DNA of 64,000 bases from Thermodesulfobacteriota bacterium. Its GTDB lineage: Bacteria; Desulfobacterota_D; UBA1144; Nemesobacterales; Nemesobacteraceae. The notes beneath the pieces were generated by a model that worked only from the letters and a program-made list of their open reading frames with translations, ran no database searches and was not told the origin of the DNA. The DNA lies in the NCBI GenBank assembly GCA_965202785.1, contig OZ241855.1:1280001-1344000 (forward strand), read 5' to 3'. Both the position numbers and the translations under genes were made by a program. This document shows positions 1 through 64,000 of the stretch, in pieces. Each line of letters begins with the position of its first letter. The stretch's first letter is position 1.

Positions 1-1206
1 TTTGCCGCTTGCTCCTTCCTGCTGCTCCCTTACGGCCCCGGCGTAGGCCTTCTCCATGCTGCTCTCGACCCCTTCCTTCGATCCCACGGGTATGTTCGGT
101 TCCATGCCTCCCTGCCAGAGCGCGAAGTTCCCGTTTACGTCCGGGGTGTTTACGGCCCTTCTAACGCGGTCCTCGTAGTTTCTCATGTATCCGTAGGTCA
201 TGGTGATCGACTCTATGTTCGGGTTAACGAAATCCTCATCCCACGCCATGGCGTCAGAGACGCTGTTTATGTAATCCCACCTGCCGGTGTTAAACCCGGC
301 GAAGTGCTTGCCGAGAACTGCTCTTATCTCCATGAGCTGGAACGTTTCCTCGAGCTGCTCTATAAGCACGTATACCTTTATCGTGCCTTCGGGAAGCCCG
401 ATGTGGCCCTCAAGGGCGGTCAGCATCTCGTTCCAGAGCGCGGCTTCCTCTGCGGTCTGGATCTTCGGCAGGTAAAGGACTATGGATGAATTTCTCTTGG
501 CAAGTTCCCTGTAGTTGTTAACGACAAAAAGCGTCATGTCGACCACGGAAGCCGAAAGCGCTACGCCATTAGCGCCGCGTATGTGACGGTCATCGAGGTG
601 AAGTCCCCTCGCCCGGAAAATAACGGTGGTGAAGTCAAGCTGCTTTTCCCAGTCCTCGATTATGTCGTGTCCGAAAAAGCTCTGCCCCCACCTGTTCATC
701 TCCCCGGCCACTCCTTCAGCCGTTTTCATGAACACTTCGTCCCTCGCGATTGCGAGCTTGAGATTGCGCTGGTTGTCAAGGGACATAGTCGAGATCTGCC
801 CCAAGGCGTCCTCGCCGTCGAACATCCACCCGTCCGCGCCCGAGAGAAGGGCGTAAGCGACGTTCCTTATGCTTTTTTCAACCGGGGAGTTCGGTTTTGC
901 AGCAGGTCCGGTTCCCTGTATCCACTGTCTTCTTAGGTCATGGGGAATCTCCGGCCCCTCGAATTTTCCGTCCCTTGCGTCCTGGACCTTCATGTTGGTG
1001 CGCGGTATGAGAGAATCGGGATCAAGAAAAGTTATTCTTTCCTTGGATTCGTAGCGCCTTTTTCTTCTCTGGGTCCTTTTTTCCATGAGGGCCTTCTGCT
1101 CGCCGTTGAAGCGGGCCATGAATTCAAGAGCCTCTAGCGCTTCCGGCGTGTACACGTCCCCGTAGGATTGCTCGATGTTGTCTCTTATGTGCAGTGTGAT
1201 GCCCAT
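1..1206 (-). CDS. aceB: Malate synthase (3' end runs off the window)
   Basis: Manual translation from ATG at 1206 gives PKIQTAEEAALWNEML...IKVYVLIEQ...GFNTGRWDYINSV...WQGGMEPNIP, which are malate synthase motifs. Absent from the ORF track, consistent with running off the edge. Confidence 0.85.
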   Translation of the reverse strand, partial: MGITLHIRDNIEQSYGDVYTPEALEALEFMARFNGEQKALMEKRTQRRKRRYESKERITFLDPDSLIPRTNMKVQDARDGKFEGPEIPHDLRRQWIQGTGPAAKPNSPVEKSIRNVAYALLSGADGWMFDGEDALGQISTMSLDNQRNLKLAIARDEVFMKTAEGVAGEMNRWGQSFFGHDIIEDWEKQLDFTTVIFRARGLHLDDRHIRGANGVALSASVVDMTLFVVNNYRELAKRNSSIVLYLPKIQTAEEAALWNEMLTALEGHIGLPEGTIKVYVLIEQLEETFQLMEIRAVLGKHFAGFNTGRWDYINSVSDAMAWDEDFVNPNIESITMTYGYMRNYEDRVRRAVNTPDVNGNFALWQGGMEPNIPVGSKEGVESSMEKAYAGAVREQQEGASGK

Positions 1207-1479
1207 TGGTTCTTTGCTCCTCGGATGCCTGTTATGATTGAATAAAAACAGCCTAGTATAAACAAGTTCTCGATTAAATCAAATATCCCGGCCGGAACCC
1301 CTTGGGCGTCGGGGAAAGCGACGGTTTTTTAGCTTTGAGCGGGATCGTGCAGGCGAGCTGAGAAGGGGCTTTTACGCTGCTGGTGCGCGAGGACTTCGTA
1401 GTGGAAGACGGGCGGGCAGGAGCACCGGTATTTCCCGGCTGACACAGCTAAAACCTTACGCGTCTCTTCCTTTGACCGC

Positions 1480-3240
1480 TCAATCGGATGAAGGAGCTGG
1501 TGCCTTCACGCGGATCTTGAGGATGTCCGTGTCGTAGTACTGCTGATGTTGTACCGACGAGGCAATGTGTTTCAACAGTCGCAGAGACACCTCTTGTTCA
1601 GTCGGGACTTCCGTCGCTCGCTCGCCTAGCAGCGCTATCTGGTCTTCGAGATTCTCTTCAGTGGCTGATGCAATGAATTCAAGCACGGCCTCGTCGCCTT
1701 CCTTGTGCGCAATAATGCGCAGTCGCCGCAAGGGCTCGTCCTCATCTGATGTCGTCTTCTGCTCAAGCAGTGTGAGCAGGGTTTCTTCGCTAGCTGCATC
1801 AAGGCGGTCAGCCATTGCCTCCCCCCAACCGCTGTGGGAAGCAAACGATCGCAGAAACTCCCGGATTTTCGGCAATATCGTAATGTGGAACGGAAGCTCT
1901 ATGCGTCTTCGCCGAGGTTCAGTGAGTTCGATAAAAAGCGTCAGGAGCAGAGCGGCGAGACCACCTGCCGTCATGCCGTTCTGCAATAAGCCACCGGCAA
2001 ATTCCGCAAAATACTCAGGGAAGATCACGCCGTTCTGAAAGCCGACACCTACCCAGAATGAAACTCCTGCAATCATGCCTTTGCGGTAGTCAATTCCGTC
2101 CTGGACGACAACCTTCATTCCAACCACAAACAGCATGGCTACCAGGATGGCCAGATACCCGGCGGCCACCGGACTCGGAATTGCAAGAATTGCGCCGAGC
2201 GCCTTGGGGAAGCACGCCAGAATGAGAAAGACTATGCCCGCAGCAATCCCGACTGTCCGGGTTCCCACTCCGGTAAGTTCCGTTACTGATACGCTGGTCG
2301 AGTACGTCGTATTTGGAATCGTGCCGGCGCACCCGGATAGCAGGTTGCCCACCCCATCGGCAGCCACGGCTCCCTGAACGGAACGAAAGTCTACGGCTCG
2401 TGGCCGTCGCCACGAAATGCGCTGAATTGCTACGGAGTCACCAACTGTTTCGATTGCACCAATCAGGGTGACAAAGATAAACCCGGGAAGAAGCGCCCAG
2501 AATGTCGGTCCAAAACTCAGATCCAAGCCGGGCCAGCCTCCTTTCGGAAATCCGATCCAGGCGGCCTCGGAAATGCGTGCCGTGTCGTAAATTCCGAAAA
2601 AGCCGCCGACAATGGACCCTAAAATGACGCCTGCTACGGGTGCCCAAAGTCGAAATACACCGGTGCCCTTGAGGGCGATGGCAGTGATGACAAGTACGGT
2701 CACGAGCGCACTGATGGGGGCGGCTTGGGGATGTGCGGCGTCCTGAACGTTGTCCAGGAGATCGAAAATTATCGGCATCACGGTAACAGAAATCAGCATG
2801 ATTACCGTGCCCGCGACTGTGGGGGTGAGTATCCGGCGAAACAGGGAAAGACGTCTCGCCAGGGCAAATTGAAACAAGGACGAGATAATTACGAGCGTCG
2901 CCAACATGGCGGGTCCGCCTTGCGCGATCGCAGTGATACAGATTGCGATGAATGCGCCGGAGGTGCCCATCAGGAGGACATACCCTGCGCCGATTCGACC
3001 AACTTTGACGGCCTGCAATATCGTGCTGATCCCGCTGATCACGACTGATGCGAATACCGCCCACATCATGTAAGTCTCAGATCCGCCGGCTGCCTTGATC
3101 ACGATTAACGGCGTGAGGACGATTCCCGATATGGTGAGAATGGCAAGTTGCAAGCCCAGCCCGGCTACCAGTAGCGTTGGAGGTCTGTCGTTGGGTTCGT
3201 AGCGGACGTCTGATCGCAAAGTGGAAGTATCGGTAGACAT
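1480..3240 (-). CDS. NCS2 (xanthine/uracil) family permease with a C-terminal degenerate RsbW/HATPase-like domain
   Basis: Many TM helices, ETVGD and NTTYS motifs of NCS2 permeases, plus a ~140-aa soluble tail. Confidence 0.8.
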   Translation of the reverse strand: MSTDTSTLRSDVRYEPNDRPPTLLVAGLGLQLAILTISGIVLTPLIVIKAAGGSETYMMWAVFASVVISGISTILQAVKVGRIGAGYVLLMGTSGAFIAICITAIAQGGPAMLATLVIISSLFQFALARRLSLFRRILTPTVAGTVIMLISVTVMPIIFDLLDNVQDAAHPQAAPISALVTVLVITAIALKGTGVFRLWAPVAGVILGSIVGGFFGIYDTARISEAAWIGFPKGGWPGLDLSFGPTFWALLPGFIFVTLIGAIETVGDSVAIQRISWRRPRAVDFRSVQGAVAADGVGNLLSGCAGTIPNTTYSTSVSVTELTGVGTRTVGIAAGIVFLILACFPKALGAILAIPSPVAAGYLAILVAMLFVVGMKVVVQDGIDYRKGMIAGVSFWVGVGFQNGVIFPEYFAEFAGGLLQNGMTAGGLAALLLTLFIELTEPRRRRIELPFHITILPKIREFLRSFASHSGWGEAMADRLDAASEETLLTLLEQKTTSDEDEPLRRLRIIAHKEGDEAVLEFIASATEENLEDQIALLGERATEVPTEQEVSLRLLKHIASSVQHQQYYDTDILKIRVKAPAPSSD

Positions 3241-3443
3241 GCCGATACTATACTAAAACGGTCAGATTTTTCCACGGAGCAACAAATGCAGGCTGGAAGC
3301 ATGACAACAGGGTGCCAATCCAGCACTGACGAAGGCAGATGTAGAACTTCTGGCGACTCTCTCTCGGCAATTTGTCTGTTAACCAGGTTGCCGGTATATT
3401 AGCAAATTCGGTTTTTACCTAATAGACGACAGAAGATTTCGAA

Positions 3444-3522
3444 GGTGGGTGTAGCTCAGTCCGGTTAGAGCACTTGGTTGTGGCCCAAGAGGTCGCCGGT
3501 TCAAATCCGGTCATCCACCCCA
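3444..3522 (+). tRNA. tRNA-His(GTG)
   Basis: Cloverleaf with G-1, acceptor GTGGGTG/CATCCAC, anticodon arm CTTGG-TTGTGGC-CCAAG, T arm GCCGG-TTCAAAT-CCGGT, C73 and encoded CCA. Confidence 0.96.
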
Positions 3523-3554
3523 TTTCCTTACAGGCAGCGGAAAACTAAAGACAG

Positions 3555-4655
3555 ATGGGACTTCGATGCGGAATAGTAGGGCTTCCCAATGTCGGGAAGT
3601 CAACTCTCTTTAACGCGCTTACAAACGCGGGTGCGGCGGCCTCCAACTTTCCTTTCTGCACAATAGATCCCAATGTGGGAGTGGTAGGGGTCCCGGACCC
3701 GAGGCTCTATGCCCTCTCCAATATCGTAAAACCCCAGAAAACTGTTCCCACCAGCCTGGAGATAGTAGACATCGCGGGCCTTGTGAAGGGGGCTTCTGAG
3801 GGAAAGGGCAAGGGAAACGCCTTTTTGTCACACATAAGGGAGGTTGACCTGATACTCCATGTCGTTAGATGTTTTGAGGATGAGAACGTGATCCACGTCG
3901 AGGAGGGAATCGATGCCATCCGCGACATCCGCACTATCGAGGACGAACTTATCCTCAAGGATCTCGAGACGGTGGAGAAAAGGGAGGAGAAACTCGCAAA
4001 TCAGGCCAAAAGCAGGGATAAGGACGTAATAAGGGAGCTTGAGACCGTGAAGTCGCTTCGGGAGTTTATAGAAAGCGGGCGGCGCGCGAGGGATTTCCCG
4101 CGCCCGGAAGGAAGCACGGACACTGTAAGGGAGCTTTTTCTCCTTAGCGAAAAACCCGTTATCTACGTCTGCAACGTCTCAGAAGAGGAGGTCTCGGAAG
4201 CGGGGGAGAACGCCGAGGTCAGGAAGGTACGGGAGCACGCGGAGGGCTCGGGAGACGATGTCATCGTCGTTTCGGCCAGGATAGAGGCCGAGATAGCCGA
4301 GCTTGAGGGTGAGGAGAAGGCTGTTTTTCTCGAGGAACTCGGGCTTCGCGCTTCCGGTCTTGACAGGCTCGTTAACTGCGCGTACTCGAATCTCGGGCTT
4401 CTTACCTATTTCACCACGGGACCGAAGGAGGTAAGGGCCTGGACGGTGAGGCGCGGAACCAGGGCGCCCCAGGCGGCCGGGATGATCCATACCGATTTCG
4501 AAAGGGGTTTCATAAGGGCCGAGACCATATCCTACGAGGATTACGTGGGGGAAGGTTCCGAGCAGATGGTGAGGGAAGCCGGGAAGATGAGGCTTGAGGG
4601 AAAGGACTACGAGGTCTGCGACGGGGACGTCATGTTTTTCAGGTTCAACGTCTGA
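3555..4655 (+). CDS. ychF: Redox-regulated ATPase YchF
   Basis: GIVGLPNVGKSTLFNALT, NFPFCTIDPN, DIAGLVKGAS, HTDFERGFIRAE. Confidence 0.97.
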   Translation: MGLRCGIVGLPNVGKSTLFNALTNAGAAASNFPFCTIDPNVGVVGVPDPRLYALSNIVKPQKTVPTSLEIVDIAGLVKGASEGKGKGNAFLSHIREVDLILHVVRCFEDENVIHVEEGIDAIRDIRTIEDELILKDLETVEKREEKLANQAKSRDKDVIRELETVKSLREFIESGRRARDFPRPEGSTDTVRELFLLSEKPVIYVCNVSEEEVSEAGENAEVRKVREHAEGSGDDVIVVSARIEAEIAELEGEEKAVFLEELGLRASGLDRLVNCAYSNLGLLTYFTTGPKEVRAWTVRRGTRAPQAAGMIHTDFERGFIRAETISYEDYVGEGSEQMVREAGKMRLEGKDYEVCDGDVMFFRFNV

Positions 4656-4714
4656 TCCGCCCGCGCCCGGTTTTGCCTGCTCCCGCCTTGTTCGGATAGA
4701 ATTCTCAAAAGGGC

Positions 4715-5821
4715 ATGATCTATAAAACTTTCCTAAGGCCGGTCCTTGACCGTCTTGATTCAGAAACGTGGCACCATAACGTAAAGGAGCTCATGCACGT
4801 CTGCGAGCTCTCGGGTCTTACCCTGAGACTGCTTGAATTAGCCGCAAGCGGCGGAAGCAGGTTTGGGAACAGAAGACTAGCCGTCACGGTAGCCGGGATA
4901 CCTTTTGAGAACCCGCTTATCGTGGGTGCCGGATGGGACAAGACCGGCAGAGCGCTTCGGGCGCTTTACTCTATTGGTTTTGCGGGGGTCGAGGTGGGTT
5001 CGGTCGTGGAGAGGTCCCAGAGAGGAAATCCCAGGCCCAGGCAGTTCATGGTAACCCCCGATGTGTGCCTTAATTCCCTTGGCCTTAACAGCCCGGGGAT
5101 GGATGCTGTTCTTGAAAACCTCAGGTGGTACGGGCACTTGGACATGCCGGTAGGTATAAACCTGGGCATAAACTCTGATGTAAGCCATGATGATGCCCCG
5201 CGGGCCTACGCCGCCGTCGCGCGGAAATTCCGCTCCGACGCTTCCTACTTCGCCATAAACGTGAGTTCCCCCAACACCCCGGGGCTGAGGAAGCTTCAGG
5301 ACGGAGGGCGCCTTAAGGAGATAATACGTGCGGTAACGGAGTCACTCGTTGATTCCTCGGGCGTTGGGCGGCCCCTGTTCGTAAAAATCTCCCCCGATCT
5401 TTCCATAGAAGCGATAGACGATCTTCTTGGGGTAGTGATTGATTCCGGGATTTCGGGCGTAATCGCCACCAACACGAGCGACAACCGGGCTCTCAAGAGA
5501 AAGTATGGTGCGAAGTGGGAAGGTCTTCCCGGGGGGATAAGCGGAAACGATTCTGAGTACAGGTCGCTTTCGACGTCAATTATTTCCCACATTTACCGCA
5601 CCGTCGGCGGGAAGCTTGAGATAATCGGGGTCGGGGGCGTGAGCGACGCGGCTTCTGCGCTTGAGAAGCTTCGCGCTGGCGCGAAGGCCCTCCAGGTGGT
5701 CACGGGTCTTCGCGGAGAGGGCCTGTCGGTTGCGAACTCCATAAACAGGGGGCTTCTCCGGTTCATGGATGAAAACGGAATCAAAAATCTGAGTGAAATT
5801 ACCGGTTCAGACCATGGATGA
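4715..5821 (+). CDS. pyrD: Quinone-dependent dihydroorotate dehydrogenase
   Basis: GAGWDK, QRGNPRPR, NVSSPNTPGLR, VKISPDL, IIGVGGV. Confidence 0.93.
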   Translation: MIYKTFLRPVLDRLDSETWHHNVKELMHVCELSGLTLRLLELAASGGSRFGNRRLAVTVAGIPFENPLIVGAGWDKTGRALRALYSIGFAGVEVGSVVERSQRGNPRPRQFMVTPDVCLNSLGLNSPGMDAVLENLRWYGHLDMPVGINLGINSDVSHDDAPRAYAAVARKFRSDASYFAINVSSPNTPGLRKLQDGGRLKEIIRAVTESLVDSSGVGRPLFVKISPDLSIEAIDDLLGVVIDSGISGVIATNTSDNRALKRKYGAKWEGLPGGISGNDSEYRSLSTSIISHIYRTVGGKLEIIGVGGVSDAASALEKLRAGAKALQVVTGLRGEGLSVANSINRGLLRFMDENGIKNLSEITGSDHG

Positions 5822-5981
5822 ACTGAACAAGCGCACGAAGAAATGATGCTGAGGGGTATGTGGGCAAAAACTATATCTGTTGTGGCGACGGTCGTGACGC
5901 GTTCAAAGTCACTCGATTTATCTTGGCTGACGGTACGATTTCCAGGTTTGATGGTTACATAATTCCCTAAAAATTGCATTG

Positions 5982-5990
5982 TGTTATAAT
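5982..5990 (+). promoter_or_regulatory. Extended -10 promoter (TGnTATAAT), probably giving a leaderless hicB transcript
   Basis: TGTTATAAT ends 6 nt before ATG 5997; no Shine-Dalgarno in between. Confidence 0.55.
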
Positions 5991-5996
5991 TCCAGC

Positions 5997-6224
5997 ATGA
6001 AAGATTTTGTGGTGTTAATAAGAAAAGAAGGGAATACCTATGTGTCTCTTTGTCCAGTAACTCTGGTTTCGAGTTATGGAGAAACGGAAGAGGAAGTCAT
6101 TGAGCACCACAAAGAGGCAATGGAGTTGTTTCTTGAAGATATGTCAGAGGCGGAGATTCAGGAAATAGCTGCCTTTATGTCTCCTATGAATATCAGTTCA
6201 GTGCAAATTTCTTTAGCAGGGTAG
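5997..6224 (+). CDS. hicB: HicB-family antitoxin (short form)
   Basis: FVVLIRKEGNTYVSLCP...SYGETEEEVIEHHKEAMELFLE is a HicB RNase H-like fold pattern; AT-rich insert. Confidence 0.8.
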   Translation: MKDFVVLIRKEGNTYVSLCPVTLVSSYGETEEEVIEHHKEAMELFLEDMSEAEIQEIAAFMSPMNISSVQISLAG

Positions 6225-6228
6225 GATT

Positions 6229-6453
6229 TTGAGCCGCCTTGTCCCCCTGCCTTTCAACAAAGTAAGAGAAGTTTTGTTGAACTCGGGATTTGTGCTCAAG
6301 AGTTCGAAAGGCAGTCACTTCAAGTACGAAAACAAGCGGACTGGAAAAATTGTAATTGTCCCGCGTCATGGCAACAAAGATATTCCAGTTGGTACACTCC
6401 ATGCCATTATAAGTCGCTCGGGCCTCTCAAGGGAACTGTTTGTTGCAAGCTAA
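6229..6453 (+). CDS. hicA: HicA-family mRNA interferase toxin
   Basis: GF..KSSKGSHFKY...VIVPRHGNKDIPVGTLHAII. Confidence 0.9.
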   Translation: MSRLVPLPFNKVREVLLNSGFVLKSSKGSHFKYENKRTGKIVIVPRHGNKDIPVGTLHAIISRSGLSRELFVAS

Positions 6454-6613
6454 GTCCACTTATGGGCAATTAAATACCGTATATAATCCGGTACCGTCTT
6501 AAAGGTTTTCTTGATTTTTATTCTGCAAACAACATGCCTGCTGTTATATTAGATATACCGAATGCCAAGACTGAAATCTGCTTGGGGAGATTAGTCTTAG
6601 GTGCACTTGTGAA

Positions 6614-7792
6614 ATGAAAAACACACCGGGATTTCTATTAAGCGGCGTATCCGCCGGGCTTAAGAAAGACAAAAAGAGGGATCTGGCGCTTATATTCTCA
6701 ACGGTTCCGGCCCGCGCGTCCGCCATATTCACGAAAAACTTAATAAAAGGCGCCCCCGTGCTTGTTGGGCAGGAGAGAATCGCAGGTGGGTTCTGTCAGG
6801 CGCTGATAATAAACAGCGTAAATGCCAACGCTTTTACGGGCCAAAGGGGCTATGAAGACTCACTTGAAGTTGCGAACACGCTCTCCGGGCGGCTCGGTAT
6901 AGATGAATCGCTCGTGATCCCTTCGTCAACCGGGGTTACAGGGGAATGGCTGCGCGTCGGGAAAATCAAAAAGTCCATTCCCAAGCTCATAAAAGGTCTT
7001 GGAGAAGACAATGTCCGCGAGGCGGCCGAAGCCATCATGACGACCGACTCCTTTCCCAAGTACGCATCAAGGCAGCTTGCCGTGGGAGAAAAGACCGCCA
7101 CCGTCTCGGCTATCGGCAAGGGGGCGGGGATGATATGCCCTGACATGGCGACCATGCTCTGTTTTATAATGACCGACCTTAATATTGAGCGGAAAGCTCT
7201 TTCAAAAGCTCTTTTGGCAGCGGCAGGCGGCTCTTTTAACGCCATAACGGTTGACGGGGACACTTCCCCCAACGACTCCGTTTTTATCCTCGCGAACGGG
7301 GTTCTGGGAAACAGGCAGATCACGGAGAAAAGCGGGGATTACGGCAGGTTCGTGGACGTGCTTTCGTCTTTATGCGGGGAGATCGCCGAAATGATAGTAA
7401 GCGACGGCGAAGGGGCTACGAAGGTTGTCAGGATCAATGTTACCGAAGCCAGAACCGAGAGAGACGCCGAGAAGATCGCGAGGACTATAGCCACTTCCCA
7501 GCTTGTTAAGACCGCGTTTTACGGAGAGGACGCGAACTGGGGAAGGATAGTGGCGGCCGCCGGAAGGGCCGGCGTGAAGTTCGATCCGGAAAGAATAAAG
7601 CTTCATTTTGGCGGAGTGGAGGTGTTTTCAAAAGGGATAAGGTCCAAACCGGAATCAAGGTTTGCCTCCGTGTTCAAAAAACCGTCCTTTACCGTGACAC
7701 TTAGCCTCGGGGAGGGGGAAGCGGCCTACTCGATTCTCACAAGCGACCTAAGCCACGAGTACGTCTCGATCAATTCCGATTACAGGACCTGA
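6614..7792 (+). CDS. argJ: Bifunctional glutamate N-acetyltransferase/amino-acid acetyltransferase
   Basis: IMTTDSFPK, KGAGMICPDMATML, DGDTSPND, DGEGATK, DANWGRI. Confidence 0.96.
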   Translation: MKNTPGFLLSGVSAGLKKDKKRDLALIFSTVPARASAIFTKNLIKGAPVLVGQERIAGGFCQALIINSVNANAFTGQRGYEDSLEVANTLSGRLGIDESLVIPSSTGVTGEWLRVGKIKKSIPKLIKGLGEDNVREAAEAIMTTDSFPKYASRQLAVGEKTATVSAIGKGAGMICPDMATMLCFIMTDLNIERKALSKALLAAAGGSFNAITVDGDTSPNDSVFILANGVLGNRQITEKSGDYGRFVDVLSSLCGEIAEMIVSDGEGATKVVRINVTEARTERDAEKIARTIATSQLVKTAFYGEDANWGRIVAAAGRAGVKFDPERIKLHFGGVEVFSKGIRSKPESRFASVFKKPSFTVTLSLGEGEAAYSILTSDLSHEYVSINSDYRT

Positions 7793-7829
7793 CCCGGGGG
7801 GCCTCCGGCGGAGACTCTGCCCTTCATGC

Positions 7830-8516
7830 TTAGGCTTCGTCCGCAAACCCGTTTTTTTCTAGACGCCTTCCGGTACGGTATTCGGCGTATCTCGTGAGAA
7901 CCCTTATGTTGTTTTTTACCTTCTCTGGGTTTGTGTCCATGATTTCAGGGCGTCTCATTATGTCCATGTGGAAGGGGTAGACGTTTCTTTTCCCGCGTGT
8001 TTTCTCAAGATTGCCGAGTCTCCCGTTCTCAACGTCAAACCCCGAGATGTCTTTTTCCTTGTCAAAACGCAGATCGGGCCTGTAGCCGCAAATGGTAAGC
8101 GCGCGTAGGAGGAAAACGAGAAAAACGGAGTACGGTTCCCGTTTTTTTGAAAGAAGCCCCAGTGTGTCCGCGGCGAGGTCGAACAGCTTGTCTGCGGGTT
8201 CCTGCTCGGGGACGAGGAAATCAAGGAGCTCGAGAACTCGGGTTGCCGCGACGAAAGAGTCAATCGATTCCGCTATCTCCCTGTAGCTTTCCTTAAGTGT
8301 AACGTCCCCGATGAGATTGAATCTTCCCTTGTTCAGGGTTACTTCGATTGCCAGGCGGTTAAAGAAATCGAGACGTCCTCCAAAGCGCTTTTGGCTTCTT
8401 TTCGCGTTTTTGGCAAGCGCCCTGAATTTTCCGAGTTCCCTTGAGAAAAGGGTTACCAGGAGATCGGCTTCCCCGTAACTTGATTTTTTTAAAATCAGTG
8501 CTTCAATCGTGTACAT
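7830..8516 (-). CDS. recO: DNA repair protein RecO
   Basis: ALILKKSSYGEADLLVTLFSRELGK...AKNAKRSQKRFGG. Confidence 0.9.
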   Translation of the reverse strand: MYTIEALILKKSSYGEADLLVTLFSRELGKFRALAKNAKRSQKRFGGRLDFFNRLAIEVTLNKGRFNLIGDVTLKESYREIAESIDSFVAATRVLELLDFLVPEQEPADKLFDLAADTLGLLSKKREPYSVFLVFLLRALTICGYRPDLRFDKEKDISGFDVENGRLGNLEKTRGKRNVYPFHMDIMRRPEIMDTNPEKVKNNIRVLTRYAEYRTGRRLEKNGFADEA

Positions 8517-8550
8517 CGTCTTTCAAAATGCAACTATGGGGAAGCCAAAA

Positions 8551-8700
8551 TTAGCGCTTAGTCCAGAATCCATTTTCATTTTTCTTCTCCACAAGCCTGT
8601 CCAAACCATAGTAAACCTGATCCGGCGTTTTTATATCAAGTTCCTGATGAGTCTTCTTCTCATTGTCCCTTGCAATCCATCGCAATCCGGTGTATTTCTT
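8551..8700 (-). mobile_element. Remnant of an IS3-family-like transposase C-terminus
   Basis: WIARDNEKKTHQELDIKTPDQVYYG resembles the integrase-core tail YN.ERPHQSL...TP.EVY; short and degenerate. Confidence 0.45.
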
Positions 8701-8709
8701 CTTTGCGGT

Positions 8710-9178
8710 GAGGTAACATATGATCCATCGCAAGGGAGAAAGACCCTTGACCAAGCGACCGAGGACAATCACCGCCGCGTCAGGATTGATGCTTATAACG
8801 TGGGTTTGTGCTTTGAATATCCAAATCAGTGGTCAAATATTGACGACGAGATCAAGCACTGGCTGTTTGTCCTCCCCATTGATGAACGTACAACCCGGGC
8901 CTTTTTTTGTCCTGTTTGAGATTATCAAGCTTCTCTTGATACCTGTTCGCATTCCCTGCTTTGCGATGATCCCGGTCTTTAAGACCGCGAACCGCATGCT
9001 CATCGGCCCTTTGCTGGGACAGGATTGCGTTGCGGTTGAGGAAAAGCAACAGGGTTGCGAGAAACAATGGGATGCCCCACTGGTCGAACTGAACCCCGTG
9101 GTTCGGGAGTTCCCAAAAGTTATCATGCGGAAGTGGCGGGACCACTTGTCGCAAACCGAAGGAGGTGCCCATGGTTGA
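8710..9178 (+). pseudogene. C-terminal fragment of a Rieske-type oxygenase, 5'-truncated and frameshifted
   Basis: Frame 1 ...FEYPNQWSNIDDEIKHWLFVLPIDERTTRAFF continues in another frame as ...GPLLGQDCVAVEEKQQG...ELNPVVREF; no Rieske Cys/His motif remains; stop overlaps the next gene's start. Confidence 0.55.
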
Positions 9179-10265
9179 CTTCAATCTTTCATCGGCGGCG
9201 CTCGCCGGGGAGGCCATGTTCGAAGCCGCGATAATGGTGTTCGTGTTCGTCTTGGTCCTGTTCGCCGGGTCGATGGTGCTGCCTGGACGCACCGGGTCAG
9301 GGCCGGATATTGAAGGTAAACAGCAGGTTTATAAACTCAACGGTCTCACCTTGTTCCTGAGTGTGGTGGTGCTCTGTTGCCTCGCCCAGGTCTTCGGCCT
9401 GTTCTCGCTGTCTACCATACATGACCGATTCGCCGCGTTGTTTGTCGTGGCAAACGGATTTGCCTTTGTTTTGGCCGCCTTGCTCTATCTGTCGGGACGG
9501 CGCGCCCGTGGCGCGGTGCCGGGGACGGGGCGTGGGTTCTTCTTAGGCCTGGATCACACCCCTAATTGGCTGGGAGTGGACCTTAAGCTGTTTAGCTACC
9601 GTCCCTCGCTCGTGGCGCTTGCCCTCATCAACGCATCGTTCGCCGTGGTGCAATACGAAAAGTACGGTGAGCTGACGTTGGCGATGGCGGTGTACCAGCT
9701 TCTCACTTTCCTGTATCTCTTCAACTACTTCCAGTTTGAATACGGCATGACTTATACCTGGGACATGATCAGCGAGCGCTTTGGATGGCTGTTGATATGG
9801 GGTGATTACGTGTTAGTGCCATTTTTCTACTGCCTGCCCGGCTGGTGGCTCATTCACTCACCGGATTCCCTCTCCACAGCCGGCGCCACCGCGATCATTC
9901 TGTTGTTCCTGTTCGGAGGCTGGATATTCCGGGGCGCAAACGAACAGAAGCACCGCTTCAAGCTGGATTCCAAGGCGATGATCTGGGGCAAGCCGGCCGA
10001 ATCCCTGGAAGGTCGTCTGCTGGTTTCGGGCTTTTGGGGTGTCGGACGACATCTCAACTATACAGGCGAGATCCTCATCTACTTCGCCTTTACGTTTACT
10101 ACCGGGTTCGGGTCCTGGGTGCCGTATCTGCTTCCCGTGTGGCTCGTCGTTCTGTTGTGGCATCGATCGAGACGCGACGACCGCCGTTGCCGCGCGAAGT
10201 ACGGTCGGCTTTGGGAACTGTACACCCAGCGGGTACGCTACATCCTGATCCCGTTTATCTACTGA
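9171..10265 (+). CDS. ERG4/ERG24-family sterol reductase (Delta14-reductase-like)
   Basis: YKLNGL, DLKLFSYRP, WDMISERFGWLLIWGD, GANEQKHRFK, LLVSGFWGVGRHLNYTGE, RDDRRCRAKYG; GGAGG RBS before ATG 9171. Confidence 0.9.
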   Translation: MVDFNLSSAALAGEAMFEAAIMVFVFVLVLFAGSMVLPGRTGSGPDIEGKQQVYKLNGLTLFLSVVVLCCLAQVFGLFSLSTIHDRFAALFVVANGFAFVLAALLYLSGRRARGAVPGTGRGFFLGLDHTPNWLGVDLKLFSYRPSLVALALINASFAVVQYEKYGELTLAMAVYQLLTFLYLFNYFQFEYGMTYTWDMISERFGWLLIWGDYVLVPFFYCLPGWWLIHSPDSLSTAGATAIILLFLFGGWIFRGANEQKHRFKLDSKAMIWGKPAESLEGRLLVSGFWGVGRHLNYTGEILIYFAFTFTTGFGSWVPYLLPVWLVVLLWHRSRRDDRRCRAKYGRLWELYTQRVRYILIPFIY

Positions 10266-10278
10266 GGGGTTCTGGTTT

Positions 10279-10416
10279 ATGTTGCGTAGCGATTTCCGTA
10301 AGCCGGGCGAGAGGGTTCCAGAGCTTTCCGGTGGGTGGCCGTTTATCGGCCACCTCCCGGAGTTCCAGAAGGATCCGGTCGCCCTGCTGAGCCGTGGCGC
10401 CCAGCGACACCTCGGA
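10279..10416 (+). pseudogene. N-terminal stub of a CYP51-like cytochrome P450
   Basis: VPELSGGWPFIGHLPEFQKDPVALLSRG resembles bacterial CYP51 N-termini; it breaks after ~46 codons at an IS remnant. Confidence 0.6.
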
Positions 10417-10590
10417 AATCAACTCTTTGTAAGTCAATCCTCTCTCCACAACGCCACCGATCGATTCTTTAATCTGTTCCATCGTATCCAACTGGCGGAC
10501 GTTTGTGCGACCCGCAAACTCATCAAGATATTTCTGAAAATGTTTAGCCGATATTTTGTGATAGGTTCAGGAGTAACCCCGCTTGAGCAG
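10413..10590 (-). mobile_element. IS1595-family transposase C-terminal remnant
   Basis: Reverse strand reads LLKRGYS*TYHKISAKHFQKYLDEFAGRTNVRQLDTMEQIKESIGGVVERGLTYKELI. Confidence 0.8.
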
Positions 10591-10827
10591 GTGCATGCTT
10601 TTCTCGAAGCCTTGCCGCGATGGTTTGAATCTCTCGTTCCCTCGGTGCGGTTGCATGAGACGGCTTTCGAAATGGTATGCGTTCTCGGTCACCCGGTCTA
10701 CGATTGCCAGTACCTCGCACTTGCGGAGAGGGAGGAAATCCGTATGATCACAGCGGACAGCCTTTTCGTCAACAGGGTCCGCCGTTCACGATGGAGAGAC
10801 CGGATCGAGAACTTGGGCGGAGACTGA
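10591..10827 (+). pseudogene. C-terminal fragment of a VapC/PIN-domain toxin
   Basis: AFEM...GHPVYDCQYLALAERE..MITADSLF is a PIN-domain C-terminal motif; the N-terminus is missing. Confidence 0.7.
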
Positions 10828-10835
10828 ATCTAGGG

Positions 10836-11678
10836 ATGACGCTTCTAAAAAATCTCTCGGGGTTCCTGAGAATAGAACATACGTTTTTTTCCCTTCCGGT
10901 TATCTTCGCGGGAGCTTTTCTTGCCGCCGGCGGGATATTCAGCGCCCGGCTTTTCGTGCTGATAGTGCTCGCGGGAACGGGGGCGAGGACCGCTGCGCTT
11001 GCGCTTAACAGGATCTTTGACCGGGAAATAGATCGAGAGAACCCGAGAACCATGCGGAGAGAACTTCCCTCGGGCAGGATGAACATGGTCGAGGCTTTGG
11101 CCGTGGCGGCTGTGGGAGCCCTGCTCTACTTTGTCTCCGCCTATCTCATATGTCCGCTTGTATTCCTCCTCTCCCCGCTTCCGCTTGTGGCGTTTACGGT
11201 CTATCCCTTGATGAAGAGATTTACCAGCCTCTGTCATTTCGGCGTGGGACTCTCTCTCGCGCTCGGTCCGCTCGGCGGATGGCTTGCCGTGAGGTGTTCC
11301 CTCGAGGAGATGCTTCCGGCAGTCGTGCTTTCGGTTTTTACTTTCCTCTGGATTTCGGGCTTTGACATAATATACGCCACCGCCGACGAGGAGTTTGACC
11401 GCCGCCGCGGAATTTACTCGCTTGTTGCCCGTTTCGGCAGGCAGAGGGCGCTGCTTGTCTCGAGGGTCTCTCACCTGCTTTCGTTCGCCTGCCTCGTGTT
11501 TCTCTATCTTCTTTCGTTCCGGACCCTGTCTGCACTTTTGCCGCTCTTGCTCTGCGGCTACCTGCTTTACCTTGAGCACAGAAGCTTCGGGCAGGTTGAT
11601 TCCGCTTTTTTCAGAACCAACATCCTGATAGGTTTTGCGGTTTTGTTTTTCACCCTCGCGGGTATATACTTACCCTAA
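10836..11678 (+). CDS. UbiA-family prenyltransferase of the futalosine pathway (MqnP-like)
   Basis: RIEHTFFSLP, NRIFDREIDRENPRT.RELPSG, GFDIIYATADEEFD; the likely start is ATG 10836. Confidence 0.88.
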   Translation: MTLLKNLSGFLRIEHTFFSLPVIFAGAFLAAGGIFSARLFVLIVLAGTGARTAALALNRIFDREIDRENPRTMRRELPSGRMNMVEALAVAAVGALLYFVSAYLICPLVFLLSPLPLVAFTVYPLMKRFTSLCHFGVGLSLALGPLGGWLAVRCSLEEMLPAVVLSVFTFLWISGFDIIYATADEEFDRRRGIYSLVARFGRQRALLVSRVSHLLSFACLVFLYLLSFRTLSALLPLLLCGYLLYLEHRSFGQVDSAFFRTNILIGFAVLFFTLAGIYLP

Positions 11679-11680
11679 CC

Positions 11681-12232
11681 ATGAGAACCATAGTAGGAAT
11701 TACTGGAGCTTCCGGAGTCGCCTACGGAGTTGATTTTCTCAGAAGATGCCCCGACGAGAAATACCTGGTGGCAAGCAAGTGGGGAAAGAGGGTCCTTCAC
11801 GAGGAACTCGGCCTCAAGGTTGAGGAAATGCGCCCCTGGGTAACCGATATTTACAGTGATTCTGACCTCGCGTCCCCGTTCTCTTCGGGAAGCAACCATT
11901 TCGACTCCATGGTCATAGTGCCCTGTTCGGTTTCCACCCTGGCGAAAATCGCAAACGGCATAGCCGATACCCTGATAACGAGAATAGCCGCCGTGGCGCT
12001 AAAGGAAAAAAGAAGGCTCATAATCGCCCTGCGCGAGACGCCGCTTGGCACTATCGCCCTTGAAAACGCCCTTAAGCTCTCCCGCGAGGGAGTGGTGATC
12101 GCTCCTATTTCTCCTACTGATTACATGGGGGCCGAGTCGGTTTCAGACGTGGTGGGCGGTTATGTTGACAAGCTTTTGGGTCTTGTCGGCGTCGATACCG
12201 GCAGGGGATGGAAAAGGGAAGAACTGGAGTAG
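11681..12232 (+). CDS. ubiX: Flavin prenyltransferase UbiX
   Basis: VGITGASG, SSGS, PCSVSTLAKIANG, LRETPL. Confidence 0.93.
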   Translation: MRTIVGITGASGVAYGVDFLRRCPDEKYLVASKWGKRVLHEELGLKVEEMRPWVTDIYSDSDLASPFSSGSNHFDSMVIVPCSVSTLAKIANGIADTLITRIAAVALKEKRRLIIALRETPLGTIALENALKLSREGVVIAPISPTDYMGAESVSDVVGGYVDKLLGLVGVDTGRGWKREELE

Positions 12233-12241
12233 CCTTTTCCC

Positions 12242-14017
12242 ATGCCCCCAAAAGGTTTTCCCAATCTAGAAAGCTTTATAAGCCATCTTGAAAGCATAGG
12301 CGACCTGAAGAGAATAAAGACCGAGGTCTCTCCCGATCTTGAGATAACGGAGATAGCGTCGCGGACGGTGAAGGAAGGCGGTCCCGCTCTTCTGTTTGAA
12401 AATGTCGAGGGATCGGACTTTCCCCTGGTGATAAACCTCTTTGGCACGGAGCAGAGAGTGGAGCTTGCTCTCGGCAGAAAGCCCTCGGATGTCGGCGAGG
12501 AGCTCGTCGAGATATTCCGCAAGGTGAATCCTCCGACGATACAGGGGATTTTTTCCGTGCTTCCGAAAGCCACAGGCCTTCTCTCCATGAGAACCAAGAA
12601 GGTAAGGCGCGGCGATGTTCAGCAGATTGAAACAGAACCCGATCTCTCCAGGCTTCCCGTTATGAAATCCTGGCCGCGCGACGGAGGAAAATTCGTCACT
12701 TTCGGCCTGGTGCTGACGAGGGACCCCGCCACGGGCTCTAGAAACCTCGGGATCTACAGGCTTCAGGTATATGACCGCAGGACCACCGGGATGCACTGGC
12801 ACGCGCACAAGGGAGGAGCGGCGCACTACCACGAGGCGAAAAAACTGGGAAGAGACCTGGAGGCCGCGGTAGTCCTCGGGGGGGACCCGAGGATGATCTT
12901 CTCCGCGGTTGCTCCGCTTCCCGACGGCATGGATGAGCTTGCGTTTGCGAGCTATCTTCGGGGAAGCCCGATGCCGATGGTAAAAGGAAAGAGCATCTCG
13001 CTTCACGTTCCTGCCGAGGCGGAATTCATACTGGAAGGCTCAGTTCCCAGGGACGTGCTGAGACAGGAAGGACCCTTCGGGGATCATTTCGGTCACTACT
13101 CGATGGAGGCCGATTTCCCCGTTTTTAACCTGAGCGAAATAACCCACAGAAGAAATCCTGTTTATCCTTCCATCGTGGTCGGCAAACCCCCCAAGGAGGA
13201 TGTCTACCTTGGTATTGCCGCCGGCGAGATGTTCTCCCCGCTTATACGGATAATACAGCCCGAGGTAAAGGACATGTGGGCGTATCCCGAGGCGGGATTT
13301 CACAACCTTCTCGCTGTTTCCGTTGACGAGCGCTATCCCAAGGGCGGGATAAAGGCAATGCTGGCGCTCTGGGGAACGGGGCAGCTTCTTCTCACAAAGT
13401 GCATGGTCTGCGTTTCAAGCGACGTTGACCCGAGAGATTTCTCGGCGGTGCTTCACGAGATCGGGGAGAACTTCGATCCCAGGGAGGATTTCCTCATGAT
13501 ACAGTGGGCTCCCCTCGACACCCTTGACTTCACGAGCAACAAGTTCAACGTGGGAAGCAAGATGGGAATAAACGCCGTAAGGAAAAACTCCCCCGAGAGA
13601 AAAACCTACGCCAGGGAAGTTCCCGACCCTAGGGAAAAACACCCGGAGATAACGGGATTCAGGCTTCTTTCGGGAGGTTTCTGCGTCGTGCGGGTAGATG
13701 AGTCCCGGACTGACCCCAAGGGGATGATACGCAGGCTGTTCGATACTCCGGGGCTTGAGGGGGTGCGCATAATCGCGCTTGTGAGCCCGGATATAGATTT
13801 AAATGATGACACGGAGCTTATCTGGGGTATCTTTACTAGGTTCGATCCTTACCTGGATGTTCTGTTTGAACATACGGAGCTTCGTGGTTCGGCGGTCGTT
13901 TACGACGGCAGGATGGGGATTGACGCCACCGTGAAGCATTGGTATCCCCCGGTAATAGAGATGTCAGAGGATATAAAGGACAAGGTTGAGACGAGATGGA
14001 GCGAGTACTGGAACTGA
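12242..14017 (+). CDS. UbiD-family menaquinone biosynthesis decarboxylase
   Basis: LEITEIA, NLGIYRLQ, EGPFGDHFGHYS, VGKPPKED; lies next to ubiX and mqnE. Confidence 0.92.
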   Translation: MPPKGFPNLESFISHLESIGDLKRIKTEVSPDLEITEIASRTVKEGGPALLFENVEGSDFPLVINLFGTEQRVELALGRKPSDVGEELVEIFRKVNPPTIQGIFSVLPKATGLLSMRTKKVRRGDVQQIETEPDLSRLPVMKSWPRDGGKFVTFGLVLTRDPATGSRNLGIYRLQVYDRRTTGMHWHAHKGGAAHYHEAKKLGRDLEAAVVLGGDPRMIFSAVAPLPDGMDELAFASYLRGSPMPMVKGKSISLHVPAEAEFILEGSVPRDVLRQEGPFGDHFGHYSMEADFPVFNLSEITHRRNPVYPSIVVGKPPKEDVYLGIAAGEMFSPLIRIIQPEVKDMWAYPEAGFHNLLAVSVDERYPKGGIKAMLALWGTGQLLLTKCMVCVSSDVDPRDFSAVLHEIGENFDPREDFLMIQWAPLDTLDFTSNKFNVGSKMGINAVRKNSPERKTYAREVPDPREKHPEITGFRLLSGGFCVVRVDESRTDPKGMIRRLFDTPGLEGVRIIALVSPDIDLNDDTELIWGIFTRFDPYLDVLFEHTELRGSAVVYDGRMGIDATVKHWYPPVIEMSEDIKDKVETRWSEYWN

Positions 14018-15102
14018 CCGAGAGCTTCTGCACAGACCCGAACCTGCTTCCCATAATGGAGAAGGTCGCCGGGGGCCGCAGGCTTTCCTTTGAAGACGGG
14101 CTTTCGATACTTGGTTCCCCCGATCTTAACACCGTCGGCAGGATGGCGGATTACGTTAAGAGAAAGAAATCGGGAGAAAAGGTCTATTTCGTCGTGAACC
14201 GCCACATAAATCCTTCCAACATATGCGCCATATCGTGCCGGTTCTGCGCTTTCGGGACCACGAAAAAGTCCGCAAACGCCTATGAGCTCTCAGACGAGCA
14301 GATGCTTTCCATGCTGAGCGAGGAGATGAAGGAAGTTCACATAGTCGGTGGACTTCACCCCGACTGGGAGTTCGATCATTATCTGGACATAGTGAAGATG
14401 ATAAAGCGCCACTTTCCGAGCATTCACGTAAAAGCTTTCACCGCGGTTGAGATCGACTGGTTCTCGGAGATAAGCGGCCTTTCTCTTAAGGATGTGCTTC
14501 TCGCCCTTCAAGACGCGGGCGTTGACGCACTTACGGGCGGGGGAGCGGAGATACTGCACGAAGAGGTGAGAAAGAAGATCTGCGCGCCGAAAACGGTTGC
14601 GACAAGATGGGAGGAAATCCACCGCCTGGCTCACACGCTCGGCATCCCTACGAACGCCACCATACTCTACGGCCATCTTGAAAAGCCTTTCCACGTTGTT
14701 GACCACATGGAGAGGCTGAGAAGAATAGAGGACGAATCCCCGGGCTTTTTCGCGTTCATCCCCGTTCTTTTCCAGCCTGAGAACACGGGTCTTAAGGACA
14801 TAAAGCCTTTCCCAGCCTCATACGATATGAAGGTTCACGCGCTTGCGAGGCTCTATCTTGACAACTTCCCTCACATAAAGTCCTACTGGATCACCCTCGG
14901 CGAAAAAGCGGCCCAGGTGGCCCTGCATTACGGCGCGAGCGACGCGGACGGAACGATAATGAGGGAGAAGATCATCCACGACGCGGGCGCCCCTTCGGAA
15001 GTGGGTCACAGCAGGGATTTCATGATAAAGATGATCCGGGATTCGGGATACGTTCCCGTTGAGAGGGACGCGCTTTATAACGAAATAAGGGTGTACAACT
15101 GA
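13996..15102 (+). CDS. mqnE: Aminofutalosine synthase MqnE (radical SAM)
   Basis: NRHINPSNICAISCRFCAF, EVHIVGGLHP, KAFTAVEI, LDNFPHIKSYW. Confidence 0.88.
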   Translation: MERVLELTESFCTDPNLLPIMEKVAGGRRLSFEDGLSILGSPDLNTVGRMADYVKRKKSGEKVYFVVNRHINPSNICAISCRFCAFGTTKKSANAYELSDEQMLSMLSEEMKEVHIVGGLHPDWEFDHYLDIVKMIKRHFPSIHVKAFTAVEIDWFSEISGLSLKDVLLALQDAGVDALTGGGAEILHEEVRKKICAPKTVATRWEEIHRLAHTLGIPTNATILYGHLEKPFHVVDHMERLRRIEDESPGFFAFIPVLFQPENTGLKDIKPFPASYDMKVHALARLYLDNFPHIKSYWITLGEKAAQVALHYGASDADGTIMREKIIHDAGAPSEVGHSRDFMIKMIRDSGYVPVERDALYNEIRVYN

Positions 15103-15171
15103 TAAATAAGTTCCAGTGAAACTAAACAACTTTCGAAGAAGAGTTATATCAAAAATCACGAGTGAGACTAG

Positions 15172-17559
15172 ATGAGCACACAGATTAGACAAATTCTTTT
15201 TAGACGTATATCAGCTATTGAGTCTGACCTTCGAAATTTCATAAGGGAAAACCTGCCAGATTCTTTCCTTGAGGATGAAAATATTGCTTCAAGGGTAAAG
15301 AAACGTTATTTGAGGGAAAAAGGGGCGGATTCAAACGGAGGTTTGGAGCTTGTGGATTTCTTAGACTTTGGAGATACGTATCAAATACTGTTATCAAAAA
15401 AGGATGAACTTAGAAAAGATATAGTAAAAGAACTTTTAAAACACAGAAAAGACCTAGAATCAATAGCTTCTATTCGAAACCGTGTTATGCATGTTAGACC
15501 ATTAGAGGCGGATGATTACTACACTGTCGATAATTTTGTACAAAAAGTTTCTGGGAATATATGGCCAGAAAGTAGAAAAAGTTCAAAGATATCCGATCTA
15601 GATCCTACTATTACAAAGATCAAAAAGGAGGAAGAGGACAGAATATGTCACAATTTGCCATATTCAGATTTTGATGAGACTGGTTTCATAGGAAGGAAAA
15701 AAGATGTTCAAGAATTAAAGGATTTGCTGTATACAGAATATCCAAGAATTATCACGTTATTCGGCGAAGGTGGAGTTGGCAAGACTGCCTTGATGCTGAA
15801 AACGGCTTATGAAATTATAGATGATGAGAGGTGTCCATTTGGTTATGTAGTTTGGGTGACTTGTAAAACTAAAGTACTGACGAACAATGGAATTGAAGAA
15901 ATAGAAAGTGCTATAAAGAATTTTAAATCCATGACTCAGAAAATTGACTCCAACTTCAGAAATGCACCACAGACGACGACACTAGATGAAATTACAGAAT
16001 CTATCCTAAGAGACACAAAAGAAGTTAAGACTCTGTTAATTCTAGATAATTTTGAAACTATACAATTACAAAAAGAAGTGAAAGATTTCTTGTATAAGTA
16101 CACACAATTTGGGAAAGTTGCTATTACTTCAAGAATGAAATTAGGAGAACAGGACCTTCCTAGAAGGCTTGAACCGATGACAAAGCAGGAAGCTGGAAAA
16201 CTTCTTCGAGACTTTGCACGTCTTCTTAATGTGGAAATCCTATATAAACTCAACCCAGAAAAGATAGAAAAATATGCTAAAGAACTTTCGTTAAACCCTC
16301 TTGGTATTAAGTGGTTTGTCCAATCGGTTGCGAGTGGGAGTTCTCCAGATGACGTTATTAATAATAAGGATATTCTCCTAGATTATTGCCTTTCTAACGT
16401 ATACAAAAAATTAAGTGACGAACAAAGAGCCTTTTTGCATGTAATACTGGTAAACCGCAAACCTACCAGTAAAGAAGAACTCCTGTTCTATACAGAAAGA
16501 GAAAATGACATCAGAGTTGACGAGTCTCTACAAAAATTAGAAACCACATCTTTCATAAGAATTAACTATGCAGAGGATGCAGATGAATATCTTTATGATA
16601 TAACAGACTTCGCTCGAGAGTATGTAGTAAAAAAAGACCCTCCAAATGAAGAGCTTTATAAGGAGATAAGAGAGAAACAGAATAAAGCGAGTGGGCTAAG
16701 AGAAAATATGAGGCGTAAAAGGCTATATGAAACAAGCTGCATAGAGATTCGTAAGGAATCTGAATCATTTTTAGCAATCAAATTAGACGAAGCCCTTAAG
16801 TATTCTGCAGAAGCACGATCGAAAAAACCTCCAAAGACCCCAGAAGCCAAAGAGGAACTCCATGAGAAAGCTACGAAGAAGGCAAAGGAGGTTCAAGAAA
16901 TACAACCGAGATACGTTGAAGCGTATAGAATTTCCGCATTTATTTATGTCCAGAGAAGGAATAATGCTGCCGCTGAGTCAGAGTATCAAAAAGCATTAGA
17001 AATAGAACCCAAGAACCCAAGAATCCTCTATGGATATGCTGGATTTTTGCTAAGATATCTAAACAGCCCAGAAAAAGCAAAAGAATATGCTGTGGAGGCT
17101 TTTTATGTAGACGAAAAGTCCTTCGCTACAAGACAACTTTATGCAAAATGTGTCGGGATTCTAGGAGAATATGATAGGGCAATAGAAATCCTCAAAAAAT
17201 TGATTGATGAAGAACATTCACGTCGTGAAAAAAACATAGCACTAACAGATGCCGTGGATTTTTATAAGCGTAAGGTACAACTTAAGAACTATACTGAAAG
17301 AGACTATCGGGAAGCTTGGAATGTTTTTCTTGAAGGAGTTTCTTTTTTTGAAGAAACTCAAGAGAAATTCAAACCAGACGCAGAAGCAAAGCAGGTATTA
17401 GTTGAACTATTATTAGGGGGAATGCAATGTAGAGAAGATATTGAAATATCCAAGCTGAAGAAGCTAATAGAAGCTTATATTGAACCAATAAGAAAACATA
17501 GAGAAGGGGTACGTCTCGAAGAATGGCACCACTCCAATAGTGTAATTGAGAAAATATGA
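15172..17559 (+). CDS. HEPN(Swt1-like)-NB-ARC/STAND ATPase-TPR protein, candidate antiphage NLR-like protein
   Basis: RNRVMH (RxxxxH), FIGRK, Walker A GEGGVGKT, Walker B LLILDNFE, ITSR sensor, NPLGI, C-terminal TPR-like helices; visibly AT-rich. Confidence 0.8.
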   Translation: MSTQIRQILFRRISAIESDLRNFIRENLPDSFLEDENIASRVKKRYLREKGADSNGGLELVDFLDFGDTYQILLSKKDELRKDIVKELLKHRKDLESIASIRNRVMHVRPLEADDYYTVDNFVQKVSGNIWPESRKSSKISDLDPTITKIKKEEEDRICHNLPYSDFDETGFIGRKKDVQELKDLLYTEYPRIITLFGEGGVGKTALMLKTAYEIIDDERCPFGYVVWVTCKTKVLTNNGIEEIESAIKNFKSMTQKIDSNFRNAPQTTTLDEITESILRDTKEVKTLLILDNFETIQLQKEVKDFLYKYTQFGKVAITSRMKLGEQDLPRRLEPMTKQEAGKLLRDFARLLNVEILYKLNPEKIEKYAKELSLNPLGIKWFVQSVASGSSPDDVINNKDILLDYCLSNVYKKLSDEQRAFLHVILVNRKPTSKEELLFYTERENDIRVDESLQKLETTSFIRINYAEDADEYLYDITDFAREYVVKKDPPNEELYKEIREKQNKASGLRENMRRKRLYETSCIEIRKESESFLAIKLDEALKYSAEARSKKPPKTPEAKEELHEKATKKAKEVQEIQPRYVEAYRISAFIYVQRRNNAAAESEYQKALEIEPKNPRILYGYAGFLLRYLNSPEKAKEYAVEAFYVDEKSFATRQLYAKCVGILGEYDRAIEILKKLIDEEHSRREKNIALTDAVDFYKRKVQLKNYTERDYREAWNVFLEGVSFFEETQEKFKPDAEAKQVLVELLLGGMQCREDIEISKLKKLIEAYIEPIRKHREGVRLEEWHHSNSVIEKI

Positions 17560-18212
17560 CATACAATTTTAAGCCTTGGATTTCGGTCAAAATCTTTTTT
17601 TTGCTTGTAGGCGTAATTTTTACAATATACAACGAAAGTGCCGCGGAGGTTAAAGACATGGAAAGCGGGAAAAACAGCGGTTACATGGAGGCGACTTTCG
17701 CCGGGGGATGCTTCTGGTGCATGGAGCCTCCTTTTGACAGTCTCAGCGGGGTTGTCGAAACGATAGTGGGCTACTCGGGGGGAAAGGAGAAAAACCCTAC
17801 CTACGAGCAGGTCTGGCAGGGCAGAACGGGCCACGCAGAAGCGATAAGGGTCGTTTACGATCCCGCGAAGATAGACTATGAAACGCTTCTTGAGACTTTC
17901 TGGATAAACATTGATCCGACCCAGGTGGACGGGCAGTTCGCCGACAGGGGAAGGCACTACAGAACCGCCATCTTCTACCATAACGATTCGCAGAAGGAAA
18001 AGGCTCTTCTTTCGAAAAAGAAACTCGAGGAGTCGGGAAAATTCAAAAAGCCGATAGTCACCTCGGTAGAGAAGTTCGTCTCTTTCTACAGGGCGGAGGA
18101 ATACCACCAGAATTACTACCAGAAAAACCCGATTCACTACGGCAATTACAAAATAGGTTCGGGAAGGGCAGGCTTTATTGAAAGGACCTGGGGGAAGCAG
18201 GATCTTCAGTGA
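17556..18212 (+). CDS. msrA: Peptide methionine sulfoxide reductase A
   Basis: FAGGCFWCME, GHAEA, AEEYHQNYY; start uncertain. Confidence 0.95.
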   Translation: MTYNFKPWISVKIFFLLVGVIFTIYNESAAEVKDMESGKNSGYMEATFAGGCFWCMEPPFDSLSGVVETIVGYSGGKEKNPTYEQVWQGRTGHAEAIRVVYDPAKIDYETLLETFWINIDPTQVDGQFADRGRHYRTAIFYHNDSQKEKALLSKKKLEESGKFKKPIVTSVEKFVSFYRAEEYHQNYYQKNPIHYGNYKIGSGRAGFIERTWGKQDLQ

Positions 18213-18279
18213 ACCGACAAACCCGAGGGATTTTCCTGAGTGAGCGGCCGTCACGCTAAAGAGATTTTATCCGGAACCG

Positions 18280-18960
18280 ATGACCGTTTACTTTCTCGAC
18301 TCCCGAATAAGATTTCCTGATCCATCCGAGGCGGAGCCAGATGGGCTTCTGGCGGTCGGAGGGAACCTTTCTCCCGAAAGGCTTCTTTTGGCCTACGAAA
18401 ACGGCATTTTCCCCTGGTATTCCGAGGGAAACCCCATTTTATGGTTTTCTCCCGACCCAAGAATGATTTTTCTCCCGGGGGATTTCAAGTTTTCAAAAAC
18501 GCTTTTAAAAACGGTCTCTTCCGGAAAATTCTCGGTAAGGGCCGATACGGATTTCGCCGCGGTTGTTGAGAACTGCGCGCAGGTCCAGAGGAAAGGGCAG
18601 AGCGGGACGTGGATAACCGAGGAGATGAAGGCGGCTTACGGGAAACTGCATGAATTGGGTTACGCTCATTCTTTTGAGACCTACCGGGAGGGAAGGCTTG
18701 TCGGCGGTCTTTACGGAGTGTCGCTCGGAGGTGCGTTTTTCGGAGAATCGATGTTTCACCTCGAAACCGACGCTTCCAAGGCGGCACTTTTCCACTTGGC
18801 GCGGAAATGCTGGAAATCCGGTTTTGATCTCATAGATTCCCAGGTTCCGACGGATCATATGAGGACTCTCGGAGGAAGAGAAATCAGCAGAAAGGAGTTT
18901 CTGTCCGCGCTTGAAACCTCTCTTGAGAAGAAGACCCTGCGCGGCAAGTGGGAGATCTGA
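18280..18960 (+). CDS. aat: Leucyl/phenylalanyl-tRNA-protein transferase
   Basis: DGLLAVGG.LSPERLL.AY.GIFPW, GGLYGV, FFGESMF, DASK. Confidence 0.95.
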   Translation: MTVYFLDSRIRFPDPSEAEPDGLLAVGGNLSPERLLLAYENGIFPWYSEGNPILWFSPDPRMIFLPGDFKFSKTLLKTVSSGKFSVRADTDFAAVVENCAQVQRKGQSGTWITEEMKAAYGKLHELGYAHSFETYREGRLVGGLYGVSLGGAFFGESMFHLETDASKAALFHLARKCWKSGFDLIDSQVPTDHMRTLGGREISRKEFLSALETSLEKKTLRGKWEI

Positions 18961-19017
18961 ACTGTCCCCAGTCCGACTAAATGACAGGGGCCGGAAAAGT
19001 GGTTAAAATCCTGCCTC

Positions 19018-19767
19018 ATGCCGAAACTCCTTGTCTTCCAGCATGTGCCTCACGAGATACTGGGAACGCTTCATCCAATGCTCAGAAGCGCCGGTTTCAG
19101 AATACGCTACGTGAACTTCGGTCGGTCCAATTACAGCATCCCCAAACTCCGTAACTACGACGGTCTCGTGGTTCTCGGAGGTCCGATGAACGTGGACGAG
19201 ACCGACGAGTATCCTTATCTGGTACCGGAGACCGAATCCATAAGGGAGTTTATCGACATGGACGCTCCGGTGCTCGGCATATGTCTCGGTTCGCAGCTGA
19301 TTGCCAAGGCCCTCGGAGCGCGGATTCATAAGAATCCGGAGAAGGAAATCGGCTGGTATGACGTTTCCACTACCGAAGAGGGGAAGAAGGATCGTCTTGT
19401 AGGCGCATTCGGCGCGGTTGAAAAGGTCTTTCAGTGGCACGGGGATACTTTCGAGATTCCACCGGGCGCCGTGCATCTGGCCACTTCCCCTGCGTGTGCG
19501 AACCAGGCGTTTAGATACGGAGACAAAGTATACGGGTTCCAGTTCCACCTTGAAGTGGACGCGCCCATGATAGAGCGCTGGCTCGTTGCTCCGGTGAACA
19601 AAAAGGAAATCGAAGAACTCGGCGGCAAGATAAGTCCCGATGTTATAAGGTCCGATACGCCGAAATACATAGATACCCTTTCCGATCTCAGCAGGCGGAC
19701 TTTCGGCGGTTTTATCAATCTGCTCGGGGGCACCTCGGAGAAAAAGGCGCATATGCCTTCTGTATGA
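19018..19767 (+). CDS. Class I glutamine amidotransferase
   Basis: VLGGPM, LGICLGSQL, QWHGDTF, QFHLE. Confidence 0.9.
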   Translation: MPKLLVFQHVPHEILGTLHPMLRSAGFRIRYVNFGRSNYSIPKLRNYDGLVVLGGPMNVDETDEYPYLVPETESIREFIDMDAPVLGICLGSQLIAKALGARIHKNPEKEIGWYDVSTTEEGKKDRLVGAFGAVEKVFQWHGDTFEIPPGAVHLATSPACANQAFRYGDKVYGFQFHLEVDAPMIERWLVAPVNKKEIEELGGKISPDVIRSDTPKYIDTLSDLSRRTFGGFINLLGGTSEKKAHMPSV

Positions 19768-19898
19768 AGTTTTGGCACCTGCGGACTGTTCGGTGGTTTT
19801 CTCATTGATCGCTGTTGAAAAAAAACCGGACGTGTGTATAATCCGTGCGTCTTTCAGTTAGTAAAAATCTTCTTTTAATCCACTCGACGAGGTAAATA

Positions 19899-20357
19899 AT
19901 GAGCAATTGGGAATGTAAAAATCACGGTCATCCGGACATAAAGCCCTCTTCTTCCAAAAGAGCCATATTCATCGGCAGGTATCAGCCCTACCACGCCGGA
20001 CATATAAGCCTTGTCAGGCAGAAACTCGACAATGGAGTTCCGTGCCTGATAATGGTAAGGGATATTCCTCCCGACCCGAAAAACCCCTTCACCACGGAAC
20101 AGACTGTCGGAATGATAAGAAAATATCACGAGAGCAAGGGCGATGACGTGGTCGTGATGGTGATTCCGGACATTGAATCGGTAAACTGGGGCAGGGGAGT
20201 CGGTTACGAGATGAACGAGTTTTTCCCGCCTGAGAACATAGGGTTCATATCGGCTACCAAGATACGCGAGTCGATAGCAAGCGGCAATGAGGAGTGGAGG
20301 GAACTCGTGGACGAGTCCATTCAGGATGACGTGGTAAGTTACCTGAGTGGCGACTGA
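19899..20357 (+). CDS. Cytidylyltransferase-like (HxGH) nucleotidyltransferase
   Basis: FIGRYQPYHAGH and ISATKIR. Confidence 0.8.
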   Translation: MSNWECKNHGHPDIKPSSSKRAIFIGRYQPYHAGHISLVRQKLDNGVPCLIMVRDIPPDPKNPFTTEQTVGMIRKYHESKGDDVVVMVIPDIESVNWGRGVGYEMNEFFPPENIGFISATKIRESIASGNEEWRELVDESIQDDVVSYLSGD

Positions 20358-20430
20358 TTGCGGTTCCTGAAGTTAAAAAGACGACGTTGCCGACCACTTC
20401 GCACAAAAACCGTGCGGACATATCCGAGGG

Positions 20431-21267
20431 GTGGAGCGAGGAAATCGCATGTCGCAAAGAGCGCATCAAGGTGAAATTGCCGGAACGCGCTGGACTCCCG
20501 GTCAGTACCTGAAGTTCTCCCAGGAGCGCCTGCGCCCGGCCATTGAGTTGCTGGATCGTATCCCCCTTGAGGCACCGGATGTGATCTATGATCTGGGTTG
20601 CGGTTCAGGCCACATAACCCGTCTTCTGACAAAGCGCTGGTCCTCATCCAAGGTCTACGGTATCGATAACTCACCGCAGATGCTGGCCGAGGCGGCTGCG
20701 GAGCCGTCGACCATACACTGGGCGGATGCCGATATCCGCAGATGGGTGCCGGAGGAAAACCCGGACCTTATTTATTCCAATGCGTCTTTGCACTGGGTTG
20801 ATGGCCACTCTGAACTGTTTACGCGCCTAGTGAACTACCTTAACCCGGGAGGTTGCCTTGCGGTCCAGATGCCACTTAGCTGGGATCTTCCGTCTCACCG
20901 CCTGATGCGGGATACGTTGGCAAATGGCGGTCCCGACGGGAAACCCGTCGGCGAGGCCTCACTCCTTGTCGCCTTGTCAAACAAGTGGGTTGAGGATTCA
21001 GAGTTCTACTACGATATCCTTTCTCCCTGTACGCGACGCCTTGATATCTGGGAAACGCGGTATCTCCATGCGTTTGAAGGCGATGATCCTGTTTTTGAAT
21101 GGGTTATGGGCAGTGGTCTGCGCCCGATTCTAAACGGTCTGCGCGATACTGAGAGGAACCGGTTTTTAAGGGTATACAAGCAACGGCTTCAGGATGCTTA
21201 TCCCAGGGATTCGGGGGACCGTACGCTGTATCCCTTCCCTCGCCTGTTCATCATTGCGCTGGTCTGA
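20431..21267 (+). CDS. tam: Trans-aconitate 2-methyltransferase
   Basis: W.PGQYLKF.ERLRPA.ELL, DLGCGSG, SNASLHW, LAVQMP, GLRP, YPFPRLF. Confidence 0.88.
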   Translation: MERGNRMSQRAHQGEIAGTRWTPGQYLKFSQERLRPAIELLDRIPLEAPDVIYDLGCGSGHITRLLTKRWSSSKVYGIDNSPQMLAEAAAEPSTIHWADADIRRWVPEENPDLIYSNASLHWVDGHSELFTRLVNYLNPGGCLAVQMPLSWDLPSHRLMRDTLANGGPDGKPVGEASLLVALSNKWVEDSEFYYDILSPCTRRLDIWETRYLHAFEGDDPVFEWVMGSGLRPILNGLRDTERNRFLRVYKQRLQDAYPRDSGDRTLYPFPRLFIIALV

Positions 21268-21358
21268 GGGCAGGGTGGGCCTGGATCTTCTATAGTTAAT
21301 ACCAAATCAAAAACATTTCATGCAATAAAATGTTACACCTCTTGCAACAAAACATTCC

Positions 21359-21595
21359 TTGGATCAAGACAACCAAGGTATAAAACAGATTAGCAATTTA
21401 GGGATTATAGAGCTTAAAGTATATAAAGTTAGAAAGTTCGCATCTAAATCTTTAAAAGGAAAAGGAGTTCAATCAGGATTCAGAGTTATTTATGCTTATT
21501 TTGAAGATAAAAACAAAATTGAACTTATAGAAATCTACTATAAAAGTGATAAAGAGCTGGAGAATAGAAATCGTATTAAAGAACTTTATCTATAG
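21359..21595 (+). pseudogene. AT-rich RelE-like toxin fragment
   Basis: VYKVRKF..KSLKGKG..SGFRVIYAY...IELIEIYYKSDK; N-terminus appears missing and no antitoxin is adjacent. Confidence 0.6.
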
Positions 21596-21720
21596 CTTGA
21601 GAGATACTTTGATCATAAGGGAAAGCGACCAAACCATCTTTGTCATCTGATCAAATCGTTTTTGCAACCACATCTTCCCTCAGTCGGTTATGACAGAAAC
21701 GGAGGGATTCTGAAACCTTC

Positions 21721-22002
21721 TTACTGTGATTCGGTTTCCGCGGTCTCTTCCTTGGCGGACTTTTTCTGGTACTTGCGACGGAATTTTTCGACTCTGCCTT
21801 CTTTTTTAAAGTGCTTTTCCTTTCCGGTAAAGAAAGGGTGAGAGTCGCTTGAGATCTCCACGCTTATAAGCGGGTACTCGTTTCCGTCTTCCCATTTGGT
21901 GGTTTCCTCCGATGTTCTGGTCGAGCGGGTAAGGAACATATGCCCGGTGAACGAATCCTTGAAAACCACGTAGTTGTAATCTGGGTGAATGTCTTTTTTC
22001 AT
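21721..22002 (-). CDS. rpmE2: 50S ribosomal protein L31 type B
   Basis: [30 protein letters not shown]; no Cys. Confidence 0.95.
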
Positions 22003-22086
22003 CTTGTCTGTCCAGTTGTTTTTTGAGAAAGGGAATTTTATACGACTATAAAATTTTGTAAAGCGCTCGGTGGATCGGGTTTTTCC

Positions 22087-23127
22087 TCACCTCTGGGTTC
22101 CGCTAAGAATTTCGGCGGCTTTTTTCGCAAAATAGGTGATTACCATGTCGGCCCCGGCCCTTTTTACGCTTAGCAGGCTCTCAAGGATGATTTTTTCCTC
22201 ATCAAGCCACCCCGATTGCGTGGCTGCCTTTATCATGAGGTACTCTCCGCTTACCTGGTAAGCAGCAAGAGGAAGATCGGTGTTTTCCCTAAACAGCGAT
22301 ACGAGGTCAAGGTAGTACCCCGCGGGCTTTACCATTACTATGTCCGCGCCTTCTTCTTCGTCCAGAATGAGTTCTCTCAGGGCCTCCGTTGAGTTTGCAG
22401 GATCCATCTGGTAAGTCATCTTGTCCCCGCCTCTGGGAGCTGAATCAAGCGCTCCGCGAAACGGTCCGTAAAAAGAGGAGGCGTACTTTGCCGTGTACGA
22501 CATTATAGAAACGTTCGTGTAACCCTCTTCATCAAGAATCTCCCTGATCGCTCCGACCCGCCCGTCCATCATGTCGCTTGGGGCTACTATGTCGACTCTT
22601 GCGGCGGCGTGGCAAAGTGCCTGCTTGCAGAGTACCTCGACTGTTATGTCGTTAAGTATCTCTCCTGATGGGGACACTACCCCGTCGTGCCCATCGCTTG
22701 AGTATGGATCAAGCGCGATATCCGTTATGACGGTGACTTCTGGAACCTCTTTTTTAATGGCGGCTATGGCTCTTGGCACAAGCCCCCTCGGATTGTAGCA
22801 CTCCTCGGCGAAGGGGGATTTGAGCCCGTCTTCAATTGCCGGGAAAATCATTACCGCCCTGACCCCCAGACCGTGGGACTGTCTCACTTCCTCCACCAGA
22901 CCCGAAACGCTCCACCTTTTGCACCCGGGCATCGATTCTATTTCCTCATCACCGTCTTTATCGTGGATAAAAAGCGGGTAGATGAGATCTCCGGGCAGAA
23001 GACAGGTTTCCCGCACGAGGTTTCTTATGGAAGAGGATTTTCGGTTTCTTCTCGGTCTTGCGGGCAGATCAAGAGACGGGATATCTCTCTCCGGTGTTTT
23101 TGTCTTAGATTTTCTTCTGGTGCTCAT
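22087..23127 (-). CDS. hemB: Porphobilinogen synthase
   Basis: DIALDPYSSDGHDG, APSDMMDGR, YQMDPAN, MVKPA, AYQVSGEY. Confidence 0.97.
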   Translation of the reverse strand: MSTRRKSKTKTPERDIPSLDLPARPRRNRKSSSIRNLVRETCLLPGDLIYPLFIHDKDGDEEIESMPGCKRWSVSGLVEEVRQSHGLGVRAVMIFPAIEDGLKSPFAEECYNPRGLVPRAIAAIKKEVPEVTVITDIALDPYSSDGHDGVVSPSGEILNDITVEVLCKQALCHAAARVDIVAPSDMMDGRVGAIREILDEEGYTNVSIMSYTAKYASSFYGPFRGALDSAPRGGDKMTYQMDPANSTEALRELILDEEEGADIVMVKPAGYYLDLVSLFRENTDLPLAAYQVSGEYLMIKAATQSGWLDEEKIILESLLSVKRAGADMVITYFAKKAAEILSGTQR

Positions 23128-23367
23128 GACTTTTGCGATCTTGGTTTTATAAGCATGGGAGGAAAGGCTCTTTTACCCAGCGCAAAACCCCCGGAAAATA
23201 ATAAAAGGCCCGGGAGAATAGTCAACAAAAGGTAAATATTGCCGGTTAGTTCTTGGAGGACGGGAACGGCGAAGGGTTCCCCTCTCAGGTTTTTTCCGGC
23301 TTCCCGGGGCTTTTAAATACGCCGCCCGGGGTCTATAATGATTTGCAAAAACACTGAGGAGGAATCC

Positions 23368-24186
23368 ATGAACAGTAACAAGACCCAAGATGCTTCCACT
23401 TCCACCTACACCATGGGATACAGCGACGATTTTCAGAAACTGCTCAGGCGCCGCAACGCAGGGAGCAGCGCCGCGCACCTGCTCCCGTACCTTGAGCCGG
23501 GCATGCGCGTTCTGGATTTCGGTTGCGGTCCCGGAACGATTTCGGTGGGACTGGCAAAAGCGGTTGAACCCGGAGAGCTTTTCGGTGTCGATATGGAGGC
23601 CTCGCAGATCGAGATCGCAGGGGCTGCCGCAGAGGCTGGCGGACACCGAAACGCGGTATTCCAGACTGCTGACGTGACAGATCTGCCCTTTGAGAATGAC
23701 TCGTTTGATGTTGCACACTGCCACGCCGTGCTCATGCACGCCCCGGACACTGTGACCGTTCTGGCGGAGGTGCGTAGGGTTCTAAAGCCCGGCGGCATCA
23801 TCTCAAGCCGGGAGATGTTTGTTGACTCTTCGTTTCTGGAGCCTTCGATGAGAGACGGATGGGAAACGTTCGCGAAGCTTATCGAGGCTAATGGAGGCCA
23901 TCCTCAGATCGGCAGGGAGCTCAAGCGGCTGTTTATCGAGACCGGCTTCTCGGATATAAGTGCGAGTGTTTCGTTCGAACCTTTCTCGACGGATCAAGAC
24001 ATTAATTTTCTTCACGGCTTCATTACTGGCTGGTTTTTCTCTCCGGCTACCGTTGAAGCGGCCACGAAATACGGAATTGCTACTCGGGAACAGTTCGATG
24101 ACTGGCGACGGATGCTTGATCAGTGGAAGGACACCCCCGGAGCGGTGGCGGCTTTTGCTTGGGGAGAGGCGATAGGGCGCAAATAA
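23368..24186 (+). CDS. Class I SAM-dependent methyltransferase
   Basis: VLDFGCGPG, LPFENDSFD, RVLKPGG; GAGGAG RBS before ATG 23368. Confidence 0.88.
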   Translation: MNSNKTQDASTSTYTMGYSDDFQKLLRRRNAGSSAAHLLPYLEPGMRVLDFGCGPGTISVGLAKAVEPGELFGVDMEASQIEIAGAAAEAGGHRNAVFQTADVTDLPFENDSFDVAHCHAVLMHAPDTVTVLAEVRRVLKPGGIISSREMFVDSSFLEPSMRDGWETFAKLIEANGGHPQIGRELKRLFIETGFSDISASVSFEPFSTDQDINFLHGFITGWFFSPATVEAATKYGIATREQFDDWRRMLDQWKDTPGAVAAFAWGEAIGRK

Positions 24187-24387
24187 GATTGTCTTTGAGT
24201 TTTTGTCAAGACCTGACCCTATATCTTTCTTCCCAACTCTCCGAGGCAAGCTCGCCGTCTGGGATATTTGCCGTATAAAAAAACGGTTCTAGGGTCGCGT
24301 ACACTTGTCAAGGGAGCAATCAGTCTTATTTTTACTAAGTGAAAAAGGTTTTTCCAAGTGGAATTTGCCACTTAACGGAGGTTTCAG

Positions 24388-26238
24388 ATGACCAAGGAGA
24401 AAACTGAGAGGCACGAGTTCCAGGCCGAAGTGCGAAGGCTGATGGATATCGTGATCAATTCCCTCTATACCGACAAGGAGATATTCATCAGGGAGCTGGT
24501 TTCAAACGCTTCTGACGCGCTTGAGAAACTGAGGTACATACAGCTTACCGAAAAAGAGATATACGACGAGGCTCTCCCGCTTGAAATCGAAATATCCACC
24601 TCAAGCGAAGACAATACGATCACTTTTACCGACTACGGCATCGGAATGAGCAGAAAGGATCTCGTTGACAACCTGGGAACTATAGCCCGCTCGGGCTCAA
24701 GGAGCTTTCTCGATGCGATAGAGAAAAGCGGGACCGAAGGCGGAGACCTGATTGGGCAGTTCGGGGTGGGCTTTTACAGCTCCTTTATGGTTGCCGACTC
24801 GGTTGAGGTGGTGACCCGCGGCTACAGGAGGAATTCAGAGCATCTCGTCTGGCGAAGCAGCGGGGACGGAGTGTTCGAGATGACAAAGGGAAAGGGGCAC
24901 AGAAGGGGAACGAAGGTCGTCGTGTCTCTGAGGGAGGATGCAAAGGAGTACTCAGACCCGGACGTGATAAGGGACATCCTTAGAAAATACTCCGCGTTTG
25001 TTCCCTTTCCCCTTAAGCTAAACGGTGAGCAGATAAACACCACTGAAGCCGTGTGGCTTCGCAACAAGAGCGAGATTACGGATCAGGAGTACGGCGGCTT
25101 CTACAGGTTCCAGACAAACTCCTTTGACGAACCAAGATACAGGCTTCATTTCTCCTCGGAAGCCCCGATTGACATGAACGTGCTTCTGTTCGTGCCGGAG
25201 GACAACATGGAGCGCCTGGGATTCGGGAGAATGGACCCCGGAGTGAGCCTTTACTCAAGGCGGGTTCTTATAGACGCCTCTCCCAAGAATCTTCTTCCCG
25301 AATGGGCGAGGTTCCTTAAGGGCGTGGTGGACAGCGCCGACATCCCCCTTAACATCTCAAGAGAGACCATGCAGGACAGCTCCCTTGTGAGGAAGCTTAA
25401 TTCCGCCATCACTAAAAGGTTCATAAGATTCCTTGAGCAGAGCTCGGCTGACGACCCGAAGAGTTACGGCGATTTCTACGGCAAGTTCGGTTTTTTCATA
25501 AAAGAGGGAGTGGCCTCGGATTTTGAGCACAAAGAGCAGCTTCGGGGGCTGCTACGCTTTGAGTCCTCCCGCAAGGGGGAAGGGGAACTGGTTTCCTTTG
25601 AGGATTACCTCTCGGGGATGCGCGAAGGCCAGGAGGAGATCTATTACCTGTTCGGTTCCTCAAGAGACACGCTTGAGAACGGACCCCACATGGAGTTTTT
25701 CCGCTCGGAGGATATCGAGGTTCTTTTCATATACGAACCGATTGACGAATTCGTTATGTCGACTCTCGGGGAGTATGAGGAAAAAAAGATTGTTTCCGCC
25801 GACAGCGTTGACGTAGGAGTTGCGGACAAGGATGCGGAGAGTTCTTCTGAGGGTCCCTCCGAGGAGGAAAAATCGCTCTGCGGCTGGATGAAGGGAGTGC
25901 TTGGCGAGAGGGTGGGGGATGTGCGCATGAGCCGGAGGCTCGTTGAGAGTCCCGCCGCCGCGTTTAACTCCGATTCCACCATGACCCAGGGAATGAAGAG
26001 GATCATGAGGAACATAAGCGCGGGCGCCGACATGCGTTCTGTTGTCCGCCTTGAGATAAACGGCGACCATGCGCTTATAAAAAATCTTGCTTCCATGAGA
26101 GAAAAAGACACAGAATTCGCCGCGATCATAGTGGAGCAGCTCTTTGATAACGCGCTTTTGGCCGCCGGGTACATGGAGAATCCCGGAAGCATGGTCGGAA
26201 GAATAAACAAGCTGCTTGAGCGGCTTAGTTCCGGGTGA
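24388..26238 (+). CDS. htpG: Molecular chaperone HtpG (Hsp90)
   Basis: FIRELVSNASDA, NLGTIARSG, IGQFGVGFYS, PLNISRE. Confidence 0.97.
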   Translation: MTKEKTERHEFQAEVRRLMDIVINSLYTDKEIFIRELVSNASDALEKLRYIQLTEKEIYDEALPLEIEISTSSEDNTITFTDYGIGMSRKDLVDNLGTIARSGSRSFLDAIEKSGTEGGDLIGQFGVGFYSSFMVADSVEVVTRGYRRNSEHLVWRSSGDGVFEMTKGKGHRRGTKVVVSLREDAKEYSDPDVIRDILRKYSAFVPFPLKLNGEQINTTEAVWLRNKSEITDQEYGGFYRFQTNSFDEPRYRLHFSSEAPIDMNVLLFVPEDNMERLGFGRMDPGVSLYSRRVLIDASPKNLLPEWARFLKGVVDSADIPLNISRETMQDSSLVRKLNSAITKRFIRFLEQSSADDPKSYGDFYGKFGFFIKEGVASDFEHKEQLRGLLRFESSRKGEGELVSFEDYLSGMREGQEEIYYLFGSSRDTLENGPHMEFFRSEDIEVLFIYEPIDEFVMSTLGEYEEKKIVSADSVDVGVADKDAESSSEGPSEEEKSLCGWMKGVLGERVGDVRMSRRLVESPAAAFNSDSTMTQGMKRIMRNISAGADMRSVVRLEINGDHALIKNLASMREKDTEFAAIIVEQLFDNALLAAGYMENPGSMVGRINKLLERLSSG

Positions 26239-26247
26239 TGCCCGCAG

Positions 26248-26847
26248 ATGAACTACCTTGCCCATATCCGCCTTGCCGGGGATGACCCGGAGTGCCTGAT
26301 AGGAAATTTCCTGGGCGATTTCGTGAAGGGCCGCCTCACCGAGGACCGCTATCCCCCGGGCATAAGACGCGGGATAATGATGCACCGCAGGATTGACGCC
26401 TGGACGGATTCTCATGAGATAACGAGGGAGTGCGCCCGGCTTATAAGTCCCGAGCGCAGGCGCTGGAGCAGGGTTATTCTTGACATCTTCTATGACCACC
26501 TGCTTACCGTTAACTGGGAGAGGTATTCAGATGAGAGCCTGAGGGACTTTCTTGACAGGTCGTACGGTATAATCCTCGGGGCGGCGGATATCTTCCCCGA
26601 GCACGCGGCGGCCAGGATAAACACCATCATCAAGGACGGCTGGATAGAGAAGTACCGGAGCATTTCGGGTCTCAGCATCGTATTTCAGGGGATGTCGATA
26701 AGGGTAAGGAGAGAAAATCCCCTTTCCGGGTCCGAGCAAGAGCTCGTGGCGCACTACGACGAGATGAACGAGCATTTCAACCGGTTTTTCCCGGAAATTC
26801 TTGAATACGCGAAACATCTTGAAAAAGCGGACGAGATTCAGGCCTGA
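26248..26847 (+). CDS. acpH: ACP phosphodiesterase
   Basis: MNYLAH, GNFLGDFVKG, HRRIDAWTD, DIFYDH. Confidence 0.9.
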   Translation: MNYLAHIRLAGDDPECLIGNFLGDFVKGRLTEDRYPPGIRRGIMMHRRIDAWTDSHEITRECARLISPERRRWSRVILDIFYDHLLTVNWERYSDESLRDFLDRSYGIILGAADIFPEHAAARINTIIKDGWIEKYRSISGLSIVFQGMSIRVRRENPLSGSEQELVAHYDEMNEHFNRFFPEILEYAKHLEKADEIQA

Positions 26848-26901
26848 TTGATCCCGCACTTTTTCGCCGGACCCCGCGTCCGTCGAAAGTTACCCGGGAA
26901 C

Positions 26902-27771
26902 TCAGATGCCGAGCCCGAATCCGGTAGCGAAGGTGTAACCGACGTAGGCCCCCCATTCGCTGATTTCAAAATCGTAATCAACCCTTGCCGTCGAGGTGGT
27001 CAGCCCGTCTCCCGAGCTTGAATCGAATTTATACCTGGAGTAGATAACCCTCAGATCAAGACGATTCTGTTCGCTTCCGAATTCTACTCCGGCTCCCACG
27101 AGCCAGGGCCACGCGCTGAGTTCCTTGCGGTCCACGCCCGCAATCCGCTGGGTAGTGCCGTCGGGAAGAACGACCATGCCGTCATAACCGCCGTCAAACG
27201 AGAAGTCCGCCCACTTAACGCCTCCGACCAGGTAAATCGAACCGCCGCTTCCCAAGATGTCTTCCTGGGGCGAGAACCCCAGCTTCGCGTTAAATCCCGC
27301 GCTGTAGTTCTTCTCCAGGTCCCAGTCTCCGGGAAACACGTCGGGAGCGTCCGGCGAAGAAGTGTCATCAACTCCTTTGAGCCTGCCGTCTACTTTTTTG
27401 TTCAGGTTAAAGGCGAAGTCGAGTTCGCCTGAAAAATAGGTTTGGCCGGGGAGGTTCCATCGATGTCCCAAGATGGCCTTGATGGAGCCGATTCCGCCTT
27501 TGCCGTTATCGCTTTCGTAGGTCGACATGAGTTCCATGTCGGGAAAATTGTGAATTACCGCTTTCCTGTAATCCACGTCGGCGTATTCTCCTCCGACCGC
27601 CGCTCCGATGTAAAAACCGCCCATGCCCTCGGCATTTGCGGTCTGGGGTTGCGACGCGAAGCAAAAGGTTGCTAGGATTAAAGCCGCGGCAAGCTGCCGC
27701 AACCGGGCTCTCAACTGATTAAAATACCGTGGCGTGGCATGTACGGATGACCAAAAAGCTTCCTTTACCAT
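26902..27771 (-). CDS. Outer-membrane beta-barrel protein
   Basis: Signal peptide, GFYIGA start, alternating beta strands, terminal YVGYTF. Confidence 0.65.
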   Translation of the reverse strand: MVKEAFWSSVHATPRYFNQLRARLRQLAAALILATFCFASQPQTANAEGMGGFYIGAAVGGEYADVDYRKAVIHNFPDMELMSTYESDNGKGGIGSIKAILGHRWNLPGQTYFSGELDFAFNLNKKVDGRLKGVDDTSSPDAPDVFPGDWDLEKNYSAGFNAKLGFSPQEDILGSGGSIYLVGGVKWADFSFDGGYDGMVVLPDGTTQRIAGVDRKELSAWPWLVGAGVEFGSEQNRLDLRVIYSRYKFDSSSGDGLTTSTARVDYDFEISEWGAYVGYTFATGFGLGI

Positions 27772-27905
27772 TTCGTTTTTAACCCCCTTGCTTGTTTCGC
27801 CATTGTCGTTACTATTCGATTTTGATGGTATTATTCTATCTCAAATAACCCCTGAAGTTCTAGAGATTCCTATAACTAAACGCCCGATATAAACTGAGGC
27901 AAGAA

Positions 27906-28574
27906 ATGATCGATCTATACACTGCGGCCACGCCGAACGGCAAGAAGGTTTCAATAATGCTTGAAGAACTGGGAGCCGCCTACGAGGTTCACGCTCTTAA
28001 CCTCTCTGAGCTTGAACACAAGGAGCCGTGGTTTCTCGAGATAAACCCGAACGGGAAAATCCCCGCGATAGTTGATAATGATGACGGCACGGCGGTTTTT
28101 GAGTCAGGAGCCATACTCATATATCTTGCCGACAAGTTCGGAAGGTTTCTTGCGCCGGTCGGAGACAGTCGCAGAACGACGTGTATCCAGTGGCTCATGT
28201 TCCAGATGTCGGCTGTAGGGCCCATGCAGGGACAGCTGAACGTCTTTTTAAAGTACGCCCCGGAAAAAATACCCTATGCGATAAAGAGATACACCGAGGA
28301 GACTAAGAGGCTCTACTCGATACTCGACGAAAGACTCTCTGAGATGGAGTATCTTGCAGAAGAGTATTCGATCGCCGACATAGCCACGTGGCCCTGGATA
28401 AACGCTTACGATTGGGCGGAACTGGATCTCGGGGCTTTTCCGAATCTTACCAGGTGGCATGCCGAAGTCGGCAAAAGGCCCGCGGTAATAAGAGGAAGCG
28501 GGATTCCCCCAAGCCCGAAGGAAGAGGAAACGGAAGAAGAGAGGATAAAGAGAATTCAGAAACTGCTTTCCTAG
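27906..28574 (+). CDS. Glutathione S-transferase (YfcG/Nu-like)
   Basis: [34 protein letters not shown]. Confidence 0.92.
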
Positions 28575-28672
28575 TCCTCCTGTGTCCGAGACGGGGGAGG
28601 TGGAAAAATCCTCTATCCGCTTTTTCCTTAAAAAAACAAAAAGGCTTTTTACAGCATTTGGGTTTGTTCTTA

Positions 28673-30133
28673 ATGTCCGAGGATAAGAAAAAAGACCGGA
28701 TCGTACTTGTGACGGGAGCAAGCGGTTACGTCGGCGGGCGGCTGGTTCCGGTCTTGGAGGGAAGGGGGGAGCGGGTACGTTGCCTTGCCCGCAACCCCGT
28801 ATATCTCGCCGGTCGTTTCTCTCCCGATACCCGGATTATCGCCGGCGATGTACTTGACCCCGATTCTCTTGAAACCGCGCTTGAGGGGGTGGACACGGCT
28901 TACTACATGGTCCATTCCATGGGTTCCGGGGACAATTTCGAGGAGCAGGACCGTATCGGGGCGCGTAATTTCGCCCGGGTTGCACGCCAACACGGGGTGC
29001 GCCGAATCATTTATCTGGGAGGCTTGGTCGGAGACGGCGAGCTTTCCTCTCATCTGGCAAGCCGCAGGGAAGTAGGGGATATTCTGGCCTCAGAAGGTCC
29101 CCTTACCTTGGAATTCCGCGCTTCGATCATAATCGGCTCGGGATCGCTTTCTTTTGAGCTGCTGCGAAGCCTGGTTGACAGGCTGCCGCTTATGGTCACC
29201 CCGAGCTGGGTGAGAACGTTAACCCAGCCCATCGCCATCGAAGATGTAATAGCCTATCTCATTTGCGGTCTGGATCTGGAACTGCAGGACAGCGCGGTTT
29301 TCGAAATCGCCGGTCCCGATCAGGTCACCTACGGCGAGCTGATGCAGGAGTACGCCCGCCAGATCGGCGTGCGGCGCTTCATGATTCCGGTGCCCGTCCT
29401 GAGCCCCAATCTCTCGAGTCTCTGGCTGGGGCTTGTGACTCCCCTTTACGCCCGGGTGGGCAGGAAACTCGTTGACGGTTTACGCAACGAGACCATTGTC
29501 CGCGATAAAGCGGCCCTCAAGCGTTTCCCGGTACATCCTCTGGGAGTGCCCGAAGCGATAGACCGGGCCCTTAAGCAGGAAGATATGGAGATTGCCCAGA
29601 CCCGCTGGAGCGACGCCGTGTCTTCAAGCGGCAACCGGCCGTCTCGGGACAGAGGGCGTTTCGGTTCACGGCTTATTAACCGCCGGCAGACCGTCGTTGA
29701 CGTGGAACCCGCCCGGGCCTTTGCGCCCATACGGCGCATCGGCGGAGACCAGGGCTGGTATTTTGCCACCTGGATATGGTATCTGCGCGGCCTGGCTGAT
29801 CTGCTAGTGGGCGGAGTAGGGATGCGGAGGGGCAGGCGGCACCCGACCGAATTGCGCCAGGGCGACCCCCTGGATTTCTGGCGCGTTGAGGGGTACGAGG
29901 AGAATCGACTGCTGAGCCTGAGAGCAGAGATGAGGTTGCCTGGTCAGGCGTGGCTTCAGTTTGAAGTCGAATCCGCTGAAAGGGGCAGTCGGATAACGCA
30001 GACGGCCGTTTTCCAGCCCCTAGGTCTCGGCGGCCTGCTTTACTGGTATGGTCTTTACCCGATCCACTGGATTATTTTCAGGAGGATGCTTAAAGAAATT
30101 GCGAGACGCGCGGCCAGATTTGCCAACTCATAG
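28673..30133 (+). CDS. Atypical SDR oxidoreductase with C-terminal DUF2867-like domain
   Basis: LVTGASGYVG, YYMVHSM, IGGDQGWY, LDFWRV, AEMRLPG.AWL; the likely start is ATG 28673. Confidence 0.85.
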   Translation: MSEDKKKDRIVLVTGASGYVGGRLVPVLEGRGERVRCLARNPVYLAGRFSPDTRIIAGDVLDPDSLETALEGVDTAYYMVHSMGSGDNFEEQDRIGARNFARVARQHGVRRIIYLGGLVGDGELSSHLASRREVGDILASEGPLTLEFRASIIIGSGSLSFELLRSLVDRLPLMVTPSWVRTLTQPIAIEDVIAYLICGLDLELQDSAVFEIAGPDQVTYGELMQEYARQIGVRRFMIPVPVLSPNLSSLWLGLVTPLYARVGRKLVDGLRNETIVRDKAALKRFPVHPLGVPEAIDRALKQEDMEIAQTRWSDAVSSSGNRPSRDRGRFGSRLINRRQTVVDVEPARAFAPIRRIGGDQGWYFATWIWYLRGLADLLVGGVGMRRGRRHPTELRQGDPLDFWRVEGYEENRLLSLRAEMRLPGQAWLQFEVESAERGSRITQTAVFQPLGLGGLLYWYGLYPIHWIIFRRMLKEIARRAARFANS

Positions 30134-30221
30134 TCGGGTGCAATCTAAGAAAATTCCATGTTCATTGGTTTAGCTATATTGCTTCTTGCCGTACTTTTTT
30201 CGGTTGTCCGAGGCGATACCT

Positions 30222-30255
30222 CAGATTTGACTATACTTCGACTGAAATATACAAT
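30222..30255 (+). promoter_or_regulatory. Sigma70-type promoter with shared CAGATTTGACTATA motif
   Basis: TTGACT-N17-TACAAT; the motif recurs near 41969, 46622(-), 48950(-), 51564 and 54480. Confidence 0.7.
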
Positions 30256-30308
30256 TTTTGGAACTGGCTGGTACTTAACTTAACGCTGGATAAGCGGAGA
30301 TAGCATCA

Positions 30309-31352
30309 ATGAATCCAAACCCAAACATGCGCAAGGATGAAGCATTGCTTTATCCATTTCCGGAGGGCTGGTATTTTGTCGCCAGCCGCAAGATGATTGA
30401 AAAAAAAGGACTCCTGAAGAGAACTTGGCTTGGAGAACAGATTGTTGTCTGGTGCAACGGGGAGGGGGAAGTTTGCGTTGCTGAGGCGGTCTGTCCGCAT
30501 CTTGGAGCCGATCTTAGTCCTGAGGTAGGGGGACGGGTACGCAACGGTTGCCTCGTATGTCCTTTTCACGGTTTCCAGTTTGATGTAAGTGGTCAATGCG
30601 TGGCGACACCTTTCGCTCCTCCGCCAAAAACTGCCAAGCTGAAGGTGTTCGAGACACGTGAAATCGAGGGTCTTATCTTTGGTTGGTGGGGCAGCGGCGG
30701 TCGAGAACCTCAATGGCACCTGCCCGAAATTTCCACGACGGATACCGATTGGAGCGGGATGGAATTCTGCCACCTCCGTTTCCCGGGACATCCCCAGGAA
30801 ACTACCGAGAACTCCGTGGATGTTGCACATCTTAACTATGTGCACCACTACGACAGTGTGAACATTGTCGGTTCGGTATCAATTGACGGCACCTTGCTCA
30901 GGAACTCCTTCAATTTCAAACGTAGCCTTACAGTTGCTGGCATCAAGCTTTTCGAGTACGACGTTTCCGCGGTCGCCAGTATACACGGGCTTGGCTATTC
31001 AATTGTCGAGGTTCACGAACATTCGATCAACATGGACACCCGCCTGTGGGTGCTTGCAACACCGATTGATGGCAAATTTATTGAAATGACGTTGGTGAGC
31101 CAAGTGAGGCAACTTCGTAATCCGAAGGGACTGGGCCACGGGCTGCGACTCCTTCCCCTAGGACTCAGGACCCGCCTCATGAACAAGGTTCTCATTTCCT
31201 CCCAAGAGCATGACGTCATGCAGGATGTCGTCATCTGGAGCAACCTGAAACATCGGTCACTTCCGAGGCTTTGCAGTGTTGACGGCGATATCGGGAAGTA
31301 TCGGCGCTACTGCAGGCAGTTCTATCCGGATGGCCAGTATTATAATCCCTAG
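30309..31352 (+). CDS. Rieske oxygenase of the steroid-acting KshA/Neverland-like group
   Basis: PFPEGWY, CPHLGADL, CPFHGFQF, ENSVDVAHLNYVH, QDVVIW, DGDIGKYRRYCRQFY. Confidence 0.82.
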   Translation: MNPNPNMRKDEALLYPFPEGWYFVASRKMIEKKGLLKRTWLGEQIVVWCNGEGEVCVAEAVCPHLGADLSPEVGGRVRNGCLVCPFHGFQFDVSGQCVATPFAPPPKTAKLKVFETREIEGLIFGWWGSGGREPQWHLPEISTTDTDWSGMEFCHLRFPGHPQETTENSVDVAHLNYVHHYDSVNIVGSVSIDGTLLRNSFNFKRSLTVAGIKLFEYDVSAVASIHGLGYSIVEVHEHSINMDTRLWVLATPIDGKFIEMTLVSQVRQLRNPKGLGHGLRLLPLGLRTRLMNKVLISSQEHDVMQDVVIWSNLKHRSLPRLCSVDGDIGKYRRYCRQFYPDGQYYNP

Positions 31353-31428
31353 AAGCATGTAGAGATGTTTATGCCGATTTCGGCATGCTATTCAGCTTTT
31401 CCATGCCGCACGGTGGAATCTTCGCGAT

Positions 31429-33759
31429 CTATGCGGTTGAGCCTCTCAATCGTTCCCTGATCTGCTCGCTGGTTTCCTTGGTTTCGTCAAGCAGCATGAG
31501 AAGCGGTGGAAGGAAGAAAAAATCTGCCAGTAGAGCAATAATTACCGTTATTCCTACCAAAAGACCGAGCACTTGGTTTCCCACCACCCCGGATGCTCCG
31601 AACACCATAAAGCCAAGCCCAAACACTATGGTAGTTGTAAACAGTGCCCTGCCCACAAAGCGAAAAGCTATTTGAACGGACTCCGAAGGCAGTTTCCCCG
31701 CTTTTCTGCTATCCGTATATTTTGTCATGAAGTGGATCGTGTCGTCCACGATGATGCCGAATGCTATAGCGGTGACGACCGCCGCCGGAACTCCTACCTC
31801 TCCGACCAAGTACCCCCACAGTCCCATGGCCATAGCGGCCGGAAGGAAATTGGGGATCAAACTGACCAGCCCCAGGCGTATGCTTCTGAATATGGCGAAC
31901 AGCAGCAGGGAGACGATGGCCATCGCCACAAAAGTTCCCTGCAACATATTTTCAATGTTCCTCTGAATCGAATGAGCCCCCACAATCGAAATTCCCGTAG
32001 CGCCGGTTTCCATGCTGGGGGCATTCTGCCGCAGCCATGCACGTGAACGATCGTCAAGATCGATCTTCTCCTTGCTGGACATGCTTTTCACTGAGACCGT
32101 TACGCGTGTTGATCTCCGGTCATGGTCGATCAGATTGTTAAGGTCGCGGCCTATCGGGAGAGAAAATTCGTAAAGCAAAAGGTACTGCGCGGCAAGTTCG
32201 GGGTCGTCGGGAAGCGCGTAGTAATCCGGGTTATCGCCATGCAGGTTCTTGTTCAGACGCTTCATGATGTCGGCAATTGAGAAGATATGGACAAATTCCG
32301 GTTGCTCCCGGTACCAATCTGCAAACGCTTCGACCTGTTTTAGGTATTCTATGTCCGTTACGGCGCCTTCACGGCCGGAATCGAGAGAGTACTCATAGGT
32401 CTCCACGCCAGGGAAATTCTCGCTCAGAAAATCTGCGGATTGCCGGAACTCGTAACTCTCATCGAGAACCTCAAGCCAGTTCTCCCTGAGTTCGATTTTG
32501 GAGATGCCGACAACCAGAAAGACAGTCAGAATGCCGGAGAAGCACAGAAGGATCGTACGATAGGAGATGACAAAACGGCTGAGACGATCGAAAAAATCCT
32601 GTTTGTTTTCGGGCATCTTCCTGGGACGAATGGGTAATATTGACAGGAATGCGGGCAATAGGGTTACCGAAAAGACAAAAGCGCACATGGAACCGAACGC
32701 CACGATGTTGCCCATGACCTTAAACGGCGGCATATCTACGAAATTCAGGCTCAGAAATCCGATTGCAGTTGTGAACGAGGTAAGGAAAATAGGCCACACG
32801 TCCACTCGCACGGCATGGATTGCCGCTTCTGTTCTCGTCATGCCCTGGCGTAAGCCCCCGGCCATTGCCTCAATAATGTGCACGGAGTGAGCGACGGTCA
32901 CAGCCATCAGTACAAACAGCGCTGCACCGCTTTCACCAAACAGCTTTGAGCCTGTCCACCCGGCAAAGCCCAGCGCGGATGTGATGACGGCAAAAATCAT
33001 CAGCACGATCGCAAGTGTTCCCCATATCGAACGTATCAGGACCAAGGCGACAAGCAGCATGGTTCCAAGAGCAATGGGCCCAAGGATGGCCGTTTCATCG
33101 TCAAGTGCGTCACCTATGACACGATTGAGAATGAGTTCACCTAAAAGATGGTAGTCGATGGATGTGTATTTCTCCCGGGCGTCGGCAGCAGTTTCATACA
33201 GATAGTCGGTAACTTCTCGCTTAGCCGTTTCCCGATTTTCATCAGGAAGCGCAATACTGACAACCAGACCTGCAACTCGTCCGTCACGGGAAAAGAATCT
33301 TCCGGCAATTTCCTCAGTATCGAATGCGATATCCCTGATTCGTTCTATATCGGCGTCGCTCAGGGAATCGGCTTCGTCGATAAGCGGCTCAACAACCAGC
33401 TCGTCTTCAAACCCCTCGCTATGCGTATAGTTTGAAATAGAATCGACGCGGGTGGCGTACGGGGTGCGCCAAAGCTGCTCAGTCAGCTCTTCAATGGCAA
33501 CAAGCGTTTCCCGTGTGAAAATGGTGCCGTTATGTGGCGCCATGGCAACCAACGCAACATCGGATAGTGCATATGTCTCTTCAAGCTGTTCGAGTGCAAC
33601 GAGGTGTGGGTCGGATTCATTAAAGTGATTATGAAAGTCTACATCCACCACAATCAAGCGCGTGGCTCCCGCGGCAAGGGCCAGCATAACAAGCAAAGAG
33701 ATCAAAATGGTCAGCCAGCGACGGGTGACGATCGTCGAGATACAGGGTTCCAAGTTCAT
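31429..33759 (-). CDS. MMPL/RND-family transporter
   Basis: Two-repeat RND topology, LTSFTTAIGFLSL, YLLLYEFSLP.G.DLNN, GIIVDDTIHF. Confidence 0.9.
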   Translation of the reverse strand: MNLEPCISTIVTRRWLTILISLLVMLALAAGATRLIVVDVDFHNHFNESDPHLVALEQLEETYALSDVALVAMAPHNGTIFTRETLVAIEELTEQLWRTPYATRVDSISNYTHSEGFEDELVVEPLIDEADSLSDADIERIRDIAFDTEEIAGRFFSRDGRVAGLVVSIALPDENRETAKREVTDYLYETAADAREKYTSIDYHLLGELILNRVIGDALDDETAILGPIALGTMLLVALVLIRSIWGTLAIVLMIFAVITSALGFAGWTGSKLFGESGAALFVLMAVTVAHSVHIIEAMAGGLRQGMTRTEAAIHAVRVDVWPIFLTSFTTAIGFLSLNFVDMPPFKVMGNIVAFGSMCAFVFSVTLLPAFLSILPIRPRKMPENKQDFFDRLSRFVISYRTILLCFSGILTVFLVVGISKIELRENWLEVLDESYEFRQSADFLSENFPGVETYEYSLDSGREGAVTDIEYLKQVEAFADWYREQPEFVHIFSIADIMKRLNKNLHGDNPDYYALPDDPELAAQYLLLYEFSLPIGRDLNNLIDHDRRSTRVTVSVKSMSSKEKIDLDDRSRAWLRQNAPSMETGATGISIVGAHSIQRNIENMLQGTFVAMAIVSLLLFAIFRSIRLGLVSLIPNFLPAAMAMGLWGYLVGEVGVPAAVVTAIAFGIIVDDTIHFMTKYTDSRKAGKLPSESVQIAFRFVGRALFTTTIVFGLGFMVFGASGVVGNQVLGLLVGITVIIALLADFFFLPPLLMLLDETKETSEQIRERLRGSTA

Positions 33760-33881
33760 AAGATCATGCCGAATTATAAATATGTCTAGATTTCAGATCT
33801 GGCATTTCCTCTTCACTTTGCCACGTCGAACCCTGTTCACCTTTACAGTGCTATATTACTGAACACAGGAATAATTATAGC

Positions 33882-33943
33882 GCGACAATCAAGATGAAAT
33901 GGCTGCGACAATCAAGACGAAATTCATGTCGCAATAAAGAAGA
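33882..33943 (+). repeat. Three direct repeats with 23-bp period (GCGACAATCAAGA core)
   Basis: gcgacaatcaagatgaaat (33882), gcgacaatcaagacgaaat (33905), degenerate gtcgcaataaaga (33928). Confidence 0.8.
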
Positions 33944-33990
33944 CAATACCGGGATATTTCGGGGGACGCAACCCTGGGAATCCGGGATTG
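33939..33990 (+). repeat. Left copy of a 52-bp inverted repeat
   Basis: 48/52 identical to the reverse complement of 36096-36147. Confidence 0.9.
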
Positions 33991-34202
33991 CACGGGTATA
34001 GGTGTCCACTTTTCCCGTTATACTTTATATGTTTTTCGAGGTTGTCAAAGTTTTTGAAGATTGGGAGTTATATGATGATAAAGTCAAAATCTTTATACAA
34101 TCAAAGAATAAAACACTTAAACTTAGGGAATTATGTATTTAGGTTGACAAGACTTCCTGCTCTAATTTTTGTGTGAGGTGATAAGGCGTTTGACAAAGCA
34201 GA

Positions 34203-34256
34203 CAGCGACATCCGGCTTGAGAAACCGGTGCTCTTTCCGAACTGAGCTACGGAGGG
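34203..34256 (-). pseudogene. 5' two-thirds of a tRNA (nominal anticodon CTC), lacking T arm and 3' acceptor strand
   Basis: CCCTCCG-TA-GCTC-AGTTCGGAAA-GAGC-A-CCGGT-TTCTCAA-GCCGG-ATGTC; preceded by TTGCCT-N16-TATAAT. Confidence 0.7.
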
Positions 34257-34352
34257 TTTACTAACGATTATACCTTGCTTGGTTGCTCAGGCAATCGGCG
34301 GGGTTCTTTATTCAAAGGGCTGGCAGGCATGGCCTACATATTGCACTAGGAA

Positions 34353-34380
34353 GATGCGGGTTCGAGTCCCGCCAACCGCT
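34353..34380 (+). other. tRNA 3'-end fragment (Gly-like), possible att site
   Basis: GATGCGGG-TTCGAGT-CCCGC-CAACCGCT is a perfect T arm plus 3' acceptor strand, with no matching 5' half or CCA. Confidence 0.65.
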
Positions 34381-35399
34381 TATATGGTTTCTTCGAAAGA
34401 CTCCCCTGGATAGAACTGCTGATACCACTTGCGCATTTTGTTCAGAAGAACAACGTCATCTCCCTTGATCTCCGGAGGGAAGGATTTCTGGTAAATCTTC
34501 CTTTTCCATATCTCCATGTCCTGCTGGTATTGCCAGATCCAGTTCCTAACCACGAAGGAAGGAAGTATTCGCAGTACACGCCGGGGGGCGAACCACCGGA
34601 AATTCACTTGTTGCCGAAGCGCTTCAAGGGGAGTATGCGTCTGGAACATTATTATCTCACCGATTCTCGGAAGGTTGAACTCGAATTTTATAACGCTCCC
34701 GGGACCGAGAAGGGTAACCAGCACCTGGGACTTCACGCTCTCGTAAGCCCGGCCTTTTATCTTAAGCGTTGACTCGACTCTGAGATAGGCAACATGCTCA
34801 AGCGTGTCATCGAGAAACCACGACGGCTTGTGTCGAACTTTTAGCCAGGGCAGCTTTATGTTTATCCAGGGGATGATGCCGGTTCCGTGGATATGAAAGA
34901 AATGACTGAAATCTACGGTGTTCTCGGCAAATTCTATAATGTGCATTTCCGCATCCAGGCTGTACTGACCGCGGTGAACCAGCTGCCGGCTGTCGATCTT
35001 CGGCTCAGCCGGCAGCTGGTACGGCGGCTGCTTGCCTTGCGCTGAATGATAAATCATGACCATGCCGTAGTGCTCGATCACTTCCCAGTGCCGATGAACG
35101 AGCTCGGTGTAGGATGACGGATTGCAGACCCTGCCTTCTCCGTTCAGTTGCCACCCGTGAAAAGGACATTGCAGCAAGTCCCCCTTGACTTCACCATAGG
35201 CCAGGTTTGCTCCCAAGTGCGGGCAGAATGCGTCTAAAGCCGAAAGCCGGCCGGTTGTCCGGCTGCGAAACAGGGCGATTTGCTCCCCCAGGCATTGAAC
35301 ATGCTTTACTTTTCCCGGTTTGATTTCCCTGGATGCCGCTATCCTGTACCAGCCGTCTGGAAACGGCGGCGGGTAGGTCTGTTCTCTCGCTTTATCCAT
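34380..35399 (-). CDS. Rieske oxygenase, Neverland/DAF-36 (cholesterol 7-desaturase)-like
   Basis: YPPPFPDGWY, CLGEQIALFRS, DAFCPHLGANL, CPFHGWQ, HIIEFAENTVDFSHFFHIH, QTHTPLE, QDMEIW, RKWYQQFY. Confidence 0.82.
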   Translation of the reverse strand: MDKAREQTYPPPFPDGWYRIAASREIKPGKVKHVQCLGEQIALFRSRTTGRLSALDAFCPHLGANLAYGEVKGDLLQCPFHGWQLNGEGRVCNPSSYTELVHRHWEVIEHYGMVMIYHSAQGKQPPYQLPAEPKIDSRQLVHRGQYSLDAEMHIIEFAENTVDFSHFFHIHGTGIIPWINIKLPWLKVRHKPSWFLDDTLEHVAYLRVESTLKIKGRAYESVKSQVLVTLLGPGSVIKFEFNLPRIGEIIMFQTHTPLEALRQQVNFRWFAPRRVLRILPSFVVRNWIWQYQQDMEIWKRKIYQKSFPPEIKGDDVVLLNKMRKWYQQFYPGESFEETI

Positions 35400-35429
35400 G
35401 TTTTTTTCTCCTTATGGGCTACGGAAGCA

Positions 35430-35893
35430 AAGCCATCTGCCTACCCCGCTTCCCTTGCGGGGCTTTCCCCCGACATAGGTTTCATCAGCTTCTACTATCC
35501 CTGCAGCAGTCCGGTTTCCTTCGTCTGTTCCGCCGCCATCTGGGCACGGATACGCTGTTGCATAAACCACGCTGTTTTCTGATTGAGTTCTAAATCACGG
35601 GCAAGCTGGCAACTGGACAGGCTTTTATTTGCGTTTACGATAAGCCCTATGGCGAGAAACCATTTCTGAAGGGGAATCTTTGTCTTTTCAAAGATAGTGC
35701 CGGAAAGTACATTGAAGCTTGACTTGCAATCGTGGCAGTTCCAACGGCCTATCCGGTTGCCGTCATGCTTACGGGCAACTTTGACGCTTCCACAGTGCGG
35801 GCAAGAGGGCGTGTCCTTAAACCGGATGTCCTCAAGGTGCTCTATGCAAGCTTCTTGGTCTGGGAACCTCTTGAAAATCTTGATTAAATTCAT
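35430..35893 (-). mobile_element. IS1595-family transposase N-terminal remnant (frameshifted, truncated)
   Basis: Zn ribbon CPHC...CHDC, GTIFEKTKIPLQKWF, QKTAWFM; after a frameshift IVEADETYVGGKPRK; upstream TTGACA-N17-CACAAT. Confidence 0.88.
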
Positions 35894-36095
35894 TTTCTAA
35901 TTTCCTTATAATAATATTGTGTCTGGGGTTAGAATGAATGTCAAGCCCCTAACTACTTATTAGGTTGTTATATTTATCTGGTATTTGTCTTTCATTCCTA
36001 TTATGTCCTTGTAATTCTTGTGACTGGTTACGGGGGCAATTCCCATATATGAAGTTTTCTGCTTGATAAAGGGCAGAAAGTTCCCGGCACCTGCA

Positions 36096-36147
36096 CAATT
36101 CGGGATTCTCAGGGTTGCGTCCCCCGAAATATTCCGGTATTGTCTTC
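36096..36147 (-). repeat. Right copy of the 52-bp inverted repeat
   Basis: Reverse complement gaagacaataccggaatatttcgggggacgcaaccctgagaatcccgaattg matches 33939-33990. Confidence 0.9.
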
Positions 36148-36221
36148 GCCATTGCTATATAAAAGTTCTATCTTGATTGTCACTCTATAGTCAGATAGAT
36201 TGTTACTGTTATAGGTGGAGA

Positions 36222-36581
36222 ATGAGCACTCAAAACAACCAACTTGAGTTACAGGCCGATCAGATTGAAGGGATCCTGATAATAAGCGTAACTGGCCGGA
36301 TTGATGGTATGAACGCGCAGGAGTTCCACGAAAATCTGGACAAGGAAATTGGCGGTTCTGACAATCCCGTAGTTCTGGATCTTGAAAAGCTGTCCTATAT
36401 CAGTAGTGCGGGATTGCGTTCAATCCTGCTTATTGCAAAGACGCTCCAAGGTAAAAAGACGAGATTCATGCTTTGTTCCTTGCCCGGTCCCATAAAGGAA
36501 ATCTTCGAGATCGCGGGTTTTGACAAAATCATTAATGTGCTCGAATCTCGCTCTGATGCTATAGCTACAATAACGGGTTAA
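36222..36581 (+). CDS. STAS-domain anti-sigma factor antagonist
   Basis: GRID, LDLEKLSYISSAGLR (phosphoacceptor Ser), IFEIAGF. Confidence 0.92.
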   Translation: MSTQNNQLELQADQIEGILIISVTGRIDGMNAQEFHENLDKEIGGSDNPVVLDLEKLSYISSAGLRSILLIAKTLQGKKTRFMLCSLPGPIKEIFEIAGFDKIINVLESRSDAIATITG

Positions 36582-36587
36582 ACCCTG

Positions 36588-38813
36588 TTACAAAGAAGCA
36601 GTTGCCGAATCCTCGCCTTCTGTCCCCTCTTCTGAAGTATCAATTACTTGGTTAGCCTCGGGGTCAAGCGGCAAGACAACAATCATATCTGTATATTCGC
36701 CTTCCTCCGTTTCTACGCGAAACTCACCACCGTGCTGTCGTACTATGTCGTTGGACAGCGATAATCCCAGGCCTGTCCCTTTATCCGTGGGCTTTGTTGT
36801 ATAGAACGGATTAAAGATACGCTCCAATGCAGATTGGGGAATGCCGGTTCCATTGTCACGAACGTGCACCTCAATATGGTCATCGACCAACCGCGTACTC
36901 AAATTAAGCGTCGGTTGATAATCCTTCTTTGACGCATCGTCGGCAGCAGCCAGCATTTTTCGTTTTTCGTCCGCGGCATAGCAGGCATTGGTTACCAGAT
37001 TTAGGAAAACCCGGCCAATGTCTTGCGGTTGCACCGTGATCTCTCCTATATCCGGCGAATAGTCTTCTTGTATTTCCAGCTGGAAGTCAGAGTCGGCGGC
37101 ACGAGCACTGTGGAACGCAAGCAACGCATGCTCGTTAAGCAATATGTTGAGGTCAGTTGGTTGCCATTCCCCGCCACCACGACCCATCTTGAGCATGTCT
37201 GTTATAATTCGGTTCGCACGAGTTCCGTGCTCGTGGATGCGCTTCAAATTTCCTGTCAAATCCTCGGCTACTTCCTCTACCAACTCTGGATCGTATTCCT
37301 CTTTCGCGTCCCCGTTAGCCTCCATTTTGGCTACCTCTTCCAGCAGTTCTTCCAGCAGCTCTTGTGAAACCTCTGAGAAGTTCATGATGAAGTTCATTGG
37401 ATTCTTGATTTCGTGCGCGACCCCGGCTGTCAACTGGCCAAGCGCAGCAAGCTTCTCCCGCATCACGATCTGGTCCTGCGCCCGTTTCAACTCTTCGTTA
37501 GTATGAGCCAGTTCCTCGTTCTTTTCTTGCAGTTGGTTAGCGAGCGTTTCTACAAGATTAAGGCGCTGTACTTCCAGTGCGTTATATCGGAACACTTCAA
37601 GCGCCTTGGCTAATTGCGCGATTTCGTCATTACCTCTGGTGTCGACGGTTATTTCTAGGTTGCCATCAGCCATTTCTTGCATTTGACTCGATATCCTCTC
37701 CAGACGCCGAATCAGACGGCGTTGTACAAGCAGCCATCCCAACAAGATTCCACCGCTTATACTAGCGATATTGAAAGCCAGCAGGACCTTCGTGCTGGTA
37801 GCAGTTACTGCAGCCGCTTTGCTCGCCATCTCCCCTGCAGCCATGCTTGAATCATTTACAACACTTTCTACTCGCGCTACGATGTCAATTCCTAAGGCCT
37901 GGTTCTCGAGAAGTAGGGCGGATAATTCATCGTCAACTGCAAGTTCCCGACTGCGCAGGTCGAATCCGTTGTTTTCCCTTCTGCCGAATGAGATCAGGTC
38001 TTCGAAAATCCCGGACAGCTGGCCATGAAGGTCGCCTCCCTCCTGTTCGTATTTTTCAAGCGCATCAAGCGACCGGCTGGTGCTGCCGGCTGCGGCTTCA
38101 AACCGTTCTCGCAATGGCTGAAGCATGGCCGCCTCGGTCACTACAAACGTGGTTGCAAGCAGCTGCGAAGCGACTACAGCCGCTTCGCGGAGTTCAAACA
38201 AGCGACGATAGATCAGGAATTCCGGTTCGGAGAAATGAACCGAGCGGGGAGATCGTGTTGCATCAAGAGACCGGTGTCCGGTCATTAGATAGAACATCTG
38301 ATTGTCGATCTCGTTAATCATAATCGGCGTTATTTTACTTTGGATACCCTGAAGCTCGTCTCTAAGATTGAGACTGCTCTCGCGAAGGTCAAAACGTTCC
38401 CTGACAAGCAATTTGATTCGCTCAATGTTCTGGATTATGGCGACCCCGTCAGATTGAATCTGCCGCGCTTGTTCGCTTTCTCCTTGATTTTCCATCATTA
38501 CCGAGAGTTGTGTTTTAAATGCATCCGCCTGCAGGTCGACCGTTCTGGATACGGTCCTGAACTGCTCAGGCGTGCTCGCGGTGAGTCGGGGAGCGGCGGC
38601 TACGAGCATGGCTGTCTGCTGGGCAATTGCAAACGCCGATGTCATCTCGGGTATGTTCTTTTCATTAACGGTTTGCTGAACTTTGCCGATTTGCCTAAGG
38701 AAGAAAAGAGCCATCAAACTGACGATGATGATGAGTACTACAGCACCTGCGTAACTTATATAAAGTTGCGTAGAAATTTGCGTAGAAATTCGGTTCCAGA
38801 GTTTTGAAAACAT
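36588..38813 (-). CDS. Membrane sensor histidine kinase (long helical periplasmic domain, HAMP, HisKA, HATPase)
   Basis: Two TM segments, GNDEIAQLA HAMP, AHEIKNP, NLVTNA, DNGTGI, GTGLGL. Confidence 0.93.
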   Translation of the reverse strand: MFSKLWNRISTQISTQLYISYAGAVVLIIIVSLMALFFLRQIGKVQQTVNEKNIPEMTSAFAIAQQTAMLVAAAPRLTASTPEQFRTVSRTVDLQADAFKTQLSVMMENQGESEQARQIQSDGVAIIQNIERIKLLVRERFDLRESSLNLRDELQGIQSKITPIMINEIDNQMFYLMTGHRSLDATRSPRSVHFSEPEFLIYRRLFELREAAVVASQLLATTFVVTEAAMLQPLRERFEAAAGSTSRSLDALEKYEQEGGDLHGQLSGIFEDLISFGRRENNGFDLRSRELAVDDELSALLLENQALGIDIVARVESVVNDSSMAAGEMASKAAAVTATSTKVLLAFNIASISGGILLGWLLVQRRLIRRLERISSQMQEMADGNLEITVDTRGNDEIAQLAKALEVFRYNALEVQRLNLVETLANQLQEKNEELAHTNEELKRAQDQIVMREKLAALGQLTAGVAHEIKNPMNFIMNFSEVSQELLEELLEEVAKMEANGDAKEEYDPELVEEVAEDLTGNLKRIHEHGTRANRIITDMLKMGRGGGEWQPTDLNILLNEHALLAFHSARAADSDFQLEIQEDYSPDIGEITVQPQDIGRVFLNLVTNACYAADEKRKMLAAADDASKKDYQPTLNLSTRLVDDHIEVHVRDNGTGIPQSALERIFNPFYTTKPTDKGTGLGLSLSNDIVRQHGGEFRVETEEGEYTDMIVVLPLDPEANQVIDTSEEGTEGEDSATASL

Positions 38814-38853
38814 TCCGCTTATCTCAATGTCTTTTGCATATGCAAAACGTCCG

Positions 38854-40053
38854 TCAGTATCGTCGTGTTAGAGCCGTGAGAGGCGTATACTGGCCATCAG
38901 GACCAATAATCGTCAAGAACACGCTGTCTGAACCTTGATTATCATTCTTGCTATATCGCAAGGTGAAGCCGTCCAAATTAATGTCGTTGCCAGTCCGCAG
39001 CACCGCATCGATGCAATCACGGTTAACCTGGTTGCCGCAATTATCTACTACATAAATAGCCAAACGCCCTGCTAAATATCCTTCATACGATATAAATCCG
39101 GGTTTTGCCGCCGGATCGTACGCCCTGAGCGCAGCACGATAGGAAGCGGAAGCAGGCACCGTGTTTCCGGTTGGAAAAGGAACCACCTGCGTAACTAGAA
39201 CTCCGGCCCCTTGATCACCCAGTTCGCTTGCCAAGGCATTACTGCCTACGAAAGAAAGTGTCATAAAAATGGAATTCATACCGATGTGGCGTGCCCACTT
39301 GATAAATGTCGCAGTTGGCTTGTAGGGACCAATAATAATCACAGCTTCCGGTCCGGTAGCGTGCAAATCAACAAGTGCCGTTTTTATCGCGACGGTATTG
39401 CGAGGAAATATCCCTGTTCCGATAGCAGAAAGTTTGCGACGCTCAAGAGCAAGAAGTATCCCTTGCAACCCGGCGCGACCGAATGAATCATCCTGATGGA
39501 GAATGGCAATGCGATTAATTCCGAGATCAGTCGTCAATCGTTCTACCATCTCCTCGGTTTCTTGATAATACGAAGCCCGAAGATTGATTACTGTCCGGCG
39601 TGCGTTGTCACGCAGGAATTCTGCACCAGTCATAGGTGCTATGTAAGGTACATCGTGTTGCTCCGCGACAGGTACCGCAGCTTTGGAGGTAGGAGTGCCA
39701 ACTGCGCCGATGAGTGCGAAAACATTTTCACCAATCAGTCGCTGTGTATTTACAATTGCCGCTTCCGGTTCGTATGCGTCATCCATTGACTGCAGTTCCA
39801 GACGACGTCCGTTAATGCCACCCCGGTCATTAACCTCTTTAAACGCGGAAAGAATGCCGGCTTTCATGCCTTTACCAAGTTCGCCGGCCGGACCACTAAA
39901 GGCAGCGGACTGCCCAAACACAATACGATCACTGTATACGCCCGGCACAGTGTGTGTTTGTTGCTGGGCTTCCCCTGACGCTGCGGTTGCCAGTATTGCA
40001 ACTATTGAAGCGGCAACCACTTTTTTGAGAGACAGTCTGCTTAGTAACCGCAT
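38854..40053 (-). CDS. Periplasmic ligand-binding protein (LivJ/Peripla_BP_6-like)
   Basis: Signal peptide, FGQSAAFSGPA, GGINGR, DDAYEP, NLRASY. Confidence 0.88.
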   Translation of the reverse strand: MRLLSRLSLKKVVAASIVAILATAASGEAQQQTHTVPGVYSDRIVFGQSAAFSGPAGELGKGMKAGILSAFKEVNDRGGINGRRLELQSMDDAYEPEAAIVNTQRLIGENVFALIGAVGTPTSKAAVPVAEQHDVPYIAPMTGAEFLRDNARRTVINLRASYYQETEEMVERLTTDLGINRIAILHQDDSFGRAGLQGILLALERRKLSAIGTGIFPRNTVAIKTALVDLHATGPEAVIIIGPYKPTATFIKWARHIGMNSIFMTLSFVGSNALASELGDQGAGVLVTQVVPFPTGNTVPASASYRAALRAYDPAAKPGFISYEGYLAGRLAIYVVDNCGNQVNRDCIDAVLRTGNDINLDGFTLRYSKNDNQGSDSVFLTIIGPDGQYTPLTALTRRY

Positions 40054-40056
40054 TTG

Positions 40057-40491
40057 CTAAATTTTCTTGATCATAGTCAGATGATTACGATCACTGTTGC
40101 GCTGATAGCGTACCTCTGTCATCAGTTGCTTCGCCAGCATTATTCCTGCTCCACCAATACGGCGGTCTTCAAGCGAACTTTCGACATCAAGCTCCGGCGC
40201 GTCTTCTAGGGGATTAAAGGGATATCCGTCATCCAGTATCTCAACAGTCATGGTTTCACCTTCTCTCGAGAAAATGATTTCCACTTCATGTTCCTGATCA
40301 TCATCATGCGCATAGCTTGCCACGTTGGTGAAAATCTCCTCCAGGGACAGTTGCGTGGGAAACAATGCTTCAGAGGGGATGTCCTGCTGTTCAAAGAATT
40401 CCTCCAGCGCTACTGTGATCGTTCGGATTTCTTCCATCCGATTGGGAACGATCAACGTATGTGAAGCTTGCATCTTACCGTCTTTGCTCAT
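40057..40491 (-). CDS. RsbW-like anti-sigma factor/serine kinase
   Basis: LEEIFTNVASYA, DDGYPFNP, IGGAGI. Confidence 0.9.
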   Translation of the reverse strand: MSKDGKMQASHTLIVPNRMEEIRTITVALEEFFEQQDIPSEALFPTQLSLEEIFTNVASYAHDDDQEHEVEIIFSREGETMTVEILDDGYPFNPLEDAPELDVESSLEDRRIGGAGIMLAKQLMTEVRYQRNSDRNHLTMIKKI

Positions 40492-41649
40492 TTATGTGGT
40501 TCGCAGGACAAGACAGGTTATATCGTCAGATTGCGGATTTTCACCAGCGAACTCTTTGACCGTCTCGAATACCTCATTCGTAACTTCCTCGGAGTTCTTG
40601 AAAGTGCCGCTTTGGAAAATTTCGCAAAACCTGTCCATTTCGAATAATTCCTTATCTTCTTTTTCAGCTTCCACCACTCCGTCAGTGTAAAATACAATCG
40701 TGGAACCCGGCTCAATGGCGACTGTATTTTCCTCATATTTGAAATTCGGCATCACGCCCAGAGCAACTCCGCCCGTTGACTCCAGTAGTTCAGTTGTCAG
40801 ATTCGGTTTGACGATGACTGGCGGATTATGTCCGCCGTTTGCGTAGACGAATTCTTTCGTTCCAGGATCGTAAATGCCATATAAAAGGGTTACGAATGTC
40901 ATGGCATCGTTGTCCTCCGACAACATCGTATTTACCTGTTCCAGCACGGCGGCCGGAGATGTGGAAATTGCCGCGCAAGCCTTCAACAATGTACGACTGG
41001 CCATCATGAACATTGCCGCGGGCACTCCTTTACCCGACACATCAGCTATCGCAACTCCAACCCGGCCATCACTAAATTCATAAACGTCGAAAAAGTCGCC
41101 GCCTACGGAAAGAGCCGGAACCATGCTTGCGTACAGATCAAATGCTTCAGAATCCGGAAAGGATTTCGGAAGAATGTCCTGCTGCATCGTCCGTGCCACA
41201 TCAAGCTCGTTCTGGAGAGCTACAAGTTTGTCTCGCGCGCTCAGCGCATTACGCCACAGAGTAAGGTTTTCAATCGTACGTTCAATTGTAGTCTTGAGGT
41301 CCGTGAAATCTATCGGCTTGGTAACGAAGTCGAATGCCCCGCGGTTCATGGCAGTCCGTATGTTCTCCATATCGCCGTACGCGGAGACCATTACGGCACG
41401 AATATCAGGGTCTATTTCCGGTATCTGTGCCAACAATGTCAACCCGTCCATAACGGGCATGTTGATATCAGACAGCACGATATCGAATCCGTTGTCTTTG
41501 CGTAGACGTTCGAGGGCTTCCACGCCGTTGTGCGCAAATTCGAATTCGTAACGACCGCGGCGAACTTCGCGCCGCATTCTCTGCAGCATAAGCTGTTCTA
41601 AATCTATTTCATCATCGACAACTAAAATTCGGATTTTGCCGTTATCCAT
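40492..41649 (-). CDS. Receiver domain-PP2C (SpoIIE/RsbU-like) phosphatase
   Basis: ILVVDD, SDINMP, VGGDFFD, ADVSGKG, YTDGV, DDIT. Confidence 0.93.
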   Translation of the reverse strand: MDNGKIRILVVDDEIDLEQLMLQRMRREVRRGRYEFEFAHNGVEALERLRKDNGFDIVLSDINMPVMDGLTLLAQIPEIDPDIRAVMVSAYGDMENIRTAMNRGAFDFVTKPIDFTDLKTTIERTIENLTLWRNALSARDKLVALQNELDVARTMQQDILPKSFPDSEAFDLYASMVPALSVGGDFFDVYEFSDGRVGVAIADVSGKGVPAAMFMMASRTLLKACAAISTSPAAVLEQVNTMLSEDNDAMTFVTLLYGIYDPGTKEFVYANGGHNPPVIVKPNLTTELLESTGGVALGVMPNFKYEENTVAIEPGSTIVFYTDGVVEAEKEDKELFEMDRFCEIFQSGTFKNSEEVTNEVFETVKEFAGENPQSDDITCLVLRTT

Positions 41650-42074
41650 TTAGAACCTACCTTGCCATTTAGGGCCTAAATTAATTACTAAATCAGTAAT
41701 TATATACCTGATTACACGAAGCTATGTATAGGGAATCATGTACTTGATTCGGCAAAACATCTGTGTCGAACACTAACAAGTCCACGGAAACCACAGTTGT
41801 TTTACGGCAACCGCATTAGGGAGAACTTCCGTAAAGGCATTTCCTTCATCAAACTGTTCCAGTTCAAAATCTTTATACTCTTTGCCCATAGTGGCATATT
41901 CTGCTGTTGTTTGTTTGGCGAATCCAGATCAGCCGGATGCGGCGCTTTTTTTCAAAACCTCCGCATACCAGGTTTGAATATAATTCTTGTGGTTGGTATT
42001 CTACATAGCGTTGCCCGAACTGGTGTACGACCGTTCGGTTCTATTGCAGATGCCAATTACTCTGGAATAGTTAA

Positions 42075-42866
42075 ATGAAAAGTCGGAATAAATACTATCT
42101 AGTTAATGCGATCTGTCTGTTTTTTTCCTGCTGTCTGGCTTTTGTGTACGCCTTGGCACTGGTCGGTGTCGCCCACGCAAAAACCATTGACGAGGCAAAG
42201 GCGGCCTATGCGCAGGGGCGATTCGCCGAGGCGGCCAGGATCGGTGAAAGCCTCGGGACTTCACAGGGGTTCGCGTTCTCTGCAATGTCGCTTTCGGTTC
42301 ATGCCAACTACATCGCTAAAGAGGGCGAGAAGAAAGAGTTGCTTGAGCACGCAGTGACGCTGGCGAGAAAGGCGGTTATCTCCGACCCCAATAATGCAGA
42401 GGCCCATCTGCAGCTGGCGCGTGCAATCGGACGGCGCGCGGAGACTGTCGGCGTATTCGAAGCAGCGGGCGAAGCGGAAAAAATACGCGAATCCACGGAA
42501 AATGCGCTTCGAATTAATCCCAAGCTGGTATCAGCATATCTCAGCTTGGGGCGGTGGCATTCGGAATTGGTTGGCGCAATGGGTTCATTCATGGCCCGCA
42601 CCCTCTACGGTGCGCGGAAGAAGGATGGCATTGCCTCTTTCGAAAAGGCTCTTGTCCTGGCTCCCAATGCAAAAGATGTCCCTCTGCAATACGCACTCGG
42701 CTTAATAGCGCTGGATGATTACCAGTACCAGGAGAAGGCGCGGGACCTGCTGACGCGCGCCATCGGGTTGCCGGCGAAGAATGCTTACGAACGGATACTG
42801 CACATAGAAGCGGTCGAGGCTCTAAATAGCCTCAATGAATCCGACGATGACGATGACGACTACTGA
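42075..42866 (+). CDS. Exported TPR-like helical repeat protein
   Basis: Signal peptide ending AHA, DPNNAEAH and TPR-like helices; the shared motif lies upstream at 41969. Confidence 0.7.
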   Translation: MKSRNKYYLVNAICLFFSCCLAFVYALALVGVAHAKTIDEAKAAYAQGRFAEAARIGESLGTSQGFAFSAMSLSVHANYIAKEGEKKELLEHAVTLARKAVISDPNNAEAHLQLARAIGRRAETVGVFEAAGEAEKIRESTENALRINPKLVSAYLSLGRWHSELVGAMGSFMARTLYGARKKDGIASFEKALVLAPNAKDVPLQYALGLIALDDYQYQEKARDLLTRAIGLPAKNAYERILHIEAVEALNSLNESDDDDDDY

Positions 42867-42907
42867 CGACTTGCCGCACCTCCTGGAACCGGGATGCCGG
42901 GGCTGTC

Positions 42908-44302
42908 CTATGCCTTTCTGAGGCGCCAGCCGTACATCATACGTCCGTAGAAGTTAAACCACTTCCTCGCTTCGGAGTCCTGAAAGGGATAGTCCGCTCC
43001 AAGTTGTCTTGCTGTAACGAGGCCAGAGACGAAACATGTTTCTTGGCTGTTGATCAGAGTGTGGGCGCCACAGTGCCAGGTTCTTTTCCTGCCCTGAACG
43101 AAACCAAACAGATTAATCAGAAAAGCTGTGTGGAACACATCGTGTACGATATGCTGAAACCACCATTTCTTTACGATTTTTTCTTCGTTGATACGGCTGA
43201 TCGGGTTGTAGGTTACAAGACATGGTTTGTCCGATTTCTTTGCCCAGGGTTGTTGGTTGTGCATGATGTAGGTGATTTCATAGTTATCTGGTCTCACACC
43301 GTACTGTTCAATGTAGTTGCTCCGGGTCTCGAGGGGCTTGACCTCGTTATCCGGGAGGACCGAGGCATCCGAATGGACAACCGTATGGTTATGCAATTCG
43401 CTCTCGTAACGAACCGAAGAGAGAAGGAAGCTCTCCAGGAAGGTCGGGTTGTCGAGAATCATCAATGTCTGGTTCGCGTTGCACGCAAAGACCACATCGT
43501 CAAATGTCTCGGTGATTCCGTTTTCATCTTCAATGACCACGCCGGATGCCCGCCGATACACTTTCTTCACGGGCCTGTTTAGGTATATCTTGTCCCGAAA
43601 TCCGGCTGACATTTCCTCGTATATACGCCGCGTACCCCTATCCCATGTTTGCATTGGTGTTGCGGTCTCTATATCAAAGAACTCCAGATACCGGGCAAAC
43701 AGTGACGCGGGCATGTCGAACACGTTTGTTGCCATCAGGAAATTGACGAACATCGGCTTCAGAACCTTGTACCTGAAGTCTCCTGAGAACCTGCCCCAGT
43801 TGAGAATCGTACCCATGCTGATGTAGTTAAAGGGATTGAGAGCATTGATCAGCAGGGATCTGGAGTGGTTAAGTCGGCCGAACCACTTGAGACGCTTAAG
43901 GAGTTTCTGGAACTTGACAATTTCCGGTTGCAACTGACTCTTGATATCTGAGTCGAAATCGTGTGCATAGATTTCGCCACGGTACTTTACGCTGTAGTTG
44001 AATTTGGTGTCTAACAGATCAATGCCGTGTTGCTGCAAGAACAGCACCATATGATGGTATGCCGATGGAATGCACGCGGTAACGGAAATATCGAACGGGA
44101 TTGAGGTTCCGTTTTCTTGAGGCATGTCGGCTGTTATGGCATTGCCGCCGAGCTGAGACTGTGCTTCAAAAATTCGAAACTCAAACAGATCAGGGTGTCG
44201 GTCCAGAGCCCAAGCCACTCCCAACCCGGATACTCCACCACCGATAATGGCAACTTTTCTCATTTTTCCAGTGTCCTCCGTTTCATTCATAGCCGACGCC
44301 AT
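42908..44302 (-). CDS. FAD-dependent oxidoreductase (amine-oxidase-like fold)
   Basis: VAIIGGGVSGL, FEAQSQLGG, QGRKRTWHCGA. Confidence 0.82.
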   Translation of the reverse strand: MASAMNETEDTGKMRKVAIIGGGVSGLGVAWALDRHPDLFEFRIFEAQSQLGGNAITADMPQENGTSIPFDISVTACIPSAYHHMVLFLQQHGIDLLDTKFNYSVKYRGEIYAHDFDSDIKSQLQPEIVKFQKLLKRLKWFGRLNHSRSLLINALNPFNYISMGTILNWGRFSGDFRYKVLKPMFVNFLMATNVFDMPASLFARYLEFFDIETATPMQTWDRGTRRIYEEMSAGFRDKIYLNRPVKKVYRRASGVVIEDENGITETFDDVVFACNANQTLMILDNPTFLESFLLSSVRYESELHNHTVVHSDASVLPDNEVKPLETRSNYIEQYGVRPDNYEITYIMHNQQPWAKKSDKPCLVTYNPISRINEEKIVKKWWFQHIVHDVFHTAFLINLFGFVQGRKRTWHCGAHTLINSQETCFVSGLVTARQLGADYPFQDSEARKWFNFYGRMMYGWRLRKA

Positions 44303-44435
44303 GGCCTCTTAATTTGCTTGTCCATTATAGCACTCTGTCAGCCGGGTGTAAAACAAGGGTGAACAGACATTAGGAGGAAGCCCATAGCTGAAATTCGATC
44401 CCCGCTACGTCAATATCTTCAGGGACCGTGGCACA

Positions 44436-46454
44436 TCAGACGGGCAGTTCGCGTTTCTGTTCGGCGATATGAAACTTGAGCTTCTTCTTCGGCTTCATTG
44501 ATGGAAACGCGGCGATCCCAAGCTTATAGTCTTCGGGGTATACGCGAAGAGTAAAGTAATGCGCTATGATCAACAGGTTAACAGCCATATGAAGTGTCAT
44601 CCACCGGGCGCCGAGGCACATGTGCGAGCCCAGTCCGTATGGGGCGTATCCGGGGTTTTTATGCTCATTGCGAGGCGGCAGGTAGCGGTCGATATCAAAT
44701 GAAAGAGGATCCGGGAAGGAATCTTCCATATAGTGCGGGGCGGTTTGTGCGATGTTTATTCTGGACCCCCGCAGTATTTCATAGCCCTCGACCGTGAACG
44801 TATTCACGACGTCACGCATAATCATTGGAACAACCGGGTACATTCGAAGGCATTCATTGATGAAGCGGTCGGTGACTTCTATGTTGGCGGGAGAGAAGTC
44901 TTTTCCGGTTGGATCACCGTTTGAAAACAGTGCGTCGGCTTCACTTCGAATTTTGTCGTAAAGCTCAGGGTGTGACGCCATGGCATAAAGGGCGAAGTTA
45001 AAGCCGTCACCCAGGTACATGCTGGCAAGCACCACTGCCGATAGAGCGAAACTCAGATTCGACTCGGGCATCAATAGCGGGTAGTTCGCATTGAGGCTTA
45101 GCAGATCATCCACAAAGTTTCGCGGACAACCGGCCCGTTGGGCTGATGTATGGGCACTTTGTACCCGCTCCATCAAAACGCCTATTGCCTTGGCCCTGCG
45201 TTTCATTCCCGGTGTTTTCAGCATGAATTTTGGCAGGATGTTTAAGAGATGGGTGCTGAGTGCCCGCTCCTTGTAAGCAATTATATCGTCCATGATATCC
45301 TGCGTATCAATACTCATGGATAGAGATGACATCTGAGCGTTAATCATTTTTCGGCACAGATCCCTTGCAGGATAGCTTTCGCCCACTTTCCAATTTGCCA
45401 TGTATTCGCGAGCCTTGCTGTAGACCACATCGATCTGTCCTTCCAGTCTCCCACGGGAGTAGGCTGGAGTCATGGTTTTTCGATACCGGAAATGGTCTGC
45501 GCCATCCAGGGCAGGCAATATGCCTACCGCCCCATACACTTTCTCAAAGTCGCCAAAGAGATTCTTGGATGTCAGGTACTTCCGTCCGTGTCGACGTACC
45601 CAGCGGTTTATTTCTGGTCCGGAAAGAAAAATATTTGGCTTTGAAAAAGGAGGAGCGATTTCAAAGACCGGGCCGTACTGCTTTGTCAAATCCGCAAAAA
45701 GTGCCGGAAGGTTCCCGGTACGAGCATGTGGGTTGAGCAGTAGTCGATGAAGTGAAACGCGCGGAATCTTCTTGCTAAGAAGAGAACTTCCAAACAGAGG
45801 ATTATTGATGTTCTGTTCGACCGCGTCCCCCATTGAACGGCCGATTAGGTCCATCCTGCAGATAAGCTCGATCCGCTCTTCCGCCTTTTTGTCGAGCTTA
45901 AACATTAGGGGAAAGATATCGCATGTCTTGATCAGGCAAATGATGATAATATCTCGCGGATCCGGAATGTCGTCTGAAAAGATGTCTTTGCCGACTCTGA
46001 TTCTGATGAACTGACTTAAACTTGCATCTTCATCGTCGCCGTTTGCACTTGCGTATAGTTTGCCAGGTGCCACTGTCCAGAAATCACCCTCGTGATGTTC
46101 CAGAAATTCCAGATTAACCAGGTTCTCTAAGGTCAAATCAGTGATTGTTTCCGCATGGCTGATGAGCTTTTCAATCCAGTATTGGGCGTTGTACTTAACT
46201 GGCTCATCGACGATTTCCTTGAGAATCAGGTCCAGGCTGGGGTTGCCCGTTTCTGTCGGATTCAGAACGTGAAGTGACTCCAAGTCCGTGTCGATACGTG
46301 AAAGGAGAGCGAGTTCCGCGAGTGCCGCGCCGATGACAGCGCAATTTATTCCCCGTCCGGGTATTTGGTAAAAGTAGCCAGTGTCCTCGTTGAGGAGCAT
46401 CAGTATGAACTCGTCGAGCAACCTCAGTGGCTGGTTCTCAACAGGATCATTCAT
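44436..46454 (-). CDS. GPP34-domain-cytochrome P450 fusion (copy 1)
   Basis: N-terminus LDEFILMLL...GAALAELALLSRID...TGNPSLD (GPP34/GOLPH3-like); C-terminus ECLR, FDIDRY, YGLGSHMCLG. Confidence 0.85.
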   Translation of the reverse strand: MNDPVENQPLRLLDEFILMLLNEDTGYFYQIPGRGINCAVIGAALAELALLSRIDTDLESLHVLNPTETGNPSLDLILKEIVDEPVKYNAQYWIEKLISHAETITDLTLENLVNLEFLEHHEGDFWTVAPGKLYASANGDDEDASLSQFIRIRVGKDIFSDDIPDPRDIIIICLIKTCDIFPLMFKLDKKAEERIELICRMDLIGRSMGDAVEQNINNPLFGSSLLSKKIPRVSLHRLLLNPHARTGNLPALFADLTKQYGPVFEIAPPFSKPNIFLSGPEINRWVRRHGRKYLTSKNLFGDFEKVYGAVGILPALDGADHFRYRKTMTPAYSRGRLEGQIDVVYSKAREYMANWKVGESYPARDLCRKMINAQMSSLSMSIDTQDIMDDIIAYKERALSTHLLNILPKFMLKTPGMKRRAKAIGVLMERVQSAHTSAQRAGCPRNFVDDLLSLNANYPLLMPESNLSFALSAVVLASMYLGDGFNFALYAMASHPELYDKIRSEADALFSNGDPTGKDFSPANIEVTDRFINECLRMYPVVPMIMRDVVNTFTVEGYEILRGSRINIAQTAPHYMEDSFPDPLSFDIDRYLPPRNEHKNPGYAPYGLGSHMCLGARWMTLHMAVNLLIIAHYFTLRVYPEDYKLGIAAFPSMKPKKKLKFHIAEQKRELPV

Positions 46455-46809
46455 CAGCTGTTGCCTCCTTCAATCCGAATCTGTGACGCGGTTTGGACTT
46501 CGGAGAATCTTTATGACCTGATCATTCGAAAATGACTGAAGGAAATTGCAAGGCCTACAATCAAGGTCCGTCCGGTCAGTACTATAAAAATAGTATATTC
46601 AAACCGAGACGTAATCAAATCTAATTTATGGTGGCATGATCAAGCGACGGCCTGATTCTCTGATTTCACCGCAACCTTCTGTAGGGTAAAGCTGAGGCTG
46701 TTCAACGAATGAACGAAAAAAGATTCACGGGTATCACCTTGAGGGGCATTATCCCGGAAAACTAAAGTTCGATCCCCACCGCGTCAACGTATTCAGGGAC
46801 CGTGGCACA

Positions 46810-48828
46810 TCAGACGGGCAGTTCGCGTTTCTGTTCGGCGATATGAAATTTAAGCTTCTTGTTCGGCTTCATTGATGGAAACGCGGCGATCCCGAGCTTA
46901 TAGTCTTCTGGGTATACGCGAAGGGTAAAGTAATGCGCTATGATCAACAGGTTGACAGCCATATGAAGTGTCATCCACCGGGCGCCGAGGCACGTGTGCG
47001 GGCCCAGTCCGTATGGGGCGTATCCGGGTTTTCTATGCTCATTGCGAGGCGGCAGGTAGCGGTCGATATCAAATGAAAGAGGATCCGGGAAGGAATCTTC
47101 CATATAGTGCGGGGCGGTCTGTGCGATGTTTATTCTGGACCCCCGCAGTATTTCATAGCCCTCGACCGTGAACGTATTCACGACGTCACGCATAGTCATT
47201 GGAACAACCGGGTACACTCGAAGGCATTCATTGATGAAGCGGTCGGTGACTTCTATGTTGGCGGGAGAGAAGTCTTTTCCGGTTGGATCACCGTTTGAAA
47301 ACAGTGCGTCGGCTTCACTTCGAATTTTGTCGTAAAGCTCAGGGTGTGACGCCATGGCATAAAGGGCGAAGTTAAAGCCGTCACCCAGGTACATGCTGGC
47401 AAGCACCACTGCCGATAGAGCGAAACTCAGATTCGACTCGGGCATCAATAGCGGGTAGTTCGCATTGAGGCTTAGCAGATCATCCACGAAGTTTCGCGGA
47501 CAACCGGCCCGTTGGGCTGATGTATGGACACTTTGTACCCGCTCCATCAAAACGCCTATGGCCTTGGCCCTGCGTTTCATTCCCGGTGTTTTCAGCATGA
47601 ATTTTGGCAGGATGTTTAAGAGATGGGTGCTGAGTGCCCGCTCCTTGTAGGCAATTATATCGTCCATGATATCCTGCGTATCAATACTCATGGATAGAGA
47701 TGACATCTGAGCGTTAATCATTTTTCGGCACAGATCCCTTGCAGGATAGCTTTCGCCCACTTTCCAATTTGCCATGTATTCGCGAGCCTTGCTGTAGACC
47801 ACATCGATCTGTCCTTCCAGTCTCCCGCGGGAGTAGGCTGGAGTCATGGTTTTTCGATACCGGAAATGGTCTGCGCCATCCAGGGCAGGCAATATGCCTA
47901 CCGCCCCATACACTTTCTCAAAGTCGCCAAAGAGATTCTTGGATGTCAGGTACTTCCGTCCGTGTCGACGTACCCAGTGGTTTATTTCTGGTCCGGAAAG
48001 AAAAATATTTGGCTTTGAAAAAGGAGGAGCGATTTCAAAGACCGGGCCGTACTGCTTTGTCAAATCCGCAAAAAGTGCCGGAAGGTTCCCGGTACGAGCA
48101 TGTGGGTTGAGCAGTAGCCGATGAAGTGAAACGCGCGGGATTTTCTTGCTGACATGAGAAGTTGCAAGCAGCGGATTATTGATGTTTTCTTTGACCGCAT
48201 CCGCCATTGAACGGCCGATTAGGTCCATCCTGCAGATAAGCTCGATCCGCTCTTCCGCCTTTTTGTCGAGCTTAAACATTAGGGGAAAGATATCGCATGT
48301 CTCGATCAGGCAAATGATGATAATATCTCGCGGATCCGGAATGTCGTCTGAAAAGATGTCTTTGCCGACTCTGATTCTGATGAACTGACTTAAACTTGCA
48401 TCTTCATCGTCGCCGTTTACATCCGCGTACAGTTTGCCAGCTGCCACTGTCCAGAAATCACCCTGGTGATGTTCCAGAATTCCCATATTAACCAGATTCT
48501 CTAAGGTCAAATCAGTGATTGTTTCCGCATGGCTGATGAGCTTTTCAATCCAGTATTGGGCGTTGTGCTTAACTGGCTCATCGACGATTTCCTTGAGAAT
48601 TATGTCCAAGCTGGGGTTGCCCGTTTCTGTTGGGTCCAGGAGGAGAAGAGACTCGACATCTGTGTCGATACGAGAAAGCAGAGAGAGTTCCGCGAGTGCC
48701 GCACCGATAATAGCGCAGTTCATTTTGTGGGCGGCTATTTGGTAGAAGTAACCGCTCTCCTCGTCGAGGAGCATCAGTATGAACTCGTCGAGCAAGCTCA
48801 GTGGCTGGCTCTCAATAGGATCATTCAT
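46810..48828 (-). CDS. GPP34-domain-cytochrome P450 fusion (copy 2)
   Basis: Same length (672 aa) and near-identical to copy 1; YGLGPHTCLG heme motif. Confidence 0.85.
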   Translation of the reverse strand: MNDPIESQPLSLLDEFILMLLDEESGYFYQIAAHKMNCAIIGAALAELSLLSRIDTDVESLLLLDPTETGNPSLDIILKEIVDEPVKHNAQYWIEKLISHAETITDLTLENLVNMGILEHHQGDFWTVAAGKLYADVNGDDEDASLSQFIRIRVGKDIFSDDIPDPRDIIIICLIETCDIFPLMFKLDKKAEERIELICRMDLIGRSMADAVKENINNPLLATSHVSKKIPRVSLHRLLLNPHARTGNLPALFADLTKQYGPVFEIAPPFSKPNIFLSGPEINHWVRRHGRKYLTSKNLFGDFEKVYGAVGILPALDGADHFRYRKTMTPAYSRGRLEGQIDVVYSKAREYMANWKVGESYPARDLCRKMINAQMSSLSMSIDTQDIMDDIIAYKERALSTHLLNILPKFMLKTPGMKRRAKAIGVLMERVQSVHTSAQRAGCPRNFVDDLLSLNANYPLLMPESNLSFALSAVVLASMYLGDGFNFALYAMASHPELYDKIRSEADALFSNGDPTGKDFSPANIEVTDRFINECLRVYPVVPMTMRDVVNTFTVEGYEILRGSRINIAQTAPHYMEDSFPDPLSFDIDRYLPPRNEHRKPGYAPYGLGPHTCLGARWMTLHMAVNLLIIAHYFTLRVYPEDYKLGIAAFPSMKPNKKLKFHIAEQKRELPV

Positions 48829-49179
48829 CAGCCGGCGCCTCCTTCAATCTGAATCCGTGGCGCGGTAATGGTTACAGGAAATTGTAAAACCTACAATCAT
48901 AGTTCCTAACATTGAAACTGTATATTCCGACCGTGATATAGTCAAATCTGCTGTATGTTGAATAAGACCGGAGTTTAGACTCATGAGTCTTTGAATTTAG
49001 ACTGAAGAGATACCGAAGACTTGAATTTGCGAAAAATTCCAAACACTACCCTTCTATATAACATGATATATAATCTATATGCTACGAATATTATTTAAAT
49101 TCCAGTGTCGTGTGTTATTGGTCTTTTCTGTGACCGTATCCATAAGTGACCGCTTCACTGCAGGAAGGGGGATTCTGTT

Positions 49180-50319
49180 ATGATTGAATGGCTTGGTATT
49201 AGCCACCTTTTTGAGCTTTCCCAGAGGGAAGCGATTGCGGGGTTTTTCACCCCGCTGGTGATTTTTGCCGTGTTTTTCCTGGCGCAGATTATACTGCCTG
49301 GAAGATGGGTTCCTGGCTACGTCATCAATCCGGAGACCGGCGAGCCCCGCAAGTATAGGCTGAACGGTCTTTTGGTATTCGCGGTTGCGCTGATCGTGTG
49401 GGCTTTCGAGCTTACCGGCATGCCGCGTGAGTGGTTCTACCGGTCCTCGATCTATGCCGTGGTTGGCGGAACAGTTTTTACCACAATCTTTGCGATCATA
49501 GCGGTCTTCAGTCAGCCGCAAGGCAAGATAAAGAACCCGCTTCTGGCGCTTTGGGACGGGCGGGCGCAGGAGATGTCGTTCTTCAACGAGCGCTTCGATG
49601 TGAAGATGTATTTCTATGTTGTCGGCGGGACGATGCTGGCGCTCAACGCCTTGTCCGGAGCCGCATACAACTATGAACTCTTTGGCGAGAACTACAATCC
49701 GGGCGTTTTCCTGTATGCGGCATTCTACACATACTACATACTGGATTACTTTATCTTTGAGCGCGTCCAGCTATATACCTACGATCTGATCCATGAGGGC
49801 ATCGGCTTCAAAATGTTCTGGGGAGGCCTCGTGATCTACGGGTGGCTGTTTATCCTCCCGTTGTGGGGCATGGCTGCTTACCCGTCTCCCGGATTCTCGT
49901 CGGCGTGGACGTATGTCTGGCTAATCGGAACGCCTGTGCTGTTCCTGTTCGGGTGGGGCATCTCGCGCGGCGCTAACATGCAGAAATACACATTCAAGCG
50001 ATGGCCCGACCGCAAATTTCTCGGGATCATCGAGCCTGAGTACATCCAGGCCGGCGACCGCAAGATCCTGTGCAGTGGCTTCTGGGGTGCCGCTCGCCAC
50101 TTCAACTACCTGGGCGAAGGCTTCCTTGGTCTTTCAATTGCCCTGGCATTCGGCTACTTCACTAATCTCTGGGCGTGGACCTACTTTATCTTCGTCGTAA
50201 CGTTTTTTACCTTCCGTCAACGTTTTGACGATGCATACTGTGCCGAGAAATACGGCGCCGAAAAGTGGGCGGAGTATCAGGCACGGGTGAAATACCGGAT
50301 TTTTCCCGGCATTTATTGA
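49180..50319 (+). CDS. ERG4/ERG24-family sterol reductase (divergent)
   Basis: YRLNGL, YDLIHEGIGF, GANMQK, LCSGFWGAARHFNYLGE, DDAYCAEKYG, YRIFPGIY. Confidence 0.88.
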   Translation: MIEWLGISHLFELSQREAIAGFFTPLVIFAVFFLAQIILPGRWVPGYVINPETGEPRKYRLNGLLVFAVALIVWAFELTGMPREWFYRSSIYAVVGGTVFTTIFAIIAVFSQPQGKIKNPLLALWDGRAQEMSFFNERFDVKMYFYVVGGTMLALNALSGAAYNYELFGENYNPGVFLYAAFYTYYILDYFIFERVQLYTYDLIHEGIGFKMFWGGLVIYGWLFILPLWGMAAYPSPGFSSAWTYVWLIGTPVLFLFGWGISRGANMQKYTFKRWPDRKFLGIIEPEYIQAGDRKILCSGFWGAARHFNYLGEGFLGLSIALAFGYFTNLWAWTYFIFVVTFFTFRQRFDDAYCAEKYGAEKWAEYQARVKYRIFPGIY

Positions 50320-50403
50320 GGAGATTTCCTGCGAGTCCATACAGGGTGATTACGATCGCCGCCTGCCCGCATTGTGCTTGAGTTGTACAGATTACTCTAC
50401 GGG

Positions 50404-51405
50404 TCAACCCGGTTTGCGCGCCTTGTGGTAGTACATGGGCGTAACAATTCCCAGACGTCCTGCGGCCAGGAGGCTGTCGGCCACGACATTAATAATTTTC
50501 CGTGCCTCGGACGACCCCTTGGGTACGGCGCGCACGCCTTCCAGAACGGGCAGAACCGCCGCGGCGATTTTGCGGCCAAGGGCCGTTCTCGAGAAACTTC
50601 TCAGATTCAGGCTGCCCCCTTCCAGCGGTCCATACCACGGCGTCTTGGGGTCGGCGTCAAGAGCGCGGTCATGCGCCTCGACAAGTTCGAAACCGACTGC
50701 CCGCAGACTGTCGTCTACCTCCGTGAATGAAGCGATTTCCGGAAGAGCGGAGACGTATTCGTTTATTTCCTTGAGTTCCCGGTGCTTGGGGTTTCCGCCG
50801 TCGTAAAGCGGGGTCGTGCACACGTCGTAGCCGACGAAGACCGCACCGGGGCGCAATACGCGGAATATCTCGGCAAAGGCTGCGGTCTTATCCGGCGCAT
50901 GACACAAGGCCTCGATATGGTAGGCCGCGTCGAAACTTCCGTCTTCCGCCGGTATATTCAGGAAATCGCCGTGCAGGACGCTGCAGAGATCGTCCAGGCC
51001 AGCCTCGCTGTTATACGCAGAGCACTTCCCGAGCTGATATTTGTTGATGTTGAGGCCCACGATTGAAGCGCCGAACTTTCTTGCGAGGGAGCGCTGGGGT
51101 CCACCCACGCCGCACCCGACATCCAGCACCTTCATACCCGGTCTCAATCCAATGGCTTCGCCCAGAAAATACTCATGGTTGGCAATGGATTCCTCGAAAG
51201 ACACCCCCGGCTCCATCAGTGCGAAGTGAATCGACTGTCCCCATCCACGCTCGCAAAATTCGGTAATGAGATTATAAAACGCCGTTACCGTGTTGGCGTA
51301 CTCTTCCTTGCTCATCCCCTGGCTTCTGCGGTACTTCGATAGCCTTTCCACAATATCATCCCGCTGAACTGCATTTGAAGCTGAGTTATGGGAGTCATCT
51401 GCCAC
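50404..51405 (-). CDS. Sterol C-24 methyltransferase-like protein, diverged copy
   Basis: FCERGWGQSIHFA, LDVGCGVGGP, IEALCHAP, LRPG, GIVTPMY. Confidence 0.85.
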   Translation of the reverse strand: MADDSHNSASNAVQRDDIVERLSKYRRSQGMSKEEYANTVTAFYNLITEFCERGWGQSIHFALMEPGVSFEESIANHEYFLGEAIGLRPGMKVLDVGCGVGGPQRSLARKFGASIVGLNINKYQLGKCSAYNSEAGLDDLCSVLHGDFLNIPAEDGSFDAAYHIEALCHAPDKTAAFAEIFRVLRPGAVFVGYDVCTTPLYDGGNPKHRELKEINEYVSALPEIASFTEVDDSLRAVGFELVEAHDRALDADPKTPWYGPLEGGSLNLRSFSRTALGRKIAAAVLPVLEGVRAVPKGSSEARKIINVVADSLLAAGRLGIVTPMYYHKARKPG

Positions 51406-51636
51406 TTGCGTTTTCCTCTGTAGAATCTTCTATATGAAAGATTCCTTATCACTTTCTGATTTTTCTTCTAAGTTTTGGGAAACCATCTTATCCACTCTAC
51501 ATAAGGGGGTCAAAAACATTTTTTGGATCGCCAAGCCCGCTTCTTTCTGAACCTCAATAAAACCAGATTTGAATATAATTCCGGTTCAAGACTTGGAACG
51601 CGGGAATTTAGGTTACTATATTCCTAAGTAAAAGGC

Positions 51637-52998
51637 TTGCGCACTAGCATCATGTTATCTGAAAAGACCCAGCGCCGAATTCTCAAAAATCCGTTCACCG
51701 CACCCGGTGGGGGCGGCAAGAGCGTTCCGGCTTCACTTCTCCCAGCGATTTTAGCGGTGGTGCTGTGGGTGCTTGTTTCAGTGCTCCCGACCGTAGCGTA
51801 CCCGGCCGGCTTCACCGACGAGGTTGATATCTCCGGGCGCCTCTCGACTGAGGCTTGGCTGTATCCCCAGAGTGCCGAGTATCCTGACCAGCGTTCATAT
51901 GCTGGCGGGCTTGCACTTGAGACAACGTTCTATGTTGAGAGCGAGGAAGGCACAAGCATAACGGTGACTCCCTTTTTGCGGTACGATGCCGGGGACCCGG
52001 ACCGCACGTACGGTGATTTCCGTGAGGCCTATCTGCTTATGTACGGCGATATTGGCAACGGCGAATGGGAATTGCGTCTGGGCATCGATCGGGTCTTTTG
52101 GGGCGTCACGGAACTGCGTTCCCTGGTGGATATCATCAATCAGACCGATGTTATTGAACACCCGAACGAAAAGATAAAGATGGGTCAGCCAATGGCCCAT
52201 CTCACCTGGTCGGGTGACTGGGGAGCACTGGAATTTTTCGCGACGACATGGCACCGTGCGCGCACCTATCCGGGCCCGCGTGGTCGCCAGCGGTATGAGT
52301 TCATTGTGGACCAGGATATGGTTTCATACGAATCCGGCGCGAAAAAGTGGAATATTGATCTTGCCAGCAGGTACAGCGGCTTATTAGGGCCGCTCGAGAT
52401 TGGTCTCAGCGTGTTCAACGGTACGAACCGAGAGCCCACACTCTTGCCGATATTTCTCGACTCCAGATTGGTTCTGGCCCCACATTACGAGAAGATTCGC
52501 CAATTCGGTGTGGATGCCCAGCTTACAAGGGGGTCCCTGCTGCTCAAGCTGGAAGCAATCTACCGCGCTGGCGCGAGGAACAGCAGGTACATTCAACACC
52601 TCAATACTTTAGAGGAAGAGGACTACACGGCTTTTATCTTGGGTAGCGAGTACACGCTCTATTCCATATTGGGTTCGAACTCTGATCTGGTCCTGTTTGC
52701 CGAATGGGCTTACGACGGACGTGGCCGGTGGGCAACCAATGCATTCGAGAACGACCTGTTCATTGCCGCGCGTCTCGGGTTGAACGATCCGCATGGCACC
52801 GAATTTGTCATCAGCGTTTTAGGTTCCCTCAACAAGAGCAGTCGCGTCCTCGCAGGCGAGTTCAAACGTCGCCTTTCTTCGGACAACTGGCTTCTGCATA
52901 TTGAGACCTCAGCTTTTCTGGATATTGACGAAGACGACTTCATATACTACGTGCGGCGCGACAGCTACGTAAAGATCAATCTAGCCTACAGTTTCTGA
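51637..52998 (+). CDS. Putative outer-membrane beta-barrel protein associated with RND/LolA-like genes
   Basis: Signal-like segment, DFREAY, GIDRVFWG, LVDIINQTD, terminal LAYSF; start uncertain. Confidence 0.7.
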   Translation: MRTSIMLSEKTQRRILKNPFTAPGGGGKSVPASLLPAILAVVLWVLVSVLPTVAYPAGFTDEVDISGRLSTEAWLYPQSAEYPDQRSYAGGLALETTFYVESEEGTSITVTPFLRYDAGDPDRTYGDFREAYLLMYGDIGNGEWELRLGIDRVFWGVTELRSLVDIINQTDVIEHPNEKIKMGQPMAHLTWSGDWGALEFFATTWHRARTYPGPRGRQRYEFIVDQDMVSYESGAKKWNIDLASRYSGLLGPLEIGLSVFNGTNREPTLLPIFLDSRLVLAPHYEKIRQFGVDAQLTRGSLLLKLEAIYRAGARNSRYIQHLNTLEEEDYTAFILGSEYTLYSILGSNSDLVLFAEWAYDGRGRWATNAFENDLFIAARLGLNDPHGTEFVISVLGSLNKSSRVLAGEFKRRLSSDNWLLHIETSAFLDIDEDDFIYYVRRDSYVKINLAYSF

Positions 52999-53272
52999 AT
53001 CGAACCAGAACCTGAAAGCAACTCGACAGTGACTTTTTAGTACTTGCCTTGTCAGAGTTGCCGAGACGCGAAACGTGGGTCAATTGAGGCGGTGTCCGAA
53101 TACGGATTGAGGTTTTTCATGAGAGTGGCAGGAAATATGTTGTCATAGGGCGGAACGGTTCTGTCTATGTGTGGTCTGCTTTGTCAGGTAAATAATCACG
53201 TAAAGATGCGCAAGTGATACCGGCAATTTTATCCGGACTATCGGGCCAATGACTTGGCCGAGGGAAACACGA

Positions 53273-54274
53273 ATGGCGGCTAACTTCCATAACCCAATTT
53301 CGAAAGCAATTCGGCCGGAGGACACGGCGGAGACGCTGTCGAAGTACCGCAGAAGCCAGGGCCGGGGCAAGAAAGAGTACGCTCGCATGGTGACGGCGTT
53401 TTACGACCTCGTTACCGACTTTTATGAGTATGGATGGGGACAGTCGTTTCACTTCGCACCGATGAAGGTAGGGGAGTCTTTCGAGGAATCCATTGTCGGC
53501 CACGAGCATTTTCTCGGCGAAGCCATTGGATTGAGACCGGGTATGAAGGTGCTGGATGTCGGATGCGGCGTGGGAGGACCCCAGCGCTACCTCGCAAGAA
53601 AGTTCGGCGCTTCGATCGTGGGCCTAAACATCAGCGAATATCAGATCGGGAAGTGCTCTGCGTATAACAGCAAGGCTGGCCTGGACGATCTCTGCGGCGT
53701 CCTGCACGGCGATTTCCTGAATATACCGGCGGAAGACGGAAGCTTCGACGCGGCCTACCATATCGAGGCCATGCCTCATGCGCCCGATAAAGCCGCCGCC
53801 TATGCCGAGATATTCCGCGTATTGCGCCCCGGTGGGGTCTTCGCCGGCTACGACTGGTGCATGACCCCGCTTTACGACGGCGCAAACCCTGAGCATCGGG
53901 AACTCAAGAAAGGAATCGAATATGGCAACGCTCTTCCCGAAATCGCCTCATTCACGGAGGTAGACGACAGTCTGCGGGCAGTCGGTTTCGAACTTGTCGA
54001 GGCGCATGACCGCGCTCTTGACGCCGACCCCAAGACGCCGTGGTATCGACCGCTGGAAGGGGGCAGTCTGAAGCTGAGGAGTTTGCCGAGAACGGCCCTT
54101 GGCCGCAAAATTACCTCGGTAACCCTGAGCGTTCTGGAAAGCTTACGCGCCGTACCCAAGGGGTCGTCCGAGGTACGGAAAATTCTCAGTATCGCGGCCG
54201 ACAGTTGCGTGGCCGCAGGACGTCTTGGGATTTTTACGCCCATGTACTACCACAAGGCGCGCAAACCGGATTGA
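53273..54274 (+). CDS. Sterol C-24 methyltransferase (ERG6/SMT-like)
   Basis: FYDLVTDFYEYGWGQSFHFAP, LDVGCGVGGP, IEAMPHAP, YDWCMT, IEYGNALP, GIFTPMY; ATG 53273 gives 333 aa, same as its paralog. Confidence 0.92.
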   Translation: MAANFHNPISKAIRPEDTAETLSKYRRSQGRGKKEYARMVTAFYDLVTDFYEYGWGQSFHFAPMKVGESFEESIVGHEHFLGEAIGLRPGMKVLDVGCGVGGPQRYLARKFGASIVGLNISEYQIGKCSAYNSKAGLDDLCGVLHGDFLNIPAEDGSFDAAYHIEAMPHAPDKAAAYAEIFRVLRPGGVFAGYDWCMTPLYDGANPEHRELKKGIEYGNALPEIASFTEVDDSLRAVGFELVEAHDRALDADPKTPWYRPLEGGSLKLRSLPRTALGRKITSVTLSVLESLRAVPKGSSEVRKILSIAADSCVAAGRLGIFTPMYYHKARKPD

Positions 54275-54531
54275 CCCGTACGGTAATCGGGTCCAACGCA
54301 AGCACGATGCGGGCCTGCGGCGACTGTGTCGGTAAGCTGCCAGCCGCGGTCCAATTCGCTCGGTTGCGGTCCTACCTATTCTCCAACGTGTGCCGCTCGA
54401 TATGGAGCAGCACCAAGCCTATATGGAATCGATGTGGAATCGCACAATCAGGCCATTGCTTTATCATGCCCCCATACACCAGATTTGACTATATCTCCGG
54501 TTTTGTTTATATCCATTAACAGGAGGAACCA

Positions 54532-55353
54532 ATGATTCGGTCTTCGATCCCACGCATAATACTTACGGTCCTCGGAAGCTTTCTTGCAATTTGTTTCTGG
54601 CCGGCTGAGTCGTATTCTGATCTGCTGAGTGGTACCGCTGAGGAAGTGGGTCTCAAGGTTGCAACCGAAGCTCGTGAGAACCAGAAGGGTTTCGGCAATT
54701 TCACCGCAAACCTGACCATGACGCTACGTAACAAGCAGGGGAAGGAAACCCAGCGCTCACTCCGTCTCAAACTCATCGAAATCCCGGAGGACGGCGATCG
54801 AACTCTGTTTGTGTTTGACCACCCAAAGGATGTCAAAGGGACCGCTTTTCTCGTCCATGCCCATAAGGAGGGGCCAGACCAACAGTGGCTCTATCTTCCC
54901 GCACTGAAGCGGGTGAAAGGCATCAGCGCCTCGAAACAATCCGGCTCTTTCATGGGCAGCGAATTCTCCTATGAGGACATGGGAGCGGTCGAGGTCGGGA
55001 AATTTACTCACCGGTTCCTTCGTGAAGAGCCCTGCGGTGATCTCAAGTGCCTGGTTCTGGAGCGTATCCCGAAAAGTCAGGATTCCGGGTACTCACGCCA
55101 AGTGGTTTGGCTCGACCGGGAGGAACTTCGAACAATTCAGGTCCACTACTTCGACCGCAGGAATGAGCACCTCAAGACTATGGTCGTAGAGGGCTATGCA
55201 AAATACCTCGATCGGTTTTGGCGGAGCAGCACTATAACGATGACAAACCTGCTGACTGGCAAGAGTACCGTGCTGCTATGGTCAGACTACAAGTTTGGGA
55301 CTGACCTGGACACCAAGGACTTTACCCGAACAGCGCTAAAGCGAATACGGTAG
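54532..55353 (+). CDS. LolA-like outer-membrane lipoprotein-sorting family protein
   Basis: PKDVKGTAFL, DQQWLYLPALKRVK, SFMGSEFSYED. Confidence 0.9.
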   Translation: MIRSSIPRIILTVLGSFLAICFWPAESYSDLLSGTAEEVGLKVATEARENQKGFGNFTANLTMTLRNKQGKETQRSLRLKLIEIPEDGDRTLFVFDHPKDVKGTAFLVHAHKEGPDQQWLYLPALKRVKGISASKQSGSFMGSEFSYEDMGAVEVGKFTHRFLREEPCGDLKCLVLERIPKSQDSGYSRQVVWLDREELRTIQVHYFDRRNEHLKTMVVEGYAKYLDRFWRSSTITMTNLLTGKSTVLLWSDYKFGTDLDTKDFTRTALKRIR

Positions 55354-55583
55354 AGAGGTTTCTAGACTGCCTCGCCCGGTTCACCACCCGCCGGAGTGAC
55401 TGCAACTGAAATTGGGTGAGTATACTACGCAACGAACGGAGAGCTTCCGTAAGTTGGATTGATCAAGCCCATGAAAAACGGCGGAATACCGATGTCCTCG
55501 AACACTCCTACAACCCATGACCCAGAAAGTGGGGATGTGTCCCTTAGTCTTGAGCGCAAGCCAAATTCCCTGTTTTGGCAATA

Positions 55584-57956
55584 ATGAAATTGCTGAGTGA
55601 TATAGAGTCACGGTTGGGCAACTGGGTCATCAAGCTTCGGTGGCCGATCATCGTTGCTGCCATTGTCTTAACCGGGATTGCAACAAGCGGCACGTTGTTG
55701 CTTGAGTTCTCAACCGACCACCGCGTCTACTTTTCCGAAAACAATCCTCAGCTTCTGGCGTACCAGGAGATGGAGGACATGTACGGCAAGAGCGACAACG
55801 TCTTTTTTGCCATCGTGCCGGAGGACCGAGATGCCACATCGTCTCTCGCCCTTGAAGCTACGGAGTGGCTCACCGAAAAGGCTTGGCAGACCCCATTCGC
55901 AAGCCGTGTCGATTCCGTTACCAACTTTCAGCATACCAAAGCCGACGGCGATGAGGTATTGGTGCGTGAACTGGTGGACGAGAGTGCCTACAGCGATGCC
56001 GAAGAGCGGTCACGGATTCGCGAAATTGCCTTGGCGGAACCGGTTCTCGCGGGGCGCCTGCTGGCACGCGACGGCGGTGTTTCGGGAATCAACGTCACAT
56101 TGCAGTTGCCGGGCGAGGACCAAATGCGCGAAGGTGCAGAGGTTGCTGAACACTCACGCAAACTTGCGAATGAATTTCGAGAACGTTTCCCCGGCATTGA
56201 CGTACTGTTGTCTGGAATGGTGATTTTTAACCAGGCCTTTATGGAGGTGTCTCTGGACGATCTTAGGACGCTCATCCCGGTGAGTTTCTTGGCAATGGCG
56301 TTCATGCTGCTGCTTCTGACGCGGGGATTTTCAGGAACGTTCGCAATAATGCTCGTCGTGGTGATGTCGGTAATGACCGCCGTGGGTCTCGGGGGCTGGG
56401 CAGGACTTCCAATGACGTCGCCTTCGGCGGTCTCCCCGGTCGTCGTGCTGACAGTGGCTATTGCCAACTGCGTCCACATCTATTCCACCATTGTCAGCTA
56501 TATGCACGATGCAGCGTCCGGCACGTCTGAGGATCGCGGCAGCAGAACTAGGCAGGATGCGATTGTCGAGTCGATTCGGGTGAACCTTCAGCCGGTCTTC
56601 CTGTCGAGTCTGACTACCACGCTTGGCTTTTTGAGCTTGAACTTCTCCGATTCGCCCCCTTTTCGTCATTTGGGCATCTTCGTTGCATTTGGGGTCGGTG
56701 CGGCATTCGTGCTTTCCGTAACTTTTCTGCCGGCGTTGCTCTCGCTGCTGCCGGTTCGGGTACGCGCATCCCTGTCCCGAGAGAATTCTCTGATAGAAAT
56801 GTTCGGCAGGTTCGTTGTACGCCGAAGCCGCCAACTGCTCTGGGGCTCCGGGCTGATCGTGGTAGTGCTCGTGGCGTCAATTTTCCAGAACGAGCTAAAC
56901 GACGTTTTCCTCCACTATTTTGACGAGAGCGTCGAATTCCGAAAAGACTCTGAATTCATCGTGGATAACCTCACCGGTTTGTATGCCATGGAGTACTCGC
57001 TCCCATCGCGCTCCCCGGGTGGGATCAGCGACCCGGCGTATCTCTCAGATGTCGAAGCGTTTGCCGAGTGGTACAGGGGGCAGCCTGAAACGATACACGT
57101 AAACGTCATCACCGATACCTTCCGACGGCTAAACAAGAGCATGAACGGGGGCGATCCGGACTATTACCGGCTACCCACAGACCGGGAACTTGCCGCGCAG
57201 TATCTGCTTCTCTACGAAATCTCTCTACCCTATGGCCTTGATCTGAACAACCAGATCGCCGTCGACAAGTCAGCCACCCGGATGATAGTGAGAACGCGGA
57301 CGCTCTCTTCAAACGAAGTGATCGCACTTGATCAGCGCGCGCAGCAATGGCTCGCAGGCCACGGGCCGAATATTTCCGGTCCGGTGAGTGCCGGTACCAC
57401 GTTGATGTTTGCCAATCTCGGTCGGCGAAATATCATCTCCATGCTTGCTGGAACCACGCTCGCCCTCGTTGGAATTTCTTTCATCCTCATCTTCGCACTG
57501 CGATCATGGCGACTCGGAATAACGAGCATGGTCCCAAACCTGATTCCCGGGGCATTGGGCTTCGGTATATGGGGTTTGACAGTCGGAGAAGTGGGAGTAT
57601 CACTTTCGATGGTAACGGCCATGACATTGGGTATCGTGGTCGACGATACTGTCCACTTTCTCAGCAGGTACAAGCGGAACCGGCACGAACTCGGTTGCAC
57701 TTCTCCTGAAGCGGTACTGGTTTCCTTCCGAACCGTGGGTCAGGCACTGCTTACGACCTCGCTTGTGCTAGTGGCAGGCTTTGTTGTGGTGAGTTTTTCC
57801 AATTTCGAACTCAATTCAGCGATGGGCAAGCTCACAGCGCTTGTAATCACTTTGGCCCTGATGGCCGATTTCCTTCTCCTGCCGCCGCTTCTCATGAAGT
57901 TCGACGCGAATGCTGACGGCGCCTGCCTTCTTTCGGAAATGGTAACCAAGGCGTGA
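55584..57956 (+). CDS. MMPL/RND-family transporter (paralog of 31429-33759)
   Basis: LSSLTTTLGFLSLNF, YLLLYEISLPYGLDLNNQ, GIVVDDTVHF. Confidence 0.9.
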   Translation: MKLLSDIESRLGNWVIKLRWPIIVAAIVLTGIATSGTLLLEFSTDHRVYFSENNPQLLAYQEMEDMYGKSDNVFFAIVPEDRDATSSLALEATEWLTEKAWQTPFASRVDSVTNFQHTKADGDEVLVRELVDESAYSDAEERSRIREIALAEPVLAGRLLARDGGVSGINVTLQLPGEDQMREGAEVAEHSRKLANEFRERFPGIDVLLSGMVIFNQAFMEVSLDDLRTLIPVSFLAMAFMLLLLTRGFSGTFAIMLVVVMSVMTAVGLGGWAGLPMTSPSAVSPVVVLTVAIANCVHIYSTIVSYMHDAASGTSEDRGSRTRQDAIVESIRVNLQPVFLSSLTTTLGFLSLNFSDSPPFRHLGIFVAFGVGAAFVLSVTFLPALLSLLPVRVRASLSRENSLIEMFGRFVVRRSRQLLWGSGLIVVVLVASIFQNELNDVFLHYFDESVEFRKDSEFIVDNLTGLYAMEYSLPSRSPGGISDPAYLSDVEAFAEWYRGQPETIHVNVITDTFRRLNKSMNGGDPDYYRLPTDRELAAQYLLLYEISLPYGLDLNNQIAVDKSATRMIVRTRTLSSNEVIALDQRAQQWLAGHGPNISGPVSAGTTLMFANLGRRNIISMLAGTTLALVGISFILIFALRSWRLGITSMVPNLIPGALGFGIWGLTVGEVGVSLSMVTAMTLGIVVDDTVHFLSRYKRNRHELGCTSPEAVLVSFRTVGQALLTTSLVLVAGFVVVSFSNFELNSAMGKLTALVITLALMADFLLLPPLLMKFDANADGACLLSEMVTKA

Positions 57957-58072
57957 AGGGTAATTCACCGAAAAATCATCCAAGGGCTAGCTTCATCCTG
58001 ATTGTCATAAAATTTAAGTTGATTGTCGCTGTATAATAACCTGTGAGAAAATCAGCCCATATGCCCTGCAAT

Positions 58073-59241
58073 TTATTGAGTTATTACCTTGGTGGCAAAA
58101 AAGCTCCCGACAAATGCGCTTCGGCTCCCATCTGGCTGAGTAAATTGCACCCCTAAGGTCCCCGCGGCAAGACGGTCTGAAAACTTGCCGCCCCAGTTGC
58201 CTTGATTGTCAAGAGTTTCAAAGTTGATTCCAAGCCTCTCATCGCCTATGACGACTACCAAGTTTGTGCCTTGAAACATTCCTTGCTGAATCCGGACAGG
58301 GGAGAACTTGACAGAGGCAAGGCTTAGATTGGTATAAAGTTCGCTTCGGTTTCCATTAGTATCTATCGTGGCCCCGGTAGTTTCCTGGTTCTCAACGCAC
58401 CCGAGGCATCCTTCTATAGTCCTATTTGTAAAATCAACCTTGAGTGCAACTATGCCGGAGAACTCCCCCGTCTCTTTAAGCCCATCTACAAGGCGGGGAT
58501 CCAGAGGCTCCCACGACGGCCCATAAAAAGACGTGTACATACCCGATGCGTAACCTCGGTAGATGACTATGCCGGTTGTCGGCAAATGGGGGGGGGGGTA
58601 TCAGCAAGCTCAGGACCGTGGACGAAAGTTCCAATTTCCGCATTCGTAACTGGTCCCGCGGCAAGGTCTCCATCGAGGCGCATCCAGTAACCGCTTGTAA
58701 AGAAATCTCTCACGTCTTCGTTATGCCAGCTGGCCGTAATATTGCCAATCCAAGTGTGAGATTCCGTAGAATCAAATAACGACCACCTGGTTAAATGGTG
58801 GCGGCGAATCGGCGGAATGGGCAATGGACGTTTGATCAGTGGATCTTTCACTGATTGTTCAGTGGAGTCAAAAACCAGTTGCTTGCCATCTTCGGTGGCA
58901 ACTGTGAGTTTGACGCTGGGATTCCTGACCTCCAAGCGGGTGAAAGGTGTGGAAACATCTAGGACTCCGGCGTCAGAAGATTTAAAGATGCTGGTACCGG
59001 TAAAGCTTGGCTCAGCGGCTACAACTCGTGTAACTGCCATTTCCACAACTTCGTGATGCGCGGTCCGGGCATCATTGAGCGGAGAGAAAGCTGTCTTAAC
59101 TGGATCATTCGGAACGATGTTGCTTATAGTGTTTTTCTCTATTATCTGGCAAGCAGCAACCATAAAAATAACTGTGAGAATGCAGGAAAAGCGCGTAATC
59201 ATTTTCACTATACCTCTAACTGAAATAGATATTGCCATCAC
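58073..59241 (-). pseudogene. Lipoprotein gene split by a frameshift in a C11 tract (contingency locus or sequencing error)
   Basis: Lipobox VAAC; ORFs 58567-59241 and 58073-58585 join in frame if the 11-C run (58588-58598) is 9 or 12 long. Confidence 0.7.
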
Positions 59242-59550
59242 CGACCCCCGGTCTGTTGATGTGCTCCTTTAACTATATAACAAAATAGGACCAAATGGTA
59301 GGTCTTTACAATGAGAGGCATTTGCGTTGTAACGGGATCCCATTTATCTGATTACCTAGTCGTGTTTTTGCATCTTTTTCCTGTCGTCCTCTGGATGGTC
59401 CAGCCGAAAAAAGGATAAGCGATTCTCTTCCCTTACAGATGGTCCTCACAATAGTGCAGGACAATGAAATGAATCAGGTGTTTTTGCCTTTTAAAGAGGG
59501 GTGAATTAAAATTTCTATATACCCAAATACTAAAAAGGGAATCGTACACC

Positions 59551-60699
59551 ATGCTCGCTTCGTCTCTTACGCAAGAGCAGCGTCTAATTAAAAATCTGGC
59601 CTCGGAGTTTGCCGAAAAAGAAATCAAACCGGTTGCCTCCGAAATTGACAAAACCAGCACTTTTCCCTCAGAAATCGTGGAAAAGCTGTTTGACCTGGGC
59701 TTTATGGGCCATTTCATTGAAGAGCGCTACGGCGGAAGCGGTCTCGATTGCCTCTCATACGTGATAGCCATTGAGGAGATATCCCGGGCCTGCGCTTCAA
59801 CCGGGACGATAGTTATGGCCCATAATTCCCTTGCGTGCGCTCCGATTATTGATTTCGGCACCGAGGAGCAGAAGGAAGAATACCTGCCGCGGATGTGCCG
59901 GGGCGCCATAGGGTGCTTCGCTCTTAGTGAACCCGAGTCGGGCTCGGATGCGGCAGGCATAAAGGCAAGCGCCGTGAAAAAAAGCGGGGTTTACATACTT
60001 AACGGAACGAAAAGCTGGGTTACGAACGGTCGCGAGGCGAAAGTCGCCGTAGTTTTCGCAAAGACCGACAAGACGGAACGAAGCGGTGGGATCACGGCAT
60101 TTATCATTGATCTTGACGCTCCTGGAATCTCTCTTGGAAAGTCGGAGAGCAAGCTCGGAATAAAGGGGACGAGTACCTCGCAGATTGTCTTTGAGAACTG
60201 CGAGGTGCCGGCGAGCCGGGTCCTCGGCAAAGAGGAAGAGGGTTTTAAGGTCGCCATGAAAACGCTTGATGCGGGAAGAATAGGGGTCGCGGCCCAGGCT
60301 GTGGGCATAGCCCAGGCGGTCCTTGACTCCTCGACGCGGTATTCCCGGGAAAGGGAGGCTTTCGGCAAGAAGATCTCGGATTTTCAGGGTATACAGTTCA
60401 TGCTTGCCGACATGGCGACCAGGATCGAGGCCTCGAGGCTGCTTACCTGCAAGGCGGCCTTGATGAAGGATCGCGGAGAAAAATACGCCAAGCACTCCTC
60501 CATGGCCAAGCTCTACGCTTCGGAGACCGCGATGTGGGTGGCGACCAAGGGCATTCAGATACACGGAGGAAACGGATATACGACCGATTATCCGGTGGAA
60601 CGGCATTTCCGCGACGCCAAGATAACGGAGATATATGAAGGAACCTCTGAGATACAGAGGATCGTTATCGCCAGGCAGGTTCTTTCCGAGTCGCTCTAA
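59551..60699 (+). CDS. Short-chain/butyryl-CoA dehydrogenase
   Basis: [40 protein letters not shown]. Confidence 0.93.
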
Positions 60700-60729
60700 G
60701 CTGTTATAATTCAGGGTCCATAATCAGTT

Positions 60730-61614
60730 ATGAGTCAGGAGAAAAGCATGTCCGAGTCAAACATAAACACTGTAGGTATCGTGGGGGCTGGCACTATGGG
60801 TTCAGGCATAGCGGAGCTTGTCGCCTCAGCGGGGAAAAACGTCGTTCTTTTGGATATTGAAAAAGATATCGCGGAGGATGCAGTCGCAAAAATAGGAAAA
60901 AGTCTTGGCAGACTGGCGCGAAGAGGCAAAATCGACGAGGAGCAGGTCACCTTGATCGTCTCAAGGCTTCACCCGACCGAAGACTACGGTGATTTCCGCG
61001 ACGCGGACATAGTGATTGAGGCCGCAAGCGAGGATATAGACCTTAAAAAGGCGGTTTTCGCCAAGATCGAGGAGAACACCGGAGAAGACACAATTATCGC
61101 AACTAACACATCGACCCTCTCGGTTACGGAGCTTGCCATGGGTACCTCTAGGCCCGAAAAAGTTGTTGGAATGCACTTTTTTAATCCCGCACCGATAATG
61201 AAGCTGGTTGAAGTGATCAATACTGCCAAAACATCGCCTGAGATCCTTGAGGAGACGATGGAATTCGCGAGGAGTCTTGATAAATATCCGATTATGGCAA
61301 AAGACAGAGCCGGATTCGTTGTAAACAGGATTCTGCTGCCGATGATAAACGAAGCGATTTTCACCCTTGATGAGGGCATTGCCGCGGCGGCAGAGATCGA
61401 TAACGCCATGAAACTCGGAGCAAATCATCCCATAGGGCCGCTTGCGCTTGCGGACCTCATAGGGCTTGACGTCACCCTGAGCGTACTTGACGTTCTCTAC
61501 ACAGAATATGGAGACCAGAAGTTCAGACCCGCTCCGCTTCTTAAGGAAATGGTGAGGGCAGGGAATCTGGGCAGAAAGACAGGAAAAGGCTTTTTTGAAT
61601 ATGGCAGAAAGTAA
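60730..61614 (+). CDS. hbd: 3-hydroxybutyryl-CoA dehydrogenase
   Basis: VGAGTMGSGIA, TNTST, GMHFFNPAP, GANHPIGPL. Confidence 0.92.
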   Translation: MSQEKSMSESNINTVGIVGAGTMGSGIAELVASAGKNVVLLDIEKDIAEDAVAKIGKSLGRLARRGKIDEEQVTLIVSRLHPTEDYGDFRDADIVIEAASEDIDLKKAVFAKIEENTGEDTIIATNTSTLSVTELAMGTSRPEKVVGMHFFNPAPIMKLVEVINTAKTSPEILEETMEFARSLDKYPIMAKDRAGFVVNRILLPMINEAIFTLDEGIAAAAEIDNAMKLGANHPIGPLALADLIGLDVTLSVLDVLYTEYGDQKFRPAPLLKEMVRAGNLGRKTGKGFFEYGRK

Positions 61615-61625
61615 AGGAGGCATAA

Positions 61626-62408
61626 ATGTACAAGGATCTTTTGTTTGAAAGCACTGATGACGGCGTGGGAGTGTTGACGATTAACAAAGAGAGGTCTATG
61701 AATGTCCTCAATGGCGAAACCGTAGGGCAGCTCAAAGACTTTGTGACCGAAAAGCTGCCCGCCGAGAACATTAAGGTGCTGGTTGTGACCGGAGCCGGAG
61801 GAAAGGCTTTTGTGGCCGGGGCCGACGTAAGACAGATGAGTCAGATGACAACGGACGACTTCAAGGATTACTGTGCCCTGGGAAGAGGGGCTTTTGACTA
61901 CCTGGAGCAGGCATCTTTTCCGGTTATAGCCGCGATAAACGGATATGCCTTGGGAGGAGGGCTTGAATTTGCGCTTGCATGCGATATAAGAGTCGCCTCC
62001 GAAAATGCCCGCGTGGGTTTTCCCGAAACCAAGCTCGGTCTCTTTCCCTGCTGGGGAGGAACCCAGAGATCAACCAAACTTATAGGACCCGGAAAGACCA
62101 AGAAACTGATTTTTACCGGGGAGATGGTCACCGCTGCTGAAGCGCTTGCTCTCGGGCTTGTGGATAAGGTTGTAGAACAGGGAGAACTTATGGATGAGGT
62201 TATGAAAATAGCCCAGCAGATCGCGCGCAACAGCCCGCTTGCCGTCAGTTACGCCAAAAAAGCGATAAACCAGGGATCCGAGACAGGGCTTTCCGAAGGA
62301 CTTGCGTACGAGATGGAAACGGGATTTCAGTGTTTTGATTCCTATGACAGGGTTGAGGGGATGAGTGCATTTGTTGAGAAGAGGACAGCTGAGTTCAAAG
62401 GAGAGTAG
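61626..62408 (+). CDS. crt: Enoyl-CoA hydratase (crotonase)
   Basis: AFVAGAD, NGYALGGGLE, PETKLG, GGTQR. Confidence 0.9.
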   Translation: MYKDLLFESTDDGVGVLTINKERSMNVLNGETVGQLKDFVTEKLPAENIKVLVVTGAGGKAFVAGADVRQMSQMTTDDFKDYCALGRGAFDYLEQASFPVIAAINGYALGGGLEFALACDIRVASENARVGFPETKLGLFPCWGGTQRSTKLIGPGKTKKLIFTGEMVTAAEALALGLVDKVVEQGELMDEVMKIAQQIARNSPLAVSYAKKAINQGSETGLSEGLAYEMETGFQCFDSYDRVEGMSAFVEKRTAEFKGE

Positions 62409-62410
62409 CA

Positions 62411-63601
62411 ATGGAAAAAGTCGTGCTTTCAGAACCACTTAGAACCGCGATAGGGACATTTGGAGGAACGCTTAAGGATGTTTCCGCGGTCGATCTCGGG
62501 ACGGCGGTCGTCAAGGAGATTATAAGCAGGGCGTCCCTGCCGCCCGAACAGGTGGATGACTGTATAATGGGCAATATACTGGGAGCGGGACAAGGGCAGA
62601 ATCCGGCGAGACAGGTATCGATTAATTCCGGATTAAAAGCTGAGACCCCCGCGATTACCGTTAACAGGGTCTGTGGTTCGGGCCTTCAGTCCGTCGTGAA
62701 TGCCGCCCAGGCCATAAAGTCCGGCGACTGCGGATGCGTTGTGGCGGGAGGGATGGAAAGCATGAGCGTGGCTCCCTTCTATCTTCGGAAAGCCAGATGG
62801 GGATACAAGATGTCAACGCCTTCGGATGAGCTTGTGGACGGAATTCTGTGTGACGGGCTCATGGATGCGTTTAACGATTACCACATGGGCGTTACGGCGG
62901 AGAACCTTGCGGAGAAATATGAAATATCAAGAGAGCGCCAGGACGAGTTCGCTTACTCAAGCCAGATGAAAGCCAAAGCCGCTATGGAGGGCGGGAAATT
63001 CACCTCCCAGATAGTTCCGGTGTCTGTTCCCGGGCGAAGGGGCAGTTCTGTTCAGTTTGACACTGACGAGCATCCGAGGCCGGATGTTACGCTTGAGAAT
63101 ATCTCGAAGTTAAGACCGGTTTTCAAGAAAGACGGTACGGTAACAGCGGCGAACTCCTCGGGCATTAACGACGGAGCCGCCGCCTTGATCGTCACGTCCG
63201 AGAGCAAAGCGGAAAAACTGGGCCTGAATGCGCTTGCGTCGATTAAGTCCTACGCGATTTCCGGTGTTGACCCTGCGATCATGGGGATCGGTCCGGTTCC
63301 CGCAATGCGCATGGCTCTTGATAAAGCCGGACTCGGAATCGACGACATCGATCTGGTTGAACTCAACGAGGCCTTCGCGGCGCAGTCCCTCGCCGTACTG
63401 AGCGATTTTCCCATTGCGGAGGAGAAACTGAACATAAACGGCGGAGCCATAGCGCTCGGGCACCCAGTTGGGGCTACGGGGGCGGTGCTGCTCGTAAAAC
63501 TTCTTCATGAATTTGAAAACGTCCGCCCCGGCGGGTACGGAATGGTTTCTCTGTGCATGGGCGGCGGCATGGGTATAGCAATGATTGTCGAAAAAATGTA
63601 A
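62411..63601 (+). CDS. Acetyl-CoA C-acetyltransferase (thiolase)
   Basis: VNRVCGSGL, NEAFAAQ, GHPVGATG, LCMGGGMG. Confidence 0.95.
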   Translation: MEKVVLSEPLRTAIGTFGGTLKDVSAVDLGTAVVKEIISRASLPPEQVDDCIMGNILGAGQGQNPARQVSINSGLKAETPAITVNRVCGSGLQSVVNAAQAIKSGDCGCVVAGGMESMSVAPFYLRKARWGYKMSTPSDELVDGILCDGLMDAFNDYHMGVTAENLAEKYEISRERQDEFAYSSQMKAKAAMEGGKFTSQIVPVSVPGRRGSSVQFDTDEHPRPDVTLENISKLRPVFKKDGTVTAANSSGINDGAAALIVTSESKAEKLGLNALASIKSYAISGVDPAIMGIGPVPAMRMALDKAGLGIDDIDLVELNEAFAAQSLAVLSDFPIAEEKLNINGGAIALGHPVGATGAVLLVKLLHEFENVRPGGYGMVSLCMGGGMGIAMIVEKM

Positions 63602-63660
63602 ACTCAGACATAAACGGTGGCTGTCCGAGTGGGCGAATTACCTTAACCAATAGGCCCGAT

Positions 63661-64000
63661 ATGAGCGAAAAAATCAAAATAGAGATCATGGATGACGGTC
63701 CCCTGATTGTAAGCGACCTCGAGTTGCTTGAAGACGGGGAAGGGAACGGGGTTGCGATAAAAAAGAAAACCGCTCTTTGCCGCTGCGGGACCTCTGGAAA
63801 CAAGCCGTTTTGCGATGGTTCGCACAGGGGGGCGGGGTTTAAGAGCAGTCTTCCGTCCGGCGAATCTTCTGCTCCCGCCAAGGAAGGGGATGCCGTTATA
63901 AGGTCGCTTAAAAACGGTCCCTACGAGGTTTGCGGAGATATTGAACTTTGCGTTGAGGATGATTCGGGGCTCTCGGGGGATGATCCTTACTATCTCTGCC
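63661..64000 (+). CDS. CDGSH iron-sulfur domain protein (runs off the window)
   Basis: Manual translation: DGPLIV...ALCRCGTSGNKPFCDGSH, with a second repeat starting NGPYEV...YLC. Confidence 0.88.
   Translation, partial: MSEKIKIEIMDDGPLIVSDLELLEDGEGNGVAIKKKTALCRCGTSGNKPFCDGSHRGAGFKSSLPSGESSAPAKEGDAVIRSLKNGPYEVCGDIELCVEDDSGLSGDDPYYLC

Follow-up and report, generated by a model that had tools for sequence, protein, structure and literature searches.

A gene island that probably tailors exogenous sterols and moves them through the envelope in a bacterium without sterol synthesis

Some bacteria modify sterols without making any, and the sterol reductases of sponge Chlamydiae are an example. RND pumps of the MMPL/HAE3 class are known exporters, and HpnN is a hopanoid pump. 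A delta-24 sterol reductase is also found in Coxiella, which makes no sterols (cited in PMC9666466). Brown et al. 2023 (PMC10070321) reported sterol methyltransferase (SMT) clusters in sponge symbionts and an SMT of Chlamydiae that have no de novo pathway; they also raised the possibility that host sterols are methylated by a symbiont in which other sterol genes are missing. ERG24-CYP51-LSS steroid gene clusters under purifying selection were found in Ircinia symbionts of 10 phyla by Kelly et al. 2022 (PMC9531527); Dadabacteria are unmentioned in the main text of that paper. GPP34_L proteins, which combine GPP34 with a cytochrome P450, occur in sponge symbionts, Dadabacteria included (PMC11706023), and BstABC are sterol transporters of Methylococcus capsulatus (PMC10942540).

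The window analyzed here is a stretch of 64,000 nucleotides from a genome that forms a single 1.64 Mb contig and is 95.97% complete. The closest relatives in public data are MAGs that carry the label Candidatus Dadabacteria or Thermodesulfobacteriota. At a likeness of at least 85%, a 16-kb stretch was covered in 30/30 and 29/30 bins by the contigs of two sequencing runs that carry the label sponge metagenome (two studies). The same stretch was covered in 29/30 bins by contigs from two RNA libraries (one sponge sample, one coral sample), a coverage that refers to assembled contigs and may include DNA carry-over. The source is a streamlined, small-genome bacterium present in sponge metagenomes. 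With a probability of about 0.72, the island within 30222-57956 lets a bacterium without sterol synthesis tailor sterols from outside and traffic them in its envelope.

The absence of sterol synthesis was verified by a domain search of the genome, in which SQHop_cyclase_C, SQHop_cyclase_N, SE and SQS_PSY gave no match and FA_hydroxylase gave nothing above cut-off. The epoxidase-cyclase fusion of a Binatia MAG (L053) gave no match when used as a tblastn query. The lack of epoxidase and cyclase that the preliminary description had noted for the window was confirmed among the ORFs scanned, and it extends, together with a lack of squalene synthase, to the genome, which is 96% and not 100% complete. 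The cyclase domain was found in 0/41 relatives and in 0/120 genomes of the phylum (G000 counted in both sets), and 94/120 are at least 90% complete. Dadabacteria are said to have a eukaryote-like full pathway in a PNAS paper (PMC8237579); this pathway was not reproduced by the cyclase-domain search in the 120 genomes. The bacterium is unable to make squalene or to epoxidise or cyclise it. Since no de novo route was found in the genome, the 41 relatives or the 120 genomes of the phylum, the sterol scaffold must be of external origin.

All protein families named in the preliminary description were recovered at their places by Pfam scans of the window. SMT1 (50404-51405, minus strand) matches Sterol_MT_C with 52.6 bits. 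Its Region I is altered clade-wide to FCE[RQL]GWG instead of FYE[YF]GWG, and its dN/dS is 0.21-0.55. SMT2 (53249-54274, plus strand; 70 bits) has the canonical Region I, and translation probably starts 8 codons further in, because its relatives in databases are 333 aa long. A third SMT-Rieske pair is located about 13 kb before the window, where Rieske C overlaps SMT3. Judged by identity (93% to SMT3, 78% to SMT1), SMT2 is a recent copy of SMT3.

Two non-haem iron oxygenases with Pfam Rieske and KshA_C domains are encoded in the island. Rieske A (30309-31352, plus strand) has KshA as its best PDB match (E 2.4e-23). Rieske B (34380-35399, minus strand) is 67% identical to Rieske C, and in 12/80 loci a gap of 8-47 nt separates its orthologue from an SMT gene. 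A cluster of the 'cholesterol 7-desaturase family' was at rank 9 among the nearest Atlas clusters of Rieske B, so a Neverland-like delta-7 desaturation is a lead only. SdmA orthology was ruled out for Rieske A (NCBIfam SdmA 33 bits, cut-off 600) and for the Rieske partners of the SMTs (33-59 bits). The stretch 35495-41649 is unrelated and carries an IS1595 transposase fragment and genes for a histidine kinase, a periplasmic binding protein, an RsbW-like protein and a response regulator-SpoIIE protein.

ERG4b (49180-50319, plus strand; Pfam ERG4_ERG24 110 bits; PDB 4quv, E 5e-32) is a divergent ERG4/ERG24-family reductase and a member of the conserved island, present in 16/24 congeners with a dN/dS of 0.09-0.13. 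The FAD enzyme (42908-44302, minus strand; Pfam Amino_oxidase) belongs to the amine-oxidase / phytoene-desaturase superfamily, and its best PDB match is LkcE (E 2.5e-22). It shares 68-76% identity across phyla, with a dN/dS of 0.08-0.12, and lies near a GPP34-P450 gene in 19/80 loci. The two GPP34-P450 copies, a (44436-46454; Pfam p450 133 bits, GPP34 87 bits) and b (46810-48828; same two domains), are both on the minus strand, are 672 aa each and are 93% identical. Contigs join across this duplication, and most relatives have one copy. They are the only P450 genes in the genome. Copy b was ruled out as a CYP51, as its best PDB match, a CYP51, reached merely E 9e-19. No ferredoxin or reductase gene was evident in the island as a redox partner, and no FNR-type NAD_binding_1 domain was found anywhere in the genome.

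The envelope genes include two MMPL/HAE3-type RND proteins. RND1 (31429-33759, minus strand) scored 124 bits on Pfam MMPL and 23.6 bits on Sterol-sensing (cut-off 22.3 bits). RND2 (55575-57956, plus strand), with 101 and 38 bits, is 40% identical to RND1 and is present in 13/24 congeners. On the NCBIfam models for HAE3, HpnN and BstA both were far below the cut-offs (BstA 31 bits against 1400; HpnN 81-95 bits against 752). The LolA-like protein (54532-55353, plus strand; Pfam LolA_like 201 bits) is a candidate periplasmic lipid carrier with a signal-like N-terminus and a dN/dS of 0.08-0.26. The protein at 51637-52998 (plus strand), with a weak, distant DUF1302 likeness, is a predicted outer-membrane beta-barrel. 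Its AlphaFold2 model is all-beta (mean pLDDT 91.6), the Foldseek matches are porins and AlgE (TM about 0.4-0.5), and its family comprises 1944 representative clusters. The TPR protein (42075-42866, plus strand; Pfam TPR) has a hydrophobic, signal-like N-terminal segment and no match to the BstC / TatT family, and its gene is kept beside the flavoenzyme in congeners.

A cassette of RND, LolA-like (and barrel), SMT, GPP34-P450, Rieske A and flavoenzyme genes recurs in MAGs labelled Alphaproteobacteria, mostly cyclase-free. When 10 kb around GPP34-P450 were compared in five other SMT-carrying genomes, SMT, RND1-type genes (48-72% identity, adjoining GPP34-P450), LolA-like homologues (54-70%, adjoining the RND) and Rieske A-type genes (58-67%) were each found in 4/5, and the flavoenzyme and the barrel each in 2/5. 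The barrel homologues (54-63%) are in the L176 and L178 cassettes, the latter with a TPR homologue (49%). No cyclase-domain match was found in three of those four cassette genomes. Linkage of the RND, LolA-like and barrel genes to the tailoring enzymes holds across phyla and supports the shuttle part of the preliminary description.

The context of the enzymes is further shown by L053. One 20-kb stretch of this MAG carries three SMTs and homologues of Rieske A (60% identity), GPP34-P450 (39%), the flavoenzyme (76%), ERG24a (71%; see below) and Rieske B/C (60-74%); the transport parts are absent. The same stretch encodes a fused SE+OSC (1269 aa), a true CYP51 (PDB CYP51 6mcw, E 2.6e-107) and SdmA- and SdmB-like genes, the SdmA-like protein reaching 417 bits on NCBIfam SdmA at full length. 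The island enzymes therefore most probably belong to sterol metabolism. Thus, the scavenging and tailoring proposed earlier are supported in two respects, the external scaffold (no de novo route) and the sterol nature of the enzymes (L053 context).

The same comparisons bear on a different role, in which GPP34-P450, and perhaps the whole island, manipulates the host by binding host PI4P through GPP34 and blocking phagosome maturation, instead of serving the lipids of the bacterium's own membranes. GPP34-P450 was reported as exclusive to sponge symbionts, with PI4P binding and phagocytosis modulation proposed and Dadabacteria listed in a table (PMC11706023), and the Pfam match to GPP34 is strong. 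However, the fusion has no signal-like N-terminus and, among the 19 loci that hold both genes, is separated from the flavoenzyme by at most about 0.5 kb in 17 and by 1.2-2.4 kb in 2. SMT, RND and LolA-like genes adjoin it across phyla, and in L053 it is inside a cyclase-containing sterol cluster; the word sterol is absent from PMC11706023. Host manipulation is therefore judged improbable, and it can be combined with the sterol reading, for example if a modified host sterol altered the phagosome membrane.

A second reductase gene is part of a different structure. ERG24a (9165-10265, plus strand) is an intact ERG4/ERG24-family reductase of the delta-14 reductase type (Pfam 230 bits; PDB 4quv delta(14)-sterol reductase, E 3.3e-65) and is 29% identical to ERG4b. 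It is preceded by an SdmA-like relic (8713..9154, plus strand) that lacks the Rieske domain, is frameshifted near 8903-8908 and retains only the C-terminal 145 residues of a C-4 demethylase-type Rieske oxygenase. The L053 SdmA-like query matched this relic by tblastn in two frames (residues 212-273 at 57%, 273-355 at 61%), and a matching relic is present in G012 and G015. ERG24a is followed by a CYP51 stub (10282..10410, plus strand) of 43 N-terminal residues, 59% identical to residues 32-75 of the L053 CYP51; deletion has removed the remainder of the window's copy. An intact CYP51 occupies the matching syntenic slot in congeners G015 and G016, and fragments were found in G007 and G012. The two relics around ERG24a and the intact CYP51 in two congeners indicate that 8713-10410 is a decayed steroid gene cluster. 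The lineage formerly had nuclear demethylation steps, and the cyclase end of the cluster is gone. ERG24a, which had been counted with the island in the preliminary description, belongs to this cluster instead. Its dN/dS is 0.16-0.26. ERG24a may be a relic on the way out, its type being intact in only 4/25 genomes of the genus (the source genome included) and broken in G007.

Menaquinone genes (UbiA, UbiX, UbiD, MqnE) stand directly downstream of ERG24a, an arrangement that could suggest that the enzymes act on a self-made non-sterol isoprenoid or other lipid and that the sterol family names mislead. The superfamilies involved (ERG4/ERG24, class I methyltransferases, P450s, Rieske oxygenases) are all broad, and Region I of SMT1 is non-canonical. 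Yet the adjacency is explained by the deletion of CYP51 and the downstream part. All three SMTs are above the Sterol_MT_C cut-off, sponge-metagenome relatives of the family methylate desmosterol in vitro (PMC10070321), and five enzyme types have homologues beside the SE-OSC fusion, CYP51 and SdmAB. A non-sterol substrate is thus unlikely, more so than host manipulation.

The sterol genes are conserved within the genus. The neighborhood was kept in 15/80 related loci of close relatives, and its core recurs in other phyla, so this is no chance grouping. SMT was found in 17/24 congeners and in 0/16 genomes of other genera in the order, and GPP34-P450 in 20/24 congeners. An RND of the RND1/RND2 type was present in 17/17 SMT-positive congeners versus 1/7 SMT-negative ones. 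The absence of SMT from 7/24 congeners indicates that the system is dispensable within the genus. The dN/dS values range from 0.08 to 0.55 overall and are at most 0.3 for most island genes, compared with 0.10-0.18 for two neighboring ordinary genes. The sterol genes are under purifying selection.

These data also weigh on the view that the island no longer functions and is what remains of a lost de novo pathway, heading for deletion. The SdmA-like and CYP51 relics, the broken ERG24a-type gene of G007, the SMT-negative congeners and the IS1595 fragment within the region point that way. Against it, the island ORFs are all intact, their dN/dS resembles that of the ordinary neighbors, SMT and P450 were recently duplicated, synteny is kept in 15 loci, and RNA-library contigs carry the relatives' genes. 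Little room for dead genes would be expected in a 1.64 Mb genome, and a remnant is very unlikely. The least probable reading is that sterols are a carbon source whose P450/Rieske side-chain oxidation feeds the beta-oxidation operon after RND2 (acyl-CoA dehydrogenase, 3-hydroxyacyl-CoA dehydrogenase, enoyl-CoA hydratase and thiolase, 59551-63601): the KshA match of Rieske A would fit, but methyltransferases and reductases build sterols rather than degrade them, a KshB-type reductase domain is absent from the genome, the window ORFs scanned hold no ring-cleavage genes, as noted earlier, and the beta-oxidation genes are missing from the cassettes of other phyla.

Sterol tailoring and trafficking remains the preferred reading. 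Since the ring system is not made and sterol enzymes and transporters are conserved, the remodelling of host or neighbor sterols is most likely. The scaffold would be supplied by the host or by co-resident symbionts that produce sterols. SAM-, NADPH- and O2-dependent enzymes, namely three SMTs, three KshA/Neverland-type Rieske oxygenases, the duplicated GPP34-P450, the flavoenzyme and ERG4/24 reductases, would modify it on the cytoplasmic side of the inner membrane; the substrates and products we infer are sterols. The trafficking set would consist of the two RND pumps with sterol-sensing domains, the LolA-like carrier, the barrel and the TPR protein. The RND, LolA-like and barrel proteins may shift sterols between inner and outer membrane, with outward transport as the default by analogy with HpnN and BstA.

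The preliminary description held the gene combination to be undescribed. Symbiont SMTs, steroid gene clusters and GPP34-P450 are already published (PMC10070321, PMC9531527, PMC11706023), whereas a literature search found no account of the transport link, of the decay series or of a sterol context for GPP34-P450. As in the clusters of PMC10070321, Sterol_MT_C SMTs of an uncultured symbiont are often beside Rieske genes (there called sdmA). In contrast, the whole genus here is without squalene synthase, epoxidase and cyclase, the SMTs are paired with Rieske proteins that are not SdmA orthologues, and the cassette includes transport genes and GPP34-P450, although some of these clusters may be drawn in the supplementary gene tables of that paper. 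The order at 8713-10410 corresponds to the 5' hypothetical gene (SdmA-like), ERG24 and CYP51 of PMC9531527; here the cluster is eroded, with SdmA-like frameshifted, CYP51 reduced to a stub and LSS absent. The two-domain architecture is identical to that of GPP34_L, for which PI4P binding and phagocytosis control were proposed (PMC11706023), but the fusion here forms part of a cassette for sterol tailoring and transport. Like BstABC (PMC10942540) and HpnN, an MMPL-type RND with periplasmic and outer-membrane-associated partners stands beside sterol enzymes, and the presumed job is the movement of polycyclic lipids between membranes; the partners here are LolA_like and a porin-like barrel, not PF12974 (BstB) or TatT-family (BstC) proteins. 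ERG4/24-type reductases in bacteria dependent on eukaryote sterols are shared with Coxiella and sponge Chlamydiae, which have one or two reductases, compared with a multi-enzyme island with transporters here.

Pfam scans recovered, where the preliminary description had placed them, all the families it had assigned to a sterol import and remodelling island. Two Rieske/KshA_C oxygenases are encoded at 30309-31352 (+, Rieske A) and 34380-35399 (-, Rieske B). Two MMPL-type RND pumps, each with a sterol-sensing-domain match above the Pfam cut-off, lie at 31429-33759 (-, RND1) and 55575-57956 (+, RND2). The other members are a TPR protein (42075-42866, +), an amine-oxidase-type flavoenzyme (42908-44302, -), two 672-aa GPP34+P450 fusions (44436-46454 and 46810-48828, both -), an ERG4/ERG24 reductase (ERG4b, 49180-50319, +), two methyltransferases with Sterol_MT_C (SMT1, 50404-51405, -; SMT2, 53249-54274, +), a weakly DUF1302-like outer-membrane protein referred to as the barrel (51637-52998, +) and a LolA_like protein (54532-55353, +). 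The second ERG4/ERG24 copy, ERG24a, is at 9165-10265 (+). About 13 kb before the window, SMT3 overlaps a third Rieske gene, Rieske C (G000:C1:1265110-1267198, G000 being the window's own genome). The genome contains exactly three SMTs, three Rieske/KshA_C oxygenases of this kind, two ERG4/24 reductases, two P450 genes, one flavoenzyme and two RNDs of this type, and the whole set lies within ~73 kb.

The copies differ widely in their identity. SMT2 and SMT3 share 93%, as do the two P450 fusions, and SMT1 and SMT2 share 78%. Rieske B is 67% identical to Rieske C and 30% to Rieske A; the values are 40% for RND1 and RND2 and 29% for ERG24a and ERG4b. The barrel is predicted to fold as an all-beta protein (mean pLDDT 91.6) with Foldseek matches to porins and AlgE. 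Its family is large, with 1944 representative clusters at an E value of at most 0.001, and is mostly without Pfam assignment, with a DUF1302 match in 6 of 64 members.

The segment 35495-41649 contains, besides an IS1595 fragment, genes for a histidine kinase, a binding protein of the branched-chain type and partner-switching proteins; the kinase and partner-switch genes and the binding protein were treated as unrelated neighbours. The IS1595 sequence, a 132-aa ORF with the transposase zinc-ribbon domain only (35495-35893, -), sits between Rieske B and the kinase genes and is a mobile-element remnant inside the region. Downstream of RND2, two overlapping ORFs at 58073-59241 (-) are poorly conserved among relatives; one resembles a lipoprotein at its N-terminus and was assigned to no family, the other gives a weak TbpB barrel-domain match. 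A 795-aa protein at 15172-17559 (+) shows NB-ARC/STAND ATPase and TPR matches and a weak HEPN match. Its stretch is low in G+C (39-45% versus ~52-55% around), and the gene looks like a horizontally acquired, defence-type one.

The sterol scaffold cannot be made by this organism. A genome-wide cyclase and epoxidase search, proposed in the preliminary description, bore out the absence of a cyclase: profile searches of the whole genome (a single contig of 1,643,464 bp, of which the window is positions 1,280,001-1,344,000; estimated completeness 95.97%) detected no SQHop_cyclase_C, SQHop_cyclase_N, SE or SQS_PSY domain and no FA_hydroxylase above cut-off, and tblastn with the epoxidase-cyclase fusion of a Binatia MAG gave no match. 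The cyclase C-terminal domain was likewise absent from 41 relatives (24 congeners, 16 genomes of the order's other genera and G000) and from 120 genomes of the phylum, 94 of which are at least 90% complete. The available text of a PNAS paper describes Dadabacteria with a eukaryote-like full pathway, including squalene synthase, cyclase and ERG25-27 (PMC8237579). That pathway was not reproduced in the 120 phylum genomes searched for the cyclase domain; different MAGs or mis-binned contigs may explain the conflict.

Remnants of steroid synthesis flank ERG24a on both sides. At 8713-9154, residues 212-355 of a protein like SdmA, the bacterial C-4 demethylation oxygenase, are found in two frames at 57-61% identity, with the first 211 residues missing. 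At 10282-10410, residues 32-75 of CYP51 are preserved at 59% identity, and this 43-residue stub is the only CYP51 left in the window. Congeners display further stages. The same slot in G015 contains an SdmA relic, ERG24 (93%), an intact CYP51 (73%) and then UbiA-UbiX-UbiD-MqnE; G016 carries an intact CYP51 adjoining ERG24; in G007 a C-terminal piece of CYP51 is left and ERG24 is interrupted by a stop codon; and the relic pattern of G012 is that of the window. These relics and stages indicate that the cyclase end was the first part to disappear from the lineage, followed by SdmA and, in some species, by CYP51. ERG24a-type genes are intact in 4 of the 25 genomes of the genus, with dN/dS of 0.16-0.26.

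In G015 and G016, CYP51 and ERG24 are present and the cyclase domain is absent. Their intact CYP51 frames (G016:C1:492692-494047 and G015:C6:2043-3389) are 612 and 557 aa long versus the 489-aa query, and may include an extra domain. In the window, UbiA, UbiX, UbiD and MqnE follow the CYP51 stub at 10677-15102 (+). MqnE, aminofutalosine synthase, scores 449 bits, above its cut-off; the organism makes menaquinone via the futalosine route.

By domain content, a class I SAM methyltransferase joined to Sterol_MT_C, all three methyltransferases can be assigned to ERG6/SMT; PF08498 scores 52.6 bits in SMT1, 70.3 in SMT2 and 75 in SMT3 (cut-off 21.7). The motif YE[YF]GWG, which we take to be the sterol-binding Region I, is present in SMT2 and SMT3 and absent from SMT1 and the other 14 rows of its type. 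These 15 rows read FCE[RQL]GWG..SIHF, and nearly all other rows read FYE[YF]GWG..SFHF. The roles of Y81 and F83 are known from the Brown and Welander 2025 preprint, whose available part reports an effect of the yeast tyrosine 81 on successive methylation. A changed specificity of the SMT1 type is therefore plausible. The same text reports that a glycine at yeast position 249 is necessary for side-chain propylation. No solved ERG6/SMT structure was matched by sequence, the best matches being generic methyltransferases, so the corresponding column was located by inference only, mapped without the yeast sequence; its residue is N in SMT2 and SMT3, S in SMT1, and glycine in none of them.

Glycine in this column was observed in the SMTs of ten of the SMT-centred loci (L053, L063, L065, L066, L070, L072-L075 and L077), from MAGs labelled Binatia, Dehalococcoidia, Acidobacteriota and, once, Thermodesulfobacteriota (L075). 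The assayed Aplysina aerophoba SMT contigs of the Brown and Welander preprint are not among the 80 metagenome loci listed.

The SMT tree was built from 88 rows, 85 from 79 of the 80 loci and 3 from G000, and left out HSPs covering <80% of the query or with stops. The Dadabacteria-type SMTs form one clade of 20 rows (SH-aLRT 99), which adjoins rows labelled Alphaproteobacteria. Duplication within the lineage therefore gave rise to SMT1 and SMT2/3. Second SMT-like genes of L020, L023 and L075, beside ordinary SMTs, fall in a very divergent group with long branches, in which Region I reads FMQFGWNESLHF or similar.

Known identities were considered for the remaining enzymes. The NAD-binding and DUF2867 protein at 28388-30133 reaches no more than 40 bits on SdmB and was left out of the system. 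A 3Beta_HSD search returned six generic epimerase-type matches and also matched 14 of 14 control genomes, and was uninformative. CYP51 was ruled out for the P450 fusions, whose best PDB match has an E value of 9e-19 versus 2.6e-107 for the true CYP51 of the Binatia MAG. The fusions display the GPP34_L architecture, an N-terminal GPP34 and a C-terminal P450. Both domains occur in 100% of members of the nearest Atlas clusters, and a phmmer search of the PDB with the GPP34 domain matched no chain, with E values of up to 1 admitted. The Rieske proteins match the SdmA profile NF052579 in their N-terminal parts only (33 bits for Rieske A, 59 each for Rieske B and C; cut-off 600), which excludes them as SdmA orthologues. 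The two domains of KshA, Rieske and KshA_C, are both present. The FNR/KshB-type reductase domain NAD_binding_1 (PF00175) expected of its partner was found nowhere in G000, and no ring-degradation genes were found among the window ORFs scanned. This reductase domain is missing from a genome with four or more Rieske oxygenases and two P450s. Both reductases can be placed in the ERG4/ERG24 sterol reductases from their matches to PF01222 and a solved delta-14 sterol reductase (ERG24a 230 bits, E 3.3e-65; ERG4b 110 bits, E 5e-32).

The enzyme and transport genes are encoded together, conserved and under selection. Conservation of the neighbourhood across MAGs, another check put forward in the preliminary description, held in 15 of the 80 SMT-centred loci, where the order TPR, flavoenzyme, GPP34-P450, ERG4b, SMT1, barrel, LolA-like and RND2 is kept at 75-98% amino acid identity. 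SMTs occur in 17 of 24 congeners and in none of 16 genomes of other genera, GPP34-P450 in 20 of 24 congeners (19 full-length, one fragment at a contig edge) and ERG4b-type genes in 16 of 24. RNDs of these types accompany all 17 SMT-positive congeners versus 1 of 7 SMT-negative ones, a descriptive comparison among kin that are not independent. Pairwise dN/dS, in which genes cut by locus ends are missing from some comparisons, was 0.08-0.12 for the flavoenzyme, 0.09-0.13 for ERG4b, 0.08-0.26 for the LolA-like protein, 0.15 for RND2, 0.16-0.29 for the barrel, 0.18-0.39 for the P450 fusion, 0.21-0.55 for SMT1 and 0.16-0.46 for the TPR protein. The neighbouring acyl-CoA dehydrogenase and response regulator gave 0.16-0.18 and 0.10-0.12. 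In most relatives the P450 fusion is single-copy and no SMT separates the barrel from the LolA-like gene, and contigs of three sequencing runs (X3, X6 and X9) have joints across the P450 duplication; the window's strain has therefore recently amplified both genes. A joint from 53022 to 54464 in X3 was discarded, its shorter side being 26 letters only.

The closest loci in named public genomes belong to MAGs under the names Candidatus Dadabacteria or Thermodesulfobacteriota, whose chromosomes measure 1.5-2.4 Mb. Two sponge-metagenome runs from two studies yielded contigs 85-99% alike over 30/30 and 29/30 bins of 42000-58000. Contigs from two RNA libraries, of a sponge and a coral sample, cover 29/30 of these bins; as assembled contigs they show presence in an RNA library and leave transcription unproven. 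Runs with a word share <0.2 (X7, X8, X10-X21 and X23) were left out of the habitat evidence. Single-run stretches without cover (for instance 53748-54281 in X22, 45738-46271 in X6 and 55884-56417 in X9) were left uninterpreted.

The association extends to other phyla. Five other SMT-carrying genomes were searched, four labelled Alphaproteobacteria and one labelled "bacterium", and a full-length GPP34-P450, 43-60% identical to the window fusion, was found in all five. Within 10 kb of it, four of the five genomes encode RND1-type (48-72% identity), LolA-like (54-70%), Rieske A-type (59-67%) and SMT genes; the flavoenzyme (68-75%) and the barrel (54-63%) each occur there in two, and the TPR protein and ERG4/24 each in one. 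An SDR alone lies beside the fusion in the fifth genome. The content of the cassette is kept and its gene order varies between genomes. Shared content with shuffled order is the usual signature of functional coupling. A cyclase-domain match is absent from three of the four cassette-bearing genomes and present in three of the ten genomes reached through the loci, the completeness of the genomes not being given in either case. Two closer pairings recur across the 80 loci: in 12, only 8-47 nt separate an SMT from a Rieske B-type gene, with both on one strand in 11 cases, and in 19 the flavoenzyme is near GPP34-P450.

A sterol context was found in the Binatia MAG, L053. One 20-kb stretch contains a Rieske A-like gene, GPP34-P450, the flavoenzyme, ERG24, a Rieske B/C-like gene and three SMTs, together with a 1269-aa squalene epoxidase-oxidosqualene cyclase (SE-OSC) fusion, the true CYP51 (PDB 6mcw, E 2.6e-107), an SdmB-like SDR (309 bits on NF052578) and a full-length SdmA-like Rieske/VanA_C protein (417 bits on NF052579). 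Identities to the window proteins are 60% for Rieske A, 39% for the P450 fusion, 76% for the flavoenzyme, 71% for ERG24a and 60-74% for Rieske B/C. The SE-OSC fusion (L053:13470-17279, -) is a single open frame with FAD_binding_3/SE at its N-terminus and SQHop_cyclase_N and _C at its C-terminus. A 1226-aa frame of a Pseudomonadales MAG (G004:C1, around 577678-578655) also has a cyclase domain.

A working model can be drawn for these genes. Sterols would reach the inner membrane from the host or from co-symbionts that have a cyclase, and the SMTs would there alkylate an olefin of the side chain. Double bonds or hydroxyls could be introduced or moved by the Rieske oxygenase linked to the SMT, by the flavoenzyme and P450, or by all of these; a Neverland-like desaturase role for this Rieske is only a lead. 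ERG4b would then reduce the resulting olefin, and the RND, LolA-like and barrel proteins would carry sterols across the periplasm. Our broader reading is that a sponge-associated guild of several phyla shares a mobile cassette (RND pump, LolA-like carrier, outer-membrane barrel, SMT, GPP34-P450, Rieske A and flavoenzyme) to take holobiont sterols, modify the side chains by alkylation and oxidation, and then place the sterols or give them back, all without making any. This reading is tentative, with a probability of roughly 0.3.

If the guild reading is true, the unusual alkylated sponge sterols and the "sponge biomarker" steranes would derive partly from symbiont remodelling of host sterols. 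The Rieske in an operon with SMT would be a side-chain desaturase that regenerates the olefin for each methylation. The SMT1 clade, whose Region I has Cys and Arg, would comprise methyltransferases with a new regiochemistry, and the GPP34 domain would serve sterol oxidation by handling lipids or targeting the membrane and would not be a PI4P effector. Steranes alkylated on the side chain, 24-isopropylcholestane and 26-methylstigmastane among them, are interpreted as the earliest chemical trace of animals. The maker of their precursors in living sponges is described as unsettled in the available text of PMC10070321. The genus recurs in sponge metagenomes, and its genomes of 1.3-2.4 Mb each encode up to three or more SMTs; the inability of the genus to make the sterol skeleton means that any alkylated sterol it produces starts from a holobiont sterol. 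The question "symbiont or host?" thereby becomes a testable two-partner pathway with named genes, and GPP34-P450, an unexplained sponge-symbiont hallmark, gains a concrete metabolic context.

The preliminary description knew of no account of this gene combination, a claim that stands in part. The available texts already cover symbiont SMTs, together with the suggestion that these may methylate sterols of the host (PMC10070321), and the steroid gene clusters of sponge symbionts (PMC9531527). GPP34-P450 has been described as a hallmark of sponge symbionts with a role proposed in phagocytosis, in a text that does not mention sterols (PMC11706023). In the searchable literature, outside which subscription journals and supplements fall, we found no link of GPP34 to sterols in sponges, no link of sterols with LolA and RND in sponge symbionts, and no Dadabacteria with such a system. 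Some of the cassette may already appear in the supplements of these three papers, which list gene clusters with their flanking genes.

Two known systems offer a comparison. The first is BstABC, the sterol transporters of Methylococcus. The window RNDs score 31 bits on BstA against a cut-off of 1400; BstB is PF12974 and BstC belongs to the TatT family PF16811, whereas the TPR protein of the window has no TatT or BstC match. The binding protein at 38854 was ruled out as BstB-like, being a Peripla_BP_6 protein of the branched-chain-amino-acid type. The window transport proteins thus lie outside the BstABC and HpnN families and, by analogy, would work in like manner, as a candidate second bacterial sterol-trafficking system distinct from BstABC. 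The second is the published "cluster of steroid genes", ERG24-CYP51-LSS with a 5' reductase and a hypothetical gene, reported in 115 of 537 MAGs from 10 phyla, with Dadabacteria unmentioned in the main text (PMC9531527). The order in the window matches that of the cluster as given in the available text; with an intact ERG24, a CYP51 reduced to a stub and no LSS, the window's version is a degenerate copy. Such stepwise loss of sterol synthesis with tailoring retained parallels sterol auxotrophy in insects and nematodes.
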